Positions 1 to 64,000 of a stretch of 64,000 bases of DNA are shown piece after piece. The stretch spans positions 1-64,000 of the forward strand of contig NOWV01000142.1 in the NCBI GenBank assembly GCA_003344405.1, read 5' to 3'. The notes under the pieces were generated by a model. That model worked only from the letters and a program-made list of their open reading frames with translations. It was not told where the DNA came from and searched no databases. This DNA comes from Trichoplax sp. H2 (lineage: Eukaryota). Each line of letters begins with the position of its first letter. The stretch's first letter is position 1. The position numbers and the translations under genes were made by a program.

Positions 1-1235
1 AAAATTTTTTTCCTGTTAATTCTATATGACCTTTGTTAAATGCCTGAGTTGTTGTTGTGATAGAATCAAGCAGTATTAAATTGAATCGATTTTTCATTAA
101 CTGCAAATCTCCCTTCTTTCCATCACTGACACATAATGAATCACCAAATATTCAATTGAATCGTTTTTCTGTGGCTGAAAGTTGTTGCGATTAACTCTAG
201 AAAAGCTTTTACGATTACCTGTGTTTCTCATCGTCATATTAGAATCATGTAGCATTAAAATAAGCTGATATTCCATCGCTACAAATTCATTGCTCTTGAC
301 TATGTCACTGCTGCTCCTATCCTCATCACAGTGATATAGTCGTACAGTGTTAAATGGATCCCCTGTAACTGGGAATTTCTTGCTGTTAACTCTAGAATAG
401 CTTTTATGAATGCCTGCGTGCATTTGGTCTGGTAGAATTGTGCAGTGTTCAAGTTTGCTAATTTTCTATAGCTACAAATTTCGGGGCTTTGATCCTGTAA
501 TCGCCTTTATTAATGCTCTTATTTTCATTATTACGTTACAATTATGCAGCGTTAAGTTGATTTTCAGTAGCTGAGAATTTCTTACTCTTAACACTATAAG
601 AGCTGCAGTTGCTGTAATGCTCATGTTCACATGGCGATGCCATCATGTAGTATTCAGTATTGATTGATTTTCTGCAGTTACTAATATCTTGCTTTTAATT
701 CTCAAAGAGCTTTTATTAATGCTCTTATTTAAGACATTGTTACATAATCACGCAGCAGCTAATTGAATTGATTTCCTGCAGCTGGAAATTTCCTATTCTT
801 AATCTCAGATGTGCTTTTATTCATGGCCGTATTCTTGTCACGGCGCCATCATCAAGTGGTGTTCAATTGAATTGAGTTTTTATGGTTAAGATTTTCTTGT
901 TTTTTTAATTCTCTAAAAGCGTTCGTTCATATTCATATTCTATCGTAATTATAGAATCATGTAGAATTAAATCGAATTGATTTTCTGTAGCTGGAAATAT
1001 TTTACTTTTTAATTCCCTGAGAACGTTCCTATTCTAACGTAGTTCTAACGTAGTTATAGAATCCTACAGAATTAAATCGAATTCATTTTCTGTGGCTAGA
1101 AATTTCTTGCTTTTAATTCTCTTACAGTATTTATCCATATTAATATCCCTACAAGATTATAAAGTAGAATCATGTAGTGTTAAATCGAGTTGATTTCCTG
1201 TAGCTGAAAGTTTCTTGTTCTTAATTCTCTACCTG
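1..1235. repeat. Degenerate tandem array, ~100-105 bp unit, ~12 copies, truncated by the window start
   Basis: Recurrent TAGAATCATGTAG..TTAAATCGAATTGATTTTCTGTAGCTGGAAATTTCTTGCTTTTAATTCTC; the TTAA(T/C)TCT-like core recurs at about 192, 386, 588, 695, 799, 905, 1009, 1113 and 1221. Confidence 0.8.
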
Positions 1236-2124
1236 TGTAATAAACTCTTATTTAAAAAGAAAATTTACTCCATTGCCGTAATAAAGCTTAAAATTAAAGT
1301 ATTTACAGGTTATGAATATAATGAACTTAGTCAACTTTGAAATATCTTTGCAATTATGTATTACCAGTGGTGCTTTACACTTAGTGAAAACTGATTGCAT
1401 GCTATAAGATAGAATAAATATGAAAATCAATAAAACTAACTATAGTTGCTTCAGTGCCTGTAACATTTAGAACTCTATACGATAGGATAGATTGCCTTCC
1501 CTCATGTTGATGGATACCTTATGATCTGAAATATATCGTAGAGATGATAATAACTGAATGTCAAAACTTTCAGTGGCTGCAGCAGCGCTAATAAACAAGT
1601 GTAATTCACATAAGAAGCATTTGGAAGGAGAAGCCATTCCTTCCATTAGAAAAACCAAATTGAAGTTATAGTATCGCCCGATTAATAAAGGGCAAATTCT
1701 TATAAAAGCATGCTACAATGCATGCCGATTTAGATTAGCTAATTCAATGAAAAAATTCGACTCCTACTGAATCTAGTCATTGACGACGGTGCTACTTGGA
1801 CGTATTCCATGTCGAAGGTTGTCGATGTATGAAATGACCTCCATCTTTAAAAATACTTCGCCAATTGCCAAGATACCGGACATTTGAAAATAGATTTCAG
1901 GTACAATATCATGCACGATAATATTAACTTAAAGTCGGTACGGACAGAGTCTAAGGAATTTTAAAGCGAAGGCAAATATTCATTGGCATATTCAATGGGT
2001 ACCGTGTAAGTCGGAAGCGGCCATTGTGGGCTAGATTAAGGCATTGGATATTATCTACTAATGGGGTAGCCAAAATTGAGGTTTAAGCCCTAGTTTCAAA
2101 GGACGAAAAACAGGTTCTGTTTCC

Positions 2125-2965
2125 AAAATTGAAAATAAAGCGAGTTTATATTCTTTACTGTCATGATTGAGATGGAAAAGTGTAAAATAATATACCAGCT
2201 ATCCTTGCCAGTCGTGTTATCAAATTTTAAGTAAAATGAATTTGTATTATTTACTGTCAAGACTGAGATATAAGCTAGGTAAAATAGTATATCGAGCTAT
2301 TCTTTAAACTTGTAGCCTATAGCTATCTCCAAGATTTAAAATAAAATAAGCTTGCATTATTCGCTGTGATCACTGAGATATGGGCTAGTAAAATGATGTA
2401 TTAACCTGACCTACTCTTCATACCTGTTGTCCATTTCTATCTCCATCATTTCAAATAAAATAAACTTGCCTTAGTTGCTTTTTTAATTGAAAGGTAGGCT
2501 AGTAAAGTGATGTATCGAGCTATTCTTTAATTAATTAAGCTAAATGTCCAAAATTGTCTCTAAGATTTAAAATAAATGAATTTCCATTATTCGCTGTTGT
2601 GCTTGAGATGTAAGTTAGTAAAATAATATATCGAGCTATTCTTTGATTTAAACTTATTTTCTATATCTTTTTACTAGGTTTAAAATAAAAAAACTTGCTT
2701 TAACGCTGCCATAACTGAGGTGTAAGCTAGTAAAATAATATATCGAGCTATTCTTTAATTTAAACTTATTGTCCATATCTGTTTACAAGGTTTAAAACAA
2801 AAAGCTTGCTTTATACGCTGTCTTAACTGAGGTGTAAGCTGGTAAATAATATATTAAGCAATTGGTTTATCCCTTGAACTTGTCAGTATCTGTCATTAGA
2901 GTTAAAAATAAAATGGACATGCATTACTCACTGCTTTGATTAAGGTAGAAGCTAGGAAATAATCT
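2125..2965. repeat. Degenerate tandem array, ~110-115 bp unit, ~8 copies
   Basis: Recurrent CTGAG(A/G)TGTAAGCTAGTAAAATAATATATCGAGCTATTCTTT...TTTAAAATAAA; the GTAAAAT-like core recurs at about 2182, 2279, 2387, 2502, 2618, 2730 and 2842. Confidence 0.8.
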
Positions 2966-5900
2966 ATCAAAGTTAAGGTTGTCCGAGATTTGACTTGCTA
3001 ATCGAATGTAGTTCAATATCAGTCATTGTCAATTTCTTGAATTCTACCCTACTTCTATTACTCCCCAAAACCAAATTTAGGTAGCCATACTCTAGGATTA
3101 CCTATTCTACAACAAGAAATCTACGAAATTAAAGTAAGGTAGGTAGATTCAATTCCTTAATCTACGAATTCTTCAATTTTCTTGCGTAGAAATCATACGA
3201 CGATTTTAACTATGAAATCAATCGTTAACTAATCACAGAAAATAATCAAAAGGATTGATCAACTATTGAATTTGGTTTTCCATCACCTTTACTACTAGCG
3301 AATAACAAGCAATATCATATGTATTTCATTTTGCTGTAGCGTAATTCATAGAGCAAGGAAGCTTTAGGAAGCTCAAGGAAATGAAGCATTTTCAAAGCTA
3401 AAATAATTTGAATCAATCACCCAGCAACGTAGTACAAATTATACACAATAAATTACTGTACAGTATACCAACAACTTGAATCAAGAATTGCAAGTACTAC
3501 TATCCAATTTGACGTTGTCAAATATCCAAATATCCAACATCATTCATCATCTTATTCACTAATAATTCATTGAAGTTAGAACTCATTCCACACGACTCTT
3601 TTGGTGCCCTGTAGACAAATGGAATAGTTCCCTTTTCCTTGATACTCTTTGAGTTCATTTTTTTTTTCTTTAACAGACTGAGCGTTTCCCATTGTATAGG
3701 ATAATGGAAAATGCTAAAATTAAATAATGAAGCCATAATAGATGTCTTAACGAATCTATGAAAATAAAATAGCATATTGAGTAAGCAACTATCATGTCTT
3801 ATTTGTTTTCATCATCATCAATGCATCGCATTAGATACATAGAGTAACAGACTTGTTTAGGTGATTAATTCTTTCTCAACAATAAAAGGATATTTCTTCA
3901 TAGTGTGTTGTTTAAATACCCTACATTATTAGAGCTGTAAGCATTATAATGGAGAATAGATGATAATCCAGGTAATGTTAATTTACTGTATTAAAATTGT
4001 CTCCTAGGTAATGTATACTTGAATCAATTACAATACTCAAAGAAGCGCTAGAATACAGCAGATTAGTAGCATGCATGCTGCCTTGGTCTATCACCATTGA
4101 TTGAAATGGATATTTTTAGTCATTTAATTTAATGTCAACCATCCAATTTATTCCCTTGGTAGTTGTTCGACAATATCCTACTACAGAAAAAATGGCTGTA
4201 TCATACGTAGCAATTCTTTAACTTATAGCTACTACAGTAGAAGACATTTGAATTAAGCGGGTGATTGCTATTTCCTACTTTGATACGATACTTTATAAGG
4301 CCTATATTATAGCTATACAAGGGCAAAGTGTAGGATATCAATTGGAATCAGACATAATTATTTTGGCTGTAAATGAAATATACTCAAGATTTAATTCAAT
4401 GGAATAGCATTATGTTATTTAACTATTGTAGGCAATAATCTGTAGCAAGCATTAAACTTTTTATCAGGGTATCTTAGTTTGTACAATAACCAAACAGTCT
4501 CCTCTAGTAATAGGCAATGATTGAATTATTACTATTTGAATTTAACTTTGTTTCTATGACATACAAGGAAAGTATTGGTACATGTGGTCAAGTAAGGAAA
4601 ATTGACTAATGGATACCTTTAATTAATTTATTCAGCCCTGAAAGTAGAGATGATGCAATGACATGGATTATGTAATTATTGACTCCGCTCTTGGACATTT
4701 TAGGAAATCTTTTTCAGTTCTGCAAATGTCCCCGATACTGTATTGACCGTGACAGATAGAAGGGAATCTCGATTTATGAAAGAAAGCATCTCATAGCAAA
4801 TTTTATTATCATATCATTGTCAGCATGGTTGAAACTAGTTTCTAGGATAAATGTCAGCATAATCACCATACTAGCGACAAATATATCGTAAGTTTACACC
4901 GATTCATGCTTGATGGTACTACTTTGCAATATAAAACACTAGAGAAGCCTATCTTGCCGCTATCTAATAGCAAAGATAAAATAGACGCCAATTTTGACGG
5001 ACATTTTGCCGTGCAATTCTCTTCATTTATGATTATTTCTACCGCATTCTACTTGATTAACATAGACTCATTTCATAAAATGAATAGCAGCATTGGACTA
5101 GAGTAAATAATATCTGATTAATATACAGGTATGTATCATATTGTACACAGGAATGATGACGTCTATCATGACATATGTTGTAATATAAACATATTTTGCC
5201 TCTGCTAGGATGGCAATTTTTGCCGCTTTGATGGAATTAAGGTGGATAAGGTGACTAGCAGCTCTTTTTAACCTTAACCAGGAGAAAGTATACTTCGTTA
5301 TAGGATTGATTTTTGATTGTTTTTGATCTTATTGTATCAGGATCGTTTTCAACTTTTGCAACAGCGGTCATTGATCATCTGCCGTTGAAAAAGGAAGAAA
5401 AAATCATTTTCTCTCTACTTTCTCCAATATAGAGATTTTCGATCTATTAAAAAAATAGAATGATTACATTGATCATTCTTCTTAGGGTGTCTATTAGTTT
5501 TATTCAAGCCATTGTAGTCATTGCTGTGGACTTGATAGCATCTTATTATCCATTAATAAATTACTTCTGGGCTGTAATCGCCTGAAATAACTATTGACTC
5601 GCATAAAGACAATAGTCTTCTTATTTTGTTAATCTATATTCTTCTCTACAAACAAACTGTAAACTATTATTCAACTCATTTGGATCTACTGTTTGAAACT
5701 ATTTTTCTTCTGACCGCCAATTTTAACGGCTGCTTTATTACGATAACAAAGCAACAACATCATTACTGTATAAAGATCAATGCAATCATCAAGTGAATAG
5801 ATTCCATCATATAGATTTTTCTTTATAGCGATGATATTGTTTTAATCATTGTTAATTTAGTATATTCATTCCCCTTTTTGACCATTAGTGCATAAATTCT

Positions 5901-8900
5901 TGTGTTGTATTCTCCATTCAATGATAATAATATTGCTAATCGCAATTATTGATCGTCATTCTCAATAGTCAATGCATAATAATGCGACAAAAGGTGAAGA
6001 AAAGCTGTATAGCACAGTGAAAAAAAAGTGATTCTCTTGTCTATTCATAGTGGAAGAATAATTTGTGGATATGTTGTATGCAATCGATCAATGCGTTGAT
6101 TTCCTATATCAAGAATAGGCGATCCTTTTTCAGTGGATACAATCTTTAATATTGAAATCGAGCTCGATTAGCAAAAATATTGACCCACTCTCAAGGCAGA
6201 ACGACACGATAGAATAATGATGCTATCCAATTCCCTCCCCTTCGTTTAATTTCTAGTTTGTTAACGCGTAATTATCCGCTGACAGGCGATCAACAGAAAT
6301 AACAGCTGCTAATCATATAAGAAGGAGGCTGGTGCAATAGAATATCACCAACAATAGTGGCAACAATTCTGTTTTATGTTGTGTATTATAGCTTATTCTA
6401 ATTTAAACAATACTTCCCCATGAATAAAAAGAATGAAAGATTCTTTCAAAAAACAGCTGCTAATGACCTGATGATGATGATGATGATGACTCAAAGGCGT
6501 AGCAAACTTTATTTTTTATTTTTTATTTTTTTTTTACTCTCTCTCTCACGTACAGTTCTTCCTTTATTTTTGTTGATCTTTTTATAACATCCTTCTACAG
6601 GATGCTCATACACATCTGTCACTAAAAGTATGCTAAGCTGGATAACTTCCATTCCATTTAAATACTATTCAATTCGATTGATGAAGTTATTATGCAATAA
6701 CAGTAGTCTTGACAAGTAATTCAATAACTTCAATAGAAAGCATAATAACAGCTTTAAATTTATTCTATTAGCTTACAATGTCAATCTGAAGTCTATCGTC
6801 CTTTTTTTTTACATCTATAGATCTAATTATTTTTTTATTTCTAGGAATAAAATTGGTATGACGCAACCAGTTTTTTTTAATAACTTTAACTTAAAGCTAT
6901 AGAAAAGGAACATTTCTATACATTTGGAGCTTAAAATGGTCGCCAACTTGTTATTCAGTGAAAACTAGATCCATCATGATCGATAGGCAATGATCACGAG
7001 CAAGGAGTAGGAAATTGAAAATTACACATTTACCTTTCTACTCATCTTCATCATGACATCATGAAGATAAAGCTGTCAAGGCATCCATTCAATAGATTCA
7101 ATTTTCCGACCGCAAAATAACCTTCAAGCCTATTGTTCGCGCGGAAAGTAATTTTACAATATTAATCCGTACAAGCGGGAGAAATAAAAAAATAGGAGAG
7201 TACTAACCACAAATTGAATTTAATGTTAATTCTGTTTACTGTCTTGTTATTATTATTCAAGTTACTGTAATTCAATTATGTTGAAGACAACAACATGTTG
7301 TAAGAATGTTTTCTACGTTCTAGGAGAAACCACGAGATAAACTAAAGTATAATATCTACATAAAAGAAATTGAATTGTTCCAACCTTGATGATTAATTGT
7401 CTACAAGTCAATATTTTTCTCCTCCTACTACCTTGCCTCTATTCATAGTAACAAATTCATCATTTTACTTGTCAATAGTGATTGATCTATTCAAAATGGA
7501 CAGAAACAATTCGATATGTCAACAGGATGATGATCATGATGGACATGTTCAACTCGTCGATATAAAAGTTATCAACGAAAAAGAATAATATCATTGCAAA
7601 ATAATGCACGATTATACAACTAGCGTATTTGTATTTCCGCTATTTATTATTTTCCCCTGGGATTGAATAGGCCAATGACACAATGTTGGTTAACTTTAAA
7701 TTTGCAACAAGTGACAATGGTAATTAGACAAATGTTCAAATTGGATCGATAATTTCATCTGCATCCAAGTTGTTACTTATTCCAACTTGATCCATAATAG
7801 ATACACTAATTAGAATAGATTCTATTAACAATCTTTCATTGATTTCATTCATCCTGTCTACTTGCTTTTATATTGTTTCACTGGTAATAAGCTAGATTAA
7901 AAAATCATAGTAGTGTTCATAGTGAATCGATAGTCCATTCTCATTCGATCGAGGGCATTAATTCGGGCCTACGCTTTTCTCATGACAATCAATAAAAATC
8001 AAAAACATGCTACCACGAGGATTTCTTACATTATTTGTCTACAATACGGGACAATATAGACATCGATAGTCATTAAAATGAACATTACTAACTTATAGAA
8101 TTGAGCTAATGGATGTGTTACAAAAACAAATTCTGAAATGTCAACCACAGTATTAATAGGCTAATGTTAACCTAAAGAAGAAACATGATTAAAACAGATG
8201 TAATGAAAAATTAAAACAATAAATCTTGAACTTCAGCGGTAGTTCAATCTTTCATTCCTATTATACGAACCATCGAGATTTTATTACCTCTATAATACGA
8301 ACAAAGCATCGTCCATTTTTATCCGCTCAATAAAAGTGAGTCCTACTGCATAAGGGATATTTTGAAAACAATCTAATTCATCAATAGAGTTATATTATAA
8401 GTCATTGTCACAACAATTCTAACATAAAAATGTTTGATTAGCTTTAGAATCAATTCAGTTCATGATAGCAGGATGCATTAATTACAATGTACGTATATCT
8501 TAACTAAAGCTGCGACATCTACGATCTTCTGGTTGTAAGATTTTATCGTGATATCGCAGCTATTAAAGTACAGGAATAGCATGGATTGATGATGAGAAAA
8601 CATCCATTTCTCTATGCTATTTGATAATTAACTAACAGTAGTAAAATCTTGAAAAGTGCTATAGAGCATAAAGTGGTAATGGTATCATGAAATACTTTTA
8701 CAGTTAAAAATATTCATTCAACAAATTAAATCATTACTCTTCAGTTTTCATTCAGTTGGACAATCGAGGCAGTGCGGTAGTAACGCAGTTATTATGCATC
8801 CAGGTTACTGCTTCAGTATAGGTACAGAAATGCTAATCATGTGCTATTTAACATCCAAAGCCATGACATAATAAGGGATTGCAAGGGGTTTTCGATATTA

Positions 8901-11900
8901 TAGTAGCGATAAAGTATCTATCAATAAATCAAACGGCTAGTATAGTGTTCGCATTTTGTGCGTAACAACAAAGCAAAATCATTCATAGAAAAAAAACAGT
9001 GAGCAACAATAGGTATAGCTATACTACGATTAACATTCATATTCTTATAATCGATTGTTTTAAATGTCTTACTTGATAATCTCAAACCTTACCAATCCTT
9101 TCATAGTCGTATGGCAGACGAGTAAAATGAAATGTACCAAAACTGGATATTATTGCTACCGTATCTAATAAGTATCAAAGCATTACAACACTATACTTTC
9201 ATTTAGATTATCCTAGAGTTAATAGATATTATTTCTATTAAAGGATCGTTTCTTTATGCTCAATTAGCCTCTCCTATTTCAAATTTACAAAACATGCTAG
9301 CTTCTGTAATAGGACCTTGCATTTTAACCATATCTATTACTAATTTTAATGTACAATAATACAAGAACTAATAATAAATGAAACCCTCATCTTTTCATTT
9401 CTGTGGTAGCTCATATTTTTCAAAAATTCAATAATCTAGTTTCATTAAATGAATTGATACAGCGTAAGCTACCCGTCATTTTTACCATCTCAACTAACCA
9501 ATACATTATGCGATAATTTCAATGGATTGTACAAGAAGATTAAATTTTTCGACGAGATAGATAAAAAGAATAGAAAAGTTCCAGCCTATGGAAAAATAAT
9601 CTAAATCTTTAATCAAGATATTATTCTATCTCGTTGTTATAGCAGATACGAAAAATAAAATTCTGAATCATTGTTTTAATTATTTAAAAATTAGGAAAGT
9701 ATCTTTGTATGATTTCGGTATTAACTCAATGGTTGCCTTATTTTATCAACGAGCATAATTCAATACGTGTAGATAGCTTTTGCCACTGCTATCCTAAGTC
9801 AATTATTTCTCATCCAATTTCATCTTTGGAAGAAATCAATTTAATTCATTAAATTAGCACTGCACACCAATAGGATACAGATAAGAACTAAATAAATCAG
9901 TTGAATTAGATGTTATTGCTACCAAGAAATATATAGATTCCGGGCCAATTTAGTGAATTACGGTAACTTATGTACGATATATTTTCATATTCTACTAAAA
10001 AAAGGATAACAGACGACTAAAGCTAAACCAAGATTATTAATTAATCAGCATCTTCCCTATCATGTCATCATTCATCGGTTGACGACTTCTACATTACAAC
10101 ACTGATATAAATTGCATAGGAAACGACAACAAATGTTATTTGTTTTGAAACCAAGGCCATTACATAGTATATTATAATGAATCCATATTATCTCAAGTTG
10201 ATAAGCATTTATATACTAGAAGTTCAATCAAAGACTGCATACAATAGCAGTAATAAAAAGTTTGGAATATTTATGATGTGTGACATTTTCCTTTGATTTC
10301 GATCGAACATAATTAAAATCAATGAAATCGAAAGGCAAATTTTAAATACTATCCCAATAAATCACTCCGGTAATGAGAATAATAGATCAGGAAATCAATT
10401 AAAGAATGCTAATGAAAGAAAATGGTTATGTCGATACACTAATAATGCTGAAAGATCAATCGATAGGTAGACTTATGCTATTGAAGAATGATCACAAATA
10501 AACTAATAAAATTGCTTGAGAGTATAATAAAAGTGTTTTCATCTTATCAATAAATTCGAAAGTGCGTGCAAGTAATAATTTCTTATTTAAATTCTGTATT
10601 CTAAATCCTGTTTATAGTGTATTTCAACAAATGTAATAGTTCAATATCTACTAATGAATTATAACGGCGGACCGTTATCAAGGACAAACAGCTAAATAAA
10701 ATATCTTAACATTCAATACAATCTAAACGTAGAAATAATTACTCGAGCACTTTCAATGCATGCATGATAACCATCGTATACCCTAACTAGATGGGCTGAT
10801 ACGATGCACAAGTGTAAAATGAATATGATTACAATCAAATTAAACAGGTGAATTAACTGAAATAGCTATCGTGCTCACTATGGTACCTACAGTTTAGATG
10901 ACTAGTGATCAAAATTGAGCTGCACCGCCTTTTCATTTGATGATATTGCTTTTCAAATTTGAATAAAGTGTACTCGAAGGTCAACATTGCCATTGTATAC
11001 GTGGGTCCATAAACTATTTTTGCTACTGCACTGATGTACTTCTGATCAGAAATAATAACACAAAAATAGTTCGCTGAGCGCAGCCAAATGCTGTTGCTAT
11101 ACTATTTTCTAAAATTGTATATATACTGCCATCAGTCATGCCGTAAATAAAAGGTAATCATTGAATATCATCCATAACACTCACAAACTTAGAGCAGTGC
11201 AAGGACAAATTGATGAGTCTAGTGTTAATAATTTTTTTATTTTACGTCTTACGCCAAACATGCAGTTCAACGCATTCAACTCTATTTTTAAACTTAAGTT
11301 ATACAGTAATTAATCGTTTCACCCAACAAGTTTTTTTACGTCAATATATTGCGTAATTTGGTAATAGTTACCCATCGATAAACTAAAATATCGATGGACC
11401 GAAGTTGCTTCTTAATGATATACCAATGGCTAGTAGAAAACTAAAGACAAATAAGCCAAGTCAAGTTAATTATATTAGTATAGCTACTAACGTTACCATC
11501 GCAATATAAAAAGAATTTGAGACAAAACAGTTATCAATATCAAACTAACTACTACAACTCATCACATTAGCAGATCTGTAACATTAATCAGTATATCTAT
11601 TACTTTACTATCAAACTACATTCAAGTATTACATAACATTTCTTCTTGATTAAAAACTCTCTTATATAATCCCCTAGAAGGAGTTCCAGATATAGCTACT
11701 TCGACAAAATTAATACTGTTAATGACTAGGCAATAGTTATGAGAGAATGTATTAGCAATCGTTACAACATACTACAATCATGATAAAAGCAGCATCATAG
11801 CCATTCCTTCAATTACGATGATTGCACAGCCTTGTTATGTACAATCAGTATAGATTATGGAGCATGAGAATCATATTTTTAACCTCGACTTGACGTAAAA

Positions 11901-13108
11901 GTGTCACGACACCGCGAAAGGTGCGAAAAATATTGAAAGAGACAAAGAACAGAAACGGTTATAATTTTATAGAGAACAAAATAGAACAAAATATCTTTAA
12001 AGAGGCTGTAACATGTAAAGGAAACCGATAGAACACATCTACCATTATCATTGGCCTTTTCGCTACATTACAAAGTTACATTGGAAAGAGAATGTACCAT
12101 AAACATAGTTAGCTATTACATCTAATTATCCCATTGATTAATCATAGCTTAATTACTATTTCCCTTCCTAGAAGTTGATCAAGGGAAGACACTAATTGAA
12201 AGTCGCAGTACTAAGCATTGATAATTTAAAAAAACGAGAAAAGGGAAATATGATAACAATGCAATGGTTAAGAAGACAAAGAAAGAAAAAAGTTATAATA
12301 ACAAAGTGCTACCATATTCAAGAGAAAACAGCATAACGCAGACGGTAAGAATTGAAAGGCAATAAAAATTTTGTCGTGATACAGTATTGTAAATATATTG
12401 AGAACAATTACCATACAGTTGTAAAGTAATATACACATTAATTATAATAGTAGTAGGTTCAATTTATAATATCACTCTACATATAACGACAATATCATAC
12501 GAATTCAAGGTTCTTATAACTATTAAAGTGAAAAATATCGTTCCTATCATGACTACACCCTTATTAATTTCACTTTATTGTCAAGAGCACTAATATTACA
12601 AATACGTTTAATATCGCTCTAAAGACAACAATTCCCTATAAACTTTATGCCCATCAAAACAATTAAAAAACGCTATCCAAACATTATCATTTTCATAACT
12701 GGAACAAGTTATGAACGCTATTATTTTCGATATAACTAAGTTAACCTGTATAATTTTGCGATAGGAGAATTACAGCATGATGACCATGTTCTGCAGAACG
12801 CCGAACCGAAAATAAATGTATGCACGTTATGATGAAGGCCAATCATATAATCAAACTCCTTCGCCTGACCAATTTGGCTTCTACTGTATGTTACATAGGC
12901 CAAAAGTAAAAAACTACGTTAAACAGTCAGAAGAAAACCAACGATACCACCACGATTGTAGCATAAACTAATTCACTTTACGGAATAGTACCAATGTCGT
13001 TCCATCATGTCTATGTTTACATCATTATTCTTGTCTGCGTGAACTATAAGTTATTTCCCTTTGCACTAAAATTTTAATATGATTTTATGATTTATTAATT
13101 TCTCACTC

Positions 13109-15172
13109 TTACAGGTATTCAACGTTATTTTGGTTGCCAGGATTGGCAGGCCGAGACGACTGAACCTGATTAACATAGGGTGGATGTCCTTGTGGATTGA
13201 CTACCATCGATTGGGAAGCATTACCACCACCGCCTGCTGGAGCACCAGTAGCAGGTGCTTGATCATGTTGCTGCTTGACCATAATGTATCCTGGCATAGG
13301 TTGATGAGATGTTTGATAATATGGAACGAAGTATCCTCCTGCAGCAGCCCCATGTGGTGCCGATTGATTTGACATCACTGAAGGCATCGTTGTTCCGTTA
13401 ACAAAAACTGGCCCACCGGTTGCAGCCATAGTTGGGTAACTGTAGATCTGATTGCTGTTCATAACCTCGGTTGTCATTGGCCTCATCGAACCACTACCAC
13501 CTTGCATGTCAACACCTCCGGCAGCTCTCTGATTGGCAACAGCAGCAGCAGCAACTGCTGGATCCATAGGATATGTAGATGTAGGCACTGCAACGAACGC
13601 CCTGAATACGTACAACCAATGAAAACCATGTTAATTGTATAGAATGATAGATACTGTGTATCCAAATAAAGTTATTTATTATCTATCTCATCCAGCAATC
13701 ATAACAGCTTCAATTCGAAAGGAACTTGTTTGCAAAAATGAACACATAGCATTTAGCGTTGTAACTTTGTCATAGTACAATTTTGATATGATGCGACCTA
13801 TTCAATATTAAAATAGTAGATTGCCAAGGAACACCAAAATGCGAATGATCTATTGCCTATAGGATCGCCGATCAAGCAATCGTCTATAACTATAGCCAGA
13901 TACAGTAAACTATGTACAGTAGCAGCTCGTGCCCATTACCGGTGTACTGTATGGGTTGGTATATCGTTAAATAGGCCATCGATAGAATAAAATAACTTTC
14001 CTACATGTTAACACTGAATAGAGATTGAATCATGAAATAAATTACGAAATTTGATGCAATACCTAATTGAATAGATGAGGCTACACGAAAGTTATTCATA
14101 ATTGACAATGACTATTTGAAAATTACCAAATACGAGATTGGATTTCACGCATAATCAATTAAAATGATATAGTATCATAAAGAGTACAATCATCCATCTC
14201 CAAACTAATCTTTATCCTTGCAGTCACTGCTACAAGCTTCAATATATATATATCTGTTGCATGAAAGGATTCATTCGATTGATATCAAGTACTTACTGTA
14301 ATTAACTAAACGACAAAGATTAATGAAAGCAACTAGTACGGCATATGACTTATACAGTACAACGTCAATGCTGTAAACAACCCTTCAGTCTAGAATGTAT
14401 TGCAAATTGAATGCGATAGTAGTACCCTTAGCTGTAAACTCTCACTATCGCAGACTGAACAAACTCGATGGTAACACTTGTAAACAATTGTTGCGTTTAA
14501 AAGAAAGCTACATGCCGGTAGAACAGCTTGTAGCGACTGTAAATCAATGATTGACACTGTTTTAGCGAAAACAGTTCAAGTGCTCTATGGCCAATACGTG
14601 TAATATATATCATCAAGTATGATGGAGATTTTAAAGGTGAGCACGAAAGGCAGTAAAAAATGAAAAGAAATGTTATGATTAATCCTCCAGGTAAATCGCT
14701 ACCATTTGGAAACCACACTCAATCTCAACTAGATTAATGTACGTCAACATTTATCATTGGAAACTGTGTAACAAACTTGAATAACATGAGTCGCTTTTGA
14801 CGGCGACAACAACAGCATTATGCCGTATACAATCCATAAAACAACACTATTTTTTTTTAACAATATACATATCCACTTATAAAGTACACTAATTTACCTA
14901 TCTTTCTTTATTAATGATTTGGGCTTACGACGAGGTCGATACTTGTAATCTGGAAAATCTTTCATGTGTTGAGTCCTTAAATGTTTGGCTTCATCAACAA
15001 ATGGCCTCTTTTCAATGTCAGATAGCATCTTCCATTCTGCACCTAAGCGCTTACTGATTTCAGAATTGTGCATTTTAGGATTTTCTTGAGCAATTTTGCG
15101 TCTTTGAACTCGCGACCATACCATAAAGGCGTTCATTGGACGCTTAACGTGATCACTGTTCGACTTTGACAT
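13109..15172 (-). CDS. SoxB2: SoxB2-group HMG-box transcription factor (Sox14/Sox21-like), 2 coding exons, ~255 aa
   Basis: Exon 1 (15172-14898) encodes [47 protein letters not shown]...[17 protein letters not shown]: a complete SoxB HMG box, a short [13 protein letters not shown] start as in Sox14/21, and the group-B KKD(R) motif. Donor AG|GTAAAT at 14897 and acceptor TTCAG|G at 13602 are both phase 2 and join in frame to exon 2 (13601-13109), an Ala/Gly/Gln/Pro-rich C-terminus. Confidence 0.9.
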
Positions 15173-18100
15173 GGCTATTTAGAAGAGACGTTAGTGAATG
15201 CAAAATAATAACAATTAATCAAGTAGCATTACAATCTTTTTTAACAAGCTTAAAAAGTTTTGTATAATTCTAATAGAAAAAAGGCGCTGCATATTATTTT
15301 AGGGTATGCAGTGTACGACTATGTCTAAGTGAGTTCAACATTCAAGACTTTTAAAGGAAAGTTCAATTTCACATTGAAAATAAGGAAATATGGAGTACGA
15401 AAATAAGAATGTTAATTGCTTGTAATGCAATAACTGGGCTATTCTATTGTATGCCTGTATCCATCATGATCAACGATAACATAGGACGATAACTAGGAAA
15501 AAATTGGTCCAGTACACACATACATACACATTAATATCAGCCCCCAAAAAAGCAGTGGTGGAAATGTGCGCTACAGTAGGCTGTATGAGACGTACCTTTC
15601 TGTATTTTTCTTTCTTTTTTGGGGGGGGGGACAATTAATAACTGCAAGATTTGCTTTCAAAGTAATTGATTGCAAGCTACGTCTAGCGTTGAAGTTGTAT
15701 TGATTCTTTGTATGATGATGGTTGAATAGAATGGAGTAGTTTATCCTATAGGTTTGAGCTTGAATTTCTTTCCACTCTTGTACTGGATTGACAATCTACA
15801 TGGTATGGAATAATCGGCCGTCAAAAAATAAATCATGACAGTGATCGTCGTTAGTGTCAAATTGAAGCTAACAACAATATGCTGGACGCTATCTTATGAA
15901 TGTTCTATGACTGAAATAATTGGTTTGAAGCAAATGAATGTCAATTGAATCATTTACTCAAAACATAGGCAAGTTGACATTGAAAAGTGGCATGGACAAG
16001 AAATCAAGTCCTACATTGATAGTAGCCTCAATAAAAATTTAAAATTGACATACAAAAACACAAGGAAAGGTTAAAAAGTCTATAAAGACGATTAAATTAG
16101 ATCCAGTTAAAAAAAACATAAAGACAATTAAACTAGAGTACACCAACAATACAATGAAAGAATGTCCAAAGAAAAGGAGGAAAAATGATTTCAAGTCGCG
16201 TTGTATTGAAAAATGCAATTACAAGTGACGAGTGGAAAAAGCAATGGCATCGCTCCATTGCTACTACTATTAGCCGACTGACTACTTACCGTCCTGGCGG
16301 GATAATCGTTTCATGCAGTATGCATGAACAAATTACTCTTTTTTAAGGGTTCCCTTTCCCTCTCTCTCTCTCTTCACTGAGGCAAATTTTTTCTGTTTTT
16401 TTTTTCTTTGACAGGGATCAACTTACTACTGTGAATGAAGCTGACTGGCGACATTCAACAGTTGAAAAGAATGCAATTGAAGCGACAAGAACAAAAGGAG
16501 TTGGTGAAGAAAAGAACGATGAATAGAATAGAAAATTGACTCGTCTTTATGCTTCGCTACTACAGTAGTTCAATCCTATTGATCAACGTTGCGCCTGACA
16601 ATCCAATCATTATTCTTAGAGCAAAGCAGTTGTATTATCTCCATTCTTTTGTTCACTCAATCAACGATACTGCTATTGACCGTCAATGAAATCGCTTGGA
16701 CTGTGCGTCATTCGATACGGTACTGTACGTGGTGGAGTCGGTTCACTCCACCGCGGGCAACCTACACAATACATAGAATAAAGGACTACCATTCAAGTGA
16801 CAACAGTAGACGTGTCGACATGATCATTGTTTTCAATCATCACGGACGAGTCAGTCGACACCAACTCACGATGCAGGAATCTAAGCGTAGACGATGACGA
16901 GAATGCCATTAGTTAATTTGCGTAGGCATTCCATCTCCAATTGGAACTGACTTTATAAAATGCTCATCCTTTATTCAATATGTCAAAATAGTCAAAGCGT
17001 TGGACACCGATAAAAACAAATTGGAGGGGGTAATGATGGTAGAAACCGCTTTGCTTTTTCCAACCAGCAAATGAATAAAAAAGCGCGGGCTCACCGATAT
17101 GCCTACTCAGACAGCCTTCGATACTGTGGATGACGTTTTCTTGCGATAAGCTACAATGTCCTTCTATCCGTCTGTCAAAACGAGTGGGACACTGGCATTC
17201 AAAAAAGAAATGCTGTAAAAAAAAAAATGTACGCTATCTCCACAAATGGAGGCCAATAAAAATAAATAAAAATACAGTACGGCCGACAACATAATCTAAG
17301 TATAGCAAACGATCTTCATATTGTCATATTGATTATTATAATTTCAAATGAAGCATTTTCCTATCAAACAAGACAACAATAACGCCAAACCTCAATGGAA
17401 ATAGCGATGAAGATTAATATGGCATGAAGGGGGGGGGGGAAGAGAGAGAGAAAAGAAATTATTAGAAAGTCTATGCTGTATACTGATTAATGTAGAATAC
17501 AGCAAGAGGGAGAAAATAGAAATTCATGTTTAGAAAATAAAATAAAAATACAAGGTTGTGTATTAAAAATAGAAAACATCCATAGAAAAATATATAAAAG
17601 GTTCTCATTTCTTTTTTTTCTTTTCTTCTATTTCATAAATTTAATAATCTCTGCTATAAAACGCCAAACCAAAGGCAACAACAGAGAATAGAGATAAAAT
17701 TCTATTAATACGTAGTGTAATTGATTTTTATTTTTTCTTTTCATTCACAACTGTTTTCATTTTTATTGCATACGACTAATTGGTAGTAACGAATTAACAA
17801 AAGTCTTCCAACTACGGATTACAACCCATGTTCGCAAGCGAGTCAATTAAGTTACGATAGAAAAGGACGGATTTAAACAAAATGACTTACACAACATATA
17901 AACACCAACAACCAATGCATCATCATGCTGTAGCTACACTACAAGTAGTCTACAACATGACCAATCGATTTGTCTGCCAACGTAACAGGAAATCTAAAGT
18001 AATACCTTCATTAAAATAAGATGTACGTAACCCTTTGAGTTGGATTGCTGCCTACAGTACACCCACACTGGAGTAGAAACACCGATTTAACGTTGTATCC

Positions 18101-21100
18101 AATTATCGTTACTTTTCAAATTGTACTCATCGTTAACTTTCAAATATGCAACATGGTGATGCATCGATTGTAGTCGTTGTGAACAACTCGTACAACTTCA
18201 GGTGGTTTCCATTGACCAGGAATAGATTGAAACAGTCAATTGATGAATGTGCATAGCATGTCGCTATCCGATCGAATGATTCTACTTCTAGATACGTGTA
18301 CAATGTCCAACTTTTGAGGCACAGGCGTACATTAATCAATGACAAATCGAAGCATGAATTTGCATGCTCTTATCATCAGCCCTACTTTTATTCTATGCTG
18401 AGATGGTGTCCAAGCTATAGTACAATTGATTAAAGCAATCTTTTCTGATTCTCCATCGATTGAAATAGATTCCCATTGCGATTTGACTGTACTGTACCAC
18501 CAGGAAATGCAATATAGCTATAAACAGTCCATGAATTCAAAGTGACCAAGAGAAAGTCAACTTCAATGAATCGATGTATCGTCTTCATTTTGGGTTGTTG
18601 TCTGAAGGGTAAGAAATCCATTTAAGAAAGGAGTCTACTGTATTTTGCTCTATTGGTGAACAAGTTGTAATCGATCGAAAGAGAGTATTTGATGAATTGA
18701 TGACAACTCAATTCACCATGACTTAAAGTTTGAAAAGTCAGAATTGCGCCAAAAAGTGACGTACTAGGTCAATCATGCCACCGACATGGCCTAGATCAAA
18801 CATGCAAACGTTGTTGTATACAAAGGAATACAAGGATGCGAAGTCCAGATTCTCACGTAATATTATCCAACTGCCCCATCATGTCTTCTTCTACAAGCGT
18901 GAGAGGTAAGCACATTAGGTGAAAGAAGGAGAAAGAATATCATTGGACGAGTCGCCCCCCCTCACCCCCCCAAAAATCAATCGTCGACAGTATACATGAC
19001 ATTCTCGCCGTTAGCATCGATGGACAATCTTTGATAAGGCATCGATAGAGTAGAGTCTACAACTTACCCACAAAGTGGTGCAAATGAACGTTGATTGATG
19101 AATGTGTATCCAGGCTAGATGGCAATAAGATCTACCACGCGGTTGTTGGAAGGAACTCTTTGGCCAAACTAGTTGAACAATTTGAATAAAGAAAGCAATC
19201 AATTAACCACAGTATTGAAGGAAATCATTCACATCATGTTATGCCACTTTGTTCACTGACAACTGGTATAAGCTTCAGTAATACTGTCGACTTGTTCTAC
19301 ACTCTTTCAACTGTTGCTCGACTCCGCTTTAAATATCCAATCAACTTGATGCAAAATGGACCGTTATGGCCTGACGAATATGACAGAAAAAAAAAATCCA
19401 CTACTCACCGTTAACGGATTTGCGTGAAATAATAGCAAGTCAATGGTGGACGGGTTGAGCTCAACTCTTGCCGTGCTTGTTACTACGTACAATGTTGCTC
19501 GATCGATGCTACTGAGAATAGAATGAAACACTCGTAGTAGACAAGCGTTGCCTGAAATTTGCTTTCTACTACTGATTGGACCGGGGGCTTTTTGCTCTAT
19601 TTGACTCCACACTATATGAGGTAATTACTACTTAACGGCAAATGGCTTTTGCTTACACAAATAAGTAATGAGAGAAGAGAGGAGGAGAAATAAAAATAAC
19701 ACCGTCCCAATAATAGCTGACAATTATGATGAACAATAGGCGGATTGATTGTATTCAAATAGTTCAATGGAATAATACAATACGAGTAGAAAAGGTTACG
19801 CATCTCATCGCTTCAACCGACTGCAATGTATGTCAATCAATCATTCATTGACCAATTATAGTCGTCAACAATAGGCTTGCACAAAAAATTCCATCTGTTA
19901 CTATGGGTGGAGGTCTGCAACATAATGATAATAATAATAATAATAATAATAATATATTAATTAAACGTCAGTCCACACCGTGGAGATAGGGAAGAAAAAC
20001 TCGACACTGAGATAGGGGAGAAAAATAGCCAGTATAAACTACGAGTACAGGATTCACTAAAGTAGAGTGAACAGGAATAAGAAGATGATATCTTGTAGCG
20101 TATTCCTCTAGCCAACTTATTCGCCATGTCACTCATTCTACTGACTATGTACAGTATATTGTACATTCTTCGTAGTCCACTCTTGTGTCCACATCTGCAC
20201 CACTATACATCATCATCACTTTGAAAAGTTAGCCGACTGCACAAGTTCGCAAACTGCTGACTCCAGTACTTACAGTACTTCGCTGTGAATCCAATCATTT
20301 TAAATATCATTCACGGTAAAGTGATATTGGATTCACTCTGAAAGATGCAATCATCCCCCCCCCCCTAAAATGCAAAAATAACAGTCCAAATGATCCTAGT
20401 TGTACCACTAAAGTTCGCACGAGTACGAGGCCTCACTTCATTATTCATTTCAACTCATTCAACACTTTACATTTCGAATATTGATTTTTGACTGTCGTCC
20501 CAATTTAGACATGTGATAAAGTAATTAATCATATACATCATCAATGTAAACTGCCGTCCCTTTCCCTTGCGCATAAGAATGAAGAGGGACGCCTTACTAT
20601 GCAATCACTTTGTTATAAAATCCATGATAACTATCCAATCTTCCATCATCGATATCAACAGTTACAATACTGGAGAACGAGAGCTGGTAGCAGGATCAAT
20701 TTGAAAATTTGCATTACTACCCTACTGCACCGTACGTAGATTGTAAGAGACGAAGCTGTGCCATTCAATTCACAAATATCATTCATAATGTTCACAACGA
20801 TCAACTTTGATCGTTTTGAATGCGTTAGTTATGCAAATGTACTGACGTATATCCAATTTCATTGCAATTTTATGTTATACTTTATCTGGTAGTTGAAATG
20901 AAATTAAAATGTTCCTCATCCTCCAATACAGGTATCAACAGTATGCGTAATCTATTTACATTAGTACAGTACTGTAGCCTAGACGTTGCAAATGACAACA
21001 GTACAGTACTCGTAGTTGATCCATGTACAGTAGTCAGTAAATCGATAGAGCTGCATAATTGTTCTCATCCAAAACTGATTTAAGATTAACTTGAATTGCT

Positions 21101-21419
21101 GCAATCTGTTATCGACTTTGACTGCTACAGTATCTATGATCCGATACGATTGCAATTGTGCTATCAGACTGCTAGTGTCGCTATTACACTAGCTTACAAC
21201 ACTAGATCGATGCCAAGTCTACAGACGATTACAACTTTATTGTTGCATTGACGGTCAGAAATGTAGCAGTACATCGTTTCAACATGTCCAATTTGGTATT
21301 TACTTTGCGAAGGGGACATTTAGCAGAAGATCATCATGACTGTGATTGCGCTAAGGCCTACAGTAGTCTCCCGCTTGCCTATCTTCATCTCAATCACAAA
21401 AATATTTCCAATACAAAGT

Positions 21420-22120
21420 CCATAAGGACAATAGAAAACATAACGGGTGAAAAAGAAATGACAATCTATTCTATTCTTGCTAAATTGTTTAAACAAAACG
21501 AAACGGAAAAAAAGAGATGAACAATAGAAAGAAAGATAGTTCGTGTAGACAATAACAACAACAAAAAATAGGGAGAAAAATGAAAAATAGATCGTGACAA
21601 TGATGACCCAAAAAGGAACAAATAAGCCTCGCTGATTCAATAGAAAGGAAAAATTAATCGACATTGCGTCCCATGTTGGACGAAACAATACATGAACAAT
21701 GCGCTCTTCCAACAATAGGCATCGGCTGATCGTATTACGTAACCATTCGACTCGGACATTTGGACGACCAGATATCGACCTAGGCACAGTCATAGTCATG
21801 TTGAACCCTCGAGAGGCCAGTGTATTGTCTTCCTACTGTACTGTGTAATCGACCCAGGGACAAATAGGCCATTGTGGACGCTATTGTTGACGGTAACAAT
21901 AGCGGACAATCATCCTGGTGAAAGCAACACTAGGCAAAAAAATGTTGACAATTAGCCTATCAAAGAGGAAGATAATATTGGCAAAAGTGAACAATGCCGC
22001 TCGATAGGAATGCTGCAAGACAAGAAATAATACTAAGCAAGATAAATAAAAATGATTCAATAGTATAAAGATAAAAGAAAAAACAATTGTCAATCGATTG
22101 AATAGCCATTACAATCAGTC
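21420..22120. promoter_or_regulatory. Candidate Sox-responsive enhancer upstream of SoxB2 (homotypic ACAAT/ATTGT cluster)
   Basis: About 19 ACAAT/ATTGT cores counted by hand in ~700 bp, many matching AACAAT(A/G); no credible ORF. Confidence 0.5.
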
Positions 22121-24559
22121 TACTCGATGAGAGCAGTATTCTGCAATAAGGAAGTGATTGGATCCACTCCAGGAAAAGAAACTGCGTCAGCAACTGGATA
22201 CTTTCACATGATTGAAATGAAGGCTAAAAAAATAAAAATAAAATAGATGAATAGTGAGTTTAATTGGATACACAGTGGCAGCTGGTTAGCTATTCTAGGT
22301 GTTAATGAAGAAGAGCTAAACATCAGTTGAACAGAATGATCAAATTAGATCAATTTGTTTAGGTCAATATTCAGTATACGAGTATAGACTGATCAGGCGA
22401 ATGATCACATAGCTGAAAAATACATGAATATCATCGCAGATTTTGAAGGAATTTTTCTTACAAGATGTCTATTGCAATGCTGTATTAGAGAATTCATCAA
22501 ATAATCAACGGGTGCCATGCGGTAGTAAAACAAAAATGACTTAACTCAATCACTAATATCGCCATTACAAGTATTCAATGAATTTTTCTTCTCAGATATC
22601 ATTTGCAATGATTTGAGAAAGAAATAGAATCCATAAATGACAAGGACGTCTATCATCGTTAGAATACACTAGAAAAATAACTTAAGTTCAATCGCCCATA
22701 AATACCAACCTACTACAGTATCAAAATATCTGCTAGTGTATTGACAATAGCTTTTGGTTCTGACGAAAAATTTACCAACAAACTAACAATGCCAATCCAA
22801 ACATTCACCTTTTTGCCTCATTTCTTGCCGCTAGGAAGATAGATTGTAATCTGCTGCCATTCTCTCACGGGCGTCCATTCAAAGATTCATGGCGAATGAA
22901 CTGGCATACATGCAGCAATAACAAGCCAGACAATAAATACTCTGAAGGTCATTCTACAGCCTTGCAATGTCATCGATTATACGTTGATGCACTCTTTGAC
23001 TCCATATAATGAATAATAATAATAATAACAACTGTAATCATAATCATTAACTATAATAGATGATTATTATTATTATTATTGATGATACAGTTGAACTCCA
23101 ACATTAAGAATTACTACCGACACTCAGTGAATGCTAAGATTAACTGCCTCGATACAGCATATTTCATCTACTTGATACTACTATCGTGCATAGATTACTA
23201 CGTCCGATTGCACTCGATACTAGCTAGCATTACGAGTACTATATTGTAATCTTAAAGATGAACGAAACAAAATCCAAAACCAACAGTAAATATGCCATTT
23301 TGTTTTAGCGGAAAAATATGCATCACGTTAGTGCATGTAATGAAAGGCGTGCAGTAATTCGCCTACCTAGCATGTCAAAGTCAATCTATTGAATTGCACA
23401 TTTTCTATTTTCCCCATCTATATTACATAGCACATAATAATGGAGAATGAATCCTGGCAACGGCCACAAATAGTTCTCTGGCCGATGTTGGTCAAACACG
23501 TACAATGACTTATAAATCATAATGGACTCGATGTCTTATGTGCTGCGTTATGGCCATACAAGTTGCCATCCACATCCAACAGCAGCAGTCCTTCATGGAC
23601 AGTACTCTACCTGAATGCATGATTAATTAAACAAATTTCTTCGTACAGCTATACTTATGAAAGCAACAGAATAGCGCATTGAGAGAGATCAATAATAAAC
23701 ATAAGAGTATTTATATTGATACACATGTGTATACTGTACTGTATGTAGACAAATATTATACCATTTTATAAACGTGTCAATAATATTATAATCAATCAAT
23801 GAAGCCATCTACTGGAATAGGTAAGAGCAAGCAGGGATTATCTTAGCGTGCAAACGTAAAAATGAAGTCATTAAACAGTAAACATTAATACAAATAGCTG
23901 ATGTTGTCTCATAGCGGCCCAACATGGTACCTATAGTAATCATTTCATTCGTTTGCAGCATTTTCAGTGCTCAAATTCAGCCCAAAGTGAGGAACGATAC
24001 GAATCAATAATTAAGATGATGTCGTTGCTTCAATAAATATGAGCTAAAGAACTAGCATTTAAAAATAATTTAATCAAGATACCAAGTATAATACTATGCA
24101 TAGCATAAAGTTTATAAAATCATTCTTTCCTAGAAATGCAGGAAATAATATGGCACTTTGATGCGCTACTAATTACTGTCATTACAGTATGCTGTACGGC
24201 CTCATACCTACCTACACTAGAAACCTTGCAAGGGAATATTCTTAAAATCTAATTTTATAACTACAGATATAACAAGGCTAATGCAAAAGCCTAAAACAGC
24301 CATATTATAATTATTATTTATCCTTGCATTAGTAAAGTATGATTTTATAGCCAGTTTTGAATTTTAAAGTCTTGATCTCAAGATACTGAAAAAGTTTCTG
24401 AAAACGAGGAGGGATGTTAACAGAAGCTATTGTATAATATAAACGTCATAAATTTGACATTATGTAAAATCAATGTGATTATTATCTAAACTAATGTGAA
24501 ACTGCAAGTTTGTAATCTTTAGCAACAAAATAGATTGCTCAACTTGTTACTAGATTCGA

Positions 24560-24870
24560 ATGATGAACCTTCAACAGTTGTAGCTGCAGTATTACAGGAT
24601 ATCGTCAATTTTTCTGAACTTTAACACGGTCAAGCCTTCACTCCATAACCTATTAGTTCCTCTGCAGATATATTTGGAACCACCTTAATCTGTAGCTAAC
24701 CATACCAAAATGTTCGAACAACGAATACGTTACTTTTAACAGTCTTAGCTACAATACCGTAGGATATCAACAATTCCTGAACTTTAAATATTGTAGCACT
24801 TTGATTCTATAGTCTAGAAGTAACACTATAAATGTGCGCAGGTGTATTTGAAATTGCCTAAATTTTTTAC
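24560..24870 (+). repeat. Diverged direct duplication, period ~175 bp
   Basis: AACAGTTGTAGCTGCAGTATTACAGGATATCGTCAATTTTTCTGAACTTTAA...GCAGATATATTTGGAA resembles AACAGTCTTAGCTACAATACCGTAGGATATCAACAATTCCTGAACTTTAA...GCAGGTGTATTTGAAA. Confidence 0.6.
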
Positions 24871-25920
24871 GACTAAAAATAAAATGGTATCATGCAACGC
24901 ATCTTCTCTTGATTTTCAGTTGTGCACGCTGTCCATTAGACCGTTCAGATTTTAACTTGATGAGTAAGTAAACTTAAGAATGCATTACTGAGTAAGTAAT
25001 GTGGTAAATGGAAATAATAAATACCGTCCGAGTGCCATTACTATTGTATACAACCTAATAAATGGAGATAGTAAACATATGCCAGAACCCCTATAAACTG
25101 TTAAATGGAAGGTAATATTATACGCATGGCGAAAATTTCAGGTCTATTTCACTGTCATGACTGATAACTTTATCGTATTCCGATAATGGTGTTGCCTATA
25201 CTGGATTTACACTTTATACTACGTACCGTCACTAGACAATTTTAAATCTATTTTTAAAATATGAGACTAAACGCTTGTAACTAGAGATTGATCCAGACTT
25301 AAAACGGACTATGATCTGTCTTAAGATAAGCTAAACTATAGTGAAAACTGAAGATCTCAAAATGGTCTCCCACTTCACTACTATCAAGAAATACGATCCT
25401 ACGATGTCGATTTACATACACCCGATATCTAAAAGACATTTATGCAAGTGCATGAAAGGAATCAGCCCGAATTTTTGCAATTGTATTTAAAAAGTTGACT
25501 ATTGAAAATTTTATAATTTACTTTAGGAGGGATTATAGATCGGAATACAACTCCGATCGATTTACTAGCAGTTAGTTAAACCCGACGTTTTCCGAGTCAT
25601 CTTAGAAAATGATATTTATGACGTGAAAATCGCGCAAATCAAATATCAAATTTGTTCTCCAAGTTATGATACAAGTAATTGTGAATGATTTATTAGGCAA
25701 CCCATTAACTGTACACATCCCCTTTAGCATAGTACTATATACAGGTGGATATTAACATTAGAATTTTAATGCGATTGTTATACTTTCAATTATACGTAAA
25801 AGATTGTTGTAATAAAGTTAGAAAGGTTCAGTGTACAATTCTTTTAATATACCAAACTAATTACAATATTTACACTCCGCAACACGAGCGTACATATACC
25901 ATTAGCTGCATGGCTAAGTA

Positions 25921-26085
25921 GATATTATGATGATACTGTTTTACCTTTGTAAACTATATCAATACGAAGCTATAAGATGGAAAGGTATAACCATGGGTAT
26001 ACTTAAAGCGATATCATGATGATACTATTCTATCTTTGCAAGCTGTATTAACATGAAGGTATATCGTGAAAAGGGTAAATACCGT
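25921..26085 (+). repeat. Diverged direct duplication, period ~90 bp
   Basis: GATATTATGATGATACTGTTTTACCTTTGTAAACT at 25921 resembles GATATCATGATGATACTATTCTATCTTTGCAAGCT at 26010. Confidence 0.6.
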
Positions 26086-29000
26086 TATCGAGACATCGAA
26101 CTATAGTCTCGTTTAAAGTATCAGCTCATCTATCCTTTGTGATATTCATTCATGATTTACACTACCATTTCTGCGAAGTAGATATCTAATGTACTGGAGC
26201 GCAACGGGGCGGATACTTCAGCGACAACTTCATTAGCATGTTGAATGTATACTACCAAAGTCTATGACTTTGATCTGTATTAATGTATACTCAAACAGAA
26301 CCAAAACATGCTACAAAATGTAACAGGAAGTAGGGAATCATGTGCACTAAAGCTGCAGTAGCTGTAACCTATCTATTGCTACCTAATCAGTAATAATGTC
26401 GCTATGCGAGTATTTGTGCTTTAGTTATATGAAATACTGATATGAGATACAAATTCTTTTTTTGACCGCAAAAAGTTTTGTTGTGACGTTCTTTCTATTA
26501 CACTATTAATTATAAATATTACTGCACACCTTTAGAATACTTTAGAAACATGTAACAAGAATCTATTTGCTTATTAATATTTGGCGCTAAAATTGTATCC
26601 ATGTCATATGAATCCTCAATAATCTATGATAATTAATTGCTGAAACTTGCAACATAGGTCGCTACATCTAATGAAAATTCACGGTAGAAAAGTACCACTG
26701 TTATAAATTTCGTTTCAGTCAAGGTGTTTTTATTTATTATACAATTAAATAAGAGATATTCTAAATTACGCAAGGGATATATGCAGCATATTCGTACGAG
26801 TATATGCCTTCTCTGTACAGGATCTTAAATTAAAAAGATTTTATAGTCGCAACTTCCATGAGCAACAGCATTATTTACAGGTCTAAATACTAGTTTGTAT
26901 ATTCTTCGAACATTAAATGTGCATTTAGGTTGTCATTCTACGCAATGGCTTGATTTTACTGCTAATCAAAATATTTACATCATGTCATTAAGAGAGAAAA
27001 GGTAGAATAGTGCGCAATTGCGTTAACATATTAAAGCTTTAAAATTAATGTGAATAACGGTCTGGATATTATAGAAAGGTCTATAGCTTATGCATTAAGT
27101 GCGAGATGGTAGCTCAGAAAAAATAATATATCTAGACTTGTACATTGTGATCATCTGAAGGAATGTCGCGTAATCTTTGTTAATGAGGATTAGAGATAAT
27201 ATCACTACCTTAATTGAACACTTATATGCTGCTATTTTGAACGACAGATATGAAATCTCTTAGTAACGTAAAGATTGTGGAGATAGAGGGAAAATCTCTT
27301 AATTTTACAATGTAAAAATAGTGAAAGTTTAAGGCTTAGGATTTAGCATAGAACTATTGGTAATTTGCTCCTGAGTGTACTGCTGTATCCATTTTATAAA
27401 CCTGTCGTCAAGACTTTCGGTTTGGATAACAATGTAGGCATAAATTTATAGACAAGAAATCTTGTAGAGTGTAGCGGTATGTGAAAGATGTGAATTATTT
27501 ACTTATCCTGCATTAATACTCTATTATCATTCAAGTGATTACTTTTAATCCAGTCCTTTTCATCATTTTCCATGATAATGACTTAATTTATCGTGGGCTC
27601 TACATCTGTCATTCATGATATTTACAAAGAGAACTTGAAAATAAAATTTTTTTCGGAATCATGCACTCTATTATTAAGAAGGAATTCTTTACAGTTGATA
27701 AACATTAGGGACCCAAATAGAGCTTACAAACCGTTATGAATTTCTAGGAATATGTCATGTTGATGAAGGTCCTTTCTATAGCCCCAGGGTTGAAATTGAT
27801 CTCAACTAAATATTCATTCGGATGATTAGAATAGATTCTTATTTACACTTTCTTTATTAAACCTATTCACAGTCAGTAAACATCGTTACCGACTGGAGGG
27901 GTACATGCAATATTTATTTACCATAAAATGGTTCGGTTTCACCATATCAACCAAATAATTTTAAAATTACTGTTTGATCTAGTAAATATCTTCCAAAGGA
28001 TACTTTAGTTTTGCCTCTCAGGGCTATACTGTACTTATATGCTGCCGTCTTACTTATATCTCCTCTCTTTAATAGAACTCTCTATTCACTAGTCTTAGTT
28101 TTTCTTCCTTTTACTTATCATAGCACGCAATGTCTGTAATTGAATCACCAATATGCAATTGCTAATTTACGAGTATGTATACTACGTTACGGCATTTTTA
28201 CTGACATAAGGCCTTTGCTTTGATCTCATAATTCTTATGAACTATAATCTATCCAATATTTTCATCGTTGTCTTTATTATTCCTAAGGCTATGACTTTAA
28301 TATCTAAATTTAGTCATGCATTCATTGAAAGTGATTCTTTCAAGGCAGTACTTCTTTCATAGGTGAACTTACTATTGTTACCAGCTGCGGATCTATTGCA
28401 GAACATCAATTTATTCTTAGCTAGCAAATAATATGAATGAAGTCGGGATTAAATTGGTAAATAAAAGAATTGGCCGTTAATAGTTTAGATAATAACCTTG
28501 TAAGACAGTCTGAATAATGTTCTTACACTACATACTACTACCTACAGATCAATATTAAGGTTATTTTACTAAATATTCAGGATATAATTCAATCTTAAAT
28601 GGTTGAGATTGAGTTAATGAAGCTGTGCAAATGTTAGAAATTATTTTCATCGTCATTCTCCGCTTCGACTTCCGAAATACCAATCAACTAAAAGTTGGCA
28701 TTTATTTTACACTACGCATTTTTAATCTATTGCTATAAAGTATTGATCATGGGTTTCTACTCTTGTAAAATTAGCCTGAAGGTATTACGTTTATCTATGC
28801 CCTCAGTCCATTCTTAATTATTATTTGTTTTGTACATTAATTTTTCAAAACAAGTTAATCAATCATTCATGAAAATGGCAGAGGGAGCTAGTACGGCATA
28901 CGATTTATTTCTGTGACTAAAACGTCAATCTAGAGCTCACCATGACTAATTTGAAATACCTAATAGCTAGAAATAACTAAGATGATTTATTGCCAGCAGC

Positions 29001-29442
29001 ATTAATCTTTAAAGAATTGGTAACAGTAGATCTTTTTATCTATTGATGCCTTTGATCTCCAACATTTTTTATACAGCTAGGAAGTTTTACAATAAACATA
29101 ATATTCATCTAATTAGCGGAAGATCGATTGATGGATTTATGAACTTGAGGTATAAAGTCTGACTAAGATTACATGGACTAGGAAAGAATATCTTGGATCA
29201 AATACGTAAAAAACTGCATCCACTGTATGTTAACCTCAGATGGTATGGACAGCTTGTCCTCTCTTGCCGCCAAAATACGCAATCATCAGTTGGGCATAAA
29301 AAATTAAGGAATGGTCGATAACCATTCATCTAGCCAGTAATACTTTTTATTGCTATTCTAGTGATTCTATCAGGTAGAATTTTTAGCTTCTGCTACCCCA
29401 TCAAGTAATTTGTCACACGCTGCCTTTTATTTAAAGAGAGAC

Positions 29443-32400
29443 ATGGTAAGATAAAAGATTTAATTTTTATTTCAGCTCATATCCCTGCCATTAATTGTTC
29501 TACTTTTATATAACCAAACGACCATCGACTCTGAAAATATTTTAAGCACTTTTACTTTAAATACGTAAACGTCATTTATTGTTAATGCCAAAACTGCAAC
29601 ACGCCAAATTATAATAAAGATATTTCTAACGAAGGCAGAAATGGATAGGACATTCTCTGCCACCCTATCTGAATACTTAAATTTAATTTTAGTTAACTCG
29701 CACCACCCTTCCACAGATGATTATAACATGATTTAATCCGACATCAAATCCTAGATAATGATCGCCAAGTGCATATACTAACATACGATGTTGTTCCTAA
29801 TTTCGATTTAGTACGGTATTATCAATCATGTTTTTCAAGTCCTGGTGGAAGAGAGATTTGGCAAAGACACATGGCAACAGCTGAGGTAAAAAAGTTAAAC
29901 TAGATTCCTAATTCTCTGATACAGTACGAAAAATAGAGAAGGTAATTTCTGTCTCGTTAATAGTGCAGAAGAGTTTTAATAGAAATTATCATAGTTGATT
30001 TCTATCGGATGTGACCATCCTTACTTGCTATAAAAATTATTTTTATCGTAAAGATTTAATCCTTTTGCCTAATTTTAACTATATACTGGTATATGCGCAC
30101 TTAGGATATAACAAATAATTCTAGAATTTTTAGCACGGTAATACTGTTTGTCAAATAGCATATTGTACAGTAATTATGAATCACTTTAATAGAGATTATC
30201 ATCGCTGTATCATCTCCAAGTTAGGACGTATGTAGCATTTTAATTTACTACACAAAGTTACTGAGGCCACGACAAATTTGAACAATAGTACAAAACTATC
30301 ATTACATTTCCCTCACAGAATCTATTTTATATCGATAATTAAACTCATTTCTCGAAGTACTGTCCTGTATAAGTATAACACAGCATGACTATAACATTTG
30401 TAAGATTTGAGGCAAGATTTCAATTTGTAGATGTCTTAAGTGTTGATCAACCCGTAAAAGCTGCTGGAATAAATCTAAGCATCTATAAATAATTATACCT
30501 TATCCACATTAGCGTAATTTTACATCCCTTTAAAAAAATATCCGTGAAAGACGATTCATTTTTTAAGAAAGAAGGATATAGACTATCAAGAAAATCGGGC
30601 TGATACAATTTCCGGGCTTTTGAAGACATGAATCGCCTAAAGTACTATTTAGAGGTTGCTTTAGAAATATACAAGGCACTATTTTGATTTAACCCTTACT
30701 TGATATACAGTATAATAAGTACGGTATGCCTGCGATTATTCACTTGTTGTTGCCCATAACACCTTTTGTTTACGAAATTTCCAATTTGTTTGTAATAAGA
30801 TTGAAAACAAGGAATTATTTCTGCTACGATAATTCAACAGCTGCTATTTCTATTGATATGCTCGTATTACTGTAAAAGTAGACATTAGGCTTCTGTAGAA
30901 ATGTATTATTCATATTCACTGCGTCTTATATTAAATCCAGTCCTTATTGATAAATTCTAGTAAACTTCCATATTATGAGAATTCAATTTACCTTACATGA
31001 GTTTTTGAATATTTTATTTCAAACCGTTAATCCTTTATTGAGCTAATTTTACCGTTCGTCCAGTGATTGTAAAAGTATAGTTTGCTAACCAAAATGCTGT
31101 ATTCTTTAAACCTTTGATGTTTCTTTAGCAGTCGGGTTATTATGTCTTTACTTTCGATATATACTCTGTATATCTTGTTGATTGCGTAGCGTTATTCTTA
31201 ATTAAAGTAAGCATTACGTCACCAACATTGTTACAGATTCTTTACTATATAAATAGGAATATGCCAATGATTCAACACAAGTGATTTTATATACCTATAA
31301 CGGCAGAAGGTGCCACTATTTCTCCTCCTTACCTGCATTTAAATTATCAAACAAGGTCTTCCCCAATTTATGATGCAATTACTCCTTTGCCTAAGAAGCA
31401 TCATTCCCTACCTTATATCGATATTTGAACTATACATGCATATATTAAGCCAATTTATTAAAATAGATTAATATGAAATCTTGGAAATAGATGCAGCATC
31501 ACTACTGACAGCCACTTCATCTTATAGGATATCGTAAAATGTATTATTGCATAAATCATCCATTATAACCCATTTACTGTTCTAGATTATTTGTAACTAC
31601 TAGTAACGCTAATATACAAATACTAAATCATTAAAGAAACTAGGCCTTCAGTATAAGAAATACCCATATATCAAGCTAATTAGATGGCGTAAAATAGCAA
31701 GCATTTATTAAACTGACGTGATCCTAGGGCTACGGTATTTTCATCACTAAAAGCAACGCGTAGTATTCTATAAAAATATAAGACTTTTGGAAAGTTATTG
31801 TAATTCATTAAGATTTTGCGGTCAGCATGATATTTAATTTAATTTATTATAAAAAATTTAATATATAAATTGCTAATGAAAGCCATTTCATCAAATGCCA
31901 TGAAAGTGTTGCTGTAATATTAAACTTAATTGCTTAAGATAAATAAGAATCGTTGCTTCCAGGAGCGATATATAGTACTCTTAATGTGTCTGAAAACCAA
32001 ATATACGTTAAGATAACCTTTCCATCTATAGATTATTTGATCCTTGCCATATTCTAACTTTGATATTAAGATTCTAAAATGAGTAACGCTGTAATTTTTA
32101 TGTAATGTAGGAATAAAATAGATTGTATTCCGGAGAAATTTATCATGAAACATCCTTACGATGACAACATTACCGTAGACGTCGCTGAAGAATGTTCTAA
32201 ATTATTGGGTATATATTGATCTATAGATTAGTTGTGTATCCATACCTATAGCATTAATATATAATTGTAGTACAGCATATTAGAGGTTGATGTTAAAATC
32301 TTATAATGACTTCCTAATTTTCTATTTCTATCTTTCGCTGTTTCTCTCCAATATATCATTTACAGGTATTTCAGTAGATCAATTTCTAGAAACTTATGGA

Positions 32401-35400
32401 CAATTCTTTGTTGTTTGGTGCCATCGTACTAATTATGTCAGCATGATAAAAGTCATTGGATCTAACCTCTTCAATTTCTTAAGTAATCTAAATGCCCTCC
32501 ATGCTCATCTATCTATGACTTTCAATGGTATGAAACCTCCAGAGTTTCAGTGCATGCCTTCAGATGATCCAAAAAAGTTTTACCTCCATTATTATTCGTG
32601 TCGTGAGAATTTATTCGGTATCGTTGTTGGTGCAACTAGAGAAGCTGCTCGCTCCCTCTTTAATCGTCGAATCTCCATTAAAATAATCAGTAAGACAGTT
32701 GACAATAGTCGTTATGCCAATCGCCATCACATCGTCTTCGAAATTTGCGATTTAGGTTACGCCGATATTAAATTGGCACGTACGGAAACAATTGCAATGG
32801 AGCCTGGAGCAGCAATGTTTGTTCACATGAATGGCTACAGCAGTGAGAGTTTTGATTACCAGTCACAAACTGAATACGTCAATTCTAAAGTCTTTTGCCG
32901 TATTTTTCCATTTCATATTATCTTCGATCAAGATTTAATTATTAAACGTGTTGGTGTTGGTCTTTATCGACGCTTACAGGATTTAAATACAGCGGATAAA
33001 CCACGACTGGATCAATTTTTCGAATGTCTTAAACCACCTGTTAAACTATGTAAACGAAGTATTAAAAGCTACAGAAATAACGATTTTATCTTACAATGTA
33101 AAGATAAATCTATTAAAGAAGGCAATTTATTTCAATTAAAAGGTGAAATGGTCGAATTAGAAGAACATGGTTCACATTATATGTTCATCTGCTCACCCGT
33201 AGTTGAGAAGTTAACTGATTTACAAAATCGTGGTCTCTTTATAAGTGATATTCCACTTCATGATATGACTCGTGAATTATTGCTACTAAATGAGCAACGT
33301 TTAGCAGAATTTCAGCTGTCTAAGCAATTAGAGGAGACAACTGCTCAATTGCAAGCAACATCGGTAGCCCTAGAAATGGAAAAAGTTAAAGCAGATAATT
33401 TATTACATAGTATGTTGCCACCATTAGTCAGCGATCGATTACGCAATGGTGATACAGTAGAGGCTGGAGAATATGAACAAGCTAGTATTATGTTTAGTGA
33501 TATCGTAGGCTTTACAACCATTTGCAGCCAGTGTAGACCTATGGATGTGGTTCAGTTTCTGAACAGTTTGTATGTGAAATTTGACAAGCTAACCAATGTT
33601 CATGACGTTTATAAGGTGAGATCTACTGTTGCATACTAAATTATTATTTGATTTATTTTCGCCATCATGTCAAGCGGTCTCCAATCGATTATTTTAGAAC
33701 GAGACGAGTATAATTCAAGTTGAATATAGTGCCAGCTACACTGTACATATGTTATATTCAGATGCGGTGAAAGTACTATAAGAACACAATAAATTGTATC
33801 TTTCCCTAGAATTCTAGTTTTAAAAAATTTGTAATCGAATCATCTTAAGTGAAAACATTCGGTCATAATTAATTGAAGTCTTTTATGTCAACCACTTGAT
33901 CATTTACGATGGATTGATTCTTACCACATTGGTAAATCATTTTTGCTAATACATCTAGTGATATCATTTCGCTAGTAAGATAAAATCATTCACTTTATTA
34001 TCGATAATGATTGTCATAATGAATTTAATTTCATTGATATTAATGAAACACTATTATAACAATCTATCAGGTGTTGTACTTCGAATCATTAACAAGTAGA
34101 GTTTGCCTTATTTTGTTTAGGTAGAGACTATTGGTGATGCATACATGGTAGTAGGAGGTTTACCGGAACCATGTGCTAATCACGCTGAAAAAGTAGCTCG
34201 AATGGCGTTATCTATGGTTGATTGTGCTGTGCAAGTATCATCTCCATCTGATAACAAACCACTTCGAGTAAGTATAAAAAATTCTTTATTTTAAATAATA
34301 ATCATTAGAATTACAGCCACAACTAATACTATAATTTAGATCGTATCTGCTTGACAGTATGGTGATTTTAATACATAAATGTTATCAAATACTGCATATT
34401 TTCAGTAATTGGTGTAGGTGATAGTATTATAGGTATTATTATATATCCTGCTTATGAAGGACTATAAGTAAAAACGTTGATGCTTACATGATTCTATCTT
34501 AAGGCAAAGAACGTTTACAGTTTAAGTAAAAGATCTCATGTTCAGATAAAATTTAGTAACCAATTTGTTACCGGTTAGATATGCGTAGAGATGAAGTAAA
34601 TAAATTATTGGAATAAAAGGGGCGAACAGGAAATTAAAATCTACTTTCCAATATTACAATGACTTTCATGAAATATATCAGTAATAAGCAAGAAAATAGT
34701 ATAATAATTTGGAGAGATGATAGGTACTGTAGAATCTTTCTATATTATTATCACAATAATACTAATAGCATCTTTTATACCAGAATGGGAATTCATTTTA
34801 GCCATTTACGATATTGATTAAGATGGATAGCGAGTTATGCTATTGTTTAAAGTCATTAACAGCCTATCTTAAGCCAATTGATAGGACAATGTAATCGTAT
34901 TTGCATCTGCTGGATAAATCTAATTTCTTATGATACCATTTATTTTCATTAACATGAGTTAAAAGGTAAACGTTACCTTTACTACATTGTCGTAGATTAG
35001 AATTGGAATACATTCTGGGCCGGTAGTTGCAGGTGTTGTTGGAAGCAAAATGCCTCGCTACTGCTTATTTGGTGATACTGTTAATACTGCAAGTCGTATG
35101 GAAAGCCATGGCTTGCCTAGTACTATTCACATCAGCGAAGCCTGTTACAAGTAAGATAATTTAATAAGCTTTTATACCTTCACTCATTGAAATCGAACTA
35201 CATTAGAGTGTTCTATAAGAGCATTCTCGCAGTGTTCTCTATTTAAAATATCAATATTACCAATCCTAAAGAAATGATAAACTTTGACAGATATTTGAAA
35301 GGTAAAGGGTTTCGAATGCAATCGCGAGGCAAGGTGGCAATTAAAGGAAAAGGATTAATGAACACTTACTTTGTTTTACGTGAATGTCAGAGATCGATCA

Positions 35401-35561
35401 ATTTAGAGGATGATCCACTAAGGAAAAAATCGGAAACTGTGCCCCCTCTTTCTACCCTAAATCGGCAACTTGTTGATGATAAATTACCTGTCACTTCTAA
35501 TTGCTTAAATATGGTATCGTGGAAAGCATCTAATGAGCAAAATTCCTGTGTAATACAGTAA
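29443..35561 (+). CDS. Soluble guanylate cyclase, beta-type (H-NOX + PAS/H-NOBA + coiled coil + cyclase), beta2/atypical-like with C-terminal CaaX, 7 exons, ~665 aa
   Basis: Exons: 29443-29445 (ATG|GTAAG), 29812-29885 ([24 protein letters not shown]), 32111-32208, 32366-33615, 34121-34267 ([15 protein letters not shown]), 34996-35150 ([37 protein letters not shown]), 35291-35561. All introns are GT-AG with consistent phases; total 1998 nt. Motifs: NLNALHAHL (haem His), HYYSCR (YxSxR), FSDIVGFT. Confidence 0.92.
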
Positions 35562-36609
35562 ATCTAAATATCATTAGCAGAAATTTTATTAAAACTATAG
35601 TTTTAATCATCAATGAACACATGGATATTTGAATATAAATCATATTAGATTTTAGAAAAGACCATTAATATCATAATTATATTCGAAATGCAATATTGCG
35701 TAATCGAATTCGCTTCAGCCATCGACTCCAGAGTGCTTCCTCAGTAAGATTAGAATAAACTGTGTTATGTAGACTTTGAAACATGCCAATTAAGTAAAAT
35801 AGGACCAAATCAATATAGTACTGAAATATCTTGGTAATAGCCATCGTTACTATGCTTTATATCACCTATTTCTCCTTGTTATTGTAGCTGCTATAATAAC
35901 TGGCCAATCATTGTATATCCATTGTTAAACAAGAGATTCTGAAATGAAGTTGTAACAATCTTTATTTTACGCCTAACTCCATTAACTGTAAAATTATTCT
36001 ATTCGAAAGATATAGCTGAAGGTACAGCAAACAATCGAGGGCAGATTTACTGTATCAACATAATAAATAAAATGATCGCCTTGTGGATCGTCTTCGGTTG
36101 TCCATGGTCAATTGATACACGGTATAAAAGTAATTTTAAAAAATTATAACAAGAATTTTCTATTATAGGATTCTTTTTTGCCTTGCTGATTCCGTATATT
36201 ACATTGGTTAGAAATCTTTTAGTTGGCTAACAGTTGACAAATTGTGAAGGATGCAGTTTCCTTCAAGTAATTGTAAACGATAAAATGATGTTGTATACGT
36301 CATTAATGTCACTACTATCATTCTACAAAGAATAATAGTCCATGTTATTAAAACCTCTTAAACACCGACATGAAGCAACAATAATTACTTCTTTCTCTAA
36401 TAATATAAATAGTATCATATTTGCAAGTAATAATATTCATACTGTAAGTTAACTTCTCACGATAATGTTCTTTAAAACATAGTCCTGCTAAAACTGTAAT
36501 TGATATTAAAGATCTGGAAAAACGCAACTAAAATTTTGACTTAAATATTTATCAACAACATTGACACCAAATGTTAGTTAAAAATTAAGTTACCAGTAGT
36601 TCATTACTA

Positions 36610-36855
36610 TTTTAATACCAATGCTAATATTATTATTAATAATAATAATAACAATGGTAGAACCGTAACGATAATAATAACTATAACGTAATAATAATGA
36701 TAATGATAATAATAATAATAATGATAATATTAATAATAATAGTAATGATAATGACAACAATAATAATAATATAATACTAATAATATAATAGTAATAATAA
36801 ATATCATAATAATAATATAATAATAATGATAACAATAATAATAATAATGATATAA
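36610..36855. repeat. Imperfect (AAT)n microsatellite, ~245 bp, between the convergent sGC and mbl 3' ends
   Basis: Long run of AAT/GAT/AAC triplets seen directly. Confidence 0.9.
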
Positions 36856-37664
36856 AGAAATAGACGACAAATACTCATATAGCCTAACATGTTAAATTCG
36901 GAATAGTACGTAGCGCAGAAAGTACTAGGAATAGAAATTCGGCAGATATTTCACGATACAGTCTTGTCATTTTTACTCGATGATTGGGTACAATGCTATC
37001 GACCATTCACATTGTCGCGAGTACCAGAGAACATCAAATTAAATAAAATCTGTACTAAATACCTAAACTTTTTTAACTATCAGATCTTCGAATTCATAGA
37101 CCTGTTAAAAAATTCTAAAAATGTTTGATACTTTGTGATAAACATATAGTTTAAAAACATTTTAGAGAGCTATTTTTATATTGGATATTTTGCGTAAAAT
37201 CGTAATACTGCCTCTTTTAGTTTGCAATTATTTGGATAGAATATAATCTTCAGTATACCAACAGCAATGGATCTTGTCGAATATGTTTATCAGATTACGT
37301 TTGTCAGAAAGTATTTTCAGTCCGAAATTACTCCTATAATCAGATTATAACCTCAGTATCAACAGTCGTCCGTCGTAATAGATAAAAATCGCTATCTGGT
37401 GATACCCTTAAAGCGCATTTAAACATACATCAAATTGTTACGGCAATTGCAGTGTATCTCGTGTCACATCATATCTCACCGTCAGGCATCCTCTAGGGAA
37501 CATTTACGTGAAGGAATCCACAATCGTTACAGATGATAAAGAAAGAAAAATAATCTTTCATTAATACCATAGACGGAGCATGACAATAATTTCATATAAA
37601 AGTACGCATGATATTATACTAATAAGCGTAGATAATAACAAGGTTGCATAGAAGCTAACTAAAG

Positions 37665-40600
37665 TTAACTTGAACCCGTAAAGTGAAATAGTACCTGATA
37701 CAATGGCGTGAACGAAATTTAAATAAAAACACAAATACAATCATTACTTATTAATATTCGATAAATACCTGAATAGGCACGAATGTCGGTGGTACACCAG
37801 AAGGTGTAATAAAATTAGCAGTACCAACCGTAGCCGGGACCGTTGGCATGTGTGTGTGAGGGACTATGGTAAAAGATAATTTTGCTGCTATTAAATTGCT
37901 GTACTAATGACGATATTTTAAGAGTTTAAGATAGCAATTGCTGACAAAAGGTAGATACCTATTGAATGCGTAATCAAATTAATAAACGGCGAAACTAAAT
38001 AATTTACTACTTACTTGGCATTCCTGGTAACTGAGCCATGGGAGTAAAAAATGGCGTAAATACTTGTTGCTGTTGCCAAGCTAAGGTATTTGGACTAACT
38101 GCTCCATTAAAATTATTTACGTTGACTCTTCTTTTAGGATGAAATGATTCATTGACAAAGTTCTGAAATTAGGAAAAACTTGTCAATGGAAACTGCTTTG
38201 TAGCATGGTAATCTTTTATACTTAGATTAGCGTGTCAGTACATCAGTATTATCCGGATAGATGATACTTTTCGTTAGAGGTAGATATTACTACGTAGTTT
38301 ATTATTTATGGTCGAAAAAACTTGCTTTGTTGTATCTACACCATAAATTGATAGATGTACTAATTCTGACTAATGTGAGGGTTGTACTATAACGTACACT
38401 ATATTTCTCTGTAAAGGACCGATTGGCCTCATTTGTATATGATACGAAATAATTACAACTCATTGTTAGATTATACTGATACAATGAATAGTGTACTGAA
38501 TGCTATCATCAGATATTAGCATTATTACTGTTCGATCAATATAATTTATGAACGAAGTATTCGTTAGTCTTTTTGACGAACATGTTCCGAGATTATAACT
38601 AAGTTGCAGACAAAAAACCTTATTGGTAGCCAGTATCGCGGATAAAAATATCACAGGGTAGAGACTGCCACAAAATTTTTTGATTTAGATTAGTTTTATA
38701 CATAATATAAGCAGCGTGTACCGTATCGTTATGCTCCAGCTTGCGTTTTCTGCCGTCAGTCTAATTAGTAACGGTAGCAAGCGTTAGGCAGCAGCAGTGG
38801 CATAGCATAAGAGTAGAAAGTTATTAAAGTGTTATAAAAATGTCTGAAAAACGAAGCTGACAGCAAAGCTTAGTGTGATTCAACTGTCAAGCAATATATC
38901 ACTGATTACATTAAAATAAATGCGTGAATATATTCTTAAATTCTATATCAGCGTATGTACTATGTGCTATTTAATGCGTGCTACCAGTCTAGTCGTCGTT
39001 CATTGTCAGTGATTCAGAGTCAATAAATATCGAAACTTTATTTCCATAATTGTTACTGAAAAGATTTCGTCGTTAATATCGTAAGGAGAAGAAGTGAAAG
39101 ACGGGTTTTTATTATCAATTCTAAATAGTATGATGCCAAGTGTGAAAGTTGCCTGTTTAGGAATACAGTAGTTGTAAAAATTTAAGCTGTGATTCGCGAA
39201 TACAGCGGATATGTACACTTATAGATGGCAGAAGAAATTATTAGATTCTGACAGTACGGTATACGTAAATCTGTATGAAAACGTATACAAAAACAGGTAA
39301 AGCAAGTCTAGTTCAAAATACTTACAAGCAACACGCACTGACCTGATCTGTTATTTGCTGTTGTTGCGGAGGTTGCTGTTCTAGTGTTGATTGCTGTTGT
39401 TGTTGTGGTTGAGGGAGAGGCTGTTGGACCGGCTGAGCTTGCTGTTGCTTTACTCGTGTTAGTAGATGCGGAGGTGGATGAAAGTATCTGCATACATCGC
39501 GTTGGCACTTCCCTTTGATGTGATCCATGCATAATGTGACAGTGTTATCATATTTATCGATAACAACATTAGTAGGAGGATGAGCGTAGCGACATTCATC
39601 TTCACCCCGTGAGCATGTGCCACGTCTGTACTGCCGACAAACCTAATTAATAAATTAATTATTACACTAGTCATGAAATGCATGATTTACGAAAGTAAAG
39701 GGTTTTATTATTCGCTGTATTTGATAATTTGAATTACCTCCATTCGGTCAACTTTAGCAGGCTTCTTAGGCATAGAATTACCGATAGCATTGTTAATCAG
39801 TATCGGTTCTAGTGGAGCACTAGTTACATATTCCGGATATAATGCTGGAACTATGCTAACAAAAGGTGCGCTCTAGAGAATTAGGCAAATATGCGTATAT
39901 TAGGTACAACATACACTGTGCATGCATCGTTTATTTAATATATCTATATCTAGATATTTGAACATATGGCAGAAATCGATTATAGTGTATTCCTTCCTTA
40001 ATATCTTAAATAAATTGTAGAACGAGACCGATGTGATATGTATGTATTCCGTTTGCAAATATTACAACATCTAGTAAATTTGTTGAAAAGCTCTTATATT
40101 CTACTTACTATTGGTTGCCCTACGAATGGTGGTCCAGTTGTAAGTAGCAGCTGTTGCTGCATCTGTCGTTGTTGCTGTTGCTGTTGCTGGTGTTGTTGTT
40201 GCTGTCTTAAGTTTAGTCTGCCGTTGTTTTCTAGTTGAATTTTTAAATGCTTCGGTGGATGAAAGTACTTGCAAACCTCACGATTACATCGATTCTAATT
40301 ATGAATCACAATTAGGCGGTTTCGTTAACTAATACCGGCGTATTACATTTAAGACATGATTACAGATTGAATTTCCTTGTTTGTTTAAATTTATTAGCTA
40401 TCATGTAGGATCCAATGAAACCGGCAGCATTTCCTACAGGTGCTATTCTTAAAGTGGCTATACAATGTACCTCTTTATAACACTACGACATACTGTACAT
40501 TTTATTCTGTTACAGTGAATACATGTACAACGCAGTCAAGCTGATTGCGATAGTTGTTTAAAAGAATAGGCACCAGATGCTCTGATGTTATTGACTCAAA

Positions 40601-43515
40601 ATCACAAGCATCAATATAACACATTATATTATCTCCTTCCATAACCTAACTACGGGCAACTAAAAGAAAATCTACTAGGTTTTCTTCTAATGGTACGTGA
40701 CCTAGCTCAAATAACTACATTATAATGTGCAACAGCATATTATGTCATTAAAAGAGGTAAGTATAATGTAATCCAATGACGGTAAAATAAAACACAAAGG
40801 TACTGACTATGATCATGACTTAAATTATCACGGTAAGTGATGATTAATCCATTCATTTACTTTTAAATAATTGGTATTGGATACAAGCGATGTTGCTCCA
40901 ACTTTGTACAAAGATAATATTGTAAATTATATCAGAATAAAGAGAAATAACAATTGAAAATGTAAATATCACGCGCTATTCGAATTTCCCATCTGCCCAA
41001 TATTAATTATAAGTACTGCATGACATAAGCATATGGTGTCATGTCGTTAGAGAAAATGAATTTCTATATAAAGTAATTGATTTGATTGAATACAGATTCG
41101 ATGGATGCAATTACAGTTATTGAGGAAACAAGGTCTGCGATTGACAAGCAATCTAAAACAAAATGATTTACGTGATGACCATGTTTTAGGAAAAGCTATC
41201 ACCCAACAACCAATCCTTGTAATGTGATTACTGTCGTAGCATAGATAAACAGATTCATTAATTATACAGTCATTGAAAGGTGTTAGATGCAATAACACCA
41301 AAAAATTGCTCTTGCACGATTTACAGTCAGCAATCTTACGCAAGAATGTGCCATACACTTAAGTCTAAACTTTTAAAGTACGAATGTCGCGCATATACCA
41401 TGCAAATACCGTTAAAAGCTATTCGTAGAGAATCTTATTTTGCGATCGTTAAAATGAGACTGCAACTGCTTTGATTCCATCAAGTCACCTACCCCTTGCG
41501 ATAGGTCCTCAAATTAAATGGTTACTATAGTATTTTTTATATGACTACTCATTCAAAACCCACGTTTAAAAGAAAAAGAAATGATTGCTGCAACAAAATT
41601 ATATCTATAGTTCTTTAACAGGGATGATGATGATCCAGTTAATTTTTCATATTCTTGTTCGTTTAATAGCAAGCACCTTGCGTTTACAAATTTTAGCGAT
41701 GCTAACCAGCAATACACGCATACTTTACGTCATAGATGCCAACTTTTTAGTACACAAACCCCAAATTTATAAATGATTTTAGAATCTTAACTATATAAAG
41801 AAGTTAAACAGCAAGAGCGCAAAGAATACAGAGAACGGGATTTTTATTGGGTTCATCTACTGTTCGATAGGGTGCAGTACTGAATCTCTATTTCCGTAGA
41901 CGTAAAGTCGGATAGTCAGACTTTAACATGGGCAGGGGTGATGACCAACCGTTCAGGTTTCAAATTTACTGTACGTATAAAAGTAAGCAGTCATGAGATT
42001 TTGCTGCAAAAGTAAATCTCTATTGCCGAATTATATAATTATCGGAATCCACGTAGCGCAATAGTACGATTAATAGTATGTAAATCAAAGAGTTACTGCC
42101 ATCTATGGCAATGTATCGTAACTGGTTAATAATTCAGTTCCAATATACCTATACGGAATTAATTAATTACCCAGTAGATCTTTAACAATTTTACTAGGCG
42201 ATCTCATTTTGATAGGCCTAAACTCCTTCATAGCACATCTCAAACCGCGATAACAATTATTTACTATTAGCGTGTAACTTAGTGAATTACTAGGATATGC
42301 TACCAGTAAAACTAATAAAACTAAGACTACTTCCATAAAAATAATTGATTAGACCCAAAAATTATTGAATTGGGCGACGGAAGACGAAATTGAACAATCA
42401 CTGTCACCCATTTACAATTAAATAAATAAATATATTATACTTGAATTACAGTTATATTGTATGAATAGGACTGTATAAACCTCAGCAAACAAGTTTAATT
42501 TTGGATGTCGAAAGTTATGCTTTAGTGTACAAGTTCTTTAGCAATTAAAGCAGTTCGCTTGACTATGAATGATCGTAAAATCCTGCAAACTCGGCATTGG
42601 CGAATAAGCAAAAACTTTCGGCCCGTCTTTGTGGAATATTGTTTTACAGTACTGTACTAGTATGAGGATTAGGGGTCGGTACGATACATTTACAAATCCG
42701 CCTAATACAGTATATGCTCAACATACGTCAATCGTTAGCTTTACTCATGTAATTCAAGTCGTAGACACGCTAAATCATGGATGACGACCATCTTGTTATA
42801 AAGAAAAATTATCCATGAACTATATAGTACAGTACTTGGCTATAGTGATAGGCTTTATTATTAGGTATACACGTTGATTCTATTCTTGGATCGCAATATG
42901 TGGTGGTAAAACGGTATCAGAATCGATCAACGATACTGACAGTGTCAATTTTTATAAACGCTAATTCATTATCTCTTGTAAGAACTATTGAAGATTTTGA
43001 TTGAGCAATGTACTGTGCATTATGTTGGGTAGTCAATGCATGATAGAATTATGGCATGAAATGACCAAGGATTACTTTGTGTTTATTTAGTAGCAAAACT
43101 GATCGTAGTAATCTACCAGTGAACTAGATCGATGTGTTTGATCCATAAATGCAGCAAAAGCCCTACAATAACTTTTTAGGTTACGCCTTCACTAAATCGT
43201 AAGCAATCACTATAGCGTCAATGATAGCATCAACGAGGGCATATGAAATTAATGTCAAAAGATGTTGAGTTTTTGACCGACGGTGATGGAAAAATTGATA
43301 TCAACACCAATCAGTAGAATTAAGAGACTTACTTTGATAGAATCGTAACAGGCAGTTACGAAGCCATTGTCGATTTGAATATTGTTACCAGGATGTGCGT
43401 ACCTGCATTCACCTTCATCTCGTGCACATTTGCTACGTAAAAATTCTCGACAAACTTCCACTTGTAGCCAGCTTGTATCTTTGCCAGTTGTAATATTGGG
43501 ATGAGTCATTTGCAT
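37665..43515 (-). CDS. mbl: Muscleblind/MBNL-family CCCH zinc-finger splicing regulator with four fingers (two tandem pairs)
   Basis: Exons: 43515-43333 ([27 protein letters not shown]...ACYDSIK), 40294-40109 ([14 protein letters not shown] + polyQ), 39872-39738 (...DRME), 39642-39343 ([23 protein letters not shown]...[20 protein letters not shown]), 38760-38722, 38162-38015, 37863-37769. Fingers have the C-x7-C-x6-C-x3-H / C-x7-C-x4-C-x3-H spacing typical of MBNL. The final exon is uncertain: read-through to a stop at 37751, or a spliced exon 37694-37665. Confidence 0.9.
38722..38760 (-). CDS. mbl: 39-nt phase 0-0 muscleblind exon encoding [13 protein letters not shown] (first half of a putative bipartite NLS); likely cassette exon
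   Basis: Acceptor TAATTAG| at 38761, donor ACG|GTACAC at 38721; in frame with both neighbouring exons; KRKLE resembles KRPLE of vertebrate MBNL1 exon 5. Confidence 0.75.
38776..38807 (-). promoter_or_regulatory. YGCY cluster (putative MBNL-binding intronic splicing element) overlapping a candidate branch point of the 39-nt exon
   Basis: Minus strand reads ATGCTATGCCACTGCTGCTGCCTAACGCTTGCTA: 7 YGCY in 32 nt, with a CTAAC branch-point consensus inside. Confidence 0.65.
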
Positions 43516-44694
43516 GATTGTTGTTCAAAATGGATCAACACTATCAACATGCAGAGGATAATGAATCTTAATAGTAAGAGAGAGCAGCGATGATTGTATT
43601 TACCGAATCAAGCTTATGCGTACGTAGTTGCTAGAGTGGTCGACAAGAGCGTTGAAATGGAAAAGAATAATCAAAAAATGTTATTCACCTTAAGGTTAAG
43701 AATCAATGTTGGGAATCGGCGATAATACAGTAGAAGGGGGAAAAAAAGAAAGGGGGAGCAAATCAGCAATAGCGTCTGTTACAGCGCAATTTTTGAAGAA
43801 AAGGGAATAGAATATTGAAAATTGTAATTTAGCTGGGTTGTATATCGCTTGACTACAACATCAAGTCAATGGAAGCTGTATTGGATCTTTCAATATATTA
43901 ATAGTATATTGTCCAAATGAGAAGACAATAACCAAATTGAAATTAGTTTAATTGAATATTGCTTCGTTGCGGGAGGGGTGCAAATTGGAATACGGTTAAA
44001 TAATCCTGGTCATACAACAATAGTATCAAGAGGGTAAAAGGACCAGCTGGCTTACAAGATATCCTTGCCGTATTGACGAAAAGGATGCAATACCAAATTG
44101 CCCAAAAAAGCAATGTCTACAATAAGCAATGACCTTAATTAAACAAGCAAAAGAAGCACAATTTGATACTATAGCATCGCAGTTGAATTTCAAAGTAAGG
44201 ACTAGCCAGTGTGCTTGGCAAAGCAACAAGTCGTTCAATTCACCAACAAACAGTATAGTCCAAAGTCAAAAGAAAGAAAAAAAATGCACTTTGCTTGAGT
44301 GAAAATGGTCAAAGTAAAATCAACCGCCAAGTACAAATAGTGTACTACAATCTGTCAACAAAGTAAAAATAAATCAAGTCAAATGGATAATTTCCAAGGA
44401 CTAAAGTCAAGTGGACCATTCGTCAAAGAAAAATGAGTGAAAAAATGCCAATTAAAAATGTTGCTCTTTTCGTCTTTGGCGATATTCCCTTTTCTTAGCA
44501 ATGCGGCGAAAAGCAGCAGCAGCGGAATTGGGACAGTGATAGTGTGAACGCGTGCGTGTGCAGCCTACATAAGGTATTGTAACGATTAGACGGCAGACGG
44601 CCAATACCGTAATTTAAGTAGATTTTCACCTGGCCAACATGACCGTGACTACATGGGTACAGTACCGACGGCACACGTACAACACTACAACGGT

Positions 44695-46347
44695 GTGTTG
44701 CAGTGACGTCAAGTTAGCATACTGTCGTACAATGGCGTTGGTGGTCCAATCATCCGCTAGCCCATCCGACGTCGACTCGATCCAGTCTCAGGTCGACTGA
44801 CAGGTAGAGACGGACGTTTCTCATGTTGTCACAGATCGATAGCACACACAGCCCCACCCTCACAGTCGGTTAATCTAGACATGGCAGAGCAAAGCTAGCT
44901 GCTACGCTTTCCTCTCCTAGTACTGAGCTTTTCACGTTCTGGTCTAGTTCGTTATTTATTGATGATTATGCGGGATAGAAAACATTTTAGTATTCAGGAT
45001 TCTCCATCTGATTTTCGCGCTTACTGGTCTAGTTAGTTATTTATTGATGATTATGCGGGATAGAAAATATTTTAGTATTCATAATTCTCCATCGTCGTTG
45101 CTACCATGCAATCACATCTTGCTCTTGTACCTCGAGAGACAAAGCTTAGCGGCTGCTAGCTGCTACGCTTTCCTCTCCTCATAAGTAACCGCTTCTAGTA
45201 CTGAGCTTTTCGCATACTCCTCTNNNNNNNNNNNNNNNNNNNNGTGTTGCAGTGACGTCAAGTTAGCATACTGTCGTCCAAGGGCGTTGGTGGTCCAATC
45301 ATCCGCTAGCCCATCCGACGTCGACTCGATCCAGTCTCAGGTCGACTGACAGGTAGAGACGGACGTTTCTCATGGTGTCACAGATCGATAGCACACTCAG
45401 TCCCACCCTCACGGTCGGTTAATCAAGACATGGCAGAGCAAAGCGTAGCAGGTTAGCGGCAGCTAGCTGCTACGCTTTCCTCTGCTAGTACTGAGCTTTT
45501 CGCATACTCCTCTGGTTATTTATTGATTGATGATTATGCGGGATAGAAAACATTTTAGTATTCATAATTCTCCATCGTCGTTGCTACCATGCAATCACAT
45601 CTTGCTCTTGTACCTCGAGAGACAAAGCCTAGCGGCTGCTACCTTCTACGCTAGTACTGAGCTTTTCGCATACTCCTCTGGTTATTTATTGATTGATGAT
45701 TATGCGGGATAGAAAACATTTTAGTATTCATAATTCTCCATCGTCGTTGCTACCATGCAATCACATCTTGCTCTTGTACCTCGAGAGACAAAGCCTAGCG
45801 GCTGCTAGCTGCTACGCTTTCCTCTCCTAGTACTGAGCTTTTCGCGTTCTGGTCTAGTTAGTTATTTATTGATGATTCTGCGAGATAGAAAACATTTTAG
45901 TATTCATAATTCTCCATCGTCGTTGCTACCATGCAATCAAATCTTGCTCTTGTACCTCGAGAGACAAAGCTTAGCGGCTGCTAGCTGCTACGCTTTCCTC
46001 TCCTCATAAGTAACCGCTTCTAGTACTGAGCTTTTCGCATACTCCTCTGGTTGTTTATTTATTGATGATTATGCAGGATAGAAAACATTTTAGTATTCAT
46101 AATTCTCCATCATCGTTGCTACCATGCAATCACATCTTGCTATTGTACCTCGAGAGACAAAGCCTAGCGGCTGCTAGCTGCTACGCTTTCCTCTCCTCAT
46201 AAGTAACCGCTGCTAGTACTGAGCTTTTCGCATACTCCTCTGGTTAGTTATTTATTGATGATTCTGCGGGATAGAAAACATTCTAGTATTCATAATTCTC
46301 CATCATCGTTGCTACCATGCAATCACATCTTGCTCTTGTACTTCGAG
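44695..46347. repeat. Near-identical tandem array (~165-195 bp unit, ~7 copies) plus a ~250-bp block duplicated across an assembly gap
   Basis: Unit TTATTTATTGATGATTATGCGGGATAGAAAACATTTTAGTATTCATAATTCTCCATCGTCGTTGCTACC...GAGCTTTTCGCATACTCCTCTGG starts near 44952, 45037, 45516, 45682, 45862, 46051 and 46247. Block GTGTTGCAGTGACGTCAAG... occurs at 44695 and 45244. Confidence 0.9.
45224..45243. other. Assembly gap (20 N)
   Basis: Run of N characters. Confidence 1.
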
Positions 46348-49300
46348 ATACGAGTAGATTTAGATTGCTCGAGGGTGCAGAGATATCCAACTCTATCATC
46401 GACTAGGAAAGACTGCCATCCTACGTCGAATCTACTGTATAAATGCAATCATAGACTCAAAATATCCCAAAGATAACAAACATTCCCCGACTAGGATGAA
46501 ATCAGGCATCATAAAATACTGCCCCTAAAATCACTTTCATCATAATTTGACATCCATTTTATCATTTCTCATCCATACTCGCATCAATTATATTTCATAA
46601 TTGTCAAATCATGAATAAGAAAGGCCATAATGGTGTTGGTATTTTCTCCTCATCGTAGCCAGCGCATCCATCCAAATGTATCCAAGCGTAGCCACATTGA
46701 ATGCTTATCCATGGATTATAATTAATTAATTTACCATGAAAATTGAAATAGTTAAAATGGAATATCAAGAAGGTATTATTGCATGGATGGAAGTTCACTG
46801 AAATATCACGTATATGACTCAAGATGGAACACAACAACCATCTCTATAAATACGCCTATTCAGAAGTTGACAGTAAAGCTTGCATGCCAACTTATGCATC
46901 ATTTGAATCATTTTATCACATGTTCATAGGAATAATTAAGTAATATATAAATAATAATCAATTGGCCAAATCTATATTATACCATCGTACATCATGTTTG
47001 CACAGCAATCAAAATAAAGGAATCTAGCAACGAATCAATATTTTTCATAATCGGTATGATAAATCCTTTTCAATTTTCTTGGATCGAGTACAATATGGTC
47101 TCAGCAGTTCTCAATTTTCCTCCTATGGACAATTGGTGATAATTTACTGTTCGTTCTAGTAAAGACAATCATAAAGTTTGCAACATACACATTTCCGGTA
47201 GAAATTGCCAAACTATGTGAACTACATATCAAATTTTCCGCTTCTAAATTACTTTTATACCTTGTACCGTTGCATAGAAATGTACAATGTACTGATCATA
47301 GTACTTTGTACTTTGCACTTAACCACTTTTTACTCTTTCACTTGGCTATATTTTTAGAGTGATCATCAACGATCGTTATTCCAGTCATAAAATGACCATT
47401 CTAATAGTCTCTGATACAGGAAGAGTGGCTATCAAATTTCTCGAATTAATGATTAATACTGTATAATGCTAACAGATTAATGAATCAATCGTTATGATCC
47501 AATATTTGCACACAATAATATAGCCCAGTTGGCAAGGCGATCAGAAAAGCTAAATAGTCACGTACACGTTGTAGCCCTGTTGTACAGTTACAGTAAAGGT
47601 ACATTAATTTGTATAGGTATATTACATTGTACGTAGAGCAACATACGTTATTTAAATACGAACAGACAGTATTAGGAAGTAAAGTTTATTGTTCGCCTAA
47701 TATCCTATAATATATTTTAATCAATGCATTCATTTTAGATGCTTGAATTATTTACAGCTTATACTAACTCAGTGCCATATTAAAGTACAAGATGTACGTA
47801 GTACCCTTCAGGGCACTCTAGTAATCGCTTCCTAAATAGACTCCATTCAGGAATATTAAAGTGGTGTAATCGTTTCCTTAGTAGACTCCATTTAGGCACA
47901 CTAAACTGACATGATCACTTATAATACTTTGTGTATTCCGAGTACCCCGCTGATTAGAGATAAAAATCATCTATGCTTTGATACCAATTGTATATCTCCA
48001 CTAAAAGTCAAAAATTCAAACTGCGACGCAGCATGCCATAAAAGAACGATTACATCATGCGGTGCAAGTGCAACTAGGATATCCATTAGAGTAATGTAAG
48101 ACATTTTCGTACGTAGGCATAGCGCTAAGTATCAGCATCTAGCTGTATCGTAGGCAGCCCAAGAATCCATTTTCTCCACTATCACTATTTTTTGCCTCCG
48201 AAAATCAGTATGCAGTTTCAGTTATTGCACACTACGAGTATCACAGCCTTACCTGCTGATTATCTGGCCGAAGCACTCAATAAGAAAATTGTAACTCGAA
48301 CCTCAAATATTATGCCACCGATTACTATATTTAAGCTACTAATGATAATCCTGATATCAGATCAACTATAATCTTGTTACTCGTTGCACATATGGGTATT
48401 ATCGTTTAAATAATCATATCAAAATAGTATCCAACCAAGCAGAATAGGCAACTTGCAGACTGGATCTATATGAATCGTGCGGTGAACCAATAAGCAGACA
48501 AAATCAGACGACAACTCTTGTTGCGAGGGGGCTGGAAAAGACGGAAGGGAGTAGTATTTGAGTAGATATTCAGACAAATCAAGAATACTAATAATATTAG
48601 TCGTACTTTTCACTGTTTACCACCGTTATATAAGGAATACTATGACAGTACAATATTTACATTAAGATAAAATGATCACCTTTAGCGCGTAACTATAAAC
48701 TCCAATCTAAATTTCTTGTTATCGAGATTGATCAAAGTTTTTCTCAATTTTAAATTACTAAATTCCAAAATAGATTTATAATGTTACGACCTCCTTCTTC
48801 TCATATAACAGCATGTAATGGTAATATATTTACAATATTGTTTATAGTGGCTATACTATTCACGTTTAACTGATACGACAAATCACCAATTCATTCATCG
48901 ATTGCAACAAATACTATAGCCGATATCAAATTGACAAATTTCATTTCATTTGAGACTTATCAAGACAGAAAGTGGTAGTTGCCAATATCTGAAACTTAAA
49001 ATCTAAAATCTTATCACACACTTTAAATTAAGATATCACATGATCCTAATTAATATTACACAGTAATCCATCAATTAAACTAATTTTGAAAACTATTGTA
49101 TTGAAATAGTTGTCTTAGCTTTAGATTGTGAACTACTGTGTTAAGTAATCAATATAAATTCCGTAGCAATCTATTACCAAGTGATTCTAAATGAAGGATT
49201 GTCCTGGAGCATATCATCATCATCTATTCTTTTCGATTAATGCACTTAATCATTCCAAAAGAAAGATACGGTCACGTTTGTATTGAAATAATTCAAAAGT

Positions 49301-52300
49301 ATTAACTGTATTAACCCTAAATCATAGTTATCTTAGCTAAGGTGGATAAATTGGAGTTAGCATTATAAAATAAAATTCCATGAAACATAGCAAATCTGTC
49401 GTCCTCCTGTAAAGTTATTTTGACATGGATTAACAGATTGGATAGAGGAATATTTATCTTTACATAGTTACTGCGATATTGTGCAATGTGTACCATATGT
49501 TTAGTATTATCGAAATTGGTTCATACTTTATTATTATATGAATAAATACAAGCATACATAACATAGTAGAAGATTCAAGAAAGACCTACAAAAACAATTA
49601 TACAACCTAATTGCTATATCTGTAATCTTTACCAGATTCAAAAAGATCTTGCCGTTATAAAGTTACTTCTATGCTCCATTGATACGAATCAATTCGTATC
49701 CTAAGTCGGCAATAGCACATATACATTAGAGGAAATTATAGCCTTGTTAACACCACCTATATGGCTAGTTTTTTCATCAGAAAATTTGTTACTACTCTTA
49801 TCTGCCTCTATCGTAATATTACTAATAGTTTTCATTCTCTGCAAAGGTAGAAACTAGGGTGATCATGCCTGTTTGTTTAACACTTTATTTCATGATTTCA
49901 TTTAAATTTCAGTTTACTTCAGTATTTTGCCACGATTATTGAGGTAATTTAAAGTTATTTTACCGTATTATCATTTAAGCTAACTGTAATAGCGATTACC
50001 GCTAACGATTGATGATACTGTACTGTATGATAGCTTTTATTAATTTTTAAAATATTGCATAACAAGCATTAGCAAATACAATTTATGTTGAGAAGGTCAA
50101 TATCAACTCTAATGAATTGGCATTAACATTCTATTATTCCCCCGTGGAAACAGATTCGGCGATTAATTGTAGTAACAGCTGTCACATCGGAATAACCTGT
50201 ATAGGATCAACCGGTGTCATCAAAATTTTATTAATTAAACTGAAATATAACTTTACTCTACATATCTCAATGTCATATTGCATGTTTGCAGAAGTAGCAG
50301 GTTTACGAGTACAAGTGCAAGGAAAAGCAGATTTCATAATGCTTAAAATAATCCAATATTATTCTAATTCGAGTTTGTAGATATATCTGCCCCAGATTTA
50401 GTAACACTAATAAAAATCACTTACTGGATACGATCCAAATGATACGTTATGTGTCAATTTTTGTAATAAGCACTGCTCCATGATCTAGTTCATTTAATCG
50501 TATTTACTTACCAAAGATGTAGTGGGCTGATACCATATTGTGCCTAATTATTAAAATATTAACAGGTGGCTTACGGCATGTAATAACTTTATAGATCCTA
50601 TATGATGAAATTAGGCAGACTTTATTGGAATACACCAATACGCTACCATCCTGCTTGTCTTCATGACTGGATAATCGCTGTATTGCAAATGTTTCTTAGA
50701 GCAAATATGAATCAGATTCAATATCAACAATAATAACGAGATATGGATGCATGTATCATACCATCATATGGTAGATACTTTCAAGTTCAATATTGCAATC
50801 AAACCGATAACTTTAATTCACTACTTTAGGCTTTAAAATTTCGACTGTAAAATTTATACTGGTTGCTAAAAATAGATCTATTACTATAGTCATACATAAT
50901 CTGATTTATTATTTAATATAAAATCGCGTATTTAACCTACGCTTCGAGATAATCTCTTTCTAATTTATACTAAAATAGATAGATTTGTAGCCCTGAATAG
51001 TCTACAAGTGACGACATTATAGCATTATATTGGATTAGCGTGATTTAATTCTACCATCTGTGTAGTGAAATTAATTCAACAAAACTGTTCAAGGAATAAA
51101 CTAATTTTTAATCTTCAGTGTTCTGAACAACGTTATTAAAATCTATATCTTTCTATACTATATATGTAATTCATGTGTACTAGTTATAATATAAGTGATT
51201 GTAATACATATATCTATGTTACCTATAAATTTATATTGATGTACAATTAAAAAAAGTGTAGTGCTACCACTGTATTAAAGTACTGCTCTGTGGCTTAGCA
51301 TTACGTTATATAAATTAATATATCGCTGACGCATAACGTATATCATAAGACGAGTGTTCAATATACATTTGGAAATTTAATAGCAATTAGATTCTTAAAT
51401 TGGTTAGCAAAGTTGTTTTCCGAGTATCTCAAGCTGGAAGTGGCCACCATCTTGTACGCATATACGCGTATATCGTATAAGATGATAATATGATCAATGA
51501 TTACGTTATCACGTTGTATCACTAAAGTGGTTATCATTTTAATTGCGTTTATTCAGTGAATGTTAGTTGAAAATCAAATTTTCTTACATATAATTTCTAC
51601 GAATAATTTACCTTTAAAGCAAAAATTCCCGAAAAATAGATCGCTAAACATTAGAATTTTACTTTCCTGTACCATTTCATAGCACAGAATTATCATTATG
51701 TACGCGGTTAAAATTCATTTTCTTTAATGATTAAGATATTTGTGATTTGGTGTAGATTTTTGAAAGTGTACTGAATGCACTGAGTGACTTATTGCAGTAA
51801 TTAAAGAAGATTTACGACGTTGACTACGTGGATCACTAATACTAAGCGATAAGCAGATACCATTCCACCACAATTAAATTGTGACAGCTGTAACTGCATA
51901 TGACATCCAAGTAATACTGTAGCATAGAAATAGTTACATAAATTGCACAAGCCTTCACGATTAAAACCAGAATGTATCAGTCTCTCCTCAATTGAGCAAA
52001 TCTAATATGATTTATCTTCCCAACAAATATCAGAAAATAAAGGATTACTAGCCTAATTATTTTGAGGTTCGCTAGAATCACATTCCATCTCACACATAGT
52101 TCTATTATAATTATAAATAAGTTTTAAGTTTTATAGCGATCGTTCCCTTCGCAAATCAAGTGGCATTTCAGTAGAAATTAGCATGTTGTACCGTAACTTA
52201 ATTATTATAGTGACAAATAGTTATAGTATAGTCGTTGTTGACAATAAGGGGAAGTTAGTTCAGCCAAGGGACTGCGATATTTTAGTCGTACCTAGGGGTA

Positions 52301-54626
52301 TTTATTTAATCCTCTAAAAGTATATACATATGTACATTTCTCGTTCAAGGAATTAGCATTGAGATCTTAAGTCAGCTTAAACTCATTCATTCGAATTTGT
52401 GCAGCCTTTATCCACTTAAAAATGAATGATTAGTGATATAAAGGGAATTTGCTGCATATTATTGGCCAAAAGATGACTACAGATATTTATGTTAAAACGA
52501 TAAGGATCATGAATGTTCTTCGCTAACCGAATAAGTGCTATTAAGAAGAGCATGGACCATGGATAACTGTCGGTTAATTGTGGAAAAAGTAAGTCTGAGC
52601 GCTACTACTATTATAATTACGGTACAGGATATAACTGTAACCGCACTAGGATCATTGAAGAGCTTTTTGTATCAATCGTGTGTTTGAATTTCTATTTATT
52701 TAAGGATTACTGACGTTGTTTGTGCAATATTATAGATAAAAGATTTATAAAGATAGTGCTGTGGATTGATAGTCGCATAACCCAAACAATAGCCATTGCC
52801 ATATTAATTGACTGATAGACTGCATTCGTAAAACTTTGCAATTACAGTATTGACAATATCGTAAAATGATTACATTGGCTTACATTAACTATCGCATATG
52901 ACAAGCCTGTTTAAAGCAATGTCCGTGTTACAGCAGAACGATATCAGAAGTATATCGTACATACACCTAGCTAAAAATAAGGTAAAAATATCCAAATGTA
53001 TCCATAATTGTTACAGTTATAACTGTAAGTGTATAAAGTGGAATAGTACTATTACTGTAGCATATATATCATAATTTCCGATTAACAAAGTATAAATAAT
53101 AATAATTATTATTATATTAATGCGGAGGGTACGTTCATATTTGATAAAATCGGCCGAGATACAATATCATAATTCAGAAAAGTATACCACTTCATAGAAC
53201 AGATGTGAAATATGGATAGGTAAAATTAGAATAGAAACAGCTGGTTAAGTACAGTTGCATCGCCAGTAAAACTATTGGAATAACGAAATACTTTTACAAG
53301 CATAATACTATAATTGCCTATATATCATGCTACGGTTAAATATATATGTGTTAATACCTTTAACAATAAGATTGTTATTAAGGTCTCTTAATCAAGCTAA
53401 CTTCATGGCCAGCAACTCTTGGCCACTGAAAAATATTACGTCTAACAAAGTAGCACCTACAATCAAAGCCTTCAAATGCCTAGGTGTACACGCGTATGTC
53501 ATCGATAATTATGATATAATTTATAAAAAGCGTATACGGTGGACGAAAATATTCGTCAACAAGGTAAAATGATAGCGAAAGTAGAGTAGTCACGTTTCAA
53601 TATAACCATATGTAAGTAATACAATAAAGCGGATAAATTATTAGTAGACTACAATTGATTGACCTAATCATTATAAGATCATTACGTTATATACGCGTAA
53701 ATGCCATACCACGATATCTTTCATCATAATTAAAAGCAAAGCTAATATGCACCACGTTTAGTTAATTTACGCCGTACATACTTAAAAATACAGAGTAATC
53801 AGTATGGATTAATTGACATTAAAAAACACTTTACTTACTAAAAAGGCTTAGATAGATTTATACATACATGATAATAGCATCTGCATAACAAAAATAATAA
53901 CAATTTTATGAAAGGCATAGGAATCAGATAAATCACACTACTAAGAATGCGAAGACAGAAGCTAAATTCATGTTGCAAATTCGATAAAATAAATAATTAT
54001 AAATTGTTCACAACTCCTTCAAGTCGATGACGATTTAGATCTCGTGACATTTGATATATATAGGAAAATTTTGCCGGATAAAAAATTGAATATTAAAATG
54101 TTATTACCTTTTGTTACCGCTGTTAAATGAAATGCACAATCAATAGAGATTAATATGCGAATAGTATCGATTAGCCATATAAGTTGATTATCCAGGAAAA
54201 TACTCGAATATCATTCATTCCAGATAAAGCATTATAAGTTAGTGAAAAGATATACGCAAATACACGAAGCACTAACCAATATATTATGCTATTTAGAAAG
54301 AGGACCTATGAATAAAAATGTATTAACCGTATTAACGCCAAAATGTAAATCAAAATAATGTCCATAGAAGACTAAATACGCCATTGTGTATTTCAAAGAA
54401 ACAACTCCAAAGAGACAAAATCTCAAGTTTCCGATTATATACCAGCGAAATACAACCAAAGCTAAAATGAAATGATTTGTAGATATTTGCGACTAATACG
54501 GAACTTTCATCAGTAATAAGTCATAGCTATCAATTAATGTTGTAAATTTGCCAGATTGCCATAACCAAAACCTTAACTAAGGATTGTCCTTTAATATTCC
54601 CTATCAGGTAATCAGTCCGTAATTTA

Positions 54627-57600
54627 TTAAGCATATACGCCATTAGTATTGGCGGTTACATGGGAAATATTGTCACTTACGTGATTTGATGGATGATCGT
54701 TGCCTTGAGGTGTAGGCAAACCTCCCGCATTAACGTACCAATCGACTCCAGGCTGCGTTGTGTTAATACCAGCGGTATCGCGTGCAGTTAAAGCCTTCGT
54801 ATTTGGGCCTTGATCAAAAGATGTATGACTTGGCGATGATTTACTATGGGTCTTCATATGTTTTCGCAATGACGAAGGATGCGTGTATGCCTTTTCACAT
54901 CCCGGTACTTTGCATATATATGGTTTATCAGAAGTATGAACATGCGAATGTTTTTTTCTATCGCTGGAATTGGCAAATCGACGACCACATCCTTCAAACT
55001 CGCATATAAACGGTTTTTCACCTAATAGCAATAGTGATATTATTAAATACAATACAGTTATTTTTTGCGCGCTCTGCAATATATCTACTTATCTGATTGA
55101 AATCAATTCATTAATCAATCATACTACTAGATATTATAGACCTAGACAGATATTACATTACGAGTTCAAATATTTACTTTCTCTTTGATAACAGAAGATG
55201 ATAACGAAGTATGGCTCAGTTAACTTATATAAAGAAGTACTATATCACCCATGATGGTAAATCAAGTAACATTAATTGTATCATTAATCCACGTGGCAAT
55301 CAATAATGAAGCAATCATAACGTTATATTATTAAATAAAACTCGTTTCATAAAATGTAAGAGTAACATAGCTGTTAGAGATACAATTGTACAATAGGATA
55401 GCATGCCTACGATAAAATAATTAATGAATGGGTAGCGATTCTTTATAAACCATTGATCAACTTTGATTTACAATATGCGCGTAATCTGTTAACGGATACT
55501 GTATACAAAGTAGGCAGGAAAAATAAGAGCGTTACTACTAAAACTGTATGAAAGTCATGAATCTATCTGATAAGCATTATCAAAGCCGCCAGTGGGAGAT
55601 ATTACAATTTGTCTACTTCATAAATAATAAATCATTTTCAACTTCAATCGTAAATCAACACCGAAGAGGTACCGGTAAATGTGCAGCATGCGAATTTTAT
55701 AACGTAAAATTTACCATGATTCAGGTCGTACTAAGTTATTTTCAGCGCACTCATTGAAAATAAAAACATCAAGTATAATCTCTTGTTTTCTACCGTTCAA
55801 AAATACTAATTTAAAAAATTGATAAAACTTGCCTGTATGAGTCCTCTTATGGATTTTTAGGTTTTCAGAGCGGGCGAATAATTTGCAACAACTTGGAAAA
55901 GGACATTGAAATGGTTTCTCACCAGTATGTACTCTAATATGGTTAACTAGCTTATATTTGGCTTTGAACGGTTTTCCAGCACGTTGACAGTTTTCCCAAT
56001 GGCATGTATGAGTGGTTTGATCAGGGGCTCCAACATGGTCAACATTTAAATGGGAAACAATTTCCTGCATAGAACCAAAAGTGCGGTTGCAAACCTTACC
56101 AAAACGGCTACTTTGACGGTCCTGGTTAATCCAGCGACATGTCAATTGCTCTTGCTTGGCTTGCGGACGAACAGTTGGTATAATAGAGTGAAATGAATTA
56201 TTTGGGTCGTGATTAATATGACCATGGGCGGATGGGTAATCGCTAGGTAATCTTTGAGCATGTTGATTTAAGCGAGAGTTTTGATCAATGTTTGAAAAAT
56301 CGGTAAGGGATGGAGCCAAACCTAAATGGATAAATTAGTTCTTGCTTTAATTTACAACTTAAGTATATTATTACACGAAATTTGTAAACGCTAGGGTCGG
56401 TAACGCTAGTACATTGAACTTTTAAACACCCATCTCTATCTTGACTGAACATAGCATAAAAATATATAACGACTACAATATAATCAGTCGTCATTATTGT
56501 ATTGATGAATTAGATTATATTACTACGCAGTCATGACTAAATGAGCCATCGATACCAATGTGAGACTATAAAACTATCGATAAGGCACCAACTATGAACG
56601 TATTCGTAATAATTATTAAGCAGTAAAAGCTAGTAGGATAAAATGATAACGCTAATCTACATCTAAAATAATAATCTTAGATCACACAGTACTACATCCT
56701 AGGTTCATTTTACTACTGTGCCAGGACTATGATACACTGCATGTGTACAGACACTCTCAGCACGTTACTGAACATCATATCAAATGATTACTCGCAATGT
56801 GTCTTGCTTCCTATATTATCACTATATCCAATTTAATTTACTAAAATGCAAGCGATCATTTTATCTCGAGCAGCAATTGCAAGTTAAAAAAATACTTAGT
56901 ATAGTCTAAATAGTTTCCTGTTGCGGCTAAACACTATATTACAGTTTATCGCCGAATGTGAGACGATGTTAAATAAATACAGTTGTACCGTGCAAATATT
57001 TACATTTTCTTTTATTTTAGCTCATTTGGAGGTGAAATTCTACTGTATTTCATCTTCAAATGTGAATATGGTCGGTCTCTAGATTCACCATTTGTTCAAT
57101 CAAGGATAAAACAGTATCCGTAGCAATGAAGCCCACTATGTAGCGAACTGTGTAAATCACTAACGGCTGTCCAATATAAGGGCTTTTTAAGCATAAATAG
57201 GTCAACATTTCAACTGATTCAGATGTTGCAAAAAGAGATTTCAATTTCTTTATATCATTAACCTCTCCTTCCTTTTAAAATGTGAAGACAAACACGCCGT
57301 CTTTAAGTGAATATGGATTCAAGCTGGCAAATGATATTTGCGTTTTATTGAGTTGGCCAAATTTGCAGAATCAACAAGTTAGTTAGCCGAAAGCACGCCA
57401 TTGCCCCGGACACTGATGTCCACTTTCTTAACATACTGTAACGTACGGTGGTCCATGCTATCTTAATCAATCCAAAATTATAATCGCTGGAGTTGTGCTA
57501 GCCTCGCTTATCATATACTGTACAGCTAAGGATTATTAGAATTTGCATTTAATAATCCATGAAATTGTGCCTATTTGGCACTTGTTGATCACGAAACGAA

Positions 57601-59454
57601 ATTGGAGGATTGAATCCGTGGATTTATAGCGACCTATTCTACTACTTACTCGACATGGTTGCTCAATCATTCACACTAATCCATTTCCCGCCTGATGAAA
57701 TACTTTATGAAAAAATTTATGGATTGTGCTGACCTAAACTATTCACCACTCAGATTTCTCTCTTTCTCCGCATGTCTATAGTACAGTGTACAGTATTAAC
57801 AAAAGAGATTCTTCTGATGAGATCTAAATGGCAAGGCTGCCGTACATGCAACATGCTTTCAATTGTAGATACAGCAAAGTAATGTAACGGAAATTTGTTA
57901 CTGTAGTGAATATTAGTAGTAATGTCATCGATGTTATAGCAGTGTATCAATCACAACGAACATCCTGAATTGGGTGGATAAGTGTATTGCAGCTCTCAAA
58001 ATGGCAACAATAGCTAACCAACTTCAAAGCATGTATATAAACAATCGAATCTCCTGTACTCGTATCTTCTGGAAGTAGATTAATTAATTAAGCACGATCG
58101 TGATTCTCAGTGCCATACGAATTAGTTAGGCACAATATAAATGATAACAGTTAATGCTATTTATTGGAGCATAGATGCTTTAAAGGAAAGTAATCTACTA
58201 CTTTGAATTGCATAGCCCAGCTGGGAGCAAAAACATCACACGCGTATTAGGACACAGGCCATTGGTGTTCTACTTTCTGAGGACCCCGTGCAAGCTGTTG
58301 TTTCATCGCGCTCAGTAAAACAAGTTATCTGCGTGCGTACTTTTCGAAAGTAGAATACCCTCAATCAAGATGATTTATGCCTAAAATGCAATCATTTACA
58401 CATTGGATGTCTCCCTGAGTGGAATATGTTTGCTTTCTTATCTTAGAGAAGTATCGTATCCTAGTGTACAGCACGCTACCTTATAGCACATTCATAATTA
58501 TGATCACCTAGCAGCGATCTTGGAATCTACTCGCTATACTGCATGACGCTATCTGCAGAATATCACTTCACTAAAATACAACTAAAAAAGACAAACACAA
58601 CCTTCACGTAGTTCAATTATATTGATGGTGAACTAAAAATTGATATATCAAATAGTAATTGGAGGATGACTGATAGGAGAAAGTTAAATAGAAATGAAAA
58701 GCAACTGTTAGGAAGGCGTAAATTTGAATTAGAATCATTATAAGCACACCGGAGGGGTCACCACTCTCTACTGTGCTATTAACGAATCACTAGTGCATAC
58801 GATAGTATAGATTATGATATACAGTAGCGTGTCATTGGAAATTGTCAATTTGTGATTTATAATTAATACGATAGCAACAACAAAATGGTTGGGCAAATTA
58901 TTACTAAGCCCGTAATGTATCCAAGTCGATCAATATCCATACACAGTCAAAGATAAGCTTTACACTACTTTTTAATCATATTTATCTGAACAGAATGGTT
59001 TACCTGGGAAAGGCGGAGGAAATCGGGGATCTCGCGATGATGCGATAACAAAATCGCCAGTTAAATGCCTCGGATGAGTAGGATAATGAGCAGGAACTGA
59101 GTGAGGGGGTGGTGGCATTTGGTAGGTAGGATTGTGGATCGGAGCAGCAGAAGTAGTAAATGATGGCTGATTGGAAGCCTCATTTAAACTTTGATGACGC
59201 ATAGCATCGAAATAGGGATGAATGTTAGACGCAGTCATCTGTGGATCTTGTCCAGGATAGTCAGGCATTCTCATGGTAGGCGTATGTTGATGAATGAATT
59301 GGCCAAGCACTCCGTTTGGCGGTGGTTGGCAATCAACAGGCGGCGGAAAGCGAAGTGAATTCGTCATCGTATTCATGTTGGGATGATGTTGGACTGATTT
59401 ATTCATCGTTAATAATGATGAATCTCCACAATTCATTACTAGAGCGCTGTTCAT
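54627..59454 (-). CDS. Zic: Zic-family C2H2 zinc-finger transcription factor, 3 coding exons, ~444 aa
   Basis: Exons: 59454-59004 (Pro/His-rich N-terminus, donor AG|GTAAAC), 56321-55833 ([10 protein letters not shown]...[17 protein letters not shown]...[45 protein letters not shown]), 55021-54627 ([59 protein letters not shown]). Five Zic-diagnostic fingers; all junctions phase 1; total 1335 nt. Confidence 0.93.
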
Positions 59455-62400
59455 ATAGTGGTTGTTAAAGAAACGCTATAATGAGCGAAAAAAAAAGTAA
59501 ATCCAGGCAATCAATTAGTACAGTCGAAAATCATTTCTTCAATAGAAGTAGAAATACTGCACTATCTCGGTCATAGATAGCGTCCTTGTCTATACAACTA
59601 CTTTTCTACTGTCCAAGTGTAGTATATGGTTTATCAATCAAAACTATTTAAAAGTCACAAGTCAATCTAATCGTAGAAATCTTGTAACATTTATGGTCAT
59701 TCAGGACAATGGACACAGTGAAATGATGGAACTAAATATACTGCAACACGACAGTACCGTCCATGACGGAATAGCGACAAGGATTGGCACAAGCAATCCC
59801 AAAGGTGGATAAAACTATCTTCGAAAGAAAGCCCTGCTCATATATTACTCAGTCTAGATAATGACTACTATCGTCAAACGATATGATGTACTGTATACTA
59901 TGCTGCATGGACTACACAGTACTGTATGATCGAGTAAGCGAAGAAAGAATTGACTACATCAACTTGTGTCAGCGAAATGCAGCCCCTTCGCCGGTGTGTA
60001 AAAAGTCGAAGAAGAGTTCTGTTCCTATTAGCCTTCCAAGGTTGACAATCAGAGCATTCATGCTGGTGGACGGTACTATGATATCAGTATCCCATGATCT
60101 AGCCAAGTTATCGCGGCTAAATTTGATCGTAATTAAACATCTTGACTTGGATGTACTGTCAACTAAAATGCAAAGGCATTCAACTGCTGCATAGTCGTAT
60201 CGTAACAAGTAAAATTGTGCAATTGGATGATGTAGTATGAAAGAGTCGACTAAGATAGATGAAATGGCATCTCAACAGAGAAGCATTTTTTCCCTCCTAG
60301 TAGCCGACATCAAAAAAGAATGACACATCAATTAATGTCTGAATTCATCGATCCGTATCTAGTACTACTGTACTGAATACGAGTTTTGAATTGGTTCAAT
60401 GTCCTGCTCTGCTTGACTACTTGTAAAGAAGATCAAATATTTGACAAGGATAACAACTTTCCACTCTATTTCAGGAAGTTTAGATATAATACAATCAATT
60501 GAGTCGATAATAATGTTGGAATATTTACTGACTTTTCACTGCGGTGTGATTTCGTCAGGGCAAAATGACAGATTAGCAGAAATTGGCACAGCCCAGCGAT
60601 ACTTTCCGGTATCCGTAAAACCAAAACCAATGATAACAATGTATTTGAATTTTCCAGTGGATAGCTAACTACTGTGTACAAAAGGAGGACTTATCAATTG
60701 CACTAGCTCTGCACACGATGGAGCAAATTTAGGCAGCAGGCAAGCAGAGGTATAAACCCTAAAAACGACAACAAATTAGACCACCGGTCGTCAAAGATGT
60801 AGCAAGCTAATAAGACTCCCTCAGTTGACGGGTGATCGAAGCAACTAATTGAATTAGTTATTCCTGTGCAATAATAAAAAAGATTTTTTCCTCTCTGCAG
60901 CAACAAACATAACCGCAACACCTTGGGGGGTTGCACCCCATGACCGATCCATTGATTTATTCAAAAGTGATTGACGTAACAATGACAATCAAAGTCTTAA
61001 CTACTCGACAAGTCCAACTAAACCAGTGTCCTCTTCAAGGTCTTTTGACTTTTTATTTGCTCCTAAAAAAGGATATCTTGAATTAACATCATTTCAATCG
61101 AAAGATGAGTCGGCATGGAGACGCCCTGCGGCGTTATGGCGCCGTTGATTGGTTGTTCCTCTACAACTTTTCCATCGACTAGATCGGCTAAGTGGAGAAA
61201 CTTTTTTTTCTTCCAGTCTCGATCTTCAATGTTGTCAAGTTGTATTCATTAATGAGCGTGGATATTATTATTATTATATTATTATTTTTTCTCTCAAAAT
61301 GACTCCAGACCAAGACAGTAGAGTAGTATTGACCGCAGTAGAAAATCAGACCATGGGTGCGGTACACCAACTACCATCACTGTATCCGTATCGTACTGGG
61401 AAGACTGCAGTGAGGATTAACAGTAAATAATGATTTTAAACAGTCTCACAGTTTTATTCGTGTGATCTCTTCTTCGCTGTTGTACGCTGTATTCTCGACT
61501 ATAGCGTATTATAGTTTTTGGGGGTCGTTAATCACTACTCTTAAGCTAATAATATTAATTGTTAATGTACATATTCTGTAGAAAAAATACAATACCGTGC
61601 AGTTAGTCTTGCATAACATATACAATGTACATTGTACAGTATACTAGACACCATACACAATATACAAGCCTCCATTTTACCAGCCACAACTACTGTATAA
61701 ATTGATATACAATTGTAATCCATTCAATAGTTTCAACTTTAATCAATAAATGGATTGAATTAGTCAAGACAGTACACAGGATACTGTAGTCGCTGGAGAA
61801 AGTGATGCACTACAATGCGAGTAAAAACCAACGTCGTAGTAGTCTACCAGCGTAATTCAGTAAACATGTAAACATTGACAAATTCACTTCCTCCATGCTA
61901 ACTTTTCTTTCCTTATTTTCCTCGACAAGCAAGTTGGATACCTTGCAATCGACTGGCATGGGTTTTCCGCCAGTATTGAAATGATCATATTATCATATGT
62001 AAAAATTGACGGATTCATGATAAATAACTCTATGCTGTGCCCCGACAACACCAAATCAAAATTTGAAGAGCTGGACTGCACCACAGTCGACTGGTCTACT
62101 GTAGACAATATAGCAACCTGAGTAAGCACCAAGGGTAACTCACTTGAAAACTCAGCGTGCACTTCTCACTTCTCAGTAATGAATTGCCACAAGTTAGCAT
62201 GATTAAAAATGAAGACTCAATAAAGTTCATGACATTGCAGATGCTTCATTGCTGTGATTGAATTTTGGCAATGGGAAATATGAGCAGATACTCTCGACGT
62301 AGTGGTGATTATTGTATTAGTTGAAGACGAGTCCGTCATCCTAGGAAGAAATCGTTTACTACTGGATGCAAATCATGCACATTATATAGTAATGCGTGTT

Positions 62401-64000
62401 AATTTTCACTGTCGTGATTATATTGAACTCCTACCGCAACTTCCAACAGCTACATCTTTCACTGTCTAGCTTTAAATGACTTATCATTGCTGTAAGAAAT
62501 ATTCATTGCAATGAAATGCAAAGTTGGTTCAAAAATAAATACTGATCAACGTCTCGCTCTGTGATCAACTTAATTTGTCTACTAATTACCAATAATGAAT
62601 AATTATAGCATGCTTTCCTAAGACCGGACTACAAACCTACGGTTAACAGGTATAACGATAAATCACAAACCTATATTGAATAACGAAGTAGCCAATGCTA
62701 AATCAGAAGTATTTCCTATGTCATAAAAGACAGTATTTAAAATTTAAACGTTCAACGGACTCTACGGGAAAGAATAATTTATAATTAAATAAATAATAAA
62801 AGATATATGGAATCCAGTGTATACCGGAAGCACAGATTACATCAAAATTAGAAGAGTTTTTCACTGTCTGTTAGCGTTTGCAATACAACTACTGTATACT
62901 GTAAAATCTACTTTGGCCACATTTTACTCGTATTAACTGTAAAATAGAATTTTAAAATTCAGATATTTATTCACAGCAGTGAACATATTAACGTAAATAC
63001 CGCAAATAGTATAAATAAATATGAGATAATCCACCCTTTTGTACGGTACAGCAAATTACGTCAATTGTGAGCTATAGAGCGTGATAATGGTTAAAGGTGC
63101 CACCACTGCCACGTCGTATAGGCAGTAGAAAGTAAAATATGGCATGCAATCCATGAAAGACAAGCACACACCTTTAAGAATTTTTTTAATTTTCACCCAA
63201 GTCTCTAGCTTACTTCCTACTACCACCGATAAAAAAACTACAATTGAGTAATAAGGTGCATTAGGCGAATTACGCGTATACTCGTATTGTTAATATTTAT
63301 CGTGAGCGGACACACTGTAAGGTTATCGGGTTATACCGTATTATCACGCCATGATCTGTCGCATCCAGTAGCTATATTATTGATCTTGTGTTTATGTCAT
63401 AGTTTTTAATGATACAGCATTTATTCCTGTAGGCCTGCAAGAATGGTCACTAAATAATAACTAATTAATACATTATTTAGGCATTATAATGGCAATCATG
63501 GCAATTACTAAGGACTTAATACAACGACCTATTGCATTTCTATAAATTGGACGTAAATTGATTTGATGACATTTCAGAATATTTAGTCTAAAAGCCAAAG
63601 AACCCTTACCTCATTAAGTCAAAGAAGAAGCAAGCTCGTCAATACTGTTCACTATATCTACAATTCAAATGGCTATCATAAAGATACATTTTATTTATTG
63701 ACTAATGCTGTAACCCTATTGTGCTAAATCACTAAATAACTTTTACATATGGCTTTGAAGACATAAAAAAATACGAAATTTCAATATGGTGTTCGCGTGT
63801 GTGTTGTCTGCGAGTATCAATGCCGTATCCTAGCAGATACAAAATAGATTTATGCCTATTACTTTCCCATATCATCACTATTCTTTATTCGTCTCCTTCA
63901 AATATATTATAATGACATCATGACATTTATCTATTAGCACAATAAATTATGTAGCTATTGTCTCTGGAATAGGAGTCCTTTGCATCTTTTAGCTGCATTA

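Follow-up and report, generated by a model that had tools for sequence, protein, structure and literature searches.

Four genes, encoding a group B Sox protein, a beta-type soluble guanylate cyclase (sGC), muscleblind and Zic, occur next to one another within 46 kb of the genome of Trichoplax sp. H2, and we consider it probable (roughly 0.7) that they are neighbours within an ancient linkage group and not a selectively maintained regulatory block. A preliminary description of the window (the whole 64,000-nucleotide stretch of contig NOWV01000142.1 analysed here) had placed the four genes where we find them and on the same strands, and Pfam, solved relatives and, for Sox and sGC, RNA splicing bear this out (Table 1). 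Sox, muscleblind and Zic are all on the minus strand, as described, sGC is on the plus strand, and the block extends from the Sox stop at 13109 to the Zic ATG at 59454. Pfam assigned a family to 7 of the 9 exon translations of the four genes, and the best solved relatives were SOX2 for Sox (E 1e-44), sGC beta-1 for sGC, MBNL1 for muscleblind (E 2e-28) and ZIC3 for Zic (E 1.5e-53, ahead of GLI at 7e-30).

The window was said to hold no other supportable gene, and our scans agree: none of the 48 other stop-to-stop ORFs of at least 70 aa matched Pfam at E<=0.01, none of 150 ORFs of 45–69 aa outside the genes reached the curated Pfam cut-off, and Rfam and tRNA scans of the window gave no match. 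The short-ORF scan took in 150 of the 179 ORFs of this size, those up to 52.7 kb; two ORFs of 45–69 aa gave sub-threshold matches (E 0.003–0.006). A further gene consisting solely of short exons, or one that is non-coding, may lie in the window. We would describe the block as a gene-poor stretch with four apparently ordinary, intact and independently transcribed genes, the sGC being a predicted haem-binding enzyme and muscleblind a predicted RNA-binding protein with four zinc fingers. Between the 5' end of muscleblind and the 3' end of Zic, a tandem array of 166–193-nt units has the highest GC content in the window (0.43). RNA contigs were mapped over 15.6–35.6 kb and serve here as evidence of splicing, not of expression level. 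About 24–29 kb is without contig cover in runs X8, X9 and X6, which we do not read as silence, and run X5, which covers 27 of 30 bins, may contain DNA.

Table 1. Features of the Sox–sGC–muscleblind–Zic block, in order of position.
Feature	Position	Strand	Evidence or content
Sox last coding exon	13109..13601	-	Ala/Gly/Pro-rich C-terminal part; stop 13109-13111
Sox exon 3	14898..15795	-	5'UTR, ATG 15172-15170, HMG box, group-B flank
Sox 5'UTR exon 2	19068..19168	-	joints 15795->19068 (runs X8, X9, X6) and 19168->19409 (X8, X6)
Sox 5'UTR exon 1 (first seen)	19409..19537	-	3091-nt contig of run X6 ending at 19537
sGC additional 5' exon	ending at 29444	+	
sGC TRIADDRAFT_19120	29811..35561	+	tblastn of P0121, RNA contigs, Pfam HNOB/HNOBA/Guanylate_cyc
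sGC exons	29811-29883, 32109-32207, 32365-33613, 34119-34267, 34996-35150, 35291-35561	+	
Muscleblind	37754..43524	-	Pfam, motif and ORF scan, relatives; predicted exon ends
Muscleblind possible C-terminal exons	37754-37903, 38010-38168	-	
Muscleblind exon	39325-39642	-	ZnF3-4
Muscleblind linker	~39711-39872	-	
Muscleblind exon	40097-40294	-	remainder of ZnF2
Muscleblind exon	43258-43524	-	ZnF1 and half of ZnF2
Tandem repeat array	44695..46434	.	
Zic	54627..59454	-	tblastn of Trichoplax sp. H2 Zic protein P0241
Zic exon 3	~55022-54627	-	ZF4-5 and tail; ORF reads two further fingers
Zic exon 2	56322-55717	-	ZF1-3
Zic exon 1	59454-59002	-	ATG at 59454

The Sox transcription unit exceeds the extent first given for it, with two 5'UTR introns and a start at or beyond 19537; because the X6 contig ends at this position, the true start may be further upstream. 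The outer joint has CT..AC ends in runs X8 and X6, that is GT..AG on the minus strand. The coding intron, read from the sequence, has its donor GT at 14897–14896 and its acceptor AG at 13603–13602, and the two coding exons joined give a single open frame of 255 aa. Judging from the size of the X6 contig rather than from an alignment to the window, the 3'UTR probably reaches ~11.64 kb. The corrected Sox model, with one coding intron and two 5'UTR introns, is a gain in annotation.

Which Sox protein is this? By its HMG box it belongs to group B: the HMG-box ORF (14894–15178, minus strand) matches PF00505 (E 3e-27) and SOX2 chains come first among its solved relatives. Most of its named best matches are Sox-14/Sox-21 and some are SoxB1/Sox3, with identities of 76–86% for non-fused proteins; 4 of the top 6 match rows, which are mis-annotated or multi-domain models, show lower identity (61–75%). 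The Trichoplax protein has 10 residues ahead of RPMNAF, vertebrate and hemichordate Sox14/21 have 9–10, and proteins named SoxB1, Sox3 or Sox19 have 31–43 residues ahead of the HMG box. The C-terminal part had no Pfam match and its BLAST matches were weak, composition-driven and of low complexity, with no subgroup signal (mollusc SoxB proteins with a long N-terminus, best E 4e-7 with composition correction off; SOX21, E 0.007–0.06). Of the proposed SoxB2 identity, group B and a B2-like short N-terminus stand, but in a quick ML tree (39 rows) the Trichoplax Sox falls on a long branch within an unsupported SoxB polytomy.

The sGC gene encodes an H-NOX, an HNOBA and a class III cyclase domain according to Pfam; the ORF at 32284–33639 (plus strand) covers HNOB, HNOBA and the beginning of the cyclase. 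RNA contigs span six GT..AG joints, and the exon is 100% identical to Trichoplax adhaerens TRIADDRAFT_19120. When the protein was aligned to human beta-1, a His matched the haem-ligand position and YYSCR aligned with YYSER (Y-x-S-x-R), residues that we take to serve as haem ligands. The FSDIVGF motif carries the Asp of alpha-1, at a position occupied by Gly in beta-1, and its C..N..R residues (Cys/Asn/Arg) are those of beta-1, alpha-1 being without the Asn and Arg. Judged by these residues, the complete catalytic set is present in one chain, a putatively homodimer-capable form; beta-2 sGC works as a homodimer. An sGC with both alpha-type and beta-type catalytic residues also adds to the annotation. 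The preliminary description called the gene beta2-like, and it is indeed of beta type and closest to beta-2 by match (named best matches, E 1e-99 in hemichordates versus 2e-70 for beta-1), but in an unrooted tree with no alpha outgroup, it groups with a second placozoan paralogue in a clade that is separate from both the beta-1 and the beta-2 clade.

The muscleblind gene encodes CCCH zinc fingers in two tandem pairs, ZnF1-2 over two exons and ZnF3-4 in one, that match zf-CCCH_10 in Pfam (E 1e-26 and 3e-12). Six solved relatives reached E<=0.001, every one of them MBNL1, MBNL2 or a human chain without a name, and the ten relatives looked up are all muscleblind-like by name (coral, hemichordate, lamprey, sponge and molluscs) or unnamed hypothetical proteins. 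Zic has five C2H2 fingers, including the Zic-specific first finger (zf_ZIC PF18366, E 2e-15, plus zf-C2H2_15), and its exons 1 and 2 match the Zic protein of Trichoplax sp. H2 at 100% identity in tblastn.

Do the four families share a chromosome in other animals? We compared neighbourhoods only in bilaterians other than amphioxus, and took genes to be on the same chromosome when the contigs carrying them had an identical size in bp. In the hemichordate Glandiceps talaboti, Mbnl, a beta-2-like sGC, a Sox14-like gene and Zic are all on one contig of 25,030,103 bp. Sox, sGC and Zic share a 39,757,568-bp contig in Ptychodera, Sox and Zic share one contig in each of Haliotis asinina and H. cracherodii and a 31,778,656-bp contig in Diadema setosum, and Mbnl and a SoxB gene share a 114,841,230-bp contig in Sinanodonta. 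Sox and Zic were thus together in 5/5 invertebrate species with both genes on chromosome-scale contigs. Mbnl could be placed in only three informative invertebrates: it was linked to Sox in two of two and to Zic in one of two, Mbnl and Zic being on different chromosomes in Pinctada. The sGC gene was linked to Sox or Zic in 2/6 species and lies on a different chromosome from Zic in Lineus and in all three Mytilus species. In five of five fragmented assemblies (Lingula, Limulus, H. rufescens, H. rubra and D. antillarum), Sox and Zic are on separate scaffolds.

Among amphibians, contigs are shared by Sox21 and ZIC5 in Xenopus laevis, SOX21 and ZIC2 in Lissotriton, and SOX21 and a beta-2-like sGC in Ambystoma. 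Teleost, bird, shark and lamprey contigs were left out of the counts because vertebrate paralogy may pair different paralogons in such comparisons. The uncounted pairs are on different contigs: Sox14 and ZIC1 in Entelurus, ZIC2-B in Diretmus or ZIC2a in Syngnathus; ZIC2 and beta-2-like sGC in Hoplias and Calonectris; Sox14 and beta-2 in Centroberyx, Arapaima and Polymixia; Sox19a-like and beta-2-like genes in Heterodontus; and Mbnl and Sox14-like in Lethenteron. Sharing of a chromosome by orthologues in distant phyla supports an ancient linkage at chromosome scale, as in an ancestral linkage group. The ancestral linkage first proposed is therefore supported at this scale (all four families in Glandiceps, Sox-Zic in the five invertebrates with chromosome-scale contigs) but not as a tight block.

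How close are the genes on these chromosomes? As an indirect proxy for position, in place of genome coordinates, we used RefSeq accession order. As a control, the adjacent ZIC5/ZIC2 or tandem Zic pair differs by 1–2 in six of seven species, the exception being a difference of 14. Sox and Zic are separated by 59 accession steps in Glandiceps, 110 in Diadema, 836 and 920 in the two Haliotis species and 1443 in Ptychodera; the near-equal Haliotis gaps, in two separately annotated congeners, indicate that accession numbers track position. The order is Mbnl (...7304), sGC (...7635), Sox (...7955) and Zic (...8014) in Glandiceps and Sox (...37853), sGC (...38451-9) and Zic (...39296) in Ptychodera, and Mbnl and SoxB are 350 locus tags apart in Sinanodonta. 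By this proxy, adjacency of Sox, Mbnl, sGC and Zic was found in no other species examined, the smallest Sox-Zic gap being that of Glandiceps. The suggestion that Trichoplax preserves a near-adjacent microsynteny is not supported by these distances or by the separate scaffolds of the fragmented assemblies: linkage in the invertebrates is no tighter than expected from one ancestral linkage group, an outcome that the preliminary description itself had named as refuting, and adjacency kept in distant phyla, the mark of a microsyntenic or genomic regulatory block, was not seen with the proxy measure.

Human relatives of the three regulators lie at larger distances. SOX21-MBNL2-ZIC5/2 span ~5 Mb in 13q32 with roughly 20 genes between SOX21 and ZIC, and GUCY1B2 is also on 13q, far from SOX21; SOX14-ZIC4/1-MBNL1-SOX2 in 3q22-q26 and MBNL3-ZIC3-SOX3 in Xq26-27 span ~8–15 Mb. 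These paralogons hold the same three families, and the Trichoplax order Sox-Mbnl-Zic is that of 13q32, but their members are separated by megabases and roughly 20 or more genes, as opposed to 46 kb and one or two genes in Trichoplax.

How did the four genes come to be neighbours? In the reading that we favour, the four families would be members of a single ancient linkage group of animals (chromosome-scale synteny), which would be why the vertebrate relatives are together in 13q/3q/Xq and on one hemichordate chromosome, and the tight spacing would be a property of the placozoan genome, which is compact, and was not found in the bilaterians examined. Because tightness is not kept in these bilaterians, we read the genes as linkage-group neighbours rather than as a regulatory block, and we infer that adjacency comes from slow or chance local order rather than from constraint. 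However, with the regulators all inside 46 kb and two genes separating Sox from Zic, the spacing is much tighter than would usually result from random order in a linkage group of several hundred genes, and the short Sox-Zic gaps in two ambulacrarians, with the human spans, may reflect a residual proximity beyond random order. Such proximity would suit a relic of a tight ancestral SoxB-Mbnl-Zic cluster, held by a shared regulatory landscape, kept in placozoans and loosened in bilaterians by gene insertions and inversions. We regard this as unlikely. The adjacency of the three regulators on one strand in Trichoplax, the order shared with 13q32, the Sox-Zic gaps in Glandiceps, Diadema setosum and human, and the position of the Glandiceps sGC between Mbnl and Sox by accession order are all consistent with it. 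But the block includes, on the other strand, a gene for an unrelated enzyme, no non-placozoan examined has the adjacency, and the wide gaps in Haliotis and Ptychodera, the split scaffolds and the Pinctada chromosomes all argue against it. Moreover, the coincidence was noticed post hoc in one of many windows, and closeness within 59–110 steps would occur by chance at ~0.05–0.15 per species, as estimated from rough chromosome sizes.

We are slightly more doubtful of the further proposal that the last common ancestor of placozoans and bilaterians had SoxB, muscleblind and Zic directly next to one another, such that Trichoplax would keep the cluster almost intact, the Sox-Zic closeness in vertebrate paralogons, a hemichordate and a sea urchin would be its decayed remnant, and co-regulation of these 'neural' regulators would predate neurons. 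Least probable is a placozoan-specific accident in which rearrangement and compaction joined genes without any special shared history. The unlinked sGC and Zic of Mytilus and Lineus speak for it, and since Trichoplax has seven sGC genes according to PMC7400543, the copy at this locus may be lineage-specific. But the single Glandiceps chromosome and the consistent Sox-Zic linkage would be difficult to explain if there had been no ancestral linkage group.

Among the closest known systems are the ancestral linkage groups of metazoans (macrosynteny). Srivastava in 2008 is said to have derived ancestral linkage groups from the Trichoplax-human comparison, and Simakov in 2022 reportedly took ancestral metazoan linkage groups to chromosome scale. 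As in such groups, neighbouring Trichoplax genes have orthologues on one chromosome with local order scrambled; unlike in such groups, the Trichoplax genes directly adjoin one another, and three of them are developmental regulators with vertebrate copies that are also fairly close. The block resembles genomic regulatory blocks (Irimia et al. 2012, PMC3514665) in being gene-poor, with developmental transcription factors and a 'bystander' enzyme gene between them, but it is without the cross-phyla adjacency of the conserved microsyntenic pairs in the same study. Our literature search found no paper describing linkage or adjacency of Sox, sGC, muscleblind and Zic: PMC3595034 lists SOX14&SOX21, MBNL1&MBNL2 and ZIC2&ZIC3 as separate paralogue pairs only, and Zic and Mbnl are absent from the main texts of three microsynteny papers (PMC3514665, PMC10719294 and PMC8851819); the block lists published with PMC3514665 may include them.

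An ancestral origin of the tight block would make it a rare instance in which several developmental regulators, unrelated to one another, have been held together since a time before nervous systems. The block would also offer a defined locus of 46 kb, in a genome that is very compact, in which to test the constraint that regulatory landscapes place on gene order. On present evidence, four families travelling together is the expected behaviour of animal genomes, and the locus is a clear and tidy case of old linkage at chromosome scale, extending from placozoan through hemichordate to vertebrate.

Pfam families and solved relatives agree that the window carries the four genes claimed in the preliminary description, a Sox, a soluble guanylate cyclase (sGC), a muscleblind (Mbnl) and a Zic, and the strands are likewise as described there: sGC plus, the other three minus. 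The best solved relatives were SOX2 for Sox (E 1e-44), beta-1 for sGC (E 2e-75, with alpha-1 behind at 4e-56), MBNL1 for Mbnl (E 2e-28) and ZIC3 for Zic (E 1.5e-53). Seven of nine candidate exon translations matched a Pfam family, and no match was obtained for the Zic N-terminus or for the Sox C-terminus, which is of low complexity. G+C content in the window was 30–43%. None of the 48 further ORFs of at least 70 aa matched Pfam, none of the 150 scanned ORFs of 45–69 aa outside genes (of 179 such ORFs) reached the curated Pfam cut-off, with chance-level matches in two, and Rfam and tRNA scans of the window returned no matches. Across these scans and the joint-less RNA contigs at 21.2–22.7 kb, the count of four supportable genes stands, and the observation itself (four genes, their places and strands) is confirmed.

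Features of the window with strand and source; X6, X8 and X9 are RNA-Seq runs whose assembled contigs were compared with the window
Feature	Position	Strand	Source
Sox	about 11.6–19.5 kb	-	layout
HMG_box (Sox)	14894–15178	-	Pfam
Sox 5'UTR joint	15795->19068	-	RNA contigs X8, X9, X6
Sox 5'UTR joint	19168->19409	-	RNA contigs X8, X6
Divergent intergenic DNA, 10 kb	between Sox and sGC		layout
sGC	29.4–35.6 kb	+	layout
sGC additional upstream exon	ends 29444	+	RNA contigs
sGC exons	29811–29883, 32109–32207, 32365–33613, 34119–34267, 34996–35150, 35291 onwards	+	RNA contigs
HNOB, HNOBA, Guanylate_cyc (sGC)	32284–33639	+	Pfam
Cyclase domain end (sGC)	35247–35561	+	Pfam
Mbnl, tail to tail with sGC	37.8–43.5 kb	-	layout
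zf-CCCH_10 CCCH fingers (Mbnl)	39322–39642	-	Pfam
zf-CCCH_10 CCCH fingers (Mbnl)	43255–43524	-	Pfam
Mbnl ZnF3-4	39325–39642	-	ORF reading
Mbnl remainder of ZnF2	40097–40294	-	ORF reading
Mbnl ZnF1 and half of ZnF2	43258–43524	-	ORF reading
Tandem repeat array between Mbnl and Zic	44.7–46.4 kb		
Zic	54.6–59.5 kb	-	layout
zf_ZIC and C2H2 fingers (Zic)	55711–56334 and 54627–55088	-	Pfam

The Sox frame opens with an ATG at 15172, and its HMG exon runs to a GT donor (14897) directly after KKDR; the second coding exon follows an AG acceptor at 13603–13602 and stays in frame to a stop at 13109, giving a spliced frame of 255 aa with zero internal stops. RNA contigs defined two minus-strand 5'UTR introns (plus-strand ends CT..AC). 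A 3091-nt contig extends to 19537 on the 5' side, and its size would put the 3' end of the transcript at around 11.6 kb. The 3.27-kb first 5'UTR intron was also covered by unspliced X8 and X9 contigs at 15767–18980, one of 3002 nt, which could be pre-mRNA, a retained intron, a separate transcript or DNA carry-over. Upstream of Sox, in a G+C-richer stretch (16–22 kb), short joint-less X8 and X6 contigs at 21230–22721, with no ORF at the Pfam cut-off, could be promoter-upstream RNA, enhancer RNA or noise.

To which subgroup does this Sox belong? Among the 120 best of 7267 matches, the named ones were mostly Sox-14/Sox-21, with some SoxB1, Sox3 and Sox19. Ten residues precede RPMNAF, against 9–10 in Sox14/21 and 31–43 in proteins named B1-type. 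A 39-row tree placed the gene within an unsupported SoxB polytomy, and comparison of C-termini gave no subgroup signal. Judged from these sequence features, the gene is a SoxB with B2-like architecture, and the SoxB2 label is plausible. A placozoan 'Sox1/2/3 (SoxB)', which may or may not be this gene, is reported in peptidergic progenitors by Najle et al. 2023 (PMC10580291).

The sGC exon at 32284–33639(+) is 100% identical to TRIADDRAFT_19120 of Trichoplax adhaerens, on a 13,260,704-bp contig, and all six joints of the gene are GT..AG. Its named best matches were beta-2 (E 1e-99 in two hemichordates versus 2e-70 for beta-1). In a 33-row tree built with no alpha outgroup, the gene and its paralogue TRIADDRAFT_24043 formed a starred placozoan clade, apart from both the beta-1 clade, which includes a Nematostella protein, and the bilaterian beta-2 clade. 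In the residue alignment, haem-ligand positions were conserved. The chain (protein P0121, 32365–35561) has the alpha-type metal-binding Asp where beta-1 has Gly, together with the beta-1 Cys/Asn/Arg, of which alpha-1 lacks Asn and Arg; the combination is presumably a homodimer-capable, beta-2-like or atypical pattern. With these residues in one chain and the two small beta-1 insertions absent, the alignment suggests that P0121 may be active as a homodimer. A beta-2 label is plausible. An AT-rich trinucleotide-like microsatellite (ATA/ATG runs, 36590–36890) separates the convergent sGC and Mbnl 3' ends. According to PMC7400543, Trichoplax has seven sGCs.

Mbnl exon ends were taken from ORFs alone, and linker and tail exons likely extend to about 37.75 kb. 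Over the Zic exon, identity to 'Zinc finger protein ZIC 4 [Trichoplax sp. H2]' is 100%; the gene's ATG is at 59454, and its coding sequence is divided among three exons. At its exon 2/3 junction (55717/55022), a coding intron interrupts the linker that joins zinc finger 3 to zinc finger 4 (HTG / EKPF). Zic4 is described as enriched at the Trichoplax periphery in PMC13128682 (2026). The array just upstream of Mbnl (44695–46434; 166–193-nt units, 3–7 copies, 76–97% identity among closer copies) has the highest G+C in the window (0.43). The left flank, which is free of genes, carries two further direct-repeat arrays of roughly 105–115-nt units (226–1222 and 2299–2827; 4–5 copies each, 61–85% identity).

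Are the four families linked in other animals? The comparison used two proxies from protein tables in place of genome coordinates: (i) same-species proteins on contigs of base-identical size were assigned to one contig; and (ii) RefSeq accession numbers, which run with gene position, gave distances in accession steps. As a control, adjacent Zic pairs fell within 2 steps in 6/7 species: ZIC5/ZIC2 were consecutive in Mobula and Hypanus and 14 apart in Hemitrygon, and the tandem Mytilus pair was 1–2 steps apart in four species. Sox and Zic shared a contig in all five invertebrate species with both on chromosome-scale contigs: Glandiceps talaboti (25,030,103 bp, gap 59 steps), Diadema setosum (31,778,656 bp, 110), Ptychodera flava (39,757,568 bp, 1443), Haliotis asinina (83,060,790 bp, 920) and H. 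cracherodii (63,398,646 bp, 836). The two Haliotis gaps agree across separate annotations, so accession numbers are not arbitrary. In fragmented assemblies, Sox and Zic lay on separate scaffolds in 5/5 cases: Lingula (754,701 vs 228,429 bp), Limulus (1,669,318 vs 316,000 and 175,623 bp), Diadema antillarum (1,727,240 vs 4,669,774 bp), H. rufescens and H. rubra.

For Mbnl, 10 of the 150 best representatives were looked up. Glandiceps Mbnl (XP_077987304) lies on the 25-Mb contig with Sox, sGC and Zic, uniting all four families in the accession order Mbnl, sGC (…7635), Sox (…7955), Zic (…8014). A single inversion of its first three genes turns this order (proteins P0445, P0125, P0025, P0347) into the Trichoplax Sox-sGC-Mbnl-Zic, a likeness that is not statistically meaningful with four genes. 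Sinanodonta carries Mbnl on the same 114,841,230-bp contig as a SoxB gene, and their locus tags differ by 350; in Pinctada, Mbnl (53,322,705) and Zic (71,201,966) are on different chromosomes. sGC was linked in 2/6 chromosome-scale invertebrate species: it is on the Sox/Zic contig in both hemichordates, and on a different chromosome from Zic in Mytilus edulis, M. galloprovincialis, M. trossulus and Lineus. Some spiralians have lost the linkage of sGC and, in the case of Pinctada, that of Mbnl. Among vertebrates, SOX21 shares a contig with a beta-2-like sGC in Ambystoma (395 steps apart), with ZIC5 in Xenopus laevis and with ZIC2 in Lissotriton, in agreement with the paralogon.

Does the window preserve an ancestral tight cluster, or are its genes simply old neighbours at chromosome scale? 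Among the other species examined, all have tens to hundreds of genes separating the families, and the order varies. Linkage in other invertebrates was no tighter than membership of one ancestral linkage group, which for conserved microsynteny is the refuting result that the preliminary description had itself named. Some signal of residual Sox-Zic closeness comes from two ambulacrarians (59 and 110 steps), and in human some 5 Mb, with around 20 genes, separate SOX21 from ZIC5. Such 59–110-step closeness would arise by chance with a probability of roughly 0.05–0.15 per lineage, if chromosomes span 1,500–2,500 steps (guessed totals), and Ptychodera and Haliotis show no closeness. We therefore consider SoxB-Mbnl-Zic unlikely as an ancestral tight cluster (about 0.15–0.17), because the pattern was noticed post hoc in one of >1,000 such genome windows. 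The literature searched on the three families with synteny, paralogon or microsynteny yielded no description of the linkage, and the main text of the microsynteny papers checked names neither Zic nor Mbnl.

The proposed ancestral linkage of the human 13q/3q/Xq paralogons as a near-adjacent block is thus partly supported: the linkage holds at chromosome scale (Sox-Zic in 5/5 species, all four families in Glandiceps), and a conserved near-adjacent block is not supported. Since the four families share chromosomes in distant animals, 'ancestral linkage' is right at that scale, and the families are old chromosome-mates.

Follow-up and report, generated by a model that had tools for sequence, protein, structure and literature searches.

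Autoregulation of muscleblind (MBNL) proteins by a localization exon has a central place both in developmental splicing programmes and in myotonic dystrophy. In vertebrates, MBNL1 exon 5 and MBNL2 exon 6 are short, frame-preserving exons that directly follow the sequence for zinc fingers 3 and 4 (ZnF3/4) and encode the first of the two KR motifs that make up a nuclear localization signal, the second lying in the next exon; YGCY motifs in the upstream intron sit beside weak splicing signals, and the exon is repressed by the gene's own product (PMC7901844, PMC9943662). In Caenorhabditis elegans, mbl-1 exon 7 is also an alternative KR exon adjoining a second-KR exon, and its inclusion, which is reported to be repressed by MBL-1 and co-regulated by FOX-1, yields nuclear protein (Verbeeren, Teixeira and Garcia 2023, PMC10773944). 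Repression via upstream YGCY has been demonstrated for both the vertebrate exon (PMC7901844) and the C. elegans exon (PMC10773944). In the phylogeny of the C. elegans study, nearly every bilaterian phylum is reported to have both the motif pair and alternative splicing of it (PLoS Genet 2023, PMC10773944), so that the published origin of the circuit is the base of Bilateria; the main text of that paper, which has a bilaterian framing, mentions neither Cnidaria, Placozoa, Trichoplax and Porifera nor any term beginning with Ctenophor-, and its S3 figure ('the animal kingdom') may show non-bilaterians. A partly similar arrangement is described for cardiac troponin T exon 5, where MBNL1 binds at YGCY close to the branch point and to the 3′ splice region and competes with U2AF65, leading to skipping (PMC7901844).

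The placozoan protein itself has been reported to repress a human MBNL1 exon 5 minigene, and a Trichoplax MBL construct expressed in HeLa cells was found in both nucleus and cytoplasm (Oddo 2016, PMC5041496). The HeLa construct is described there as a 'hypothetical protein in Trichoplax' and may correspond to the partial gene model P0002, which does not contain the region considered here. Because descriptions of the circuit exist for vertebrates, C. elegans and bilaterians in general, the Trichoplax case described below is best seen as extending a known type of circuit to before the bilaterians, as far as these accounts go.

Our analysis covers a 64-kb stretch of DNA (hereafter, the window) with a composition of approximately 66% A+T (GC 0.34). 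A preliminary description made from the letters of this DNA had assigned a minus-strand gene to muscleblind, and Pfam, PDB MBNL1 and protein database matches agree. The Pfam domain zf-CCCH_10 is matched in three exons of this placozoan muscleblind ortholog, which has two tandem CCCH zinc-finger pairs, and the gene product is 100% identical to 'Muscleblind-like protein 3 [Trichoplax sp. H2]'. The exon for zinc fingers 3 and 4 (TZF2 exon) matches ZnF3/4 of MBNL1 in the PDB (E = 1.4e-28) and zf-CCCH_10 in Pfam (1e-26); it ends in ...CAG and is followed by GTCAGT. Coordinates of all features are listed in Table 1.

Table 1 Exons and splicing-related elements of the placozoan muscleblind gene, numbered from the first letter of the window
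Feature	Coordinates	Strand	Basis
First coding exon, zinc finger 1; ATG at 43515	43333..43515	-	Pfam, RNA contigs
Exon with zinc finger 2 and poly-Q stretch	40109..40294	-	Pfam and RNA contigs
Linker exon	39738..39872	-	RNA contigs
TZF2 exon (zinc fingers 3 and 4), upstream flank	39343..39642	-	X13 junctions
Seven YGCY (MBNL binding motif), 16-47 nt 5′ of candidate exon	38776..38807	-	Count, shuffles
CTAAC, branch-point candidate of the preliminary description	38783..38787	-	Motif match only
TTACTAATTAG: branch-point-like TACTAAT abutting acceptor AG (38762-38761)	38761..38771	-	Sequence
Candidate 39-nt cassette exon, first KR motif	38722..38760	-	Sequence
Weak donor GTACAC	38716..38721	-	Sequence
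Overlapping CGCT, TGCT (two YGCY), intron +6 to +12	38710..38716	-	Sequence
Second-KR exon, downstream flank; KRR at 38135-38127	38015..38162	-	Junction 39343>38162, model P0001
95-nt exon	37769..37863	-	RNA contigs
Last coding exon; stop ~37471-37469	37429..37492	-	RNA contigs

In the 1,180-nt intron between the TZF2 exon and the second-KR exon, the preliminary description had proposed a 39-nt exon that supplies half of a nuclear localization signal, and this AG..GT-bounded, frame-preserving stretch is present exactly as claimed, encoding 13 residues. It is preceded directly by ...ACTAATTAG, is followed directly by GTACAC, and has the same position and phase as its counterparts in other animals (phase 0 at either boundary, as a comparison of P0070 with L007 indicates). 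Inclusion places RKRK, a 15-residue linker and KRR in series, again as described, with predicted isoforms of 356 aa (skip) versus 369 aa (inclusion). Classical bipartite signals have linkers of 10–12 residues, and the candidate's is longer. The open frame by itself is not special, because the intron holds 23 stop-free, frame-preserving AG..GT candidates of 15–200 nt. Scored against a profile of 26 KR sequences, GRKRKLE in the candidate exon ranks second among 4,926 open reading frames, with a score that is weak taken alone (7.8 bits, E = 0.84). The composite of ACTAAT(T)AG, a stop-free 3n frame and GTAC has one match in the 128 kb of strand sequence, the candidate exon. It is shorter than MBNL1 exon 5 (54 nt, 18 residues) and than C. 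elegans mbl-1 exon 7, reported to encode 75 residues (PMC10773944).

The seven YGCY motifs within 32 nt around CTAAC, and the two just past the donor, were also found as the preliminary description had reported them. This cluster is the densest YGCY window on both strands of the 64 kb and the sole one to reach at least 7; a count of 6 is reached at two other minus-strand places, both in a GC-rich stretch at 44.5–45.5 kb adjoining tandem repeats, and at no plus-strand place. None of 2,000 dinucleotide shuffles of the intron reached 7 (maximum 4), nor did any of 200 whole-window shuffles counted on both strands (maximum 6). The 60 nt 5′ of the candidate acceptor contain 7 YGCY versus 0–2 at the gene's seven RNA-confirmed acceptors. 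In vertebrates the motifs follow a branch point at −141 and extend over approximately 90 nt, compared with 32 nt in Trichoplax.

The splice signals modify the earlier picture. CTAAC, which had been named as the branch point, is present, its branch A lying 24 nt upstream of the first base of the candidate exon, but it is not a unique choice: TACTAAT at the acceptor AG is an equally good candidate. This arrangement differs from the vertebrate one, in which the acceptor is AAG and the branch point far distal; the string ACTAAT(T)AG occurs six times on both strands of the window. A polypyrimidine tract is absent, as had been described, but this does not set the exon apart, as all seven confirmed acceptors of the gene are AT-rich and without one; a weak 3′ splice region is normal for the Trichoplax muscleblind gene. 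The candidate donor is weaker than all seven confirmed donors, none of which has C at +4. RNA folding around the exon does not exceed that of shuffled sequence (z = 0.32; 123 of 200 shuffles fold equally well), and the region differs in this respect from cardiac troponin T exon 5, which is reported to involve a stem-loop and which is also a different target gene with no feedback loop (PMC7901844).

The preliminary description had proposed mapping RNA junctions for inclusion and skipping. The skip junction, 39343>38162, is seen and inclusion is not in run X13, the sole one of four runs to span the region, and such contigs drop rare variants and cannot show that inclusion is absent. The X13 contig joining 39343 to 38162 has a depth of 24.8, and the same run has an unspliced contig across 38329–38933; X12 yields unspliced pieces only, and X15 and X6 have no coverage of 38–39.3 kb. 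The Trichoplax sp. H2 gene model P0001 also skips the candidate exon. Among 5.8 billion clusters, the downstream exon occurs only in P0001 and in an intron read-through fragment, and no protein of at least 82 aa shares three 5-mers with the candidate exon's reading frame. Other placozoan species are not represented among the protein matches, and no relative turned up when metagenomes were scanned with the single exon.

The KR motif is widespread in muscleblind proteins. In 26 distinct non-placozoan MBNL sequences, x[GS][KR]KRP/K.. follows ZnF4 and precedes a second KR motif; coral P0007 has LEGSRKRPHDTLPEL, then FKKQ, and ctenophore P0021 has SRKRKLMDTM, then MVKRQ. In the read-through fragments P0050 and P0051, an exon ends directly after the ctenophore motif. 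Skipped forms are found in cnidarian-like P0071, in a ctenophore-like comparison (P0018/L056 versus P0020) and in the cDNA-like contigs L004, L020 and L075. Within 90% clusters, all isoforms from Mnemiopsis, Mercenaria, Owenia and Oculina carry the motif. The Lingula isoforms examined (P0017, P0066 and P0019) are all without it, and in none of these species do the isoforms include one form with the exon and one lacking it.

We examined 80 genomic loci for a KR exon and found the motif on an exon of its own at 12 loci in 6 lineage groups, including coral-like, mollusc-like and arthropod-like ones, with lengths that are in every case a multiple of 3 (45, 66, 72, 78, 105 and 111 nt). At L007 and L017, which are coral-like and whose TZF2 exon is 92–94% identical to that of Oculina, the TZF2 exon is followed after 1.7 kb by the KR exon and after a further ~2 kb by the second-KR exon; L077 has the same order. 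The upstream 100 nt are YGCY-rich in five of the six groups: the coral-like loci have 8 motifs (top 0.3–0.6% of windows within a locus), L001 and L037 have 10 (top 0.2–0.3%), and L006 (0.8%) and the arthropod-like group (1.7–3.7%) have 5 each; L077 is not enriched, with 3 in 100 nt, a level met by 15% of windows. A GTAC donor is shared by Trichoplax and five of the six groups, all five of which have YGCT within +6 to +22 of the donor, and the ACTAAT(T)AG acceptor recurs in four (L001, L037, the L060 group and L077). Four bilaterian groups have a conserved TGCATG 3′ of the donor. No KR exon was found at 35 annelid-like loci within up to 7 kb downstream, in the L058 group (up to 6.4 kb) or in L032 (3.4 kb); the vertebrate-like loci L003, L018 and L032 have no KR match or too little downstream sequence for comparison. 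Two weak profile matches, one in L005 (E = 0.35) and one in L057 (E = 0.2), were not accepted as KR exons. The preliminary description had called for alignment of the orthologous intron in other placozoans and cnidarians: a coral-like exon was found, but nucleotide similarity is not alignable, as the Trichoplax region gave 11–13-nt chance matches when compared with the 80 loci, none at orthologous exons. The resemblance across lineages lies in motif architecture, not in sequence that can be aligned.

We propose that, in this placozoan, the 39-nt stretch is orthologous to the KR cassette exon represented by vertebrate MBNL1 54-nt exon 5, MBNL2 exon 6 and C. elegans mbl-1 exon 7, and that the stretch is skipped at high MBL and included, giving nuclear protein, at low MBL; we put the probability of this reading at roughly 0.55. 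Such an orthology is supported on comparative grounds by the exon's position and phase, by its KR motif and weak donor, and by the abundance of YGCY in the intron upstream; the vertebrate exons are known to be repressed by their own product, and for the Trichoplax counterpart we infer self-repression and control of localization. MBL would bind at or immediately upstream of the branch site, where the YGCY cluster lies, and at the two YGCY after the donor, hindering recognition of an already weak exon and causing skipping at high MBL. At low MBL, inclusion would add RKRK 15 residues before KRR, which together would complete a bipartite signal for nuclear localization and direct the protein to the nucleus. 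The observation of only the skip junction would be explained by a loop that rests in the skipped state in bulk animals.

An unlikely alternative is that the stretch descends from an ancestral KR cassette exon and is no longer spliced into Trichoplax mRNA, with other signals providing nuclear entry. The skip junction and skip models, which are all that was seen, fit such a relic, as does the HeLa construct, which reached both compartments and may be the model without this region (PMC5041496); yet frame, AG, GT, KR motif and GC-rich YGCY cluster are all intact in a 1,180-nt intron of an A+T-rich window, whereas elements as short as these would be expected to disappear through neutral decay after the loss. 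The very weak donor, which could be taken as a sign of decay, is a GTAC conserved in five of the six other lineage groups, and its weakness is therefore a property of the working exon. That the match is accidental, a short basic reading frame beside a CTG-rich patch, we regard as very improbable: the 23 comparable candidates in the intron, the KR-profile E-value of 0.84 and the lack of RNA support would each allow it, but chance would have to produce jointly a unique YGCY maximum, a KR motif of the expected position and phase and a second KR motif in the next exon, as well as the unique combination of ACTAAT(T)AG, 3n frame and GTAC, in an architecture that recurs in six other lineage groups.

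It is also possible, though we think it quite improbable, that the exon is a genuine alternative exon regulated by something other than its own product. A STAR-family or SF1-type protein at ACUAAU, for example, could set inclusion, with the YGCY cluster serving another purpose or another YGCY/CUG binder. The ACTAAT(T)AG acceptor is conserved as much as YGCY richness, and both TGCATG past the donor in four bilaterian groups and the reported role of FOX-1 at the C. elegans exon (PMC10773944) point to co-regulators. Self-regulation is nevertheless favoured by the demonstrated MBNL repression via upstream YGCY in vertebrates and C. elegans, by the reported repression of the human exon by Trichoplax MBL and by YGCY enrichment in five of the six other lineage groups.

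If the proposed placozoan exon is functional, then, with the coral-like loci, it would date the origin of the circuit to before the cnidarian–placozoan–bilaterian ancestor; both lie outside Bilateria, unlike the motif pair described in PMC10773944. At even odds in our estimate, the nuclear/cytoplasmic feedback switch of muscleblind is older than the divergence of Placozoa, Cnidaria and Bilateria, together with its cis code, in which a YGCY cluster lies upstream, the GTAC donor is deliberately weak and a branch-like site adjoins the acceptor; the protein motif would reach back to ctenophores, and the switch would operate in an animal that has neither muscle nor neurons. If true, this would be among the oldest conserved alternative-splicing circuits known. 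A working exon would uncouple the circuit from the development of muscle and nerves, and its 39 nt, 32-nt cluster and 1.2-kb intron would make a minimal natural system for the MBNL block of a 3′ splice site. The GTAC donor and ACTAAT(T)AG acceptor shared across phyla, which go unmentioned in the available parts of the cited literature, are concrete and testable elements of this code.

Trichoplax muscleblind (MBNL/MBL) occupies the minus strand at 37.4–43.5 kb of the window, with three of its exons matching the CCCH zinc-finger family zf-CCCH_10. The exon encoding zinc fingers 3 and 4 (ZnF3/4) matches solved MBNL1 ZnF3/4 structures (E 1.4e-28) and shows 100% identity with 'Muscleblind-like protein 3 [Trichoplax sp. 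H2]' and with a partial T. adhaerens model.

Exons of Trichoplax muscleblind, from RNA contigs of run X13, with further features of the window and of metagenome loci (L0xx)
Feature	Position	Strand	Source
First coding exon	43333 and upward, ATG at 43515	-	X13 RNA contigs
Exon, zinc finger 2 + poly-Q	40109-40294	-	X13 RNA contigs
CAG/poly-Q stretch	40164-40205	-	
Exon	39738-39872	-	X13 RNA contigs
Exon, ZnF3/4	39343-39642	-	X13 RNA contigs
YGCY cluster	38807-38776	-	
CTAAC	38787-38783		
TACTAAT	38770-38764	-	
Candidate exon	38760-38722	-	
Exon, downstream of candidate exon	38015-38162	-	X13 RNA contigs
Exon, 95 nt	37769-37863	-	X13 RNA contigs
Exon with stop near 37471	37429-37492	-	X13 RNA contigs
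3'UTR intron	37334-37428	-	X13
Additional 3'UTR piece	36874-37333	-	X13 RNA contigs
63-nt intron	43541-43603	-	run X15 only
Tandem array	45484-46348	+	
Assembly gap (N run)	45224-45243		
Cyclase-like ORFs	34121-35560	+	ORF list, by eye
YGCTTTGCATGT element	L001:13738-13800, L037:9038-9100, L060:7499-7560, L077:3291-3350		
ATGCCTTGCTGCTTGCTGTTGTCATGTGCCGCC-like element	L001:13520-13560, L006:11160-11200, L037:8850-8890		

The candidate exon is a 39-nt, in-phase stretch preceded by ...ACTAATTAG and followed by a GTACAC donor. As the preliminary description had it, inclusion preserves the frame and would place RKRK, the first KR motif of a putative bipartite nuclear localisation signal (NLS), 15 residues ahead of KRR from the next exon; the predicted isoforms have 356 aa (skip) and 369 aa (inclusion). 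Two peculiarities cited in that description carry no weight, because 23 stop-free, frame-preserving AG..GT candidates occur in the same intron and a polypyrimidine tract is absent from all confirmed acceptors of the gene too. These acceptors are of the ..AATTAG, ..CTCTAG or ..TTTCAG type, often with CTAAT a few bases upstream, so TACTAAT, which abuts the acceptor AG of the candidate exon, is no worse a branch-site candidate than the CTAAC singled out earlier, which is indeed present. The candidate donor reads GTAC, whereas C at +4 is found in none of the seven other Trichoplax muscleblind donors. The window has six ACTAAT(T)AG sites on its two strands, and the combination of this motif with a stop-free 3n ORF and GTAC just once, at the candidate exon.

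The described cluster of YGCY, the MBNL binding motif, is borne out, with seven copies upstream of the candidate exon and two more beyond the donor, at intron positions +6 to +12. On neither strand of the 64 kb does any other 32-nt window hold seven or more copies; no dinucleotide shuffle of the intron (0/2000, maximum 4) or of the whole window (0/200, maximum 6) reaches seven, and the 60 nt upstream of the candidate acceptor contain seven copies, compared with 0–2 at the gene's seven RNA-confirmed acceptors. YGCY-dense windows recur only at a tandem array (166–193-nt units, 3–4 copies, ~90% alike), which lies within a GC-richer stretch upstream of the gene and next to an assembly gap.

Vertebrate MBNL1 represses its own 54-nt exon 5 via YGCY motifs that lie downstream of a distal branch point and ahead of a weak AAG acceptor, and this exon contributes part of a multipartite NLS (PMC7901844); MBNL2 exon 6 behaves similarly (PMC9943662). 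The same loop was shown for C. elegans mbl-1 exon 7 by Verbeeren et al. 2023 (PMC10773944), who report a double KR motif on adjacent exons, the first alternatively spliced, in nearly all bilaterian phyla, and whose main text leaves cnidarians, placozoans, sponges and ctenophores unmentioned. Trichoplax MBL represses a human exon 5 minigene, its native function being described as unknown (Oddo et al. 2016, PMC5041496). The circuit is already known as a kind; our literature searches turned up neither an account of the Trichoplax candidate exon nor one of the circuit in non-bilaterians.

In many animals MBNL has a basic motif, x[GS][KR]KR[PK].., after ZnF4 and a second KR motif 12–20 residues on, and we collected 26 distinct non-placozoan versions of the pair. 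The coral Oculina has LEGSRKRPHDTLPEL, then FKKQ; the ctenophore Mnemiopsis has SRKRKLMDTM, then MVKRQ, and its read-through fragments lose sense directly past ...LMDTM, which puts an exon end between the motifs, as in Trichoplax. The first motif is absent and the second kept in a cnidarian-like protein (P0071), in ctenophore-like P0018/L056 as against P0020, in bivalves, ticks and one brachiopod, and in cDNA-like contigs (L004, L020, L075). No same-species pair with and without the first motif was found among the proteins compared.

A profile-guided scan of metagenome contigs gave 80 loci encoding the ZnF3/4 exon, 12 of which have the first KR motif on its own short downstream exon. They form six lineage groups, named by protein similarity: coral-like (L007, L016, L017; 92–94% identity to Oculina), bivalve-like (L006), two separate spiralian-like (L001; L037), arthropod-like (L060, L063, L067, L069, L070) and a single arthropod-like locus (L077). 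The inferred KR exon lengths (45, 66, 105, 72, 78 and 111 nt) are all multiples of 3; in three groups the boundaries match those of annotated mRNAs from related species, and in the others they are inferred from the AG opening the ORF and the first GT that fits. In L007, L017 and L077 the second-KR exon follows 0.9–2.1 kb past the KR exon, a three-exon layout that matches the one in Trichoplax. Over the 100 nt ahead of the KR exon, YGCY counts are 8 in the coral-like group (a count reached by 0.3–0.6% of locus windows), 10 in L001 and L037 (0.2–0.3%), 5 in L006 (0.8%), 5 in the arthropod-like group (1.7–3.7%) and 7 in Trichoplax (0.2%); L077, with 3 (15%), is not enriched. Trichoplax shares the GTAC donor with five of the six groups (L006 has GTAT) and the ACTAAT(T)AG acceptor with four. 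BLASTN found no alignable nucleotide similarity between the Trichoplax region and the loci, and the resemblance is one of architecture. The KR exon was not found in 35 annelid-like loci (up to 7 kb downstream), the L058 group (up to 6.4 kb) or L032 (3.4 kb); these are uninformative rather than contrary, because the second-KR exon was likewise not found in their flanks.

Two intronic elements accompany the KR exon in some of these loci. Four bilaterian lineage groups have near-identical copies of YGCTTTGCATGT, which contains an RBFOX-type GCATG site, 9–18 nt downstream of the GTAC donor; this element is absent from Trichoplax and the coral-like loci. A long, YGCY-packed ATGCCTTGCTGCTTGCTGTTGTCATGTGCCGCC-like element, ~100–170 nt before the KR exon in three spiralian-like loci, is shared among them in a way that points to an ultraconserved regulator within the intron.

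The features seen in the sequence hold up and far exceed what chance would produce; orthology of the candidate exon with the KR cassette exon is very probable. Coincidence, to which the KR motif on its own would be open (the first-motif profile ranks the candidate 2nd among 4926 six-frame ORFs, a weak 7.8 bits, E 0.84), is highly improbable beside the shuffles and the single composite. We put at about 0.55 the full mechanism, in which the exon would be used in Trichoplax, repressed by abundant MBL through the upstream YGCY and, when MBL is low, included to give nuclear protein, thus deciding localisation. A circuit shared by a placozoan and the coral-like loci would extend this known kind to before Bilateria.

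One of four RNA runs, X13, spans the intron. Of the two junction patterns proposed earlier, its contigs contain the skip, 39343 joined directly to 38162 (1045 nt, depth 24.8), and list none at 38760 or 38722; a second contig (605 nt, depth 5.6) is unspliced across 38329–38933. Skipping therefore exists and predominates in this sample, which does not make inclusion an event that never occurs, because contigs drop rare variants. The H2 gene model lacks the candidate exon; across 5.8 billion protein clusters the downstream exon turns up only in that model and in an intron read-through fragment, and no protein of at least 82 aa shares three 5-mers with the exon ORF. A relic exon would fit these records, and is unlikely beside the YGCY cluster and splice sites resembling those of the other groups. 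A real exon under other control is slightly less probable still, with YGCY enrichment recurring in five of the six other groups.

Elsewhere in the gene, the zinc-finger-2 exon is missing from the H2 model P0001 and present in an X13 contig and the T. adhaerens model, which reflects an error in the model or else an isoform with one finger. Its CAG/poly-Q stretch attracts pieces of many unrelated high-depth contigs, with loose ends in three runs; depth at this stretch should not be read as that of muscleblind. The 95-nt exon equals in length the 95-bp exon of vertebrate MBNL1-3 (PMC9943662) and may be a conserved frame-shifting exon. The 3'UTR intron, also 95 nt, begins ~40 nt past the stop, and the X15 intron falls just upstream of the ATG or inside an extended first-exon ORF. 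On the plus strand, ORFs with guanylate/adenylate-cyclase-like catalytic motifs indicate a putative cyclase gene neighbouring muscleblind.
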